Positions 1 through 64,000 of a DNA stretch of 64,000 bases are shown here, piece after piece. This DNA is from Antedon mediterranea (lineage: Eukaryota > Animalia > Echinodermata): the NCBI RefSeq assembly GCF_964355755.1, contig NC_092672.1:30324437-30388436 (forward strand), in the 5' to 3' direction. A model generated the notes under the pieces. The model worked only from the letters and a program-made list of their open reading frames with translations. It made no database searches and was not told the origin of the DNA. A program made the position numbers and the translations under genes. Each line of letters begins with the position of its first letter. Within the stretch, counting starts at the first letter, position 1.

Positions 1-670
1 TACATTTATGAGGAATAGAGCTAGGAACCTTCCTAGTAGTAATAGAGCTTCTCTTAATTGCCATGTTCATTAAATAAAGAGTACTACAAATTCTAATATT
101 GGCCATAAGCATTTTGTTGAATGCAAATATCAATCATATCAATCAATCACTTTTATTCACATGAATCATACATATAAAAACAATGATTTGGAAATGTTTT
201 GAAACAGAAAAGTAACATTTCAAAATTGAAAATAAAATATCAAAGTATGAAATGAAACACATGAAGGGGCAGTATTGTAAGCAAATAGCTTTAAGCGTAC
301 AGCCCAATAGTAAGAAACAATTATACTGATTCTCAATAGATATATAAACGATAACAAGTTATTGAAAAAGGAATAATAATTATCACAATCATACCATACA
401 GCAAATAAACCACTAGATGATCTTAGTGTATTTAAGACCGATAGCATTGATACCAAAAACAATGAAACAAATAGATGATATAAAAATGAGTTAATTATTC
501 TCGCTGATTGAGTATTAAATACTAACAAAAAAAAGAGCAATATTATGTTTTAATGAACTTAATACTAACTTTAGTTTTTACATTATGAGGTAGAGCATTC
601 CATAAATTTGCACCTCTAATGTTGACCAATTAATGTCAATTTAAAATATATACACATAATATATAGCTTC

Positions 671-814
671 TAAAGCCCTGTCTGCAATATCAAACTTTAT
701 GTGACAAACAAATGTGATGTGCCCATGGGCATGATGATGTCACATTATTACCAGGTTTGAGCATATCACTACCATATTTTGTCAAATTAGTTTGATAGTG
801 TAGACAGAGCTTTA
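671..814. mobile_element. Short MITE with ~26-bp imperfect terminal inverted repeats (possibly PIF/Harbinger-type)
   Basis: Left taaagccctgtctgcaatatcaaact (from 671) is inverted at the right as agtttgatagtgtagacagagcttta (ends 814). No coding capacity. Superfamily is inferred from the TAA/TTA-like ends. Confidence 0.55.
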
Positions 815-1162
815 GGCTTGTTTGATTATATCATAAAATACCATACCATACTAAAAATAATTATTATTCATACATATAGATAACGCTGATAAAAGATAAC
901 TTTTCATAAGATTTTATACATCCTTATTATGATTACAAAAATAATAAATAAGCGTAATATAATTTACATACACATTATTTACAAGTTTTATGTACTTAAT
1001 TACCATTATCCTTTTACAACCAATAATAATTTATACTTTGGGTAAATTGTAATGCTGTACTGTTTTGTCTAATACTCCTACCACATTTACGTGTACCATT
1101 GACAACAAGACTATTTATACAGTATACTGGTTTTGGTGTAGTCTGTCCATATCGACTGGCAG

Positions 1163-4100
1163 TTATGATTTCTGCATCATTTGCCAAGAAGCTGAGTAGC
1201 CTTTCTTACTGATGCTGGCATCGCTAACAAACGTTACTTCTACCGTATTTCCCTGAGACGTCCACTTCATTGGCATGTCTGGTACAGTGCAAATTCTGTC
1301 TATTATGCCAGTCATCATATCATAAACCTAAAAAGTTAATAAGAGAGAAGTGATTATTTAGAAAAAAATCTCTATTCATTATGAAAACAAGTATTACGAC
1401 ATAGGGGTCCAACCTGGAAAGCTAAAGATAGAATAAGTCTATCTAAAACAACATGGTGGAGGAAAATGGACAAAGAGAGAATAATCTAAGATGAAAGACA
1501 AGGAACGAGGAAAAATAGGCCACCACTGATAGAACCAACTACAGCATTTCGAATTGTCGTTTCAACCACCTTCACATGAATGTTGAGGCTAAGGTACTCA
1601 TTTGTATCAGAAGAAAACAAAGAAAAACACATTCTAAATTGTACTGCCAAAGTTGAAACCAGCAGAAATTCCATAAAGACGATGGATATAGGTTACCGTA
1701 CCAACCAAGATATATTATTTTACAAACCTCAATATAATCAAAGTTGCAGTCCGTTTCTTCTTCAATCTGCAAGTCACGGAAGTTAATTTCAATGTAGGAA
1801 CCATTACCAGAGTCTGAGCTTTCTGCTACCAAGACATTCTTACAAATGACGTCATTAGGATAATTTTCTGGATACAATGGTGACGAAATGTTTCCACCTG
1901 AACCTTTCAACATCTTGCCACATTCTGAAAAAAGAATACAAAAAAGATTACATTCTGTCTTATTATAAGTATTTCATTATTTGCTTTTCGTCTGTTTTTT
2001 AGTTAGTTTTCAGCTTTTAATCGGTAGACATTGGTTTGAACCCCATGTTGATCGTTGTTCAAAGAGATCATATAGGATATACTGTTTTACCCATTATGAC
2101 ATGTATGAAGTAGCTGATTTTGATTGATAATTATAAAGTCTTTCTTAGTTTGGCCCTATTGGTTGGTACTTTAGTTTACCATCAGAATGAATTAATTTTT
2201 CTTTTACTAAAAGCCTCTTTGTCAAGTACCCTAATTGTGTAGCGCTTTGAACTTTTTTCTTTCTCTGAAAAAAAAAAATTGTAAGTTCTCCGCTCGAGCT
2301 CCAAAAACTTGGTAATGGATAGGAAGAGAGCGCCATCTAGATTATTATTCTGTTAATTTACCAGGTCCAGAACAGATAAATTGATCGGAAACAAATATGA
2401 TGAACAGGTTAATCGGCCACAGTAACTAAATACACTTTATAGCTAGTTGGCCTCATGACATACGACCATGGATTCAGAAGGCCACCATCATTCTTACCAT
2501 AGTCAATTGGACAATCGTCGAGTTTACAACCAGTTTGTGTAAACGGTTTACTACTATTACATCGGCTATCTTCAATTGTGGTTAAGTCCGTCTTATCCCA
2601 CCTGCAGTCTACTGTTCTCGATTGTATGCCAAACCCACACGATGCTGAACACTGAAAATACAAATTAATGTAATGTATTGGTCTCTGACAGAAATTATAT
2701 AAACTTTAGAAAACGGCCAAAACTACCGAAGTTGTAAATCGTCCACTTTTCCCTTCTGGGAAATACAATATAGACTCAGCGCATCTGTACTGCATTTGCT
2801 CAATGCATCAAGAGCATATAACTGTAGTACTTTAATACTTTGTTAATGCTTATACTATAGTATAGGCTTGACGACGGGCACAGATAAAGAAGTTTAGATT
2901 TGTTTTTATTTAGAGTAGAAATCACTCAGTTATCGCTATATAATAGGATTTGTATTTGAGTGAGTACAGTATCATTTCATTTCATGGCATGATTTCATAG
3001 CCGCTGTGATATCTAATTATTTCTTACCTCCGACCATTGAGAAGAAACCCAGAATCCATGACACCGTCCAGCGTCACATTCCTGTGTGCTGTGTGGTTTA
3101 CTATCAATGTCACATTCTGTACTGATTTCATTAGTTGGACCTCCGACATACCGGTAACACGTGACAGGTCTTGTTTGAACACCAACTCCACAAGTTACGT
3201 CACATTCTTCCCAGGCATCAATTGACCAGTATGAGCCTATGAGAATGCTGTGAATAATGTGATAAAATTAAAAGTTAAATAGTGAAGTTTAAAACATGGC
3301 ATGGTTTCTAATTTTATTGTGCCCATACATATTATTTTGTATCATCTCTTTTAGGACAATCTTATCCAAAGGACACTTTCCCGTGAAAGGAACGAAAGGA
3401 AATTGTGTTTGAACGCTACTGCCACACAAAATGTATAGTTTAAAAATATTTAAAACTAGAACGCCACTCCTTTTTTAGTGATCCTGCTAACAAACAAACA
3501 AACAGACAAACACATGTTATCGACTACATTATACCTCCTTGGCGGAGGTAAATTACATTTATCGGAACGAAAATGAATAGTTTGCTCTTACTCGTCACAT
3601 TCGTCGTTGGCGCACTCTTCTGTTTCTGATGGGCGTTGGTCTGCGTCACAGAGATTTTCTGATATAACATTTCCATTTATACCGTTCGTACATGATATTC
3701 GGAAGCGCTGTACTCCTCCGCCACAAGTTACAGAACACTACAACATAATAAGAGCTTGTTAATCAACATGTGTTGGTTAAAAAGTTTCGTTGTAGTTTGT
3801 ATATTTTTGAAAAGCATTTGGCACACGGGGCGTGCCATACATATACTTCTAGTAATTGCTATGCTACTTGTGGCAAGTCTACTATAATACTCACGTCTCC
3901 GTCTAGTTCAGCAACCCAAGTATTATCACTGTCTGGTGGACATTCGTTAGTTTCACAGTCTTCAGTTGCGTGTGGTTTCTCTTCAACTGCTGCGCAATGC
4001 TTATCTGCAACCAAGACCACAGCGGTGGTGCGGTAATCCACGCACGCGACATTACGAGTCCTTTGTCTGATTGAACAGTCACATTCACCGAAATAACCAA

Positions 4101-7100
4101 CGACATAAGTAGGTCTAATAAGAAAGAGTGGACATTTGTTTATTTGATGATTGACAACACAAAGTAGAAACTCATTTTGCATATTTTTTTTTTAATTTCC
4201 TCCTGTTGCAGATTTGTTATCTACCATTGTAGCTTGGTTTATGGTTTTCCACCCATTTGGTAACATAATACTAAAGACATTGTGTACACAACGATAATAA
4301 GAATGTACACTTTTAAAATTACTGGTATTGTGTCGGACGGCGCCCCGTACACACTGATAGGTCGTAATATTTTTGTTGTAAGTACGGGTATTTTGTCGGC
4401 GGTCGCCGGACGGCGCCCCGTACGCAGTAATGATAGAATACAGTACTGTACAACGACAATAAAAAATGTAGAAATTGTAATTACGGGTAATGTGTCGATG
4501 GGTAGCCCACTATACGTGTATAAAACCATACCTTTCAATGGATGGATCAACTACGTATTCTGTTGTAGCCTCCTCATTGATGTAAAGTGTTGTTTGTTTA
4601 AATTCTAAGGTAGTTGCTTGTGCAATTGTCGTTGTGATTTGTAACATGGTCGTCTGAGATGGCGTTGCAAGTGGAGTTGTTTCTTCAATCGTTACAGTCG
4701 TTGATTCGCCAGGGCATGATGAAAGTCCTTCACAAACAATAATTTCATCTGGTTTGGTCCCAGGGCAAACGCTGTCATCGACGTGGGAATGGGCACCATT
4801 GATTGTCTGAACGCATAGTACATGACGTGACCGGGTAGCGTAGCCACATGTAGCAGAGCACTGTAAAAAGAGGTGATAGCAAATTTTAGTTAGAGATTCA
4901 TTCACGCGCTTCCTTGAAACATTTATACTATTTATAGTAACATTACGTCATGTTAATCGAAATCTTTTTAAAGTTATGTTTCCCCGGTAAAACATGTTTA
5001 AACGAGTTTAAGAGTCTAGAAAAGTTTTTACATACTTCACCAAACGATCCCTCGATGTATCTTATCTGGATATTTGGATCTTGAGTTGGTGTTTGAGTGG
5101 TTGTTTGTACTGGTGGTTGAGTTGATGGGGCTTGGGTGGTCGAAGCTTCAGTTGTTGCTTGGACTGGTGGTTGAGTTGATGGTGCTCGGGTTGGTGCTGA
5201 TGTTGTACCAATGGTTGGATCACACGGTTCCATGTTGCATATCTGTTCTGTGCTAGGTTTAACCGCCTTACAGTCAGTGTCTTGTGCGGGGTAAGCGTAG
5301 CTCTCATCTCTCCCGACACATATGACTTGCCTAGTTTGTAGTCCACCATCACATTCTGCAGAACACTAGAGAAAATAAAAGGTTGTCAGGACGATCGGGA
5401 CAACGGACGATTAGGCTCAAAACAGTTGGGCCCGATCGTCGTATTTGTCTTTTCCTCAAATAGAACCGATAGAACTGGAGGAAGTGCACATATTATGATA
5501 TTCTTATCATATTTCAATAGTGAAAAAAGGAAACACGACTACCGGAAAGAGCAAGTCTGTGGCTATAGACTTTATTTAAACAAAGCACCAGTTTTATTAC
5601 AAGTCTGAAGTTTCTTATAGGCGACCATCGTAACAACCAATCTACTCGCTCTATTGTTTAACATAACATTACATAACATAACTCACCACATCCCAATCGC
5701 CCAAAAAGTAGTCGTATGTGACTCCTGAATCGGATACTACTGGATCGGATGGACAATCATCAGTGTTGCAGTCTTGTAGTTGTTCAGGTTTTGGTCCTAG
5801 GCTATCTAAACCTTCACAGAATACACTTGAAATCGGAGATCCGTTTGCTGTACAGCCTACAATGCGACTCTGGAATCCACTTCCACAAGATTGTGAACAC
5901 TGCAAATATAAATGTAAAAGTAGCTGCTGTAAATGTGGTGAATAAAAAGTGTCTTGAAGCTTTTTGTCCCTTGCACTTAGCTTAATTGACCAATCACAAG
6001 CATTAGGTGAGATTATTCATCGCCTAAGTTGATCACATTATTCGTGCTGCGCTTACGTACTTACATTGCGTCATAGTGAAAACCAAAATAAACGACGCAT
6101 ACAACTATTTTCACCTTTCCAGTGTCTCCTTCCGTCGAACAGCCAACAAACGGCGCTAATTATAGAATTAAACATTCAATCAAAATAATGTAATATAATA
6201 CACTACTAACAAACCACTTGATTCTCTTGGAACATTTCGTAATACAGCATCACATATGTTTCACATGAATCGCTAGTATCATAGACCATAACACTTAACC
6301 TTACATAATACGGGCACCACATATGAAATATTGACGTATGTGGCGATATAGCACTGATAATCGTGTACGCGAACTACCGTATTAGACTATCATAATGCGT
6401 TATGCCCAAAAGGCTTTAAATGTATTGACGTAATATCTTACCAATCCCCAATCATATGAGACCCATTCGTAGTCTACTGCTGGAGTAGGAGAAGTGGTTG
6501 GTGAAGATGTTGCGATTCCTGTTAATCCGCATACTCCTGCAAAGCACTGCTGCCAATTAGATGGCTTTGTGACTCCTGCGCAGTTTATTTCACTTTGTAC
6601 TTGCGTAGTCCCGACTATCACACAAGTAACCTGACGGAATCGCCATCCGTACCCACACTCTGTTGCACTACACTGTTATGGAAATAAAAGGAATGCATTG
6701 AAATAATATTGTATATTATATGTAATATTATGTAATAATGTAATATTATGTAATAATATTTAATATATGTAATATGTAATATATGTAATATTATGTTACA
6801 TTATGTAATATAGTAATAATATGTGATATATGTAATATTATGTAATAATGTAATATTATGTAATAATATGTAATATATGTAATATTATGTAACATTATGT
6901 AATATAGTAATATGTAATATATGTAATATTATGTAATAATGTAATGTTATGTAATAATGTAATATTATGTAATAATGTAATGTTATGTAATAATGTAATA
7001 TTATGTAATATTATTGAGTGTTTTTGATTTTTGATTTTATCTGTTTTAAATGTTGTTTTAAATATTGTTATAATTGTATTTTGTAGGGGGTTGTGGACAA

Positions 7101-7462
7101 TTTCGTGTTATGACGCATTGTTGCTGTCGCAACCCCCCTTGACCGATTGTGTCAAATGAATAAATGAAATGAATGAATGCAATGGCCAAGTTTGGTAATG
7201 ACGGCTACACCTTGGCACCCATCCGAACGTTTGATATTAATTATATGGTTATTTTGATTTAGTTCTATAAACACCTATAATTCCGTTATTAAGGGGACAC
7301 TTATAATTGGGTCTTGAGATTCTACTGCAATTGTACTGATATATGAATTTAGAGTAGTAGATAAAATACCTGTCCATATTCTTCGATACGCCATTCGTAT
7401 TCTACTTGGCCATATACCACGGCTACCACAAACACAAGTACAAAAGTCTTCAGTTCAAACAT
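1163..7462 (-). CDS. Secreted TSP1-repeat (x8, ADAMTS-type) + CUB domain protein, ~765 aa, 11 coding exons, no metalloprotease domain
   Basis: Exons with GT-AG boundaries and consistent phases: 7462-7370 (MFELKTFVLVFVVAVVYG signal peptide), 6672-6442, 5899-5687, 5365-5036, 4860-4532, 4114-3895, 3737-3592, 3247-3028, 2651-2498, 1924-1728, 1327-1163 (TAA). Total 2298 nt in frame. Repeats resemble W/F-x-x-CSxxCGxGxQxRxVxC...KP...CxxxxC. CUB: CGKMLKGSGGNISSPLYPENYPNDVIC...CNFDYIEV...VTFVSDASISKKGYSASW. T/P-rich linkers in exons 5365-5036 and 4860-4532. Confidence 0.88.
3455..3551 (+). mobile_element. End fragment of a DINE-1/Helentron-associated-like element
   Basis: (AAAC)n-like microsatellite followed by the stem-loop tacctccttggcggaggta (3531-3549). 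Related minus-strand copies occur near 55502-55550 and 56435-56510. Confidence 0.45.
4288..4500. repeat. Intronic repeat with two copies of CGGACGGCGCCCCGTAC; same family as the fragment at 29690-29750
   Basis: Direct repeats at ~4334-4350 and ~4407-4423. The reverse complement gtacggggcgccgt is at 29691-29704, followed by similar tgta...aaattgtaat sequence. Confidence 0.5.
6703..7013. repeat. Low-complexity (ATGTAAT/ATT)n minisatellite in an intron
   Basis: Tandem atgtaatattatgtaata units are directly visible. Confidence 0.9.
7020..7180 (+). mobile_element. 3' end remnant of a non-LTR retrotransposon
   Basis: T-rich 3' UTR-like tract, stem-loop gggggttgtggaca...tgtcgcaaccccc, then aataaa and a (TGAA)n tail. 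Confidence 0.4.
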
Positions 7463-8811
7463 CACGATTATGTTAATTTAATCTACAAACACAAATAATG
7501 ACAATAAATAATGTATAATCATTAAATCATAAATACATCGTAAAACATCGAAAAGAAGCCCATCTTGAAAAAATCTCGAATGCCCATTTAAAATAAATCA
7601 TCCTTGGCTTTTTTTAAAGAATGTATGGTCTTCTCGAGATATTTTATTTTTAATTAACTTCTCACTAAGAAGTAAATTAAAAAAAATATACATAACACAT
7701 ATTAAGTAAAGGATGGGACTAACGTTTGGTAAACACCTCTAAAACGGACCAGTCCCAATTTCACAATGAGCCCAATTATGATCAGTGGCTGCGTATGTGT
7801 ATTACAGTACAGTGGTACATCGGGGACATCTAAAATGTCACATTATTACGCCAAGTATTCATTATTTCTGCCTTAATTGCAAAGGAAAAAATTAATGTGG
7901 GCCTACCCCCTACACGATACTATATAGGTTTATGTTTTGAATGACAAATGAACTAATAATGAAAAAACATAGTTAAGAGTTAAGGTGTTGGTTGATATAA
8001 GGCAAACATTAAGAAAAAGAGTCATAATTTAATCACCTTAATTTAAGGGAAGTATTTGGAGATTATATAACATTATTAAAAGCTCTAGAGGCCAAGTCTA
8101 CTACCGCGTTTGAAACCATCCGTTTTTGTATGAACTTCCTAACATACCCGGACCCTAAAGGATCTTACTGACTGCACCCTTATCATACAACACCAAGCCC
8201 TTTCCTTTCCTTTTCGAATTCAGTCCGATAGGCCTACCCATTTAAACTGTGAGCAATCCTTCGATATTAGGCCACTTCTGTAATCCTAGCTTCAAGCAGT
8301 GAATGCAGACACTGCCTCTATTGTTGAATTCAAAATGATTAGGCCTACCCGTACGGATTTATGGTCGCTAAATTAATTAGGGAATTTGGCACTATAAATA
8401 TTGTCGCATTGTCCGGTAAATTTTGGCACCAATTCTTGAGCTTTTCGCGACTAAGGACATTGGCAAATATTTACATATTATTGTTTCTATTATTACGGTG
8501 ATATTTCTGACAGTTGTGTAGTTATAAATAAATGGCCTAAAGATAAAATAAATGAAGGCACCATTGCCTGGAAGGACTCAAATAATACACTAAAAAAAAA
8601 ACAGTAATTAAATTTAAAAAAAAAACAGCAATTAAAACAATACATTGTTAACGCGTGTGTGGTCACTGTGAAGTTGAGTGATTTTCCAGGATAGAATTTC
8701 GGGTGAACATGCAACAAAAATCTGAGTTACAAAGGAACTATTAAGTAGAACTTGAACCGTACGAGACCCTTAGTTGAAAAGCATGTTTTTGAAAGTGTAA
8801 CATCTAGTCCA

Positions 8812-8880
8812 CGGCAGCGCCTTGATCACTTTAGTGGATATGTGCGCTTTACAAATCTTACAGGCCTATATTATTATTAA
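8812..8880 (+). mobile_element. L2-type 3' tail remnant
   Basis: agcgccttgatcac...ggatatgtgcgctttacaaat...tattattatt resembles the conserved L2 3' stem-loop plus (TAT)n tail. Confidence 0.45.
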
Positions 8881-9899
8881 GAACAGATACTGAATATACA
8901 TAATTAAGCAAATGCCAAAGATACACTAACTCGGTATGTATAAACATGAAATCTCTTCACTAAAAAAAATCCTATTTTAGTGTGATTTTACATTTTGTAT
9001 TAAGGCCTATGGAGTTAACTCTTCCCTGATGGAATATTTATTCTGAAATAAAGTGATCAATTCAATTCAATAACGCGGAATACTGCGGTTTTACCGATAC
9101 ATTTTTTTTCTTGCTTAACTAGACGTGTTATTGATACGAATGGATTTGCATACGTAGGGAAAGCAAGGTTGGCGGGAATGATAAGTCGATCAATAACTTA
9201 GCCGACAATGATTCCAATCGATCACAGTTGCCATGGGCGGTACAGCGGAGAATAGTTGTTACAGGCTACACCTTTGATTCGGAAAAATTAGAACGAGTCA
9301 ACTAAACAAGTAAAACTGATAATTATCAGTTGTGTATCGGTTCTAATAACATGCCCAGTAGGCCTTCCGAAAGTAGGTTCTATTTAAAATATATGACTAA
9401 GAATTTTGTACTGAAAAAAATCATGCTACCTGATATTGGGGCAAAACCATTTTTACCAAACCATTACAAAAAAACAATTTTGAAAACATATACAAAAATC
9501 ATAATACAAAGAACCGGCTACTTTTGTACACATCTATTATCTAAATATATTAACATATAAAAATAATTTGTTGAAATAAAATCGAAACCAAATCGATTAC
9601 TGTACTTATGTTGTTAGAATTCAAATAGCTTAATAGTACGGTATAGTATAGATATTATTATGAACATTGTTTTGACTTTCACCACATCACCTAATGATAT
9701 TTAAAATACAGTATAAAAGATTTTTTTCTGTCTGATTTCAACATCACATTGACAGTACAAACGCTTTTATTGTTATCACCATCATGGTAAAAAATAACAA
9801 TATCAAATAACTTGAAACAGTATAACTGTTATAAGCCATTAAACAAATCTGTAATTTCTATATAGGAATTATCAATATAAATAAATAGTACAATCTTAC

Positions 9900-10045
9900 C
9901 TTTGATAGAAAATTTAATCTTCAAACAGGTTCCTCGCAACAATTCTGCAAATAGTTAAATTCTGAGATCGACTCAATATATAAGCTCATAAAGGCTCCAC
10001 CCTTTTGATTAACCGTGAGTAACCGCACACTTGCGACCAATCACA
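9900..10045 (-). promoter_or_regulatory. Putative promoter and non-coding first exon of the TSP1-CUB gene
   Basis: Minus-strand splice donor AAG|gtaag at 9900/9899, TATATA at ~9976-9981, CACCC box at ~9997-10002, CCAAT at ~10037. The ATG-bearing exon has its own acceptor (gtttgtag) at ~7483. Confidence 0.45.
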
Positions 10046-13000
10046 GCGCTCATACAACCACTAAATTCTGAACGTTTACTTAGTGTCGCAGCAATACAAT
10101 AAGTGCTCCTTCGTACAATAACTTCACATACATGGGTGTAATTATAAAATACCAAACATATTTGTTGGTGACAGGTTCGGAGTGGTACCGTATTCTTATC
10201 GATAGCGAGGTTCTAGAAAACTTATTATCTTAGAATATTAATAATATAATTGACAGTTAAACGAGCCTTATAAGGTTTGGCTGTTGAAAATTAAATTCTA
10301 CAATATTAGTAGTGGAATGTCAGGGTAAAAATGAGAAGCACGTCCAGTGTCCCCTCTAAAATCAAGATTTAAAATCCTTTTATGAGAAATTTTACTTGGA
10401 AAATGCTTTCTGTTCTTTACAGTCTCAACTTCAATCGTTATTTTCTGTTTTCATTCTGTACGTCCCGGCTACTATTTTTTTCTATCATTTAAAAAAAAGA
10501 AATAAAAAACAACCACACTGTGCTCAAGGATCATAGAAAAAAAACCGACGAAAATTGTCATATTTAATTTAAAAAAAAACAAGTTATGATAATACAAACG
10601 GAAACCTTTTAATCCATAATTGTTCATGTACAATCATCCAATAATTGTTAATATCTCATAGTTATTATATACAAATTAGGACCTTACCTTAAATAGTATG
10701 TCCTGTTAAGGAGAGTACCGGTAGTTAAAGTTTATGTAGAGATAACAACAACCTATTAAAAACTATAGTTTAGTATTTTGACTTTAAATATAAGATTTAG
10801 ACACATTTTCAACTGTTAATCATTGATATTATTGTGCCTATACATTTTTTCTTAGCGGAAAAAAGTTTGATCTTTCCCTAGAATGTTGGTATGCCTGGTC
10901 TAACTTGGCAACATGTACAAACTCTTATAGTAATTCTAGGCTTAAATCTGGGTTATTGTCAATAATACCTTGAATGTATTCATCATCCTATGAGTTAAGA
11001 ACAATTACATAGCCACTACCCAGTGATTCAGTATTGTCAATACTGTACAGCATTAACAACAAACCACAGACTTGCAAACAATAAAAGGGTATCCCTTCCG
11101 TTTGAATCATCATGTGCGAGTCAAAGGAGCGATGACGTCACGTTTATTCAATAGAACCAATTGTTATAAATCGGTTTACTGGAAAACTACCTCGATCATT
11201 TCAATAGTGACGGATGACTAAGTAATCAATATTTACATTTGGCAACGCTTTTGAAAATAGAATTATGAAATTATTATAATTATTTTTATGATATTGTATT
11301 AAACCAAGTACATTGTAGACTAATATCTATTACTTCTGAGTGCCTTTGATGTTGTATTCCAGATTTTGTATCTGTCCGCGTTGGCTTACACTGCTATTTA
11401 GCCTTATTTAATAAAGTACTAAGTATCCTAATATTCAGAACCACAATCTTCCTTGCATTGACTCGATCACTTTTTAATTAACCATTGATTAATAAAGTTG
11501 TTGGTTATTACGCTTTAGTGACAGTTATGTCGTTTATTTCCATGATAGACCTACAAGTTATTCATTGCTATTTTATTTATTTATTTAGCATTTATTTAGT
11601 TCATCTCTTACTCATATTAGCAGGATAATATTATATTAATTGTTTTTATTAATTTAAAAAAAAAATGTTAAACGTATTTTGACAAAATAATATTTTCAAA
11701 TCTTTATTTGTTTCGTAGCATGGATGCATGAAAAACTAATTTTCCTTTACAGAACATACAGAATAAACATTTTTAGTATAATATGTCTTTTTTGAAAAGG
11801 CTACAGTAAAACGGGAGTACTTATTACTTCGAACGTTTCAATCTCTAGATTTTATCGACTGACTGTTGACAAGCAATCTGGTCAAAGCATTGAATCTCTA
11901 TGTAATATATTTCATTCTCACAATCTTCATATTTTTAATTACCACAATTTACAAAATGGCTATACATTAAACAAATTATCACATATAAAAGTATTTCATT
12001 AAGTAATGTTGGGGTGATAAAATAAGAAAAATAGTAACAGGTTTACCAGCATGTACCTCAACCTGAACTGAAATCTTATAAACAAAAATATGTAATTATT
12101 CAAGAATATTCTGTTGTATTTTAATAAATATATTAATATCTTGTTTAGAAATTTGTTTAGGTTTTGTTTCATCGGAAGTAACGTAAAATACGTTAAAATA
12201 ATACTGTAGTAAAATCAAGGTTTAATAACCACTGGAAACAATGGGTTTTGAAGTATCTGATTAACACTGCTTTACCTGGTAGGCGCTGAAGCTTTTGTTG
12301 TGGGGAACAATCGGTTTTTGTAGAAGGTCCTTTCTCTATGAATGAACTGAAAAAACAATAGCCGCGGTGTGTAGTTGGTACGCCGGCAGTGAGTACAATT
12401 CTATGGAATGTCATTTTACGATTTTATTTATTTACTTCTCACGTACGAGTTAGTGATATCTTTGGCTTGTTGAGTGTAGTGACTTATTCCTTTGTCCAAA
12501 ACTCAGTTTGTAAATATTATAAAGAGAGGTGCATGTGTGTTACTGGGATTGGGGTTGATTTCGAAACATTTATTTTCTTCTTTTAACATCATATTAAATA
12601 GAAAACAATTGAGTTAAAGAGTAAGGTTACACATTGAAAGTACAGCGGAATGTTTGGTTTGATTTTAAATATTAGTACCAATTTTATTATTTAGCAACAT
12701 CCTGTAAAGTGCGTATATACATTGAGTTAATATTTGTGTGATACACATAGATCAATATCAATCAATCAATTTATTTGGAAATTGCACCTTTACATCGGTG
12801 GCACACACAGGAAGTGGTGCATCCATATTGAACACAATTAACATAAAATGACGGATACGGATACTTAAGCTAATTTAAATTAAAATTAGTACTATATACT
12901 GTATTTGTCTGACATGAGTTGATACATTTTAGTTAAATATATTTATATATATACATAAAGAGGAAGTAGTAACAAAAATAATTGTTGATGAGGATATTAA

Positions 13001-14213
13001 ATTTATCATGATAGTTAATATTGAATTGTGATACAAAATAATATATAAAAATACATTCACATAAAGTCATAAGTTAATACGAAAAAAAATCTTAACTACA
13101 CTTTAACTAAAAAAAAAAAAAATTTATTTCGTTACTCTATTTACAGTTATACATTAGTAGTACCAGACTGGTATTCGTAGTACAGTACACGTGTATATCA
13201 CGTGTTTATGCAAGGAGTTATAACTCCTTGATTTTAATGACTTTTAACAGAACTAAACTTTAAATCAGTGTTAATTTATTTTCAAAAATATGGTCAAATG
13301 TCTAACATTTTGAATTCAAATTTGCTAATAAAGTATTGAACTTAAGAAGCACGGTATCTGGTGATGCCTGTAAAGAAATATATTCGAAAGCAGTGTTCTG
13401 CCAATATAGGCCTAATCAACTTCCGGCAAATTAGGCGAAGTACCGAATTATTGATGTACTATGTAACAATCTAGAGTACACAAAATGTCAAATAACATTT
13501 GTCTATCCGATTGACAAATAGCCTTCGATTGCTCTTGGTCTATGTTTTTGATGGCTAGGCATAATCTATCACTACTAGATCTGTTTTTTAATATATACTT
13601 TTCTTACACCATTTTTAATATCGATTGGAGCCAATTTAGTCTCTTGCTGACAAAACCTGCTTCGGGAGAACACTTGGAAGAGACCTCTCTTAATCATTTA
13701 ACAATAACGAACACATCAATTATCTCAATATTCGGGAGTTTCTAAAAATATTCCAAATATTCTTTCAAATATTCAGAATGCCCAACTGAATTTTTCAAAT
13801 TTTTTCCTTCGCGTTTACAAGAGCCTAATCTTCTTACACAACATTGGTACCGGTCTCTCTTATTGTACGGAAGAAATCCGATAATATATGTATTGGTTGT
13901 TCTATTCATGTCACCGGGGAGTTTCCTCCATTATTCATCAACATGTTTGTATTTATTTATATCAATTGGATCACCGTTCAATGTATATTGACTTTGGTGT
14001 TAACAAATTAACATTTATTTATTTATTTAAGGTATAAAAAACATCAAATTCCAACCAGCAGCAAGAGCTGAAAGGGTTGGATTACAATCATAAACTGAGA
14101 AGAAATGAGAACAAATAAAAAAGAAAAGTTAGTTTTACCTCCCCTTCTTTTATCTATTATTGTGGAGCCGAAATATATATTAATAATATTATATTCAGTT
14201 ATTTTTTCATAAA

Positions 14214-14545
14214 TACCGTATTATTCAAATAAACGCCCGCTTTGAATAAACGCCTTCCTCGAATAACCTCCCCCCATAGAAAAGCATTTTGAATAAACTC
14301 CTCGGGCTTTTATTTTTTCTTCGAATAAACACACCGCCACATGCATATTATATACATTTCTGTTTGTAGTAGAATTTATTAATTGACAAGATAATAATAT
14401 ACAGTTTACAAATCATTTCGATACAATTCTTACTGTATATTATCACTTTTCGATATTAAATGTGTTACCATTACACCCAAAACATTAACGCCTCCTCGAA
14501 TAAACGCATACCTTGAATAAACGAATAATTCGAATAAATAAGGTA
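14214..14545. mobile_element. Tc1/mariner(pogo)-like MITE with internal GAATAAAC repeats, co-duplicated with the TRIM units (also 51356-51686, 60420-60700)
   Basis: TA-flanked ends taccgtattattc... and ...gaataaataaggta. The 51356 copy ends aataaatacggta. Same position in three paralogous spacers. Confidence 0.55.
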
Positions 14546-15073
14546 TTGGAATAATCGTTCAAATTATTGTATGATCTCGATTGTGTTCCGAGGTATGTAA
14601 ACGTTAAATAAACATTTTATACCGTATACAAAATAATCGGGAATAAAACTGGAATAATCGTGTATATGTTCAAATGTGTGTAAACGTTAAATGAACATTT
14701 TAAACTAATATTCTAATTCAAATTATGGCCGTAATGCAAACATTTCTTTTTTTATTTGCCCTAACGTTTACTATGTAGCATAAAGAAATAATTATAACTC
14801 TAAGTAATCTTAAACATTATACAGTACTGTACTGTCAACAACAGGACGACTGGTGGCGCTACACAGCGTCACCAATAATAAACCTAATTCTTAATAAAAT
14901 TATTAAGAATTACACATTGCATTTTTATTATAATTATATTTGTTTTCACAAGTTATTATTTTTTAATTAATAATTAATAATGTTCACTATGGGTTGAATA
15001 TGATTTTAGTGTTTTATTTAACCATACAAGTGTATGTCGTAAGCTTAAGGAAGCTAAGCTTATTAATCATTAT

Positions 15074-16004
15074 TTAATAATTGAATATTTTCACTGTTTT
15101 GTCTCCACTATTTGCCACTGCTACTCTACGTGGATTGTGAGATATGATGCATAATCCTCGAGGATAGTTGATTCCATCGTCTGCTTTATCAATCCTTTTA
15201 ATAAACTTTCCACTATTACTGAATAGCCGTAGTTTGTGGTCACTTGATATTATGATGCTGTCATTATCATCAACTACTACTCCTTTAGGGTGCTTTACCT
15301 TACCATCTACATCGCCCTCACCGACAAGAACTTTAATAAACTTTCCTTCATTATCAACTATTTTTAAACAGCTTTGGTCATAGTAAAGTGCAAGAATATA
15401 ATATCCTTGTCTTGTAAGGTTGACATCAATGATATTTATAAATCCAGAACCCGTAGTATCACATTGTGCTATTTTCTTAATGTGTTTGCCACTTTCAATG
15501 TTAAACATGGCTAAATTCTTATTATTAGCTACATACATGACACGTGATGCTTCATCCACATGAATACCACATGCATTTGTCAACTCTCCCTTACCAAATA
15601 ATTTAACCACCTCACCATTCATAGTGCATAACGTGATACAGTTATTACCTCGATCATTGAATGCTATGTTACCATTGTTCATTAAGAACATTCTGTTGAC
15701 ACACACACCTTCTGATAGTGTAACCTGACCAATGTATTTACCTGATTGATGGTATTTTTAAATGACATTGTCCCAACATGAAACAAGCAAGCAATCGTCT
15801 CCATATTTAACTACATTACGAACACCACGCCAACTATCCGAGGCTGTTTGTATGCTGTTTAATAATCCATCTTTCTCTACTCTAATATTCATTGGTGATA
15901 GTTTCTCCTGTTGGTTGTGTCAATGTAGCTTTTATGTCATTTGCATGTATTTCACATTCGTCAGTTTTTATTATTTTAACATAAATTGCTTGACCAGTTG
16001 TCAT
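15074..16004 (-). pseudogene. TRIM-NHL copy A, 3' half (filamin remnant + NHL propeller)
   Basis: Paralogous to 31454-32480. In-frame TAA at 15758-15760 and a ~113-bp microhomology deletion in the filamin domain at ~15898 relative to copy B. Interrupted at 16004 by a LINE. Confidence 0.9.
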
Positions 16005-16377
16005 CATTGATAGGACGTATAGAACGACACGGACGTGTTTTTAATCGTGCTCCTCAGTGTGTTTGGAATTTCAGTTGTTCCTTGTGAATTTGACTTTGCT
16101 TTGGTGTTTTGGATGTTTCCAGTCGTTATTATTTCACTTGTGAACATTCTTGATGGTATTTATGTTTGATCTGTGGTCCAATTTCGTGAATTTTAGATGT
16201 TTTTTGATGTATTTGTGCCATCGGAACTAAGGAATTCCGGATCACGCCGTGATTTGCATTTCGCGCCAAACCAGCTGCTGTAGTACGGTGTAGTACACTG
16301 ACTCGCTAGTTGATTAGCTGTACCGGTACAACAAACACAAATCTGGACCTATTTGAATTGCCTTATTTAACAACATA

Positions 16378-19300
16378 ATGGCTCTATTTAGTTGTTTGAT
16401 GACATTACTCTGCACATTATTTCTGAGATCAATCATATTTCAACCAGGTTCATTTGATTGTCTGGTTCGTCAACTCAGCTATCATAACGAAAATGTTCAC
16501 TATAACATCCGTGTCGGTGAGTCATGTTCTCTTTTTTTGCATACATGTGCTAGCATCAATAACACCACAAGAAAACGATATATAAGTAGGCCTGTGAGAT
16601 ATTACGCCAATCATTATTCGACTTTTAACCTATGTTTGTTGGTTAGTGGCGACATTCATCCTCACCCAGGCCCAGAGCTGAGCAAGAGCCAGCATATTGG
16701 AAACGGTAATAGTACGAAGAATACATGTGAATCTTGCGCTAAAACGACGAGACGCAATAAAAAATGTCTGATTTGCTGTGAATGTCATCACATATTTCAT
16801 ATCAAGTGCATACCTATGAGCAGCGATAGTTATGTGTTTTATCAAGATAATCCATGGGCGTGTAACATCTGCTCCCTACCACAACTATCGGACTCATTTT
16901 TTTACAACTCATTGATCAACAACAGTATATTGTCACTTGCATCCAGCAATACATCAACTGATTCTTCCATCTTTGAAACTAACCTTATTCAAGTTGCTTT
17001 ATTTAACGCCAGAAGTGTGGTGAATAAGATCGAAGAATTCCATGCGCGTATCGCAATTGATGAATTGGACATATTGATTGTCACAGAAACGTGGCTGGAC
17101 TCCTCTATTGATAGTACGGAACTGTTTCCAGACTCATTCGTTGTGTACAGAAAAGACCGTTCAAGACACGGTGGTGGTGTTCTGTTAGCTTTGAAGAACG
17201 CATTTAAATCCTCTATTGTTGACTTTCCTACTAACATTGAGGTCAAAATTATTGAAATAACTGTAAATAACAATTTTAACGTTTTAATATGTGCTGTTTA
17301 TAGGCCACCGAGTTCAAATGACGATTGGCTCAATCAATTCCACGATGTCGTTGATTTTATCCTATCTATTTTACATAAGTACTGTGGTATAATTTTAACT
17401 GGTGATTTTAATTATGATTACGGTGTTGATAGTCCCTTAGTTTATAAGAAATTTAAAGAAATTATTGCTCCACTTGATACTATACAATTTGTTGATTTTT
17501 TTACTCGTGTATCTAACACCAAAAGTAGCATTATTGATCTGGTCTTGTGCAATAACCCTGACATTGTATGTAATTTCAGAAGTAATCGTTGTCTTAGTAC
17601 AAGTGACCACCTTGGGGTTTATTTTAATATTAACGCTAGATGCAGTAAAGTTAAACCTGTAGATAGATATTATTATCAATATAGTAAATGTGACCATGAC
17701 GATCTTTTTACAACGTTGGGGGCGGTTCCTTGGGGACTGTGCCTGGAACAATCAAACTGTGAGGAAATGTGGGAAAATTTTAAAGACCTCTTTCTCGCCA
17801 CTATCAACGATTGTATCCCTAAAGTCAAAAGTAAAAAAAGAAACAGGCCAGCTTGGATAACTCAAGAAATGGTTATCATGGCTCGTAAAAAGAAACGAAT
17901 GCTAAAAGAGGCTTATCGTCATCCTCATAACCCAAGTAAGATGGACAAATATAGAAAGTTTAGTAATAAATTAAGAAACCTAACAAAAAAAGCTCATTTA
18001 CAATATATTAGGAAATTAAGTGCCGCCGGTGTAAATGGTGACTCCAAACGTTTTTTTAGTTATGTTAAGACTAGGCGTAAGACTGGACAAGTCAAAAACT
18101 TTGTTTTTAACGGTATACCCTTGGTTTCCGATATTGATGCGGTAAATGCATTTTCCACATTCTTTGCGTCAAACTTTAACGAACCTAATCGTAATTTCAA
18201 TGTTAACCATGAGATCTGTAATTGTGTTCACCCAGATATTGTTCCCCTTAATAACATTAATATTACTGAAAAAACTATTTTCGAGGCTCTGTTGTCATTG
18301 AAACCCAACAAATCCCCTGAACCAGACGGGATTACACCTAAAATGTTATCCATGTCAGCTCCAATTATTGCCCCAGTGTTGTGCAAAATGTTTAACAAGT
18401 TCGTAACGGATGGCTTTGTACCAAAAGATTGGAAACTCGCGAATGTCACTCCTATTTTTAAGTCAGGTAATCGGAACGATGTTAATAATTATCGACCCAT
18501 ATCGCTATGTTCTATTATAGGTAAGGTTTTTGAACGTATTATAGCAGATAACATTCTTTTTCATCTTCAATTTTTTGGATTTATAAGTCCCACGCAACAC
18601 GGGTTTTATCCAGGTAGATCGTGTATTACACAGGCCTCAGCGTTATATCATGATTGGTCACAAACAATGGATGTTAGACAACCTCCTGTAATTGATGCAA
18701 TATTCCTTGATTGGGAGAAGGCCTTTGACCGTGTTCCCCATGATTTAGTAATCAAGAAACTGCACAACATGGGAGTATGTGGATCTCTTCTAAAGTGTCT
18801 TCACTCCTTTCTCAGTGACAGATTCCAACGTGTTGTTCTTAATAAGGAGCATTCTGATTGGGATAGAGTGGGCTCGGGTGTTCCTCAGGGATCCGTGTTA
18901 GGCCCGCTTCTATTTAATCTCTTTGTTTATGACCTACCTCTAAATACCTCTTCTGTTATGAAGCAGTATGCAGACGATACAGTAATTTATAAACCTGTAT
19001 TCAGTCGTCATGATGCACTTACCTTACAACAGGATCTTTGTAAAATTTCCAAATGGTGTGAGGATAATAAAATGAAATTAAATGCAAAGAAGTGTAAAGT
19101 CATGCACATAACTAGGAAACGTAATTATATCCCTCATTTTATTTATACAATCGAATCCAATCCCCTTGAAGCTGTTAATTCACATAAATATCTTGGTAAT
19201 AACTTCTCACGTGATTTAACATGGTCTGCTCACGTTAATGATGTATCGATGAAATCTATGAGAATGCTTGGGTTTATCAAACGGTTTGTAGGTTTCAATG

Positions 19301-19434
19301 ACACCGAAATTTTACTACGACTTTTTAATGCACTATGTCGACCTGTTATTGAATATGGTGCTCCTGTGTGGGATCCACATCAAAAACAACATAATATAGC
19401 TATTAACAAGTCATTAAGACGGGTTACTAAATTG
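16378..19434 (+). CDS. LINE polyprotein, N-terminal 1019 aa: hydrophobic leader, 2A-like GDIHPHPGP, PHD finger, APE endonuclease, reverse transcriptase
   Basis: PHD CESC...CCECHHIFHIKC...WACNIC. APE motifs FNARSV, VTETWL, YRKDR, GGGV, YRPP, TGDFN, IDLV, SDH. RT motifs NYRPISL, QHGF, FLDWEKAFDRV, GVPQGSVLGPLLF, YADD, KYLG. The frame continues at 28064 once the insertion is removed. Confidence 0.92.
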
Positions 19435-19443
19435 CAATAGGTG

Positions 19444-20298
19444 TGGTGAATTTTGTCCAAGATGGGGAAATTTCTGTCCAGAATGGGGAAATATTTTGTC
19501 CAGAATAAGGACAAAAGCGATAGGTGGCGCTATAATCGTGTCCAAGATGGGGAAGCTGTCCAATATAGAGAAATCCGATTTGTCCAAAATGGGGAAATTT
19601 CTGTCCAAGATGGGGAAGTGGTGGCGCTATATCGTGTCCAAAATGGGGAAATTTCTGTCCAGGATGGGGAAGTGGTGGCGCTATATCGTGTCCAAAATGG
19701 GGAAATTTCTGTCCAGGATGGGGAAGTGGTGGCGCTATATCGTGTCCAAAATGGGGAAATTTCTGTCCAGGATGGGGAAGTGGTGGCGCTATATCGTGTC
19801 CAAAATGGGGAAATTTCTGTCCAGGATGGGCTTATGCTGTATCAAAAATAGGCAAGCTGTCCATATAAAGAAATCAGATTTGTCCAAAATGGGGAAATTT
19901 CTGTCCAGGATGGGGAAGTGGTGGCGCTATATTGTGTCCAAAATGGGGACATTTGTGTACAGGATGGGGAAATGCTGTGTCAAAAATAGAGAAGCTGTCC
20001 AATATAGAGAAATCCGATTTGTCCAAAATGAAGAAATTTGTGTCCAGAATGGGGAAATACTGTGTCTAAAATAGCGAAGCTGTCCAATATAGAGAAATCC
20101 GATTTGTCCAAAATGGGGATTTCTGTCCAGGATGGGGAAGTGCTGTGTCCAAAATAAAGAAGCTGTCCAATATAGATAAATCCGATTTGTCCGAAATGGG
20201 GAAATTTCTGTCTAAGATAGGGAAGTGCTGTGTCCAAAATAGAGCTGTCCAATATAGAGAAATCCGATTTGTCCAAAATGGGTAAATTTTGTCCAGAA
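19444..20298 (+). repeat. Left foldback arm: 54-bp units and shorter sub-units
   Basis: Four tandem gtggcgctatatcgtgtccaaaatggggaaatttctgtccaggatggggaagtg-type units, followed by variant units. Confidence 0.9.
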
Positions 20299-22520
20299 TA
20301 GTCATAGTCATAGTCATAGTCATATATACTTTATTGCCATTTAAAAAATAGAAATGTGATTTGAAAACTGGCAAAATACAAAAATATAAAATACAATTTA
20401 CAAAAACACACACAAAAAGTTAAGAGGCTAAAAATTGTTAAAATTAGATAAAAATTATCGGTTACATTTTACCTTTGTACTCTGGAGTTATATAAGTGTA
20501 TAGCATTAGGTACAAACGAGCACCTAAACCGTTTTGTTTTGGAGTATTAAGTGTACGTAGTCTTATGCCAGAATTCATGAGAGCAAATTGTTTGTGAAGA
20601 GGATGTGTTTCATCATCAATGATACTTTTTACTTTTTTTTAACACATTTTCTTTATACAAGGATTCAACATCAGGTAAGTGCTCTCCTACTAGTCTAATT
20701 GCTCTATTTCCTATTCGATTAAGTTTAATTTTATCTTTTTGCATTGTATTACCATAAAAACAAACATTACAAAAAAGTATTACACTGAGAATTACAGAGT
20801 TATAAAACAATTTAAGTATAGTTTTGTCAATTTGTAGGTACTTCATTTTTCTTAAAATAAACATCCTTTGGTTGGCTTTGCATGTGGCTTTATTTACATT
20901 ATCTATATATAAATTTACGTAAGGGCAAAATTAGATAAATCGCGGTTTATTTCTGGAATTTTTACTCGATGGTATATAAAGTTGGTTCGTACTTTCGGTA
21001 CTGATTTTCACCACCTGATGTAACCCTGTTTACTAATTAAATTAAGTTAGATAATTAGTTATTGACGATTAAAACGAATTTAGGTTCAACGATTTGCCCC
21101 AAATAGGGGTGTTTTCCGATCGTGGTATACACTGTCTAATTGATGTCCATCTTGAAAAATACCCGCAGACAATAATGCGAGGAGGCTTCGCATTTTCCTA
21201 TCTCTTCCTACGATAATTGTTTTTAATCGCTGAAAACCGGTTGAACAGCTAGAGTACAGCATCATAATGTTGAAGACAGGCCGATTTTCTTTAAAAAAAT
21301 TCTATTTTGATAGATTTAATATACGTTTATGCAAATGTATTGTTTTGAAATGAATGGAACATTCCAATCTCTGTTCCACAACTGTCTATTCCCTCAGGCG
21401 TCGTAAAGGCAAGTACTGTATACTCATAACAGAAATTCGATCCATTTTTTTTTTCAATCTGTGCTGCAGAGGTTGGATATAGATTTTTTTTAACGGATAA
21501 TGAGCTAGCGTTTTCATTCGCCGTATATTATGTACAAATCTTTATTATTGCAGTTAAACCACGCACGTGACATCATCACCCTTCCCTCACTGGCATGAGT
21601 AGCGTTGTAAAGCCAGTAGAGGATAGGCCTACGGTGCATCACATGCCCTAAACGCAGAACAACTTTGGTGGGTAGGGTTAGGAACCAATTAAGTATGAAT
21701 TGGCTCTAAGAAACAATTGAAAACCATTAGGCCTACTAATTAAGTTGACTTAGATAATTTAATATTTATTGACGATTAAATCGAATTTATGATTTGCCAC
21801 GAATAGGGGTGGTTTTCACAAATTGTTTTACATTATATAAACATATTATACACGTCGTAGTGATGTATCGTTACATTATATTTCAATCGACTAGGACGGT
21901 GATAGTTTCAACAAAGTGTTACATCGCAATGTTTTACTGTGTTTAGTGGTATATTATATGAAAACAATTAATATTTCGTTACTACATGGATAAAGAATAT
22001 ATTTAAAAATTGTTCCTCTTTGCACCCATCCTCTTTCCCATCCCTCAACCCTAATGTTACATACAAAACACAAATTAAATTTGTTTAAATTTTACTTAAA
22101 CAATTGGTCTCATTTTGTGACAAGTTTCTCTTTCGGAAGTAATTCCCAGGGTGCTACTTTTAGTTCAGTACATAAATCACAGTGCTATTTATTCGTTCCT
22201 GTAAACGACATGTATTATTGTCCTGCGGTACGTGCATTTGAAATCGCCAATTTTTTAACGCTGAAATTATTATGTATTCGAGAACCATCTGTGGGCACGA
22301 CCTAGATGGTACGCGAGCGAAGCGAGCGTACCATCTAGTTTATCCAATTTAGCTTATTGTCAATTATACAACCCAGATATTTGTACTCATTTACTACTTC
22401 AATCTCATTTTCATTTATAATCAGAGGTTCTAAGGGTTCTTTAATTTTCCTAAAATCAATTTGCATTTCTTTTGTTTTCTTTATGTTTAGTTTCAGGTTG
22501 TTATTGCAGCACCAGTGATG
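20298..22520 (-). mobile_element. 5'-truncated, decayed Rex1/Babar-clade LINE fragment split by a Helitron
   Basis: Minus strand reads HWCCNNNLKLNIKKTKEMQIDFRK...YKYLGCIIDNKLNWI|NNVNKATCKANQRMFILRKMKYLQIDKTILKLFYNSVILSVILFCNVCFYG..., then after a frameshift HPLHKQF...SG.RLR. Tail (ATGACT)n at 20298-20323. Confidence 0.8.
20902..22338 (+). mobile_element. Non-autonomous Helitron
   Basis: 5' TC(TATATAT), 3' CTAG, inserted between A and T with no TSD. Removing it restores the Rex frame N-W-I-N-N-V. Terminal hairpin ctagatggtacgc/gcgtaccatctag (22302-22338). Internal duplication ~21031-21115 and ~21734-21817. Confidence 0.85.
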
Positions 22521-22810
22521 GGGGGGGGGGGGGGGGGGGTTATTCCCCTTTTCTTTAATTGGAGGACAGGGCCTAAAAGTAGTGAAAGTAAGTGCTTAAC
22601 TAGTTTGATGTCCTATCTTTTGCAATACAATTTGGGAAATTCTACTGTTTATTATTAGGTCTTTTCAAGAATAGTTTGTTTAAAATCACATACAGTAATT
22701 ATTTATCATATCTAAGAGTGATATAATATTCCGATCTGCATAATATGTAAATGCAAGTAAATACATGTCGTAAATTAAGTTGGTCAAGATGAGTGTACTG
22801 TATATTTGGT

Positions 22811-25462
22811 TTTCTTTCTTTCTTTCATTTATTTGGCATCTCAATAAATAACATTAAAAATACATCAATAATAAATAAAATCACCTTAAATATTAATATA
22901 CATCAAAAAAGCAAATAAAAATGGCGGGATTAATGAAGTCTGACGATGCACGGGAAAACACATAAAGTCGTTTAAAGTAAAACAACTTAATTCCAATGTG
23001 GTCCCTAAAAAGATAGTAATTATAATTTTAACAAAACAAACATTATAAGACGGGGTTCATAAATATATAAGCATATAAGCAAAACATCTGATATAATGGC
23101 ACAATAATAATTTATCTATGTTTAATTTTGTAATATTGTTTCAATTCAGTTTTAAATTTAGATGTGTTGGAAATTTGTTTAATATAGTCAGGAAGGTTAT
23201 TCCATTCTCTGATTGCATTAAAATAGAACGTATTACATTCTATGCCTTGGACTTTAGGTACAACAAAATTGAGTTTACTACCACGAGTGAAGTGACCATG
23301 TAAGTTATTAACTCTACGAAAGTTTTCGTTTAGGTATGAAGCACTTCTGCCCATAAATATTTTATGAACTTGGCTAATTTGCAAGAACTTTACTCGATAT
23401 TTTACATTTAACAATCCATAATCGTCTAATTGATCAGCACCTATATGTCTTCTGGGTTCAACTCCTTTTATGAGTCTAACCATTTTGTTTTGAGCAATTT
23501 GTAGTTTTCTTTGGATAGCTTTACTGGTTCCACAGAACCAAGAAGATGCAGCATAATCAAAAACACATTGGATGAGAGCAGAGCATAATAGTTTACGATT
23601 CTTACAACTTAGTATCTTACGTTGGCGGTACATAAACTTAAGCCTATTATTAATTTTCTTAATGGTTTTACATGCATATTCAGAACACGTTAAATTTTGA
23701 TCTATTTCAATACCCAGATACTTGACACAATTACTAGTGTTGATATTGTTACCATTTGTTGAGACATTAAAATTGTTAACATTTTTAGTTTTTCTCTTAG
23801 AACCAAATAGTATACACTCAGTTTTATCCAGGTTAATTGTTAACTTATTGTCTACAAGCCAATCACACAAGGAGTCTAGTGTTGACCCTAGCTTCTTAGA
23901 AATAATATCTGGATTTCTGTGTGAATAAACAATTGCACTGTCATCAGCGTATAGAAGGAGTTTACAATCAGGATCAATACAAGTTACCATGTCATTAACA
24001 AAACATAAGAACAAAAGGGGTCCAAGGATACTTCCTTGAGGAACCCCGCATGTAACAGTACAAGATTGAGAGCAATGATCATCAACAGTTACTATTTGCT
24101 TTCTTATTGATAAGTAAGATTTGAACCATTCAATAGATCCAATACCCATTAATTTAAGCTTATTACATACAATGTCATGATCTACAGTGTCAAATGCCTT
24201 CTTTAAATCGACCAACACCATACCCGAGAAATTTCCCTTAGAAGTTTGGGTTTTAAGGGAATCAACTAAGTCTATCAAACATGTGTCAGTAGAGAAGGCA
24301 GCTCGAAATCCAGATTGATATTTATACAATACGTTGTTTTCAGTAAGGTATTTTTCGATTTGAATAAAAACAGCCTTCTCTAAAATTTTAGACATTGTAC
24401 TGAGTATACTTATAGGGCGATAGTTTCCAATATCGGTTCTACTACCTTTTTTATAAAGAGGTATGACCTTGGCCTTTTTCATGTCTTCTGGGACTGTACT
24501 GGTACTAATTGATAAATTAATTATGTAGGTAATGGGAACTTTTAGAATTTCAGCCCCATCTTTTATGAAGCGGGGAGGTATCTTATCGACACCCGTGCTT
24601 TTTGTCGCATTAAGTTTGTTTAATTCACTATATATAAAGTCTTCGTCCACTGAGTTGAGCATAAAGTTATTGCCACTAACGGTTCTATAGAAATCCTTAA
24701 GTTTGGACGACGTACAGTCATACACATTCTTAGGGGATGGAAGTTTACTGACCAAATTGGCTGCAATAGTAGTAAAATATTCGTTGAAGCAAGAAGCAAT
24801 TTTGGCTGGGTCGAAACATTTAGTACCATTGGGCAGGTCAATAACCGTTTTAGCACTATCCTTAGATGTATTACTATAGCCTAGACCTTTAAACATTTTC
24901 CATAATTTTTTAGGGTTATTTTTATTTTCTTCAGCCTTGTTTAACAAATGATTTGATTTAGCTTTATTTATATCACGCTGTATTTTATTTCTTAGTTTGC
25001 GAAATTGTATTAATAAGTCGGTATTATTCTTGTTTTTATTATACATATTTAATAATTTATCTCTGGTTTCAATGTCTTGTAATATTTCTCTAGTTAACCA
25101 TGGTTCCGTTCTTTGTTTCATCCTAATGTTTTTAAGGGGGGCAATGGAATCAATAGCAGCCAAAAGTAATGCATTAAATTTATACAGAGCTTCATTTACA
25201 TCTCCGATAGAGGTAACTACTGACCAATCGATATCTATTAGTATGTTTCTAAATTGATCAACGGTATAGTTTTTTAGTGATCTGATATATACATTTTTAT
25301 GTCCATTGAACTTAAGTTTAATAGTTTTCCTTGTACAAAATGTCATTAAGTGATCGCTTAGACCTCTTGCGATTGTACCCGATTGGCTTATCTTATTCTC
25401 ATTATTACATAATATATGATCGAGGCATGAAGCAACTGTAGGGCATATCCTAGTTGGTTCAG
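22811..25462 (-). mobile_element. 5'-truncated CR1/L2-group LINE (Crack/Daphne-like) inside the foldback element
   Basis: Uninterrupted ORF 23112-25462. 3' UTR with a gggaccacattggaattaag...ttatgtgttttccc stem-loop, aataaa and a (GAAA)n tail at ~22811-22826. Possible 5-bp TSD TTGGT (22806-22810 and 25463-25467). Confidence 0.85.
23112..25462 (-). CDS. Partial LINE ORF2: end of the APE endonuclease plus the complete RT
   Basis: EPTR...CLDHIL...LSDH (APE C-terminus), NYRPISIL, QSGFR, VDLKKAFDTVDH, GVPQGSILGPLLF, YADD, KYLG. The annotated Met lies in flanking sequence. Confidence 0.85.
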
Positions 25463-25824
25463 TTGGTGACATTTAAAAAAAATTATGATCTATTAATTTA
25501 ATTAATGAACTATAAACGTGAATTTGAGTATTTTACTTTGAAATAAAAAAACAATCACCGTATCCTGATGATAAAATAATAAATAAATCCATATCCTAGT
25601 AAAATATTTTCATTTTATTACAATTCTATGTAATTTTATTAGAATAAGTAGTCACATCATTTTCATTGTTTTTTTTTTGTATTAACAGGTGCTTTTGATT
25701 GGTTATTTGTTATTCGTAGGGCCACTGATAAAGTTTTGCAAGAGGAACACTTGTCAGTACCGGTACATTTTGTAATGTAATGTTTGTATTGAATAGGCTA
25801 CTGTAATCATTGATTGTTTATTAA

Positions 25825-27310
25825 TTAATACCCGCGGTCTGTGGTAAAAAAAAAATAAATAAATAAAAAAACAAAGAAAGAAAAAAAAAATAAATAAAAA
25901 GGATAAAAAGAAGGAAAAGAAGCGACAATCTGTATTAATTATATTAATAAATATCCTGTAGGCCTACTCTTTCTTGATGTGGTACTACTTTCTTTTGTGG
26001 TTTTTATGATTGGAATTTAATATAATATACTGTAGTTTTTAACGATTAACATAAGTAGACATAATAAATCAGCATAGCAATTCACTCCCTGGTAAATTTA
26101 AAGGAATACACATTGATAGAATAGTTGCTCACTAATAACATTTGTATAGACACAAAGTTTTTGAGAGAAATGTAACAAAAAAATAAATCTAATTGAGCAT
26201 GATAAACCTTACAGAAAATGCAAAGCACTGGCTGTAATCATATTTTAATATCAACATAATTATTAGCCCTAAACTATGCCTATTTGGAGTAGGAAATAAC
26301 GCAATTAAAGCACTAATATTACTAATATGCAAACACTCGTATACTATTGTAAAATGAGAAAAATTAGGCCAAATATTGCACGATTTGTCAATGATATCAC
26401 TTTGTTTATAGCTGGAAATTAATGATTCGGCGTGTACGTTTGATTTTAAACCATTGAGTTACTATAATAACTCAAGGATTCCATCATGTGGTCGAAATTC
26501 CATGTGGAATTACTGCATGTGACGGTAGATTAATACCCGCGGTCTGTGGTAAAAAAAATAAAATAAAAAATAAAGAAAAAAATAAAAAAAAGAAAAAGGA
26601 TAAAAAGAAGGAAAAGAAGCGACAACCTGTATTAATTATATTAATAAATATCCTGTACTCTTTCTTGATGTGGTATAATGATGTCGGTGCCGGTACTACT
26701 TTCTGTTGTGTTTTTTATGGTTGGAATTTAATATAATATACTGTAGTTTTTAACGTTAGATAAAAATGTATAGAATCAGTGAAAATTTACTTTAGAGGTA
26801 AATTGGAACCATTTCACTCAATAAATGTTCATTATACTTAAAAATAGCTGATAAAGGTGTCACATATTTACCAACCTGTACTTTGAAACTGTTTCCAGGC
26901 TGAGTAACGTAATTATTTTAAGGGGATAAGAGCCTATTTTGAGCCTGAATTTTACCTGTGGGACGATAGATTAATACTCGTGGTCTGTGGTCGAAAAAAA
27001 GGTTAAAAAAAGATAAAAAGGTAGAGATAGAGAAGGAAATAAAAAGAAATTGAAGATGATAAAAAAAAGAAGTGACAACCTGTATTAATTATATTAATAA
27101 ATATCCTGTACTCTTTCTTGATGTGGTATAATAAGGGCGGTGACGGTACTACTTTCTGTTGTGGTTTTTATGGTTGGAATTTAATATAATATACTGTAGT
27201 TTTTAACGTCAGATAAATGTATACATTCAGTGAAAATTTACTTTAGAAGTAAATTGGAACCACATCCGTCACTAAATGTTTATTATACTTAAAATTAGCT
27301 GATAACGGTG
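25825..27310. repeat. Three related ~220-440-bp repeats inside the foldback element
   Basis: ttaatacccgcggtctgtggt + A-rich tract + gcgacaa(t/c)ctgtattaattatattaataaatatcctgta... at ~25825, ~26530 and ~26971. Copies 2 and 3 share a further ~110 bp. Confidence 0.85.
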
Positions 27311-27489
27311 TTAATTATATAATTAATAGAACACTTTTCCACTTCAAATGTACTTTTAAAGTGTTAACATAGTACTGTTATTATTGTGTACATTTTGTAA
27401 TGTTTTCAGATTAGAAGTGTGAACTTAATTAAAGTTTTTAAAACAAAAAAAAGTTTCTTATGTTGTGTTAATGTTTTGCCTTCTCTATA

Positions 27490-28046
27490 TTGTACAGCTT
27501 CCCTATTTTAGACACAGTATTTCCCAATTTTGGACAGAAATGTCTTTATTTTGGACAAATCGGATTTCTCTATATTGGACAGCTTCACCATCTTGGACAC
27601 AGCACTTCCCCATTCTGGACAGAAATTTCCCCATCCTGGACAGAAATTTCCCCATTTTGGACAAATCTGATTTCTCTATATGGACAGCTTGCCTATTTTT
27701 GACACAGCATAAGCCCATCCTGGACAGAAATTTCCCCATTTTGGACACGATATAGCGCCACCACTTCCCCATCCTGGACAGAAATTTCCCCATTTTGGAC
27801 ACGATATAGCGCCACCACTTCCCCATCCTGGACAGAAATTTCCCCATTTTGGACACGATATAGCGCCACCACTTCCCCATCTTGGACAGAAATTTTCCCA
27901 TTTTGGACAAATCGGATTTCTCTATATTGGACAGCTTCCCCATCTTGGACACGATTATAGCGCCACCTATCGCTTTTGTCCTTATTCTGGACAAAATATT
28001 TCCCCATTCTGGACAGAAATTTCCCCATCTTGGACAAAATTCACCA
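27490..28046 (-). repeat. Right foldback arm (inverted copy of the left arm, three 54-bp units)
   Basis: Reverse complement of 19444 onward; the ORF track gives near-identical peptides on opposite strands. Confidence 0.9.
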
Positions 28047-28063
28047 ACCCGTCTCCTAAATTG

Positions 28064-28402
28064 TGTGTTGAAGGCGATTTCACTGATAGGCTTAAGATTC
28101 TAAATTTACCAGATATGGTTCAAAGAATGAAATTTCATAGTATAATTTTTGTAGTTAAGTGTTTGCATAATTTAATTGATTTTGATATATTTGAATACCT
28201 TACAATTAATTCTCGGTATCCAGAGTCCCTCACCTTTAAACACATGTATGCTAGAACTAATGCATTTAAATACTCCCTGTTTGTTAATTTCCCTCGAATA
28301 TGGGAATGTATCCCGCATGAAGTTCGTAACAAAGTCCTGTTTAACTTTGGGGGGTTTAGAAGGGATTTGAAAAAATGTATTACTGATATCGAATTCATCT
28401 AG
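28064..28402 (+). CDS. C-terminal 112 aa of the split LINE ORF (reconstructed total ~1131 aa)
   Basis: CVEGDFTDRLKILNLPDMVQR...ARTNAFKYSLFVNFPRIWECIP is a typical CR1-group C-terminus, in frame with the 16378 ORF across the TSD. Confidence 0.85.
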   Translation, partial: CVEGDFTDRLKILNLPDMVQRMKFHSIIFVVKCLHNLIDFDIFEYLTINSRYPESLTFKHMYARTNAFKYSLFVNFPRIWECIPHEVRNKVLFNFGGFRRDLKKCITDIEFI

Positions 28403-28611
28403 ACTATCACTGTGTTTTTATGTCTATTGCGTTTTTCGTACTATTAGTTGGGAAAGCCACTCGACAGTGCAGTTCTTTTGAACTGGTCCACTTTTGGTTA
28501 CCCGCAGGTGCTGATAGTACTTTTGTTCTGTTTTGTTGAATGATGCCGTACCTTGTTTATGATTTTTGTATGTTACCTGGAAATTGAATAAAATAAAATA
28601 AAATAAAAAAA

Positions 28612-29688
28612 TCATACTCTCAGCTCCTCTTAATTCCAAACAGTCTATAACTGCCCTTGATTGTGTTACAATTCCGATATTCTTCTGTAATGAAGTAATT
28701 TGTTTGTTGTTTTTAACAAATTTAATCTCAGCATTAACATCAGGTTTTGTTTTAGGTACTGTCTTGATCCTATCATCCAGTGCTGTGATGACGTCATTAC
28801 CGGATAACATTGCCGTTGCTTCATTGCCCTTCCCTAGGTGTTGAAGCAAATTGGTGTTTGTATTTATATACGAGATCGTCCTTTTGTAACATCCTCTATA
28901 TCGGCATCAGTCGCCTTCCTCTTGATTTTGTACATAGCCTCCACCTCACTTTTTAATTTGTCTTCACTTTCTTTTATTCTTGTTACCAAATCCTTGACGT
29001 GCTTTTGAATTCCCTTCAAACTATTTTCTCTACTATAACACGATCAGTCATTACTTTAAGATTATCATTTAATTTAGCTGCACATTTTTTTGCCTCTTTC
29101 TCCAATCTTACGCTGACGATTGTTTAAACGTTTTTAACGCATCCGTTATGATTATGGTCACGTGTTTGTCTTTTCCCTCCCATTCCTTGTGATCCATGAT
29201 TGAACAGTGTATACAAATGGCAACATTGCATATTTTATAAAACATAGTTAAAGGTTCATTGTGGACACAACACAGAGGCGGATGCATGGCATTGATTTCA
29301 CTTACACTCAAAGATCGAACATCTTGCACTGAATGCAACTTGTGATTTTTGCAAGCTCGAATGTTCTTATGATAATCACTACAGTCGTGACACAAATATT
29401 GTCTGCAATCCTGACAGTAAGTTTTAACTTGACCTTCCTTTCCACAAATACATTTTATCTGATCTTTATTTGAAAACTGTTCAATTGTTTCTAACAAATT
29501 ATTTAGAAACGTGTTGGGTGGTAATTTCTTTAGACCGCCCTCTGGAATCTGATAAGATTTTGAGCAATTGGGCAGCTTACTTTGTTAGTTTTCTTCAACC
29601 AGTTGTCAAGACAACGCAGACAGAAGCTGTGAAGACATGTTAAGGTTCTGGGTTCGTTGAGTCGATTAAAGCATATTTGGCACTCTAG
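28612..29688 (-). pseudogene. TRIM-NHL copy A, 5' half (RING, B-boxes, coiled coil), start codon lost
   Basis: Paralogous to ~32479-33559, with several small indels (~28882, ~29032, ~29108, ~29571). Homology stops abruptly at 29688 (LECQIC). Confidence 0.9.
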
Positions 29689-29706
29689 TAGTACGGGGCG
29701 CCGTGT

Positions 29707-30278
29707 GGGACATTGCTAATTTTGTCGAAATATTACAATTTTGTCTACACAATGGCGAGTCATATGGCCGAGCGGTTAAGGCAGGGGCGCCGTTTATCGT
29801 ACCTAAAGAGCCAACAACAACATCGGCAAGGGTTCGAGGCCGACTCGCTCCTAGTTCTGGTGGTGGAACAAGTCTTCTCGGATAAGGACTATAAACCGTA
29901 GGTCCAGTGTACACAGTTATAACCTGTGTGTACTTTAAAGAACCCAGTTCATTATTCGAAAAAGAGTAGGGGGTTACCCCGGTGAACTGGTTCACACAAT
30001 AGCCTCTGTATCAGGGGGATTACCACCTATCTGATAGGACAGTGATTAATTCACTATTGGTAATCCTTGGCCACAGTGCCTAAAGACATAAAATAAAAAT
30101 AAATAAATAAATACACAAAATAAATATTGTCGATATTATTCGATTCAAGATGGAAGCAGATGATAATTTGAATTGGGGACATTGCTAATTTTGTCGAAAT
30201 ATTACAATTTTGTCTACAAAAAATAAATATTGTCGATATTATTCGATTCAAGATGGAAGCAGATGATAATTTGAATTG
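29707..30278. repeat. ~103-bp tandem duplication; the first copy is interrupted by the SINE
   Basis: gggacattgctaattttgtcg...gatgataatttgaattg at 29707-29752 + 30119-30175 and again at 30176-30278. Confidence 0.85.
29753..30111 (+). mobile_element. tRNA-derived SINE with a Deu/Nin-type core and (TAAA)n tail
   Basis: A box tggccgagcggtt, B box ggttcgaggcc, core tctcggataaggactataaaccgtaggtcc...ttaaagaaccc...gagtagggggttaccccggtg. TSD TACACAA (29746-29752 and 30112-30118). Confidence 0.85.
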
Positions 30279-30499
30279 AAGTTTACTTATAATAGTAGGT
30301 GTGTTAACTAGTGAATGTATTGCATTCGCTGATTTGTGAGAAGATTTATTTGAACAATTGAATGTTCAACGAGTTGAATAGGACAGCCAGACATTTAATC
30401 CATGAACATTTAATATTTATATAATAAATAAAATAAAGTTTGTTTTAACCCATTTTTCTGAAAGGGCTAATGTTGTCAAATAGCAAAGCAGTAGCTTGT

Positions 30500-31000
30500 T
30501 GGTTAACGTTCTTGCCTTCCAAGATCCAATCTTAGCGAGGGTTAACTCACGACTGTTTTTTTTTCACTCCCTAAGCCTCAAATAAGATTTGGTTAATAAA
30601 AACAGCATTGCTTATCTATCCTGTATTAGTGAGTTACTTGTCGTTGGATGTGCAAACACAATTAAACAAATAAAACCTCTGAACAGAATGGCTGAAGAAC
30701 TTTTATACTAACTTACGTTGTTGTCAATAGAATTAGTCTTTGATTTTGTAGACAGGTACAAATGCTCTCATATGTAAGTTGAAACAAAATGGTTCCGATA
30801 TGAATTACTAATGTAGTCATGTGACGTTTTATTATAGCATATTGATTCGTCAATATACAGTAGTCTATTAACAGAATGTTGTGCTGTACCCAGCGGAAAC
30901 GTTAATAATCATATAGGCCTGCGAAAGACACCACAATGATAATAATAAAGGGTTAATAAGTTATTTTTACGCTACTCTCAAAGAAAGCTCATACTATGGC
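30500..31000 (-). promoter_or_regulatory. Putative promoter and non-coding 5' exon block of the TRIM unit (paralogues ~35360-35870, ~40735-41020, ~58280-58800)
   Basis: Conserved block with a minus-strand donor gtaa(g/t)ttagt-like (plus strand ctaacttac) and the motif aacaaaatgg(t/c)tccgatatga upstream of every TRIM CDS whose upstream lies in the window. A second donor (plus strand cttaccttgt) at 35361 and 58281. Confidence 0.5.
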
Positions 31001-31453
31001 TTTGTTTGTCTGTAGGTTTAACATGTTTAAAATGATTACATTGATAAACTTCCACAAAAATCACATATTCCAAAGAAATGACAATATCGTACTTGTTATA
31101 ATTTGTACTTTATTCACTACGATTAAATACAGAATTATCCTCGTGTAACGTGAAATCACGTTGTAGACTTGTGATGTTTTTTTATATGTATTCTCTGTTC
31201 TTGTTTGGTTATTGTATTTTTAGCATGCGGACGTAAATTATTAAATAGTGTGCATGATTGTTGAAACTTGGTAATTCTTTTTGGAAAGCTGAACTGGTAC
31301 TATATTAACAAATAGCAATCTCACATTCTTAAATAATCAAAAGTTTAAAAATTCATTTATGTTTCAATATGAACAAAACCTATAATTCTAAATATTTCAG
31401 TATTTTATTTAAACATAAACATTCCTTTAATGATAATATGTACTAATCATTGT

Positions 31454-33610
31454 TTAGTAATTTAATAGTTTCACTGTGTTGTCTCCATAATTTGCCACTG
31501 CTACTCTACGTGGATTGTGAGATATGATGCATAATCCTTGAGGACACGTGATTTCATCTTCTGCTTTATCAATCCTTTTAATAAACTTTCCACTATTACT
31601 AAATAGCTGTAGTTTGTCCTCACTTGATATTATAATATTGTCATTATCATCAACTACTACTCCTCTTGGGTACTTCACCTTACCATCTTCATCACCCTCA
31701 TCGACAAGAACTTTAATAAACTTTCCCTCATTATTAAATAGTTTTAAACAGTTTGGGTCACAGACCACTAGTACAAGAATATATCCCTCTCTTGTAAGGG
31801 TGACATCACAGATATGTATATAGTTCAACCCTGGAGTGTCACATTGTGCTATTTTCTTAATCAGTTTGCCGCTTTCAATGTTAAACATTGCTACATTATG
31901 GTTATTAGCTACATACATGACACGTGATGCTTCATCCACATGAATACCACGTGGACGTGTCAACTCTCCCTTACCATATGATTTAACCACCTCACCATTC
32001 ATAGTGCATAGTGTTATGCAGATATTACCACAGTCACCGAATGCTATATTACCATTTTTCATTAGGAACATGCTGTAGACACACACACCTTCTGATAGTG
32101 TAACCTGACCAATGTATTTACCTGATTGATGGTATTTGTAAATGACATTGTCCCAACATGAAACAAGTAGGCAATCGTCTTCATATTTAACTACATCAGC
32201 AACAACTTTACCTATTTTAATAGTGTTTAATAATCCTTCTTTCTCTACTTTAATAGTCATTGGTGACTTCGTAATTTGTTCACCATCAACTCTAACATCA
32301 ACCTTGCAAATCCCTGCACTTGTACATCTACCTATCACAGTATAGTCACCGTTGTCATCTTTTTTTACTTCAGTGATGATAGTTTCTCCTGTTGGTTGTG
32401 TCAATGTAGCTTTTATGTAATTTGCATGTATTTCACATTCATCAGTTTTTATTATTTTAACATCAATTGTTGGTAATGTCATACTCTCAGCTCCTCTTAA
32501 TTCTAAATAGCCTGCTCTTGATTGTTTGACAATTCCGATATTCTTCTGTAATGAATCAATTTGTTGATTGTTTTTAACAAATTTAATCTCAGCATTAACA
32601 TCCGGTTTTGTTTTAGGTACTGCCGTAATCCTATCATTCAGTGCTATGATGACGTCATTACCGCAAAACATTGCCGTTGCTTCATTGCCCTTTCCAAGGT
32701 GGTGGAGCAAATTAATGTTTGTAATTATATACGATATCGTCGTTGTAACATCCTCTATATCGACATCAGTCGCCTTCCTCTTGATTTTGTACATTGCCTC
32801 CACCTCACTTTTTAATTTGTCTCCACTTTCTTTTATTCTTGTTACCAAATCCTTGACGTGATTATCAATTCCTCTCAAACTCTTTTCTCTGTTTTCATCT
32901 AGTTTCTTAACACAATCAGTCATTACTCTAAGATCATCATTTAATTTAGCTGTACATTTTTTTGCCTCTCTCTTCAATCCTGTTGACGTTTGTTTAAACG
33001 TTTTAAACGCATCCGTTATGTAGATGGACACGTGTTTGTCGTTTCCCTCCCATTCCTTGTGATCCATCATCGAACAGTGTATACAAATGGCAACATTGCA
33101 TATTTTACAAAACACTGTTAAAGGTTCATTGTGGACAGAACACAGAGGCGGGTGCATTGCATTGATTTCACTTACACTCATAGATCGAACATCTTCCACT
33201 GAATGCAACTTGTGGTTTTTACAAGCTGGAATGTTCTTATGAGCATCACTACAAATGTGACACAAATATCTTCTGCACTCCTGACAGTAGGTTTTAGATC
33301 GACCTTCCTTACCACAAATACATTTTGTCTCATCTGTATTTGAAAACTGTTCAATTGTTTCTAACAAATTATTCATAAACGTGTTGGGTGGTAATTTCTT
33401 TAGACCGCCCTCTTGAATCTGATAAGATTTGGAGCAAATTGGACAGCTTACTTTGTTAGTTTTCTTCAACCAGTTTTCAAGACAACCCAGACAGAAGCTG
33501 TGAAGACATGTTAAGGTTCTGGGTTCTTTGAGTCGATTAAAGCATATTTGGCACTCTAGAACCTTCTCATCAATATCTTCTAGAAATTTAGCCAGGCCAC
33601 TGGTAGCCAT
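31454..33610 (-). CDS. TRIM-NHL copy B (RING-Bbox1-Bbox2-coiled coil-filamin-NHL; TRIM2/3/71-like class), 718 aa, intact
   Basis: RING CQIC...CLHSFCLGC...CPIC; B-boxes CIC..CQEC..LCHIC..H..H and CSVH..FCKIC..ICIHC..DH..H; filamin-like ATLTQPTG...NGDYTV...VDGEQITKSP; NHL xPxGI/V repeats. Splice acceptor (ttcacag) just upstream of the ATG at 33610. Confidence 0.92.
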   Translation of the reverse strand: MATSGLAKFLEDIDEKVLECQICFNRLKEPRTLTCLHSFCLGCLENWLKKTNKVSCPICSKSYQIQEGGLKKLPPNTFMNNLLETIEQFSNTDETKCICGKEGRSKTYCQECRRYLCHICSDAHKNIPACKNHKLHSVEDVRSMSVSEINAMHPPLCSVHNEPLTVFCKICNVAICIHCSMMDHKEWEGNDKHVSIYITDAFKTFKQTSTGLKREAKKCTAKLNDDLRVMTDCVKKLDENREKSLRGIDNHVKDLVTRIKESGDKLKSEVEAMYKIKRKATDVDIEDVTTTISYIITNINLLHHLGKGNEATAMFCGNDVIIALNDRITAVPKTKPDVNAEIKFVKNNQQIDSLQKNIGIVKQSRAGYLELRGAESMTLPTIDVKIIKTDECEIHANYIKATLTQPTGETIITEVKKDDNGDYTVIGRCTSAGICKVDVRVDGEQITKSPMTIKVEKEGLLNTIKIGKVVADVVKYEDDCLLVSCWDNVIYKYHQSGKYIGQVTLSEGVCVYSMFLMKNGNIAFGDCGNICITLCTMNGEVVKSYGKGELTRPRGIHVDEASRVMYVANNHNVAMFNIESGKLIKKIAQCDTPGLNYIHICDVTLTREGYILVLVVCDPNCLKLFNNEGKFIKVLVDEGDEDGKVKYPRGVVVDDNDNIIISSEDKLQLFSNSGKFIKRIDKAEDEITCPQGLCIISHNPRRVAVANYGDNTVKLLNY

Positions 33611-33685
33611 TTTGGATTGATCTGTGAACAATAAATAATATATCTTTAATGTGGAAAACAAAATGCATATTGGTTATTTCCTCTT

Positions 33686-34785
33686 TATTAGGTGATCATT
33701 TAGAATAAAATGATTGTTTGGAATATTTTTTCTTATGATTCTTCTTTATTTCTCTCTGTACAGATTGTACAGAACAAATATCTCAAAAAGTTTAGTGTTA
33801 ACGATTACCAAAATGTCACAACATTAATTGCATCAAAGGGCTGAAATGTTGAAAAATAAGACATTTTTAAAAAGAAAATAATTCTTCAGAATGTTAACTT
33901 TTGTTAAACTTTTTGTTAACTTATTCTGGAAGCCATTGAGTTGTAGATATGAATTAATGTACACATTTCACGTACAAAATGTTAAAAATTAGGGTTTTTT
34001 CTCTTTCGTCATAGATATATAACATATATATATCACATTCAACAGAGGGCATCTCGGTTATTTTGTGCCCGATTTTCGCTGAAATTTTAGTATATGATTC
34101 CTCAATTAATTATCTTTCTCATGAGTTGTCAACATTTTCATTTTGATGACGTCAAGCGTAACAATTTGAATAACGTAGGTCATTGTATTTGCACCTACAC
34201 CATATTTTTTAATATCTCACAGCTCTATAGAATTAAAGGTGACCTTGATGATTATAATTTATTATGAAAGCTGATGAAATGTAGATATGAATTCATATAA
34301 AAATTAAGCCTATCGGATGTCGTGATGTTATCATATATATATGGCCTGTTGAATTTACAAAGTAGTTTTTTCATCTCTTTCGTCAAAGTTATACAATTTT
34401 CAAATAGGGCGCACTGCGCTTCTACGTGGCCAATTTTCTTCCAATTCTTATATCTATTTGCTCAATGGATTATCTTTCGAAATTGTGATCTTCAAGTTTA
34501 TTGTGGCAACATCGTCATATCAAAAAATTAGAACATGGTATGGTTCCCGTAATTTCACCTATGTTACACTCTATATAGATAATAGAGTACACTGTACCGT
34601 ATATTCTATGAAACATAATAGGCACCAATCAGCACCATAAGCATATATGCATCAGGTAATAGGATTGCATAAATCAATATTTTGCAGTCATATTTAACGT
34701 ACGTGCATGAAAAAAAAAATTAAATATCAGTAAAATTATGAAATGATCACCTATAATTCGTCAAATTGACGAATTAAATTCTAGT
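33686..34785 (+). mobile_element. Helentron-associated (HINE/DINE-1-like) non-autonomous element in the 5' intron of TRIM copy B
   Basis: Sub-terminal IRs taggtgatcattt (33689-33701) and aaatgatcaccta (34741-34753), 3' hairpin taattcgtcaa/ttgacgaatta, CTAG end in a T-run. Absent at the paralogous site in copy D (~55045). Confidence 0.75.
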
Positions 34786-36594
34786 TTTAATTGATGTGCG
34801 TATTGTGGTAAAACGCATTCCTCAAATTTGGTACTGTTTAGAATACTTCATTGTACTTTAATAATACAGTCTGATAGACACTGTTGAGGATTTACATTAA
34901 ACATGCGTTCAGATTCTTTCTGATATCTTGAATACGCGTACGTTTTAAAAAGTCTATAAATACAGTAATATATATACAGTATGTAATAATATACGGTAAT
35001 GATTTAAATGAACATTTCTAATTAGCATTTATCACTGAAAAAATCACTAATACTATAGTGATAACTATTCACTATTTTTTTCGGAATAATTGTGTGCATG
35101 GCCTAGCCTTCGATATTATTCGATTCAAGATGGAAGCAGATGATTAGATTGAATTGAAGTTTACTTATAAATAGTAGGTGTGTTAACTAGTGAATATATT
35201 ACATTCGCTGATTTGTGAGAATATTTAGTTGAACAATTGAATGTTCAACGAGTTGAATAGGACATTTATTATTTATATAATAAATAATATAAAGTGTTTA
35301 ACCCATTCTTCTGAAAGGGCGAATGTTGTCAAAGAGCAAAGTAGTAGTTTGTAAAAGAGCCTTACCTTGTTAACGTTCTTGCCTTCCAAGATCCAATCTT
35401 TGCGAGGGTGAACTCACGACTGTTTTCTTCTTCACTCCCTAAGCCTCAAATAAGATTTGGTTAATAAAAACAACATTGCTTATCTATCCTGTATTAGTGA
35501 GTTACTTGCCGTCGGATGTGCAAACAAAATTAAACAAATAAAACCTCTGAACAGAATGGCTGAAGAACTTTTATACTAAATTACGTTTTTGTTTGTCAAT
35601 TAATTAGTCTTTAATTGTGTAGACAGGCACAAATGCTCTCATGTGTAAGTTGAAACAAAATGGTTCCGATATGATTTACTAATAATTATAGTCATGCTTC
35701 CTGTGACGTTTTATTATAGCATATTGATTCGTCTATATACAGTAGTCTATTAACATAATGTTGTGTTGTACCCAGCGGAAACGTTAAGAATCATATAGGC
35801 CTGCGAAAGACACCACCATGATTATAATAAAGGATTAATAAGTTATGTTCACCCTACTCTCAGAGAAGGCTCATACTATGGCTTTGTTTTTCTGTAGTTT
35901 AACATGTTTAATTTGATTACATTGATAAACTACTAAATAATCACATATTCCAAAGAAATGACAATATCGTACTTGTTATAATTTGTACTTTATTAACTAC
36001 GATTAAATGCAGAATTATCCTAGTGTAATGTGAGATCACGTTGTAAACGTGTGATGTTTTTTTTATATGTATTCTCTGTTCTTGTTTGGTTATTGTATCT
36101 TTGGCATGCGGACGTAAATTATTAAATAGTGTGCATGATTGTTGAAACTTTGTAATTTTTTGGAAAAATGAAATATAAATGCATTTTGTGTCATTGTTTT
36201 TTGATAATTGCAATTCAAGCATATCGCAATGATTTACGACATTACAACCATCGGGCTGTACATTCAACCATTTTTTTTGTCAAGTTTGTATGCAAATAGA
36301 TTTATTTCATAAAGCCTATAACGTCAACAGGAAACTTTTGTTGTATTCTGACAGTCGGTCCTTTTCGATGTGTTTCAGTATAAACCCACTTATTTTGGAA
36401 TATTTAAAACACATTTTTTTCTTTCCAAATGTGCTGTGGTGCCTAATGATATTTAAAATATTTGTTATTTGTTCTTCAAAGTCAGAGTGGTAGGGTAGGG
36501 AGTAACTGTGTAGTTTTCTCATTCTTATTCAGTATTAACTTAGTAGCAGCAGTCTCATACCTATACCTAGACAATATCAACGAAAGACAGGTAG

Positions 36595-36921
36595 GTGAGT
36601 GGCCGAGTGGTTAAGACAGTGGAACCGTAATCACGTAGCCATAACATCGGCAGGGGTTCGAGGCTCACTCACTCCATGGTTCTGGTGGTAGAACGAGTCT
36701 TCTCGGATAAGGACTATAAACCGTAGGTCCAGTGTACACAACTTGCTCGTGTGCACTTTAAAGAACCTAGTACATCTTTCGAGACGAGTAGGGGGTTACC
36801 CCGGTGTTACTGTATTAGTACATCACAGCCACTGATCACCAACTGGGCCCTCTGGGAGACCAGTCTTTGACTGAAGAGGTTACCCAGTATAAATATATAT
36901 TTCAATCAATCAATCCATCAA
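36595..36921 (+). mobile_element. tRNA-derived SINE with the same Deu/Nin-type core but a different 3' region and a (TCAA)n tail
   Basis: A box tggccgagtggtt, B box ggttcgaggct, core identical to the 29753 SINE over tcttctcggataaggactataaaccgtaggtccagtgtacaca. It interrupts the first copy of a ~90-bp tandem repeat (36540-37058). Confidence 0.85.
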
Positions 36922-37827
36922 TCAAGAATAATGATGTAGCTCTTATTAATAGTAAATTAGTAGCAGCAGTCTCATACCGATTCCTAGACAATATCAACGA
37001 ATGACAGGTAGAAGAATAACGATGTAGCTTCTTCATTATTAACAGTAAATTAGTAGCACTGGTATGGGTTATCGTAATTAAGATATTCATTTGTAATAGC
37101 ATAATACGGTTGAACTACAATACACATGCAATTTTTTTGTTATTTTTTAAATTAATTTTTTCTTTTATTTGTAATTTAAATGTACAATACTTTATTTTAT
37201 TTTTATTTTATTTATTTATTTTATTTTATGTTAGGCTTCCTCAAACCAACTTATTTCAACACATCTCTAACCCGACCATCTAAACAGAGCAGCCATTAAA
37301 ACAAATGGACTAAACACTTATTTTCAATTCAATTCAAATCAAGCAAAATACGATGTAAAATGAAATGTTAATGTAATTAGTCATTAATAAGGTACATATT
37401 GTTTGTCATCTAAGATTAGTGCCTCACATTTGCATAACATTTATATTAAATTACAATTAAACATTTAATTAGTATGTAATTAATTATGTTTTACATTAAA
37501 AATGATTAATATTTAGAGTATTAAAAATACAATACAATGATGGAAGAAGTAAAGTTACCTAGAGTAATTAGAAATATATATTTGACAATTGCTACTGTAT
37601 AAACATCAAAATAAATTAAAATTATATTTTCGGAAGTAAAATAATGTTTAGAACTGGTACTATATTTAAAAATAGCAATCTCATTCTTAATATAACCAAA
37701 AGTTTCAAATCAATTTATGTTTCAATATGAACAAAACTTATAATTCGAAATATTTCAGTATTTTATTTAAACATAAATATTTCTGTCTAAACTTTAATGA
37801 TAATATGTGCTAGTATCTAACCATTGT

Positions 37828-39956
37828 TTAATAATTAAATATTTTTACATTTCTGTGTCCATAATTTGCCACTGCTAGTCTACGTGGATGGTGAGATACG
37901 ATGCATAATCCATAAGGAAATGTGATTCCTTCTTCTTTGCTATCAATCCTTTTTATAAACTTCCCACTATTACTAAATAGCTGTAGTTTGTGGTGACTTG
38001 ATATTATGATGTTGTCATTATCATCAACTGCTACTCCTTGTGGGTGCTTCACCATACCATCTTCATCACCTTCACTGACAAGAACTTTAATAAACTTTCC
38101 CTCATTATCAAATAGTTTTAAGCAGCTTTGTACACAGTAAAGTACAAGAATATATCCTTGTCTTGTAAGGGTGACATCAATGATATCAATGAAACCCATG
38201 TTATTCCATGGTGCTATTTTCTTAATGTGTTTGCCGCTTTCAATGTTAAACATGGCTACATTCCCATGATCAACTACATACATGACACGTGATGCTTCAT
38301 CCACATGGATACTACTTGGATATGTCAACTCCCCCTTACTAAATGATTTAACCACCTCACCATTCATAGTGCATACTGTGATACATTTATTACAATCATC
38401 ACTGAATGCTATATTATCATTGTTCATTGCGAACATTCTGTTGACCAGGACACCTTCTGATAGTGTAACCTTACCAATGTATTTACCTGATTGCTGGTAT
38501 TTGTGAATGGCATTTTCCATACTTGAAACAAGCAAGCATTCGTCTCCATATTTAACTACAGCAAAAACATCTTTATTTATTTTTATAGTGTTCAATAGTC
38601 CTTTCTCCACTTTAACAGTCATTGGTGCCGACTTCCTAATGGGTTCACCATCAACTTTAACATCAACCTTCCAAGTCCATGCACTTGTACCTATCACATG
38701 GTCACCGCTGTCATCTTCTTCCACTTCAGAGATGATAGTTTCTCCTGTTGGTTGTGTCAATGTAGCTTTTATGTCATTTGCGTGTATTTCACATTCATCA
38801 GTTTTCATTATTTTTACATCAATTGTTGGCAATGTCATACTCTCAGCTTCTCCTATTTCTAAACAGTCGACTGCCCTTGATTGTTTGACCATTCCAATAT
38901 CCGTCTGTAATGAAGCAACTTCTTGATTGTATTTCACAAAGTTTATCTCAACATTAACATCAGGTTTTGTTTTAGGTACTGCCTTGATCCTTTCATCCAG
39001 TGCTGTAATGACGTCATTACCGGATATCATCGCCGTTGCTTCATTGGCCTTCTCTATGTGATGTAGAAAATTGATGTCTGTATTTATATACGATATTTTC
39101 GTTATCACTTCTTCTAGTTCGGCATCAGTTGCTTTTCTCTTGATTATGTAAATTTCCTCCACCTCACTTTTTAGTTTGTCACCACTTTCTTTTATTCTTG
39201 ATACCAATTCCTTCACTTGATTATCAATCCTCTCAAACTCATTTCTCTATTTTCATCTAGTTTCTTAACACGATCAGTCATTACTTTAAGATCATCATTT
39301 AATTTAGCTGTACATTGTTTTGCCTCTTTTTCCAATTCCGCTGATGTTTGTTTAAACGTTTTAAACGCATCTGCTATGCTGATGGTCACGTGTTTGTCTT
39401 TTCCTTCCCATTCCTTGTGATCCTTGATCGAACAGTGTTTACAAATGGCAACATTGCATATTTTGCAAAACACAGTTAAAGGCTCATTGTGGACAGAACA
39501 CAGGGGCGGATGTATGGCATTGATTTCACTTACACTCAAAGATCGAACATCTTCCACTGAATGCAATTTGTGATTTTTGCAAGGTGGTATGTTCTTATGA
39601 TGGTCACTACACTCTTGGCACAAATATCGTCTGCAATTCTGACAGTAGGTTTTAACTTGACCTTCCTTTCCACAAATACAATTTATCTGATCTGTATTTG
39701 AAAACTGTTCAATTGTTTCTAACAAATTTTTCAGAAACGTATTGGGGGGTAATTTTTTTAGACCGCCCTCTGGAATCTGATAAGTTTTAGAGCAAGTTGG
39801 ACAGCTTACTTTGTTAGTTTTCTTCAACCAGTTGTCAAGACAACTCAGACAGAAGCTGTGAAGACATGTTAAGGTTCTGTGTTCATTGAGTCGATTAAAG
39901 CATATTTTGCACTCTAGAACTTTTTCACCAATAGCCAACTCACCACCGCTAGCCAT
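37828..39956 (-). pseudogene. TRIM-NHL copy C; full length with a single 1-bp deletion frameshift at ~39228
   Basis: ORFs 39213-39956 and 37828-39216 join if tcaatcctct is restored to tcaattcctct as in copies B, D and E. Could be a young pseudogene or a consensus error. Confidence 0.8.
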
Positions 39957-42900
39957 CTTGGATTGATCTGTAAAAAAATTATAATTTTCCTCAATAATAT
40001 ATAGGTTATTTTCTTGTTTTATTATAATTGTGCATTTATGGTATAATTTAATGCATTTGCCAATATTTTAATCATTCATTTTTATGTTTTAAATTTTTGA
40101 ACTTTAAATTGAAAAAGAATAACACGGTAATGATTTTCCATCAAACTTTAATATTATGGTGAAAAAATATTTTAAAGAAAAATAACGGTGGCGATATAAA
40201 ATGTAACCATGGTTTTGTGATTATTCATCCATTTTTTCAATTTCAGATTACATCCATAGGGAGAGCCTAACAATTTCAGTAGAGCATTATTAAAATAAAC
40301 TCTAAATGAGTTAAGTACCTTCACTGAGTAACCCCAAAGTGTCATACAATGCGATCGGATCCTTTGTGTGTTTATAACATTTAACTATATAAAGTACATA
40401 GATTCATGTCATTTGATTAGACGAATATGAGTCACATGATAAAAAAAATAAGTGAACTATTTTTACGATCATCGAGAGCGCGGTGTCGGTTTAATTTTCG
40501 ACCGGAATACCGGAACGATGCTACATCTGACAACAGCGGCTTCCGCATGCAATTTTGCACTTTTGAATAATGACGATGACATTATATGATACAGATTAAA
40601 AAAAACAAATAAAATATGCGGTCAGTAGGCTAGAGCCCTTTGCAGAACTTCAAGTACAACTTTGGCGGATGTAGAAAGAAAACGGTGCACTAATCCGAAC
40701 AAGGAATTCTACAAAATAGACCGAAGAACTTACTAACTAACTTACCTTTTGATGTTTTCAATATATTAGTGTTTGATAGTTGTGACAGACCCAATAGCTT
40801 TCAGATCTAAACAAAATGGCTCCGATATGAATGAATAGTGTTGTATTGGTGGTTCTTGTAGCGTTGGTATAGTTTTTGAGACTAGCATGATTGATTCTTT
40901 TATGTATAGTCTATTGATAAGAACACAACATTGTGCTTTACCCGGAAAAGTTTGAATATAGAATATTAAGGCATCATGATATTATAGAAAATTGTTTGTT
41001 ATTTTTATCCCACTATCAAACAGGGATTAAAAGACAATAACGGCCGGCCTTGGCTGTTGTATAACCACGGTGACGCTAATGTATAGGTTCATTATTGTAT
41101 AACAGAAAAGCCATACTCTAGTAAAAACAAATTATCTGTCCTACGTAAACCCGTGGCCATCAATCGTCCGAGGGATTACTTTTTTTTTTATTAACACCAA
41201 ATAACCAACTAGCTGTAATACTGGGTTAACCAAACAGGTCAAAACAGTTTGTAATATTACATAATTATCGTTTTATTGAACAGAATCAGCCATATTAATG
41301 ATTCAAATAAATTCCTGCGCCATTCTTAAACCATAGAGGAATTATTTGTTGACAAAGCTGCACCGAGTTTCGTTTAAGAGTGATTGTAGCTTTAACCAGG
41401 CTCGTTGTCTTTTGATGTACTCACTGTAACTCGTACAAGAAGTGATTATGATTAATAATATTATTAGCATTCAGTTTAGAGGATAGTAGTCATCCGTACT
41501 ACGTTTTTGCGTACAAAAACATTGACTTAAAGGTTGAGTATACACCTAACTATCGGCCTATAGAGCCTTTCGTTTTGTGTCAGGTTTTCCTGCAGAATTT
41601 ACTTCATAAAAAGCTAAGTTTTGGTTTTGTAGAAGATTCCTTCTCCTATGAATGAACTGGAGTAAAAATAGCCGCAGCGTGTAATTGTCACGTATGAGTA
41701 CAATTTCATGGAATGTAATTTTACGATTGTATTGATTATACTAATCACGTACGAGTTAGTGATATATTTGGATTGTGGAGTGTAGCGCCTAATACTACCT
41801 GCCTACGTTTTTCTTTTGTTTTTTGAGTGCCATGCCGATTCAAAATTTAATGGTAAAGAATTAAAATAATGATATTAAACCACTGCCTCATAAGTGACAT
41901 GCGTGTAGGCCTACTTGTGACACAAGTGACACTAAAGTACGCGCGAGTGTACCAGTGCTGTTAAATGACTTTTAAAAACGATGAACTTACGATCAGTATC
42001 AATTTATTTTCGATAAACATAATATGCTATGTCAAATGTCTAACATTATACATTCAAAGTTGCCCATAGAGGCAGACTTCTCACGTCAATTGCTTGCTTT
42101 ATATATATTTTTTCTTTAAGCATTTACAAGTCTAATAATCGTTTTACGTACAATGTTATACATATATATGCTGCATTACGGAATTTTCCTACATACATGA
42201 GAATCGGGTACATTGATTTTGGTGTAAACAAAGTAACAGCAACATTATTAGATATTGTTTAAATTTGTATAATGTCGGATAAACAATATTCGGGTTTGTG
42301 GTACACCCTGTGTTCCAAAAAGGAAATAATGTACAGTTGAGAGTATCTCAACGTTTCGGGATAGAAGCATACAACCGAAACGTCGAGATATTCTTAACTT
42401 ACTGTTTTTCTTTTTCGATAATAAACAGTTTGAGAGAGTAAATACACAGTCGTTCCGACTTGAAATCGGCGTTCGGCTTCATACGTAGATTGACACGTGG
42501 CATATGTATGCTCAAGTTCAGTTTTTAACTATTTCTCCATCCATCTCCATGTTATGATTCGAGTCTTTAAAATATACATCGTTCATGAAGAACAGTTATT
42601 TGAAATACATAATATAGATATGTGATGGCGCTAGTTAATCTTCGTCATGCATGATTACACATACATGTTAAAAACGACGTAGCTTACGTATAGCATAAAA
42701 AGAAGGCTATCGTAGTAAATGAAGTACGAATGAACTTACATTGTTGTTGTTACTTTGTACTTGTACGTGAGAATTCTGGAATGCAGCATAATACATAGAT
42801 CAAACTTGATCACATTAAAATCTGATACAATAAGGAAAGTAGCACATGTCAACCTACCATTAGCTAATGTAAATCAGGGTATTTATTATAACATTTTTAC

Positions 42901-42967
42901 CATACTAGATTAAAATTGACCATATCATTGCTAATGGAAATTGACATTTTGTTCTTGTACTTATATC

Positions 42968-45900
42968 TCATATGCAGTGTACAAGCCAGGCTCCACCATA
43001 ATCATATTTACCTTCTTCCTTGTTTCTGACAAATAATCTGAATTTATAATAACCTGTGCGCGCTAATTTAAACGTTATAACTATTTTATTACAATGTATA
43101 TCTTCTGTGGAATAAGCAACATCAAACTCGTTTTTGAGATCTTCCGTTTGCTTGTGAAAATTCAGTCTTCCAAGAATCTTTCCATGGGTACAAGATGTTA
43201 GAGTCAGTGTTGTGTCCTTGCCTAGAGGAGATGAAATAACGGCTGATTTTGGCTGAATAACAGAAAACCTATAGTCAAAAAGGGTCTGTACAGGGCCCCA
43301 TGGTCGGCTGTCGTTTGAAGGAAGTGGTAGTGACTGTTTTTTTCTTAGCATCAACTAACCAACTACCAATGCAAGTACCACTAAATTGACTAAACACGTC
43401 AAGACAATAAAACCCACACGTGGGTGGATAAAACTTAAATGTATATAATATTGTGTCATCATTTTGTTCAACAGAAACAGCCACGACACAATCATTCAAA
43501 TCAGTACCGGAGCCATTCTTAAACTTAAAAGTAATTCCTGTTCGTCGTTTAATCGTTGAAGCTATCACTAAACCAGGCTCTTCGTCTTTTTGATAAATCG
43601 TAGAAGAAGTTGGCGATTTAACTTGTAGATTATGAGCAATCATTTTAAATGTACAAGGCCCCCATGCTTTGTTTTTGCCAAATGCAAACACGTTGCCTTC
43701 ATATAGTTTAATAACATTAACCAGCCATCGGCCTGGTCTTTCGATTGTAAATCTAGTGTATCCATTTACTGTTTCAATAATAGGATGTGTTACAGATGAT
43801 TTAAATCCTCTGTCGATAAAACATGAAACTGATCCCAGAAAATATGTAAACTCTGGAAATAGTTGGGAACCAGTAACACCCGTCGCATGCGCTATAAATG
43901 CCATTAGCTTATCAAGCCCATCTTTTTTTGCACGGTCCGACAGACAAACAGGCTCACCTAATAATATGACCTTATAAACTCCAGCACGTGGCAAACGTAG
44001 TAATAATGTTGCCGTGTTTTCGTTTTCTATCAATGCTGTCGAATTTTTAACTGTCTGATTCGTTGCTTCGCATTTTAAATTATGTTCGTATGTCATCTTG
44101 TGTTTGCTGTGAAATATCAGCTCTATTCTATTGGAATCGGTTTTTATATAGCCTTCAGCTACCGATGGTTTTACACATGACACCTAAAACATATAACATT
44201 AGTAAAGTATATTATTACTAGGTGTGGACACGTGAACAGTGGGAAACAATTGGTTTTTACAAAAATGTACCTTGTAAAAATATGCTGATGGGTATACCCG
44301 CACCTGATTCATCCATTCATCTACATCACTTACTTGATCGTCAACCATTGCAAGTGCACTGTCGTCTGGTTTGTGAGAATAACGAAACGTTTCGGGCGGT
44401 GTCACGAAGTAGCCCTCGTTCCAACGGAAAACATATGTATATATGCCATCAACTTTCTCTGTTATAACATGAAAATATCAAGATTACCACTGATAATTTT
44501 TGAGTAGCGTCAATTCGCCGACCAATGTTTGATCAATGTGGGTCCATAGCTGAGAGAGTTAAAGTTTCTTAGGAGAACCTCACAGCCATATTGATAGAGG
44601 ATTTTTTTTTTGCATTATCTTTTTTACTGTTAAAATTGAACTATTAGTTTGTACAACCATAAAAATATTTTGTTTTAAAGTAATCTGGGTTCTCTATCAT
44701 ACAAACCACCTGGTTTCCTGAGACCCCATTCCATCATTTTCTTGAAACTTCGTAAATACTAATATTTCATTGTGATTTGTGATTTGATGAATAAATGTAT
44801 TTGTATTTGTTTATACAGGGTATATACCTACAAAACCAGATGCCCAAGTGGCATCGCACAAAAACCACGTATTTGATATCTTGACGCGATTCCACATATG
44901 TCTGGATATTCGTTTTCTTCCATTCACGTCATCGCCGATTTTGTATTTCTTTACTATACCTGAAATTTTCTCACAGTGTAGATCACACAATCTAAAATTA
45001 GAAATATATTTTCCTTGTTAAAAACGGATCAACACGGATGATGCTAATTAATTGTCACTTGTTTTATACATTATGCAGAAAATGAAATGAGCTAAAATTG
45101 TTAATTAGTTTGTGTATATGTAGACCTACTATGTACTGCTTATGTAGGCCTAGGAAAAAATAGTATTACAATTACAATTGTTTATATTTTTATATTATTT
45201 TGTAGAATATATTTTGCTACCAATTATTTCATTTTCGGTTTGTCATGTTTTTTATCACAACCAAAACTAATGTTCAAATAGTATGTAGAGTGTTTTTCTT
45301 ACCGACACCTTGCGAAGACCAGATTTGAATATCCCGCGCAGACACCAGTACATTCGTTCAACACGTCCTGGGGATCTGATGAGCCGCGTTGGCCGGTTGC
45401 CAGGTAGTTAACGTCATACTTTATATTGGTAGCTATCCATCGTATTATAACGCGCGCCTTATCATAGTCGCCTGATGTTGGCTTCATCAAATAGTCCACT
45501 AAACCTTTAATGTTCCGTTTTAGTGATTTTGGGGCCGATACAAGCATGTAACATCACATGTTATTTAAAGAATAGGCATATTAGTCCAGTCAAAAATCAC
45601 CCTCACCATGGTATAAGAACGTACCCTAATAAAATTTCATCCGTAGGTTCTATGTATATAGGTAATAACATTTCTTGATGTTGCGTCTTGCAAAACTTGG
45701 GATTTTACGAGAAAATTTGACTTTTATACCCAATTTATAACTACCTCATGTCGTATTATTGTGTACAGCGAATGCGACGAAGCGTGACTGAAATTACGAG
45801 ACGCCGTTTGCGCCCGTTGAAAAATGCATTAACAAAGCTAAAAACCTACAAAATTAATAGTTTATACAATAATTTAAATATAGTTTACAATAAATTGTAT

Positions 45901-48900
45901 AATAAAATACATAACATATAAAGAAAACTCAAGTATAATCTCAAATATTTACAGATATGTGTTTAAAAATGTACAAATCAAAATGGCCTTCCATAAAATA
46001 AAGTGCGCCCTCACTCGTCATACTTTTATCGGACTTGTATGGATGGTTATACAAGGCATTAATAATACGAAACCCGATGCGGTTTGTTAGTTATTGCCTC
46101 TGCAAGAGGCAGAATATTATATTTTCACAAATATATTTCTAGTTTTTATCATGGAAAAAAAGAATTGTATATATTTAAACACATTACAACCTCCAGTCTA
46201 CCATCATGATGGATTAAGTGAAGCGCCGTATTGTATATGCTATAGCGTAATGATCTTCTAGTTATCTGGTTATATTCTGGACATTCTTTTTTTCACAGCA
46301 TTACTTGCGTGGATATCACAATGCATTTGTTTATTCGCGATTATAGTCAATATTAATTTGAGTAAGAATCATTTTTAAATGACAGTCCATTTCGCGTATA
46401 CGATATAATAAAGATTTAAATTAATAAAGTACTCTGAAATATTTTCTCATTGGTTATCCGCAACAAAGAATCCTTGTGATTGTTAGTTTTGTTTAATTTT
46501 CTTTGAATTGTTTATTGGCATCGTATGATGTGTGAGACAATTTCGTGTTTTAGAAAATGTAATCCTGCCACCGAAGATTCTTTCTGTTCGAAGACCTCTG
46601 ACGGATAACTGTGTTATTCTTTTACATTTAATTAATTAATTAATGTTCATCTTCACTTTTGGGAAAAATAGCCTACATCTTTTATGTTTAAAACGTCATT
46701 TATAAGCATTTGAATAAGCCAACAAATTAAACTACTGTGTTCTCCCAAGCTTTTTAAATTTTATTTAAATGCATTAAAATGTGTCGGACTCGGCGGATAA
46801 CAATATTTGAAATAAATGCATATAAAACTTTTGTTCTGGACTTTACTTTTTTGTCCCAAGTGAGAACTTTCAGGCCGTGGAGGTGAACCGATCGTTTATG
46901 ACATGCTTTTGTGTATAAAATGTCCAATAATAATTGTAGGACTACTCTCAACCAAAACACTTTATATTAGAATGTATTTAATATACGTCACGTCTTAAAA
47001 AATTGGGAGAATTGGGTAATACAGTATGTCGTTTCTCGCGAATCACACTCCAACATTCTCACTTTCTTTTATTTAGTGAAATGTGAACGGTGGAAAAACG
47101 GAAAAATACTTTAAATTTAGAATGCTTTGAATTCTGGAAGACGACTTCGAACTTAAAGAATCGTCATGAATGACGTTTATTGGCTCAAACTTCACACATC
47201 GGTACGATGTGAAGGCCAGACGGATTCAGAGAGGATCAAACCGGCTCCTCCTCCCCATTGGCAGTGGGGGCATCGGCGGGTGAAAGGGAAAAATGATAAA
47301 TGTTGATTCAGACGAATGCCAACCAGCCCCTTTGATACGCTCTTAATAATTGTTGGAAAGTGAAAGTAGGGCTACTTGAGGTAGGGCCTAGTATCTTTCG
47401 TATAGGCCTACACGAAATGGATTATCCTTAAATGATTGGTTCTTACACTAATTAAGATCATAATCGCGAATGATAGTTTAAAATATGCAATGCATTGTGA
47501 TATCCACGCAAGTAATGCTGTTAAAAAAAAAGAATGTCTAAAAATAAAACCAGAAAAACTAGTAGATCATTCGGCGCTTCAGCAGATATACAAATATACA
47601 CTTAATCCATCATGATGGTATACTGGAGGTTGTAATGTGTTTAAATATATACAATTCTTTTTTTCCATGATAAAAATTGGAAATATATTTGTGAAAATAT
47701 AATATTCTGCCTCTTGCAGAGGCAATAACTAACAAACCGCATCGTGTTTCATATATTAATGCCTTGTATAACCATCCATACAAGTCCGATAAAAGTATGA
47801 CGAGTGAGGGCGCACTTTATTTTATGGAAGGCCATTTTGATTTGTACATTTTTAAACACATATCTGTAAATATTTGAGATTATACTTGGGTTTTCTTTAT
47901 ATGTTATGTATTTTATTATACAATTTATTGTAAACTATATTTAAATTATTGTATAAACTATTAATTTTGTAGGTTTTTAGCTTTGTTAATGCATTTTTCA
48001 ACGGGCGCTAACGGCGTCTCGTAATTTTAGTCACGCTTCGTCGAATTCGCTGTACACAATAATACGACATGAGGTAGTTATAAATTGGGTATAAAAGTCT
48101 AATTTTCTCGTAAAATCCCAAGTTTTGCAAGACGCAACATCAAGAAATGTTATTACCTATATACATAGAACCTACGGATGAAATTTTATTAGGGTACGTT
48201 CTTATACCATGGTGAGGGTGATTTTTGACTGGACCATATAGGTGACAAAATCATCACTCTAAAGCAGTAATTTACGTGTATTAAATGAAGGTAAAAAGTA
48301 TGTAGACCTCTAAGTTAGATGTGTATGGATGATTGATTTACTGTGGAAGTAATTCTTAATTAATAAGTTATTCTATTATATAATATTCAGTTCACATAAA
48401 GAACCAAGCGTATTCATTGTAAACGGAAATAAGAATGGATTTTTTTTTTCATTTAAACAATTGTATAGGCTAATTTGTGTGTTAATGTTAAGGAAATTGC
48501 AGTAGGCCTAAAATATTAATATTTAGAGACTGGTTTATCAAAATATCGAGAGTTTTTTTTTTCCTTGTATTGCCAAAACATTACCGGTATATAAAACAAA
48601 AGAAGAAAGTCAAAGCAGCAAATGCACAAAAGTGAGCTAAATTACAAAGTCAAAACGTGCATGTAACCTGTTACATGTCTGTAGTTAATTTTGGAAAAAA
48701 AGGACCACAAAGCCAATACTTTATCATTTACCAATTAGGCCTATAGGACTTCTATGATGTGAAGTACCTACCTTCTCCACATATTGATCAAGACGATTCA
48801 CGGTATCAAAGCCAGGATAGATGGCTTTATGTTCGGGTGTAAAGAAATGATGTAGATCATACTTGCAGGTCACATTTGTAGTGTTAGGTCTTGGAAAGGC

Positions 48901-49065
48901 TTGGCAGGCATCACTATAAGGTGTAAGCTGACGTTCTTTATTGCTTGTTTTTTTCGTTGTTTCTTCATCTGCAGTATTACAAACTTTAATATGCCTATCG
49001 GGAATATGAGTTGTTGCATTTACTATACTTGATGTAGTCGTATTTTTGGAAGACCCACACCCCAT
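42968..49065 (-). CDS. Kyphoscoliosis-peptidase/hillarin-like transglutaminase-fold protein with a dual-acylation N-terminus; possibly disabled
   Basis: Exons 49065-48772 (MGCGSSK...), 45535-45303 (KARVIIRWIATNIKYD...GVCAGYSNL), 44991-44828 (ISG.VK...HMWNRV...WFLCDATWASG), 44458-44271 (YFVTPPETFRYSHKP) and 44183-42968 (repeated beta-rich modules with WGP). Cys-His-Asp triad intact. Exon 2 acceptor reads CG, and there is a frameshift in the A-run at ~43337-43344. Confidence 0.82.
45582..48236. mobile_element. Non-autonomous Academ-like DNA transposon with ~750-bp terminal inverted repeats
   Basis: Starts TAGTCCAGTCAAAAATCACC and ends GGTGATTTTTGACTGGACCA. 3-bp TSD TAT (45579-45581 and 48237-48239). 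Arms ~45582-46327 and ~47489-48236. TAG termini with a 3-4-bp TSD are characteristic of Academ. Confidence 0.8.
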
Positions 49066-49194
49066 AATGTGATAGATTTGCAATCCGATAGCCTGAAATG
49101 AATAATAATAGCTATTAGAAGGTGTAACACTGACTGTACTGGTACATAACACCGAAGGCATGGCGCAGAAACTAGTACCCTATTGTTTTATTTC

Positions 49195-49412
49195 AATTGG
49201 AATGGGCCTACACTTATATAAATCTAGGCTCACGAACACTACCCTGAACGGTATAATCCATTTTAAGAAATTCCGAAATCCTGCATGAGGGGATAAGCTT
49301 CGCTTGAGAAAGTCTGTATAATAAAATTGGAATGGGCCTACACTTATTTAAATCTATGCTCATGAACACTACCCTGTAAAATCCATGTTAAGGAATTCCG
49401 AAATCCTGCACG
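49195..49412. repeat. ~131-bp-period direct duplication upstream of the first coding exon of the KY-like gene
   Basis: aattggaatgggcctacacttat...gaacactacc...aattccgaaatcctgca at 49195 and 49325. Confidence 0.8.
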
Positions 49413-52400
49413 CGATAAATAAGTGAGGAAACACACCCGTAGCACTTACGTATCTGGTGTACCAACACCAAACTAAACATAGTTTTAGACGATAGCCTAA
49501 CTTTTTATTACAATAAACACATTGTTGTTCGAGAAAAAAGAACTTACTAAGAATAGATAACAGTTTCGGTATATCTAGTTACGGTATTTCTTGATTCCTG
49601 ACATCAGCTGTGAGGCTACGCTGGTGGTTAAGTTGAGTAATGATGAAATGATTGTTAAAACGTATTTCAGTTAAAAATCAGTTTTAGTCATGTGAATTGT
49701 GAATTTGCTCTTTATATTTGCAATGGGCCTATAAAAAATAGGATAATAATGTTTACTTTACACTGGATACAATGTACAACATGTTTGTTACCGTTGAGAT
49801 CTCTATACAAACATATTTATAGTTGTTTGCTGTATTGTAGAATTATGACTTCAAGTAGGCATATTATCAGACGATGCGATACTTATATGTATGCTTTATA
49901 TACTGTAAGTAGGCCTAGACCAGGCGATAATACGATATATATGAGGGCTTTATATACCTTGTTAAAGGGTTACATTTCCCCCAGGAATTTTCTTACTATA
50001 TATTTTTATTGTCCCATCGTCAGCCATAACACAATCACCCAAATCAGTCCTTGAGATATTCTTAAACGGGAAAGTCTCGGTATCTCTATTTCAACATAAA
50101 ACATAAACAATTCAAGGCAAATACAAATCCATAGCAACCAAATTTGCTAAAGTGGGTATTTTTTTGTACAAAGTAGTTTACATCAATTACAAACTGTTTC
50201 ATATAACATTTTACCAATTAAGAAATTAAAAGGAAATTGTAAAAAAAATTAAAAGCAAACCAAAACAGTAGTAGTTGGAAGTAGTTCCTTTACGTCGTTT
50301 TGATTTACCTCTTCGTGATGTGAATATATCGATATTGTTAGCGGTTTAATTTGTAAATTATTAGCAATAATTTTAGATGTACAATGACCTCCATGCCACC
50401 TAACCTCCAACCCCCTTTTCTATCGTGAGGTACTCACTTGGTATAGCTGACTAGGGTGTATGTTCCCAACTAGTCATCATCGCAGTTTAATTGTTAACCA
50501 GTCTTTTTTTTTTCTTTTTAATACGTCGTTTAGAAATCATTTTAGACGTACTGTACATTGACCCCTAATTGTAAACATGATACTATAGACTTTCCCCATA
50601 AAGTCTGTAGATATTGACTTTTTTATGGTAGCTCACCAGTCAGCGTTTCGATTGTTGTCTGGAAAATACTGTATTTTAGAAATGCTATACGTATGAAACG
50701 CCATATATGCCAAACTATATTTTGAAAATATTTAGTCAAAACAGATTTGAAGTTAGACAAACACGATGCTTTCATTAAGGTAAATGTTTCACCTCTAAAT
50801 TGCATATTTAGAGTAATTTTTTTTCTCTCTTTCGTGGAGCAACCGACTTTTATTTCGTTCGAAACATTTAGTAACATATAAAAATACATATTATTAAAAT
50901 ATAAAACATTGCTATACAATACGGTACTTAAAAGTTCCTACAGTAAATTTGTAAAAAAAGACTTATAGCTTTTAAGAAATAAAAAAATAATAATTTTTCT
51001 TTCACATTATCCCATTTCCTTTGAGCCTTATGTATATTGCAAGCATTATGATTTTCTTTTAAATCTGGATAAACACGGGTCAAGACTGAAAACTGGTTAG
51101 TACTGTTTGAATGCTATTTTCTGTCTTCAGTCAACGTCAGTCCACAATTCATATGATTTTAAACAATGGTTTGTTTTGCTTACATTATTGCAGCGCGCAT
51201 TTTAAGTACATAGTTTAATATTAGAAAAATATTCAAGTTGTAAATGAGTCGATGATAGAAACGGGTGACAAATGAGTCACGGGGTTCATGTACGAGGCCT
51301 TATTATTGTTGGAGCCAACATAATATTATTTTTAGCTATTTTTTCATAAATAAAATACCGTGTTTATTCGAGTAAACGGCCCGCGCTTTGAATAAACGCC
51401 TCCGTCGAATAAACTCCCCCGTCGAATAAACTCCCCCATAAAACATCATTTTGAATAAACTCCTCGGGTCTTTATTTATTTTCTTGAATAAACACCCGGC
51501 CAAAAGCATATTATAAATTTCTATTTGTAGTAGAATTTATTAATTGACAAGATAATATACAGGTTACAAACAATTTCAAAACAATTTTTACTGTATATTA
51601 TCACTTTTCGATATTAAATGTGTTACCACATTTCACCCAAAAAATAAACGAATACCTCGAATAAGCGAATACTAATAAATACGGTATTGGAATAATCGTT
51701 CAAATGATTGTATGATCTCGATTGTGTTCCCAGGTATGTAAACGTTAAATAGACATTGTATACCGTATATAAAATAATCAAGAATAAAACTGGAATAATC
51801 GTGTATTAAATTTCATGACCGTGATCTTTAAGTGTTCCAATGTGTGTAAACGTTCAAATTCAAATCTTGTCCGTAATGCAAATATTTCTTTTTTTATTTG
51901 GCCTAACGTTTACTATGTTACACGAAGAAATAATTATAACTTTAAGTAATCTTAAAAGTTATACAGTACTGTACTGTCAACAACAGAACGACTGGTGGCG
52001 CTACATATCGTCACCAAGAATTTAGAGACCAATCCAAACACTAGTTTGAGGTAGTTGACAGCATGATAACGAAACGTCACTATTCATACTTTTTGCGTCT
52101 ATTCTTTTATTTTGGTAATGTTTATGTTGTTTATGTTGGCTCTGTGATTCAGATCAACGTAACATACATTATGAATGTAAAAACAAAGAAGACGAAAATT
52201 TGTGAGAGATATTTTTATTCGTGTACGAATTTTGTCGGACTACCTTCCAGCACAAACACACAATATCTAAAAGTGAAGCGAGGGAGAAAGATAGAATTAA
52301 GTCAAAACCTAAACTATTTTATTATACTACAAATTAACCTTAAATAGTAAGTTCATTTACATTATTTATTATTATAATTAATTATACACCCTCTAAGTAA

Positions 52401-52817
52401 AACTACAATGCAATGATGATAAAACGACTGAAAGTTAACAGAGAAATTAAGAATTACACAGTAATTATGAATTACACATTGCTATAAACGTTGATGTAAA
52501 TTAATAGTATATTTTTCGGAATGCATAGGCCTGCTTATTTATACAAAATATATACTAATGTAGTTCATATTATACAACATTATTCGCCATCACTACATAA
52601 ACCTGATAATTGAAAATAAACAACTTCACAGCATTTAAATAAAATGTTTCATTATTAATTAGCGATTACTCCTTTTGTATTATAATTATTTTATTCATGA
52701 GTAATTATTTTTTATTAATAATGTTCAATATGGTTTGAATATAATTGTAGTATTTTATTTAACGATAAAAGTGTAGGCCTATGTCGTAAGCTTAATAAAG
52801 CTTTTTAATCTATATTT

Positions 52818-54977
52818 TTAATAATTGAATATTTTCACTGTTTTGTCTCTATTTGCCACTGCTACTCTACGTGGATTGTGGGATATGATGCATAATCCTC
52901 GAGGATCGTTGATTCCATCTTCTGCTTTATCAATCCTTTTAATAAACTTTCCACTATTACTAAATAGCTGTAGTTTGTGGTGACTTGATATTATGATATT
53001 GTCATTATCATCAACTAGTACTCCTCCTGGGCTATTCACCTTGCCATCTTCACCGCCTTCATCAACAAGAACTTTAATAAACTTTCCTTCATTATCAAAT
53101 AGTTTTAAGCAGCTTTGATTAAAGTAAAGTACAAGATTATATCCTTGTCTTGTAAGGGCGACATCAATGATACTTACAAAAAAAGAAAAAGACGTATCAT
53201 ATGGTGCTATTTTCTTAATGAGTTTGCCGCTTTCAATGTTAAACATGGCTACATTCTCATCATTAGCTACATACATGATACGTGATGCTTGATCCACATG
53301 GATACCATGTGGACATGTCAACTCATCCTTACCAAATGATTTAACCACTTCACCATTCATAGTGCATATTGTGATGCATTCATTACCACGATCACTAAAT
53401 GCTATATTACCAGTGTTCATTGTGAACATTCTGTTGACACGCACACCTGATAGTGTAACCTTACCAATGTATTTACCTGATTGCTTGTATTCGCGAATGA
53501 CATTGTCCCAATATGAAACAAGCAAGCAATCGTCTCCATGTTTAACTACATCACAAACACTAAGTAACCTGTCCAAGGATATTTGTATGGTTTTTAATAA
53601 TCCTTCTTTCTCTACCTTAATAGTCATTGGAGACTTCTTAATTGGTTCACCATCAACTCTAACGTCAACCTTGCAAATTCCTGCACTTTTACATATACCT
53701 ATCACAGTATAGTCACCATTGACATCCTCTTCTACGTCAGTGATTGTAGTTTCTCCTGTTGGTTGTGTCAATGTAGCTTTTATGTCATTTAGATGTATTT
53801 CACATTCATCAGTTTTGATTATTTTAACATTAATTGTTGGCAATGTCATACTCTCAGCTCCTCTTAATTCTAAATAGTCCGCCCTTGATTGCGTTACAAT
53901 TCCAATATCCTTCTGTAATAAATTAATTTGTTGATTGTTTTTAACAAATTTAATCTCAGCATTAACATCAGGTTTTGTTTTAGGTACTGCACTGATCCTA
54001 TCACCCAGTGATGTGATGACGTCATTACCGGATAACATTGCCGTTGCTTCATTGCCCTTCCCTAGGTGGTGGAGCAAATGGATGTTTGTAGTTATGTACG
54101 ATATCGTCGTTGTAACATCCTCTATTTCGGCATCAGTCGCCTTCCTTTTGATTTTGTACATAGCCTCCACCTCACTTTTTAATTTGTCTCCACTTTCTTT
54201 AATTCTTGTTACCAATTCCTTGACGTGATTATCAATTCCTCTCAAACTCTTTTCCTTCTTTTCATCAAGTTTCTTAACACGACCAGTCATTACTTTAAGA
54301 TCATCCTTTAATTTATCTGTACATTGTTTTGCCTCTCTCTCCAATCCTGCTGACGTTTGTTTAAACGTTTTAAACGCATCTTTTATGCTGATGGTCACGT
54401 GTTTGTCTTTTCCCTCCCATTCCTTGTGATCCATGATTGAACAGTGTATACAAATGGCAACTTTGCATATATTACAAAACACAGTTAAAGGTTCATTGTG
54501 GACGGGACAGAGAGGCGGATGCATCGCATTGATTTCACTTACACTCATAGATCGAACATCTTCCACTGAATGCAACTTGTGGTTTTTACAAGCTGGAATG
54601 TTCTTATGAGCATCACTACAAATATGACACAAATATCGTCTACACTCCTGACAGTAGGTTTTAGATCGACCTTCCTTACCACAGATACATTTTGTCTCAT
54701 CTGTATTTGAAAACTGTTCAATTGTTTCTAACAAATTATTCACAAACGTGTTTGGTAGTAATTTCTTTAAACCGCCCTCTGGAATCTGATAAGATTTGGA
54801 GCAAGTTGGACAGCTTACCTTGATAGTTTTCTTAGACCAGTTGTCAAGACAACTCAGACAGAAGCTGTGAAGACATGTTAAGGTTCTGGGTTCGTTGAGT
54901 CGATTAAAGCATATTTGGCACTCTAGCACCTTCTCATCAATATCTTCTAGAAATTTAGCCAGCTCACTGGAAGCCAT
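52818..54977 (-). CDS. TRIM-NHL copy D, 719 aa, intact
   Basis: Same domain order as copy B, uninterrupted ORF, acceptor tttacag upstream of the ATG at 54977. Confidence 0.92.
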   Translation of the reverse strand: MASSELAKFLEDIDEKVLECQICFNRLNEPRTLTCLHSFCLSCLDNWSKKTIKVSCPTCSKSYQIPEGGLKKLLPNTFVNNLLETIEQFSNTDETKCICGKEGRSKTYCQECRRYLCHICSDAHKNIPACKNHKLHSVEDVRSMSVSEINAMHPPLCPVHNEPLTVFCNICKVAICIHCSIMDHKEWEGKDKHVTISIKDAFKTFKQTSAGLEREAKQCTDKLKDDLKVMTGRVKKLDEKKEKSLRGIDNHVKELVTRIKESGDKLKSEVEAMYKIKRKATDAEIEDVTTTISYITTNIHLLHHLGKGNEATAMLSGNDVITSLGDRISAVPKTKPDVNAEIKFVKNNQQINLLQKDIGIVTQSRADYLELRGAESMTLPTINVKIIKTDECEIHLNDIKATLTQPTGETTITDVEEDVNGDYTVIGICKSAGICKVDVRVDGEPIKKSPMTIKVEKEGLLKTIQISLDRLLSVCDVVKHGDDCLLVSYWDNVIREYKQSGKYIGKVTLSGVRVNRMFTMNTGNIAFSDRGNECITICTMNGEVVKSFGKDELTCPHGIHVDQASRIMYVANDENVAMFNIESGKLIKKIAPYDTSFSFFVSIIDVALTRQGYNLVLYFNQSCLKLFDNEGKFIKVLVDEGGEDGKVNSPGGVLVDDNDNIIISSHHKLQLFSNSGKFIKRIDKAEDGINDPRGLCIISHNPRRVAVANRDKTVKIFNY

Positions 54978-55501
54978 ATTGGATTGATCTGTAAACAATT
55001 AGTAATTTACCTTCAATATGTAAAACAGAATATTGATTCTTTTCTTTTTATTTGAATTGTGTATATTGTGGTAAATTCCCCATTATTACTTTAATAATAC
55101 AGTGGGATAGACATTGTATATTTTAATATATTTTATTCTATTTTAATTAATTTAAGTAAAAATGCATTAAGATTCTTTCTGAGAGCTTGAATACGTCTTC
55201 AATTTTTAAAATTTATAAATACAGTTAGGAACGTGGATTTGTAAAAATATACGGTAATGAACATTCCTAATTCGTAGTTATCACTGAAATAGTCACTAAT
55301 ATTATAGTGATAAATGTTCACTATTTTCGAAAAAAGGTCTGATCTTTGACAGACAGTTTGAGAAAGACACACTGGTTCTTGTTACGTTGGTGTATAGTAT
55401 TTCTATTATGCCATCATGATTGGCTTGTTTGGTAAAATAATATGTAGCATTAGAAACGAATAAACCATGATATCACACTACTAGCTACAAACGAGTATGA
55501 T

Positions 55502-57967
55502 TTACCTCCGTCAAGGAGGTGTACAGTATGTAATCGATCGCGTGTGTTTGTTACTTGGCAAAACTTGAAAAATTTATTTTGCCAAGTATAGTATTTACTT
55601 TGTTTGTATGTATGTTTGCACGCTAGTGCCTACAGTTTTCAAGTTAAGTCAAGTTCCAAAAAAACCCTTGCCTCTTGGACAAAAGAAAAGGGTTATTTTT
55701 TTTATCATGTTTAATTTTAAAACATAACCTGATTTAATGTACCAGCTTTTTAATACGATTAGTTTAAAAAAAAACCTATTTCTTTTAAAATCCACCCGCT
55801 TGTTTTTCGCGTTGCTGTTCCATTGTTAGTCAAATGAGACTATTGTTAGTTGTTAATTTTTTTTTCATTCTGTGCATAGGTATATACTTACTGTCAGAAC
55901 ATGCCTATTGATTTTCAGGAATATTGATATATTGGTCATGTCACAAAAGCTTATCTTCCATCGATATATTAAATAGCACACTCTGTATATTTTTATAACA
56001 TGGACATATTCTTTGACATGGACCAAAATATTAGTCGACTGGCCGAGCGGTTACGCTTACTACATGGGTTAAGGCAGGGGCGCCGCAAATCGGCACAGCT
56101 TCAACACACTCCTGATCCTCGATCATTATTCTGGTCAATCTTGATTTTAGAAAGGTCATTATTGCAATGCCGGGATTGTTTGTATTAAACATTATTTAAA
56201 CAAATTATTAACCCCAGCAGGATTTTAACTATGTAAAGCTAATACATAGGCCTAAACAAATGTATCTTTCAACATGCTCCCTATCAGTGGATATATTTTG
56301 CCAAGTAGATCACTTCTGAGTGTGCTTTCATTTTTCTGTTAGCAGGATTACTCAAAAAGTAATTACAAGATCTTTACCAAAATGAAAATACAGGTAGACA
56401 TGTGGAAGAACCACTCCATTATATTTTGTCCCAATTCCGTCGAGGTATATGTATAATCGATCACGTGTGTTTGTCTGTTTGTTTGTTTGTTAGCAGAATT
56501 ACTCAAAAAATAATTACCAAAATAGAAATACAGATAGATATGTGGTGAAGACGTACTACTCCATTTTGGAGGCAATCCGGACCCAATCCTGGAATGCTTG
56601 TTATAGACCGCGCCATCGGGTGAAGAAAAAAAGCCACCGGAAAACACTTTTCGCTCCGACCTCTGGGAAATAAAAAGTGTTGGCCTAGATCAATCTAATA
56701 ACATGTTCTATTAATATGAACAGTTTGACAAAAATATCGTATCATACGCACTTTACCTCGATTAAACTGTATCGCTAGGCCGCAATATCATGAACATCTC
56801 ATCGATGTATACAGACAGAAAGCGTGGCAAAGTACAGTGTCAGTTGTACGTTGTTACGTCGCGACAATTCAAGTCAAACCGCGTCAGTACAAGTTAAATC
56901 GCGTCATTTGAAGTAAAATGTTGATATTTACTTATCTCGATACATTATTTTTTTTATTCATTGAATGTCACAATCAATGTAATAAAAAGCAAAATGTATT
57001 TGATTACAGTTTAAACAGAAATAAATGCTAATAAATAAATAATACTAAATAATAAGTAATATTAGATGTTAAATTAAAGGAAACAGCATGAAACATAAAC
57101 AATCTTGATATAGTATATTTTGAAACATTTATTTTTTTCTTGCATTGGCTGACTTCATACAGAGGCAGATTAGTTACCATTTGGTATAAATAAAGACTAG
57201 CCATTTGACATTTACTGTATTTATGTTATACTGTACCATATTTGGTACAGTATATTAATAGTTATTTATATATAAGTAATAGTTATATAAAGTATTTTAT
57301 TCAACTGAGTAATAATTTGATGAATCAATAACATTTTGAAAAGGTCATGGGTCAACACGAGTAAAAAGGAATTGAAACTACGGACATTTAAATGTAATTT
57401 TCTCTTTATAGGTCACGTTTTTTATGTCAAACTTTGTGTTATTACTTATAAAATATTATTAAATTAATTACTATAAAATGTTTTCTTATTACCCAAACAT
57501 CGGAACGGGATTGAACGATAGGATTTTCACCCGATGGCCTATTAGCATTATTTTCAAACCTGACAGAATGTTCAAAGGCCGGCGAGCACTAAAGAAACAA
57601 GTAAACTGAAATTGCATTTTCTCAATAACTTTGTCCAAAAAACTTCATTTGTGTACAAGAGGCAAGAGTTATAGTTTGTGATTTGTAATTTTAAAACATA
57701 ATTTGATTTAACTTACAGGTGTTTTGATACGAGTAGTTTAAAAAAACAATACTTCTTTTCAAATTCACCCGTTTGTTTTTGGCGTTGCTGTTCTAATGTT
57801 AGTCAATTGAAACTATTGTTACATAACCATTACACCAAATTCACATACACATGGTTGCAGTGAAATTAGCCTAAATCACACACAGCAGCATTTTGTTTCT
57901 GGTGAAATCTTATATAGGAGAATGCTATAGTAGGCGGAGGTATGCACTCTCGGAGTGTCGTTCTAGT
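55502..57967 (+). mobile_element. Composite Helentron/DINE-like insertion in the 5' intron of TRIM copy D
   Basis: Begins ttacctccgtcaaggaggt + (TTTG)-like tract and ends ggcggaggtatgcactctcggagtgtcgttctagtt (sub-TIR, hairpin, CTAG). About 55330-58000 is absent from copy B (~35080). Internal repeat ~55670-55850 and ~57650-57820; SINE-head remnant at ~56040-56085. Confidence 0.55.
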
Positions 57968-59999
57968 TGTATTAAGCTCCCGAGGCCAACATCAAAGGGA
58001 CAATTATGTGCATGGCCTAGCCTTCGCTAACATTCGAATCTAGATGGAAGCAGATGATTATTTAAGTTAAAGTTAACTTAGGAACAGCACTGTACTAGGC
58101 GTGTTAACTAATGAATGTATTGCATTCGTTGAATCGTGAGAACATATCCATTAGTTGTGATCAACGTTGAATAGGACAATGAGGCATTCGACCCATGGAC
58201 AATTATTATGTACGTATATAATAAATAATATAAAATGTATTTTAACCCACTCTCCTGGGAGGGAAAGTGTTGACAAAGAGCAAGACAGTAGTAAAAGAGC
58301 CTTACCTTGTTTGTTCTTTCCTTCCAAGGTCCAAGATCCAATCTTTGCGAGGGTTAACTCACGACTGTTTTCTACCTCATTCCCTAAGCATCAAATAAGA
58401 TTTGGTTAAAAAGCACAACTAAGCTTATCTATCCTGTATTAGGGAGTTACTTGCCGTTGGATGTGCAAACAAGATTAAACAAATAAAACCTCTGAACAGA
58501 ATGGCTGAAGAACTTTTATTCTAACTTACGTTTTTGTGTGTCAATTGATTAGTCTTTGATTTTGTAGACTGGCACAAATGCTCTCATATGTAAGTTGAAA
58601 CAAAATGGTTCCGATATGAATTACTAATGTCCTTTGACGTTTTATTATAGCATATTGATTCGTCTATATACTGTAGTCTATTAACAGAATGTTTCCGAGC
58701 GGAAACGTTAAGAATCATATAGACCTACGAAAGACACCACAATGATTATAATAAAGGGTTAATCAGTTATGTTTACCCTACTCTCAAAGAGGGCTCATAC
58801 TATGACTTTGTTTTTCTGTAGGTTTAATATGTTTAAAGTATTAACATAATAAACTACCACAATAAACACATATTCCAAAGAAATGACAATATCGTACTTG
58901 TTATAATTTGTAAGTATAATAACTACGATTAAATGCAGAATAATCCTCATGTACAGTAACGTGAAATCACGTTGTAGACTTGTGACGTTTTTTGATATGT
59001 ATTCTCTGTTCTTGTTTGGTTATTGTATTTTTGGTATGTGGACGTAAATTATTAAACAGTGTGCATGATTTTTGAAACTTGGTAATTTTTCGGAAAACTG
59101 AAATGCATTTTGTGTCATCGTTTTTTGCTAAATTCAATTCAAGCATATCGCAATGATTTACGACATTACTACCATCGGCCTATACAATCAACCATTTCAA
59201 GTTTGTATGCAAATAGATTTATTTCATAAAGACTATGACGTCAACAGGAAACTTTATTGTATTCTGACAGTCGGTCCTTTTCGATGTGTTTCAGTATAAA
59301 CCCACTTATTTTTGAATTATTTAAAACACATTTTGTCTTTCCAAATGTGCTGTGGTGCCTAATGATATTTAAAATATTTGTTATTTGTTCTTCAAAGTCA
59401 GAGTGGTAGGTAGGGAGTAACGGTGTAGCTTTCTCATTCTTATTCAGTATTACATTAGTAGCAGAGTCTCATTCCGATGATAAAAACGATGTAGCTTCTT
59501 CATTATCATGGCTCGCTTGACTATCGTCTGCTAACCTTAATGGTGCTAACGTAACAGTAATGTTTCTGTCTGTATTCTTTATTATTAATATTGTTTGTTA
59601 TAATCTGTAATATTGTTTGAAATAATCTTGTTTACGAACCTCAGATTAATCGATTATTAACGAGTATCTCCATTTTTAACATTTAAATCATTTATATTAC
59701 GACATACTTTGGTCATACTAATAACTGTTTATAAAAAGTTACCTAATGATGTACACTTAACTCCATGGTGATTTGTTTTGCTCTCACCTCTGCCTTGTCT
59801 ATTTCCTGCTATTATTCAAAATAATTAAATATAATAAAAATAATCCATTAAGCACTTGTACTGTGGTTATACTATTGTTTGGCTGGGTGCTTTTTTGTAG
59901 TTTGAATCTAGTTAACATAATACATAAAAACACATAATTATGCGGACACTTGACTTCTTCGTTTGCTTCATGTTTACTGTATAAAATATCTGGTGATAC

Positions 60000-62083
60000 C
60001 TTAATGAATCATTTAACAATAACAACCACATCAATTATCTCAATATTCGGAAGTTTCTATAAATATTCTTTCAAATATTCAGAATGCACAATTTTTCGAA
60101 TTGTTTACTGCGCGTTTACAAGAGCCTAATCTCCTTACCTAACAATGGTACCGATTTCTCTTATTGTACGGAAGAAATCCGATAATATATGTATTGGTTG
60201 TTCTATTCATGTCACCGGGGAGTTTTAAATCCCATTCCTCCATTATTCATCAACATGTTTGTATTTATTTAAATCAATTGGATCACCGTTCAATGTATGT
60301 AAACAAATTAACTGGACTTAAGAACAAATAAAAAAGAAAAGTTAGTTTTACATCCCTTTTTTATCTATTATTGTGGAGCCGAAATAATGTTATTTTTAGT
60401 TATTTTTTCATAAATAAAAAACCGTGTTTATTCGAGTAAACAACCCGCTTTGAATAAACGCCTTCCTCGAATAAACTCCGCCATAGAACAGCTCCTTGGG
60501 CCTTTATTTATTTCCTCGAATAAACAACCCGTCACATGCATACTATATACATTTCTATTTGTAACACTTCATTGATTGACATTTTGATACCATTTTTACT
60601 GTATATTATCACTTTTTGATATTAAATGTGTTACCATATTACAACCAAAAAAATAAATGCATCCCCCGAATAAACGAAAACGAGCGTTTATTCGAATAAT
60701 CGTTCAAATTATTGTATGATCTCGAGTGTGTTCCGAGGTATGTAAACGTTAATTAAACATTTTTTACCGTATATAAAATAATCGGGAATAAAACTGGAAT
60801 AATCGTGTATTCAATGCCATGACCGTGATCTTTAAGTGTTCCAATGTGTGTAAACGTTAAATGAACATTTTAAACTAACCGTAATGCAAATATTTTTTTT
60901 TTTTTGGCCTAACGTTTACTATGTAACATAAAGAAAGAATTATAATCTTAAGTAATCTTAACAAATTATTATAATGTAGGCTACTGAAACATCTAAATAA
61001 TGTTTACATTGTTGATGTACTTTTATATAAACATTGTGATTCGGATCAACGTAAAATATACATATAATATGAATGACGACAATTTATGAGAGAGATTTTA
61101 TTTTTGTATGAAAACCAACACACAGTATCTAAAACTGAAGTAATGGAGAAAATTAAGTGAAAACCTGACCTATTTTATTTTTTTTCTCTTTTGTGGCGTT
61201 AACCACTAATTTTATTCATTTCATTTTCAAATGATCAATAAAATGATTTTATACATCTTCCTAATTTATATTATTCTAAAGTTGTTTTTACCAATTATTT
61301 TCTTATATTTTCTCCTATTTTTTTATACGATTTGATAAAAAATAATTCGATCACTATAGTATGTTCGTAAAAGTTCTATATAGTTATATGTCTCGCATTA
61401 TCCATCTTTTTTCATAATTTTCATTTATTTTGCTACTTGCTCTACATCTAAAACTTAAATATTTAAATGTACTAAAAAAAACAGTTTCTATTTCAATGTA
61501 TCTTAATTATTTTTCACAGTTTCCTTGTTTTATATTTATCCCTATTTTATTGTACCCACAAATTAACCTTAAATAGTAAGTTCATTTAAATAATGTATTA
61601 TCAATTAATGATAGGTCCTTATTCCTAATAAAAAAATAAAATAAAACTACAATGCAATGATGATAAATGACGGGAAGGTACCTAAAGTAATTATGAATTA
61701 CAAAGTAATTATGAATTACACAGTAATTATGAATTACACATTGCTATAAACGTTAATGTATTTTAATAGTATATTTTTACAGAATGCATAGGCCTTTTTA
61801 TTTATAAAACATATATACTAATGCAGTTAATATTATACAGCATTATTCGCCATCACTGCATAAACCTGATAATTGAATATAAACAGTTTCACAGCATTCA
61901 AATAAAATTTTGTATTATTAAATAGCGATTACGCCTTTTTTCTATATTTATTTTGTTCACACGTTATTCTTTTTTATTAATAATTGATAATGTTCACTAT
62001 GATTTGAATATGATTTTAGTGTTTTAATTAACCATAAAAGTGTATGTCGTAAGCTTACTGAAGCGTAGCTTATTAATCATTAT
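60000..62083. repeat. Segmentally duplicated 3' spacer of the TRIM unit (paralogous to ~13690-15073 and ~51300-52817)
   Basis: Long shared runs, e.g. ttattgtacggaagaaatccgataatatatgtattggttgttctattcatgtcaccggggagttt at ~13860 and ~60161. Confidence 0.85.
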
Positions 62084-64000
62084 TTAATAATTGAATATTT
62101 TCACTGTTTTGTCTCCATTTACCACTGCTACTCTACGTGGATTGTGTGATATGATGCATAATCCATATGTAATGCTGATTCCATCTTCTTTTTTATCAAT
62201 TCTTTTAATAAACTTTCCACTTTTACTAAAAAGCTGTAGTTTGTGGTCACTTGATATTATGATGTTGTCATTATCATCAACTACTACTCTTTTTGGGTAC
62301 ATCACCTTACCATCTTCATCGCCCTCATCGACAAGAACTTTAATACCTTCATTATCAAATAGTTTTAAGCAGCTTTGGTCACAGTAAAGTATAAGAATAT
62401 ATCCTTGTATGTGAGATCAATGATATTTACATATTGAAAGCCAGTAGTATCACATATTCTCTTAATTAGTTTGCCACTTTCAATGTTAAACATGGCTACA
62501 CATCCATATTTAGCTACATACATTACACGTGATGCTTCATCCACATGAATACCATGATGATTTGTCAACTGTCCCTTACCAAATGATTTAACCACCTTAC
62601 CATTCATAGTGCATAATGTGATGCATTTATTTCCACGATCACTGAATGCTATGTTACCATTGTTCATTAACAACATTCTGTAGACACTCACACCTTCTGA
62701 TAGTGTAACCTTACCGATGTATTTACCTGTTTGCTTATATTTGTAAACACCATTGTCCAAACATGAAACAAGCAAGCAATCGTCTCCATATTTAACTACA
62801 TCATAAACATCTTTATCTATTTTGATATTGTTTAATAATCCTTTTTTCTCTACCATAATAGTCATTGGTGACTTCTTAATATGTTCACCATTAACTCTAA
62901 CATCAACCTTGCAAATCCATGCACTTGTACATATACCTATCACAGTATAGTCACCATTGTCATCTTCTTTTACTTCAGTGATGATAGTTTCTCCCGTTGG
63001 TTGTGTCAATGTAGCTTTTAAGTCATTTGCATGTATTTCACATTCGTCAGTTTTATTATTTTAACAGGAATTGGTTGACCAGTTGTCATACTCTCAGCTC
63101 CTCTCAATTCCAAACAGTCTGCTGCCCTCAACGTTGTAATCATTCAAATGTCATTCTGAAATGAAGCCATTTTTTGATGGTTTCTCACAAAGTTAATCTC
63201 AGCATTAAAATCATGTTTTGTTTTAGGTACTGCCTTGATTCTATCATCCAGTGCTGTGATGACGTCATTACCGGATAACATTGCCGTTGCTTCATTGCCC
63301 TTCCCTAGGTGGTGGAGCAAATTGATATTTGTATTTATATACGATATCGTCTTTGTCACATCCTCTATATCGGCATCAGTTGTCTTCCTCTTGATTTTGT
63401 ATATTGCCTCCACCTCACTTTTTAATTTGTCCTCACTTTCTTTTATTCTTGTTACCAATTCCATCACGTGATTTTCAATTCCTCTCAAACTCTTTTCTCT
63501 GTTTTCATCTAGTTTCTTAACACAATCAGTCATTACTTTAAGATCATCCTTTAATTTAGCTGTACATCTTTTTGCCTCTCTTTCCAATCCTGCTGACGTC
63601 TGTTTAAACGTTTTAAACACATCTTTTATGCTGATGGTCAAGTGTTTGTCTTTTCCTTCCCATTCCTTGTGATCCATGATCGAACAGTGTATACAAATGG
63701 CAACATTGCATATTTTACAAAACACAGTTAAAGGTTCATTGTGGACAGAACACAGAGGCGGGTGCATGGCATTGATTTCATTTACACTCATAGATCGAAC
63801 ATCTTCCACTGAATGCAACTTGTGGTTTTTACAAGCTGGAATATTCTTATGAGCATCATTACAAATGTGACACAAATATCTTCTGCACTCCCGACAGTAG
63901 GTTTTAGATCGACCTTCCTTACCACAAATATATTTTGTCTCATCTGTATTTGAAAACTGTTAAACTGTTTCTAACAAATTATTTAGAAACGTGTTTGGTG
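62084..64000 (-). pseudogene. TRIM-NHL copy E; decayed, RING portion beyond the window end
   Basis: Split into ORFs 62084-62305, 62365-63009 and 63144-63875 by indels (~62345, ~62410, ~63055) and a stop at 63144-63146. First B-box Cys changed to Tyr. Confidence 0.88.

What the first reader, a model, noticed from the sequence alone, without database searches (positions are those of the whole stretch)
15074..64000. Birth-and-death array of TRIM-NHL genes with hypervariable propeller-top loops: candidate diversified intracellular receptor/E3 system
Seen: five same-strand copies whose RING, B-box2 and NHL beta-strands are highly similar (e.g. GIHVDEASRVMYV, MFNIESGK, NEGKFIKVLV, VDDNDNIIISS, GLCIISHNPRRVAV). 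The residues flanking each NHL proline and following strand 2 differ in nearly every copy (A/B/C/D/E): LT-NAC/RPR/YPS/CPH/NHH; V-KHPK/KYPR/KHPQ/NSPG/MYPK; I-NYPR/TCPQ/TFPY/NDPR/SITY; NNK/NNH/DHG/NDE/KYG; SS-DH/ED/HH/HH/DH. There is also an indel-rich loop after KIA. Established: the corresponding loops form the top face of NHL propellers, which is the RNA-binding face in Brat and LIN-41/TRIM71. Inference: a fixed E3-ligase chassis with a rapidly diversifying recognition surface, plus 3 of 5 copies damaged, is the pattern of an innate-immune or anti-parasite receptor family rather than a developmental TRIM-NHL.
Basis: partly seen in the sequence, partly recalled or inferred. Interest (0 to 1): 0.82.

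Follow-up and report, generated by a model that had tools for sequence, protein, structure and literature searches.

The report
Feather-star hypervariable-propeller TRIM ligase array
This feather-star DNA holds five tandem copies (two intact, three broken) of a ubiquitin-ligase-type gene whose predicted propeller domain is under positive selection on its ligand-binding face and shows none in its front half, which likely makes the family an untested repertoire of intracellular pathogen sensors, like vertebrate TRIM5 but built on a different binding domain.

Summary
Confirmed and strengthened. The window (Antedon mediterranea by protein identity) holds five minus-strand RING–B-box–coiled-coil–filamin–NHL genes. 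B and D are intact. C and E are broken, and A is split by a 12.6-kb nested LINE insertion. Using my own codon models, the propeller is under positive selection (M8 vs M8a 2ΔL 48; ω about 6 on 12% of codons); the N-terminal half is not (ω 0.40). All 12 well-supported sites are in the propeller, 10 on or beside the top face. Twelve blade-equivalent rim codons change 33 times at positions 1–2 and twice at position 3. The signal survives CpG, double-hit and free-rate terms but weakens (p 0.012 site-blind). 58 Anneissia domains vary at the same positions. A conserved ortholog pair keeps 23 of 23 rim residues. The top face is not consistently basic, so Brat/LIN-41-type RNA binding is unlikely. The immune role is inferred; no ligand or expression is shown. 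Ten paper searches found no report of this pattern in NHL-type TRIMs. The scan has noted it before in sea star, sea urchin, oyster and clam (unreviewed).

The parts
15074..16004 (-). Copy A, 3' half (part of filamin plus NHL propeller); pseudogene with a 113-nt deletion and a TAA stop at B-codon 491
16005..28611 (+). 12.6-kb insertion splitting copy A at about B-codon 378: an endonuclease/RT LINE (ORF 16357-19440, remainder to about 28402, AATAA tail), flanked by a duplicated TCAT
   Evidence: compared with the uninterrupted site in copy E
19444..28046 (.). 8.6-kb element with long inverted arms (333 nt, 100% complementary, built of short tandem units) inserted in the LINE; it carries a second LINE RT ORF at 23112-25472 (-)
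28612..29691 (-). Copy A, 5' half (RING, B-boxes, coiled coil); start region lost, 4 frameshifts
30233..31293 (-). Upstream block of copy A, homologous to those of B and D; the donor-like site is lost
31454..33610 (-). Copy B, intact single-exon ORF of 718 aa (P0001): RING 18-59, B-box1 97-133, B-box2 157-193, coiled coil 198-330, filamin about 366-458, six-bladed NHL 459-718
31457..32236 (-). NHL propeller of B. Rim codons 469/471 (32198-32206), 510/512 (32075-32083), 552/554 (31949-31957), 599/601 (31808-31816), 647/649 (31664-31672), 689/691 (31538-31546); b-c loop codons 485-486, 527-528, 570-571, 617-618, 664-665, 708-709
35088..36564 (-). Upstream block of B: predicted promoter and non-coding first exon. 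Donor-like AAG|GTAAGG at about 35365; acceptor CAG at 33624-33622, 11 nt before the ATG (predicted 5'-UTR intron)
   Evidence: splicing is inferred from motifs only
37828..39956 (-). Copy C, full length with one 1-nt deletion near 39228 (B-codon 247); a recent pseudogene or an assembly error (not tested)
52818..54977 (-). Copy D, intact single-exon ORF of 719 aa (P0002)
58002..59478 (-). Upstream block of D (donor-like site at about 58305; acceptor at 54991-54989)
62084..64000 (-). Copy E, pseudogene (stops at B-codons 87 and 359; frameshifts near 63054 and 62410); its 5' end lies beyond the window. The public model P0041 matches it in pieces around the breaks

Best explanation
These are members of a crinoid-expanded family of TRIM-NHL genes whose propeller top-face rim is under positive selection, and they likely act as a germline-encoded repertoire of intracellular sensor-ligases that recognise fast-evolving pathogen or parasite molecules. 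Shown: domain anatomy, tandem duplication and decay, purifying selection on the RING/B-box/coiled coil, and positive selection concentrated on equivalent rim positions of the blades. Inferred mechanism: the coiled coil dimerises two chains; each propeller binds a copy-specific ligand on its top face (more likely protein or a mixed surface than RNA, since the face is not consistently basic); clustering on the ligand would activate the intact RING to ubiquitinate the target or build a signalling chain, as in TRIM5/TRIM21 (recalled). New specificities arise by duplication and rim substitution, and obsolete ones decay.
For: Selection, own GY94 codon code on 5 copies: NHL (258 codons) M8 vs M7 2ΔL 51.3, M8 vs M8a 48.3, M2a vs M1a 47.9, ω about 6 on about 12% of codons. 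N-terminal 354 codons: M0 ω 0.40 and no gain for selection models. Whole gene, 694 codons: 12 sites with posterior at least 0.9, all 12 in the propeller; 9 in top loops, 1 at the top end of strand a, 1 in strand c, 1 at the bottom. In 34 null simulations the largest 2ΔL was 5.7. The 12 blade-equivalent rim codons show minimum changes of 19/14/2 at codon positions 1/2/3, against 45/40/67 in the other 219 codons. Their ω is 4.7 with CpG and double-hit terms, and p is 3e-4 even with a free rate for these codons. The intact pair B vs D alone: 9/7/0 differences in 11 rim codons; 0 of 12 rim residues identical against 141 of 166 non-top residues. Independent replicate: 58 Anneissia NHL domains have mean entropy 3.0 bits at the same 12 positions against 0.91 on the bottom face; 29 close pairs are 94% identical off the top face and 35% at the rim. 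Control: the conserved relative P0141/P0226 from the same two species keeps 88 of 89 top-face and 23 of 23 rim residues. All 8 RING zinc ligands are invariant in 44 of 44 aligned proteins. The NHL tree clusters by species, with 3 label changes against a shuffled mean of 16.6. Precedent: fish class IV TRIM multigene families with selected B30.2 loops (PMC3137616, passages); human TRIM56 needs its NHL-like domain for flavivirus restriction and binds viral protein and RNA (PMC13236048, passages).
Against: No ligand, induction or phenotype was observed. Only five DNA sequences were available, three of them pseudogenes. Adding site-to-site rate variation and double hits to the site-blind test cuts 2ΔL to 8.9 (p 0.012). 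The whole top-face class has ω 1.43 with a shared synonymous rate (p 0.024 against 1) but 1.01 with a free rate (p 0.96), and synonymous divergence is also raised on the top face (4-fold sites 39 of 194 against 10 of 175 bottom and 33 of 339 strand; non-independent pairwise counts). Recombination is evident in the N-terminal half (p 0.003), though not in the NHL (p 0.22). No ISRE-like or kB-like motif lies in the conserved upstream blocks. Human TRIM32 binds influenza PB1 through its coiled-coil/linker fragment (PMC4461266, passages), so an antiviral TRIM-NHL need not use the propeller top.
Confidence: 0.65

Rival explanations
1. The diversifying selection is real, but the opponent is internal or social: the propellers would recognise transposon products, selfish elements or allorecognition/gamete determinants rather than pathogens.
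For: The selection data do not name the opponent. The locus is rich in mobile elements.
Against: The proteins show no signal peptide or membrane segment in the predicted model, which fits cell-surface allorecognition poorly. Known TRIM arrays with this signature are tied to viruses (PMC3137616, PMC3845644; passages).
Confidence: 0.2
2. The copies are diverged RNA-binding post-transcriptional regulators of the Brat/LIN-41 type, each likely acquiring new RNA specificity after duplication.
For: The filamin-NHL fold matches zebrafish Lin41 (Z 32.9, rmsd 5.5, 348 aligned). NHL top faces are known to be evolutionarily plastic between subfamilies (PMC5908797, passages). Arg is the commonest residue (15%) at the position after the rim proline.
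Against: Net charge over top-face positions has median -2 (range -11 to +6) in 72 crinoid domains and is -11 in both B and D (a residue count, not an electrostatic calculation), whereas Brat and LIN41 bind RNA with a basic top face (PMC4015489, PMC5908797; passages). LIN41 RNA-contact residues are mostly identical between species. Rapid gene death fits developmental regulators poorly.
Confidence: 0.08
3. The pattern is relaxed constraint on surface loops of redundant duplicates, inflated by mutation hot spots, gene conversion and alignment error; there would be no selection for diversity.
For: Three of five copies are dead; whole-top ω is about 1 with a free rate; synonymous divergence is higher on the top face; the CpG multiplier is about 3-4 and double hits are non-zero.
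Against: Third codon positions at the rim are nearly frozen while positions 1-2 change (33 against 2; 16 against 0 for the intact pair). Bottom loops, equally exposed, have ω 0.25-0.3. The signal persists without the indel-rich loops. The same positions vary in a second species, and a conserved relative shows the opposite pattern.
Confidence: 0.07

Closest known systems
TRIM-NHL proteins (class C-VII / Marin subfamily C: TRIM2, TRIM3, TRIM32, TRIM45, TRIM56, TRIM71/LIN-41, Mei-P26, Brat)
   Same: RING, two B-boxes, coiled coil, filamin and six-bladed NHL propeller; best fold matches are TRIM2/TRIM3 NHL (Z 33.6, rmsd 2.7, 255 aligned).
   Different: Known members number a few per genome (three in flies, four in C. 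elegans, five in mammals; PMC4015489 passage) and are conserved. Here there are dozens of species-clustered paralogues with single-exon ORFs, frequent pseudogenes and a positively selected, not consistently basic, top face. In the primate screen, TRIM2's two selected sites lay outside its known domains (PMC3845644).
Class IV TRIM arrays: TRIM5/TRIM22 and fish finTRIM, btr and trim35/hltr families
   Same: Multigene birth-and-death families with a RING/B-box/coiled-coil front and a C-terminal ligand-binding domain whose variable loops are hypervariable and positively selected (PMC3137616 passages).
   Different: The recognition domain here is a filamin-NHL beta-propeller rather than B30.2/PRY-SPRY, which is described as vertebrate-restricted in subfamily G (PMC3503706 table passage). 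No ligand is known here.
Human TRIM56
   Same: RBCC with two B-boxes and a divergent NHL-like propeller; an antiviral role that needs the propeller for some viruses (PMC13236048 passages).
   Different: A single gene with a disordered linker before the propeller; no array. Orthology to the crinoid family was not tested.
Conserved crinoid relative P0141 (Anneissia) / P0226 (Antedon)
   Same: Same architecture, length and C-terminal motifs; about a third identical to B in the propeller.
   Different: 95% identical between the two species with an invariant top face; a possible parent-like gene under purifying selection.

Membership tests
TRIM-NHL (class C-VII / subfamily C) | N-terminal C3HC4 RING | tested here: met
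   Pfam PF00097 above cut-off in B and D; 8 of 8 ligands invariant in 44 of 44 aligned proteins
TRIM-NHL (class C-VII / subfamily C) | One or two B-boxes followed by a coiled coil | tested here: met
   PF00643 at B-box2 (above cut-off in D, just below in B); B-box1 by conserved Cys/His pattern; predicted helix 198-307
TRIM-NHL (class C-VII / subfamily C) | Filamin domain before the propeller (in most members) | tested here: met
   PF00630 above cut-off in B and D; fold match spanning 361-716 to Lin41 filamin-NHL
TRIM-NHL (class C-VII / subfamily C) | Six-bladed NHL beta-propeller | tested here: met
   24 strands at pLDDT mostly above 90; top fold and sequence hits are NHL domains. Pfam NHL misses B and D but hits relatives
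TRIM-NHL (class C-VII / subfamily C) | E3 ubiquitin-ligase activity | not testable with these tools
   Intact RING ligands only
RNA-binding LIN-41/TRIM71 and Brat subfamilies | Basic top surface | tested here: not met
   Net top-face charge median -2, range -11 to +6 in 72 domains; -11 in B and D. A residue count, not a computed potential
RNA-binding LIN-41/TRIM71 and Brat subfamilies | Top-face ligand residues conserved among homologues | tested here: not met
   0 of 12 rim residues shared by B and D; entropy 3.0 bits in Anneissia
RNA-binding LIN-41/TRIM71 and Brat subfamilies | Orthology to TRIM71, Brat or TRIM2/3 | not tested
   No tree with named reference TRIM-NHL sequences was built; sequence hits rank TRIM2/3 first
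Class IV restriction-factor arrays (TRIM5, finTRIM, btr, trim35) | C-terminal B30.2/PRY-SPRY domain | tested here: not met
   No SPRY hit in Pfam; the C-terminal fold is a propeller
Class IV restriction-factor arrays (TRIM5, finTRIM, btr, trim35) | Lineage-specific multigene arrays with positive selection on ligand-binding loops of the C-terminal domain | tested here: met
Class IV restriction-factor arrays (TRIM5, finTRIM, btr, trim35) | Binding or restricting a pathogen; induction on infection | not testable with these tools
   No challenge data or binding assay available

The most novel reading that the evidence does not exclude
Marine invertebrates without B30.2-type TRIMs have repeatedly built a TRIM5-like intracellular immune repertoire on the NHL propeller. 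In feather stars, dozens of sensor-ligases diversify the same two or three residues per blade like a six-fold paratope, giving a germline-encoded, antibody-like cytosolic targeting system for pathogen proteins; scan notes suggest the same holds in other echinoderms and bivalves.
Probability: 0.5. Interest if true: 0.85.

Novelty: new variant of a known kind. Interest (0 to 1): 0.66.

Why it matters
Cytosolic pathogen sensing in invertebrate deuterostomes is poorly mapped, and TRIM-NHL proteins are known mainly as few, conserved developmental RNA regulators. A positively selected multigene family on this scaffold names specific residues and specific paralogues (B, D, and an invariant relative as control) for ligand pull-downs, so the question of what invertebrates use in place of TRIM5-type restriction factors becomes testable. 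A naturally variable binding face fused to an E3 ligase is also a candidate scaffold for targeted degradation.

Tried and rejected

A single-sequence fold of the filamin-NHL part failed (mean pLDDT 44); the alignment-based model was used instead.

My first reading of six copies was wrong: two fragments are halves of one gene.

Expression: no RNA holder was listed among 10 runs. Four runs were laid as contigs. Run X8, of unrecorded kind, covers the coding stretch of D and a piece just downstream of it while barely covering a nearby high-copy repeat, as an RNA run might. Run X10 (guessed RNA) follows the repeat pattern of the DNA-like runs. No splice joint at the predicted 5'-UTR intron was among the 15 joints shown (159 more not shown). 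None of this is used as evidence for or against expression, and summed contig depth was not used as copy number.

ISRE-like GAAANNGAAA occurs 13 times in the window (shuffle mean 5.9), but none lies in the conserved upstream blocks of A, B or D; one kB-like site lies at 13917, outside them.

The ESM Atlas gave unnamed NHL clusters at score 0.94 (and two mostly mollusc clusters at 0.90) with no functional lead.

The careful tree did not finish; the quick tree was used.

Literature: 10 searches returned no paper describing a positively selected invertebrate TRIM-NHL array. Term searches in PMC7653742, PMC4346834 and PMC6289776 found no TRIM, NHL or B-box passage. PMC8382680 lists only an expanded bivalve B-box orthogroup. 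Supplements were not read and may tabulate such families; most subscription journals are not searched.

The C frameshift was not checked against reads. No complex prediction was run.
Full report
Source and anatomy. The window is 33% GC animal DNA. Copies B and D are in the protein collection on a 38,962,182-base contig, the same length as that of P0041, named Antedon mediterranea. P0041 matches copy E at 99.5% over its first 216 residues, so the source is taken to be this feather star. tblastn and a DNA alignment give five minus-strand genes. B (31454-33610, 718 aa) and D (52818-54977, 719 aa) are uninterrupted ORFs. C (37828-39956) has one 1-nt deletion. E (62084 to beyond 64000) has two stops and two frameshifts. 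A is in two halves, 28612-29691 and 15074-16004, which meet at about codon 378: the uninterrupted site in E reads through a TCAT that is duplicated on both sides of a 12.6-kb insertion. The insertion is a LINE, itself split by an 8.6-kb element with 333-nt perfect inverted arms carrying a second LINE. B, C and D share an acceptor-like CAG 11 nt before the ATG, and A, B and D share a 1-1.5-kb upstream block with a donor-like site in B and D. The duplicated unit therefore probably includes a promoter, a non-coding exon and one coding exon; this is inferred from motifs.

Domains and fold. Pfam finds RING, B-box2 and filamin in B and D but not NHL. PDB sequence search ranks TRIM2, TRIM3, Thin, TRIM71 and Brat NHL domains first. 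An AlphaFold2 model from a 44-sequence alignment has 24 strands in residues 459-717 at pLDDT mostly above 90. Foldseek and VIA-align match it to TRIM2/3 NHL (Z 33.6, rmsd 2.7, 255 aligned) and to Lin41 filamin-NHL. By the published definition, loops b-c and d-a form the top face and loops a-b and c-d the bottom (PMC4015489, passages). I assigned every propeller codon to top, bottom or strand from the model's strand list.

Where the variation is. Of positions covered by at least four copies, 27 of 83 top, 2 of 71 bottom and 10 of 98 strand positions have three or more residues (p 8e-7 and 3e-4). Codons near indels, frameshifts and stops were masked first.

Selection. PAML is not available, so I wrote GY94/F3x4 site models. 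In 34 null simulations the largest M2a-M1a 2ΔL was 5.7. On the propeller (258 codons, five copies), M8 beats M7 by 51.3 and M8a by 48.3, and M2a beats M1a by 47.9, with ω about 6 on about 12% of codons. On the N-terminal 354 codons there is no gain, and M0 ω is 0.40. On the whole gene (694 codons), all 12 sites with posterior at least 0.9 (naive empirical Bayes) are in the propeller, 10 on or beside the top face. Stress tests weaken but do not remove this. Without the indel-rich loops 2ΔL is 43.2; with double hits 26.9; with gamma rate variation 9.1; with both 8.9, p 0.012. The top face taken whole has ω 1.43 with a shared synonymous rate and 1.01 with its own rate, against 0.29-0.30 for the bottom. 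Synonymous divergence is also higher on top, so much of the top face is merely unconstrained or escapes homogenisation. The excess lies in the two residues flanking the x-P-x-G motif, or its equivalent, in each blade. These 12 codons have minimum changes of 19/14/2 at positions 1/2/3, against 45/40/67 in the other 219. Their ω is 6.8, or 4.7 with CpG and double-hit terms, and p against neutrality is 3e-4 even when these codons get their own rate; it is 3e-3 using only B, D and C. The intact pair B and D differ at 9/7/0 positions in 11 rim codons. These positions were chosen after seeing the data, so the independent checks below matter more.

Independent replicate and control. Of 82 hits at E at most 1e-20, 77 are crinoid (16 Antedon counting B and D, 61 Anneissia; some may be alleles or isoforms), and identity then falls to 23-24%; further, more distant crinoid members turned up (20 of 20 looked up were crinoid). 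From the 82 I kept the 73 propeller segments with at least 220 aligned residues (58 Anneissia, 14 Antedon, 1 outgroup). In Anneissia alone, mean entropy is 3.0 bits at the 12 rim positions, 1.78 on the top face, 1.04 in strands and 0.91 on the bottom (top against bottom p 3e-9). The 29 Anneissia pairs at least 90% identical off the top face (mean 94%) are 35% identical at the rim. By contrast, a relative of the same architecture that is 95% identical between the two species (P0141/P0226) keeps 88 of 89 top-face and 23 of 23 rim residues, against 156 of 165 elsewhere in the propeller. Top-face variability is therefore not a property of the fold. The quick tree of 76 rows clusters by species (3 label changes, shuffled mean 16.6), and the five window copies group together at SH-aLRT 86, which fits repeated local expansion.

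Mechanism. Shown: an intact zinc-ligand set in the RING (44 of 44), purifying selection on the front half, positive selection on the propeller rim, and gene birth and death. Inferred: the rim contacts a ligand that changes quickly, and the RING acts on it. Brat and LIN41 bind RNA with a basic top face, and LIN41 contact residues are conserved across species (PMC4015489, PMC5908797; passages). Here the net top-face charge has median -2 over 72 domains and is -11 in B and D, so a protein or mixed ligand is more likely. The closest working analogy is the class IV TRIM arrays, where B30.2 loops are hypervariable and selected (PMC3137616, passages). Human TRIM56 shows that an NHL-like propeller can serve antiviral restriction (PMC13236048, passages). 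Dimerisation and activation by clustering are recalled from TRIM5/TRIM21 and come from no call. I put pathogen or parasite recognition at 0.65, internal conflict at 0.2, RNA regulation at 0.08 and artefact or relaxation at 0.07. Nothing here shows expression, induction or binding.

Novelty. The genes are members of TRIM-NHL subfamily C (PMC3503706, passages) and are already annotated as TRIM2/3/45/71-like. They fail the B30.2 test for class IV but evolve like it. Ten literature searches (listings and abstract starts seen) and term searches in ten papers (passages only; no supplements, no whole texts) found no account of a positively selected invertebrate TRIM-NHL array; coverage is limited to open papers. 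The scan's own unreviewed notes describe the same pattern in a sea star, a sea urchin, oysters and a clam, and RBCC fusions elsewhere in this genome. I read them after my selection tests and did not test them. They are not independent support, but they suggest the pattern is widespread. Verdict: a real feature and a new variant of a known kind; the evolutionary signature is well supported and the immune function remains a prediction.

Noticed in passing
window 16005-28611: Three-layer nested insertion: a LINE inside TRIM copy A, split by an 8.6-kb foldback-like element with 333-nt perfect inverted arms, which itself holds a second LINE. The perfect arms and the near-intact 1027-codon LINE frame suggest recent events.
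   Followed up: partly
window 43275-44183 and 48724-49179 (-): An unrelated gene with KY-like immunoglobulin domains (PF23265) and a possible N-terminal MGCGSS exon sits between copies C and D.
   Followed up: no
window 45584-48234: A 2.6-kb high-copy element with about 830-nt inverted arms (92% alike); contigs of runs X1 and X5 join across 45600-48203, as at an empty site.
   Followed up: no
window copies C and A (5' half), B-codons 94-144: A run of shared derived changes in the B-box1 region suggests a gene-conversion tract between C and A.
   Followed up: partly
proteins P0141 / P0226: A 95%-identical ortholog pair in the two feather stars with the family's architecture but an invariant propeller top; a candidate parent or conserved-function member.
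   Followed up: partly
protein P0085 (Anneissia, 1939 aa): A fused gene model in which the first RBCC-filamin unit appears to end in an MLLE domain (542-605) instead of a propeller, a possible C-terminal domain swap; scan notes report other RBCC fusions in this genome.
   Followed up: no
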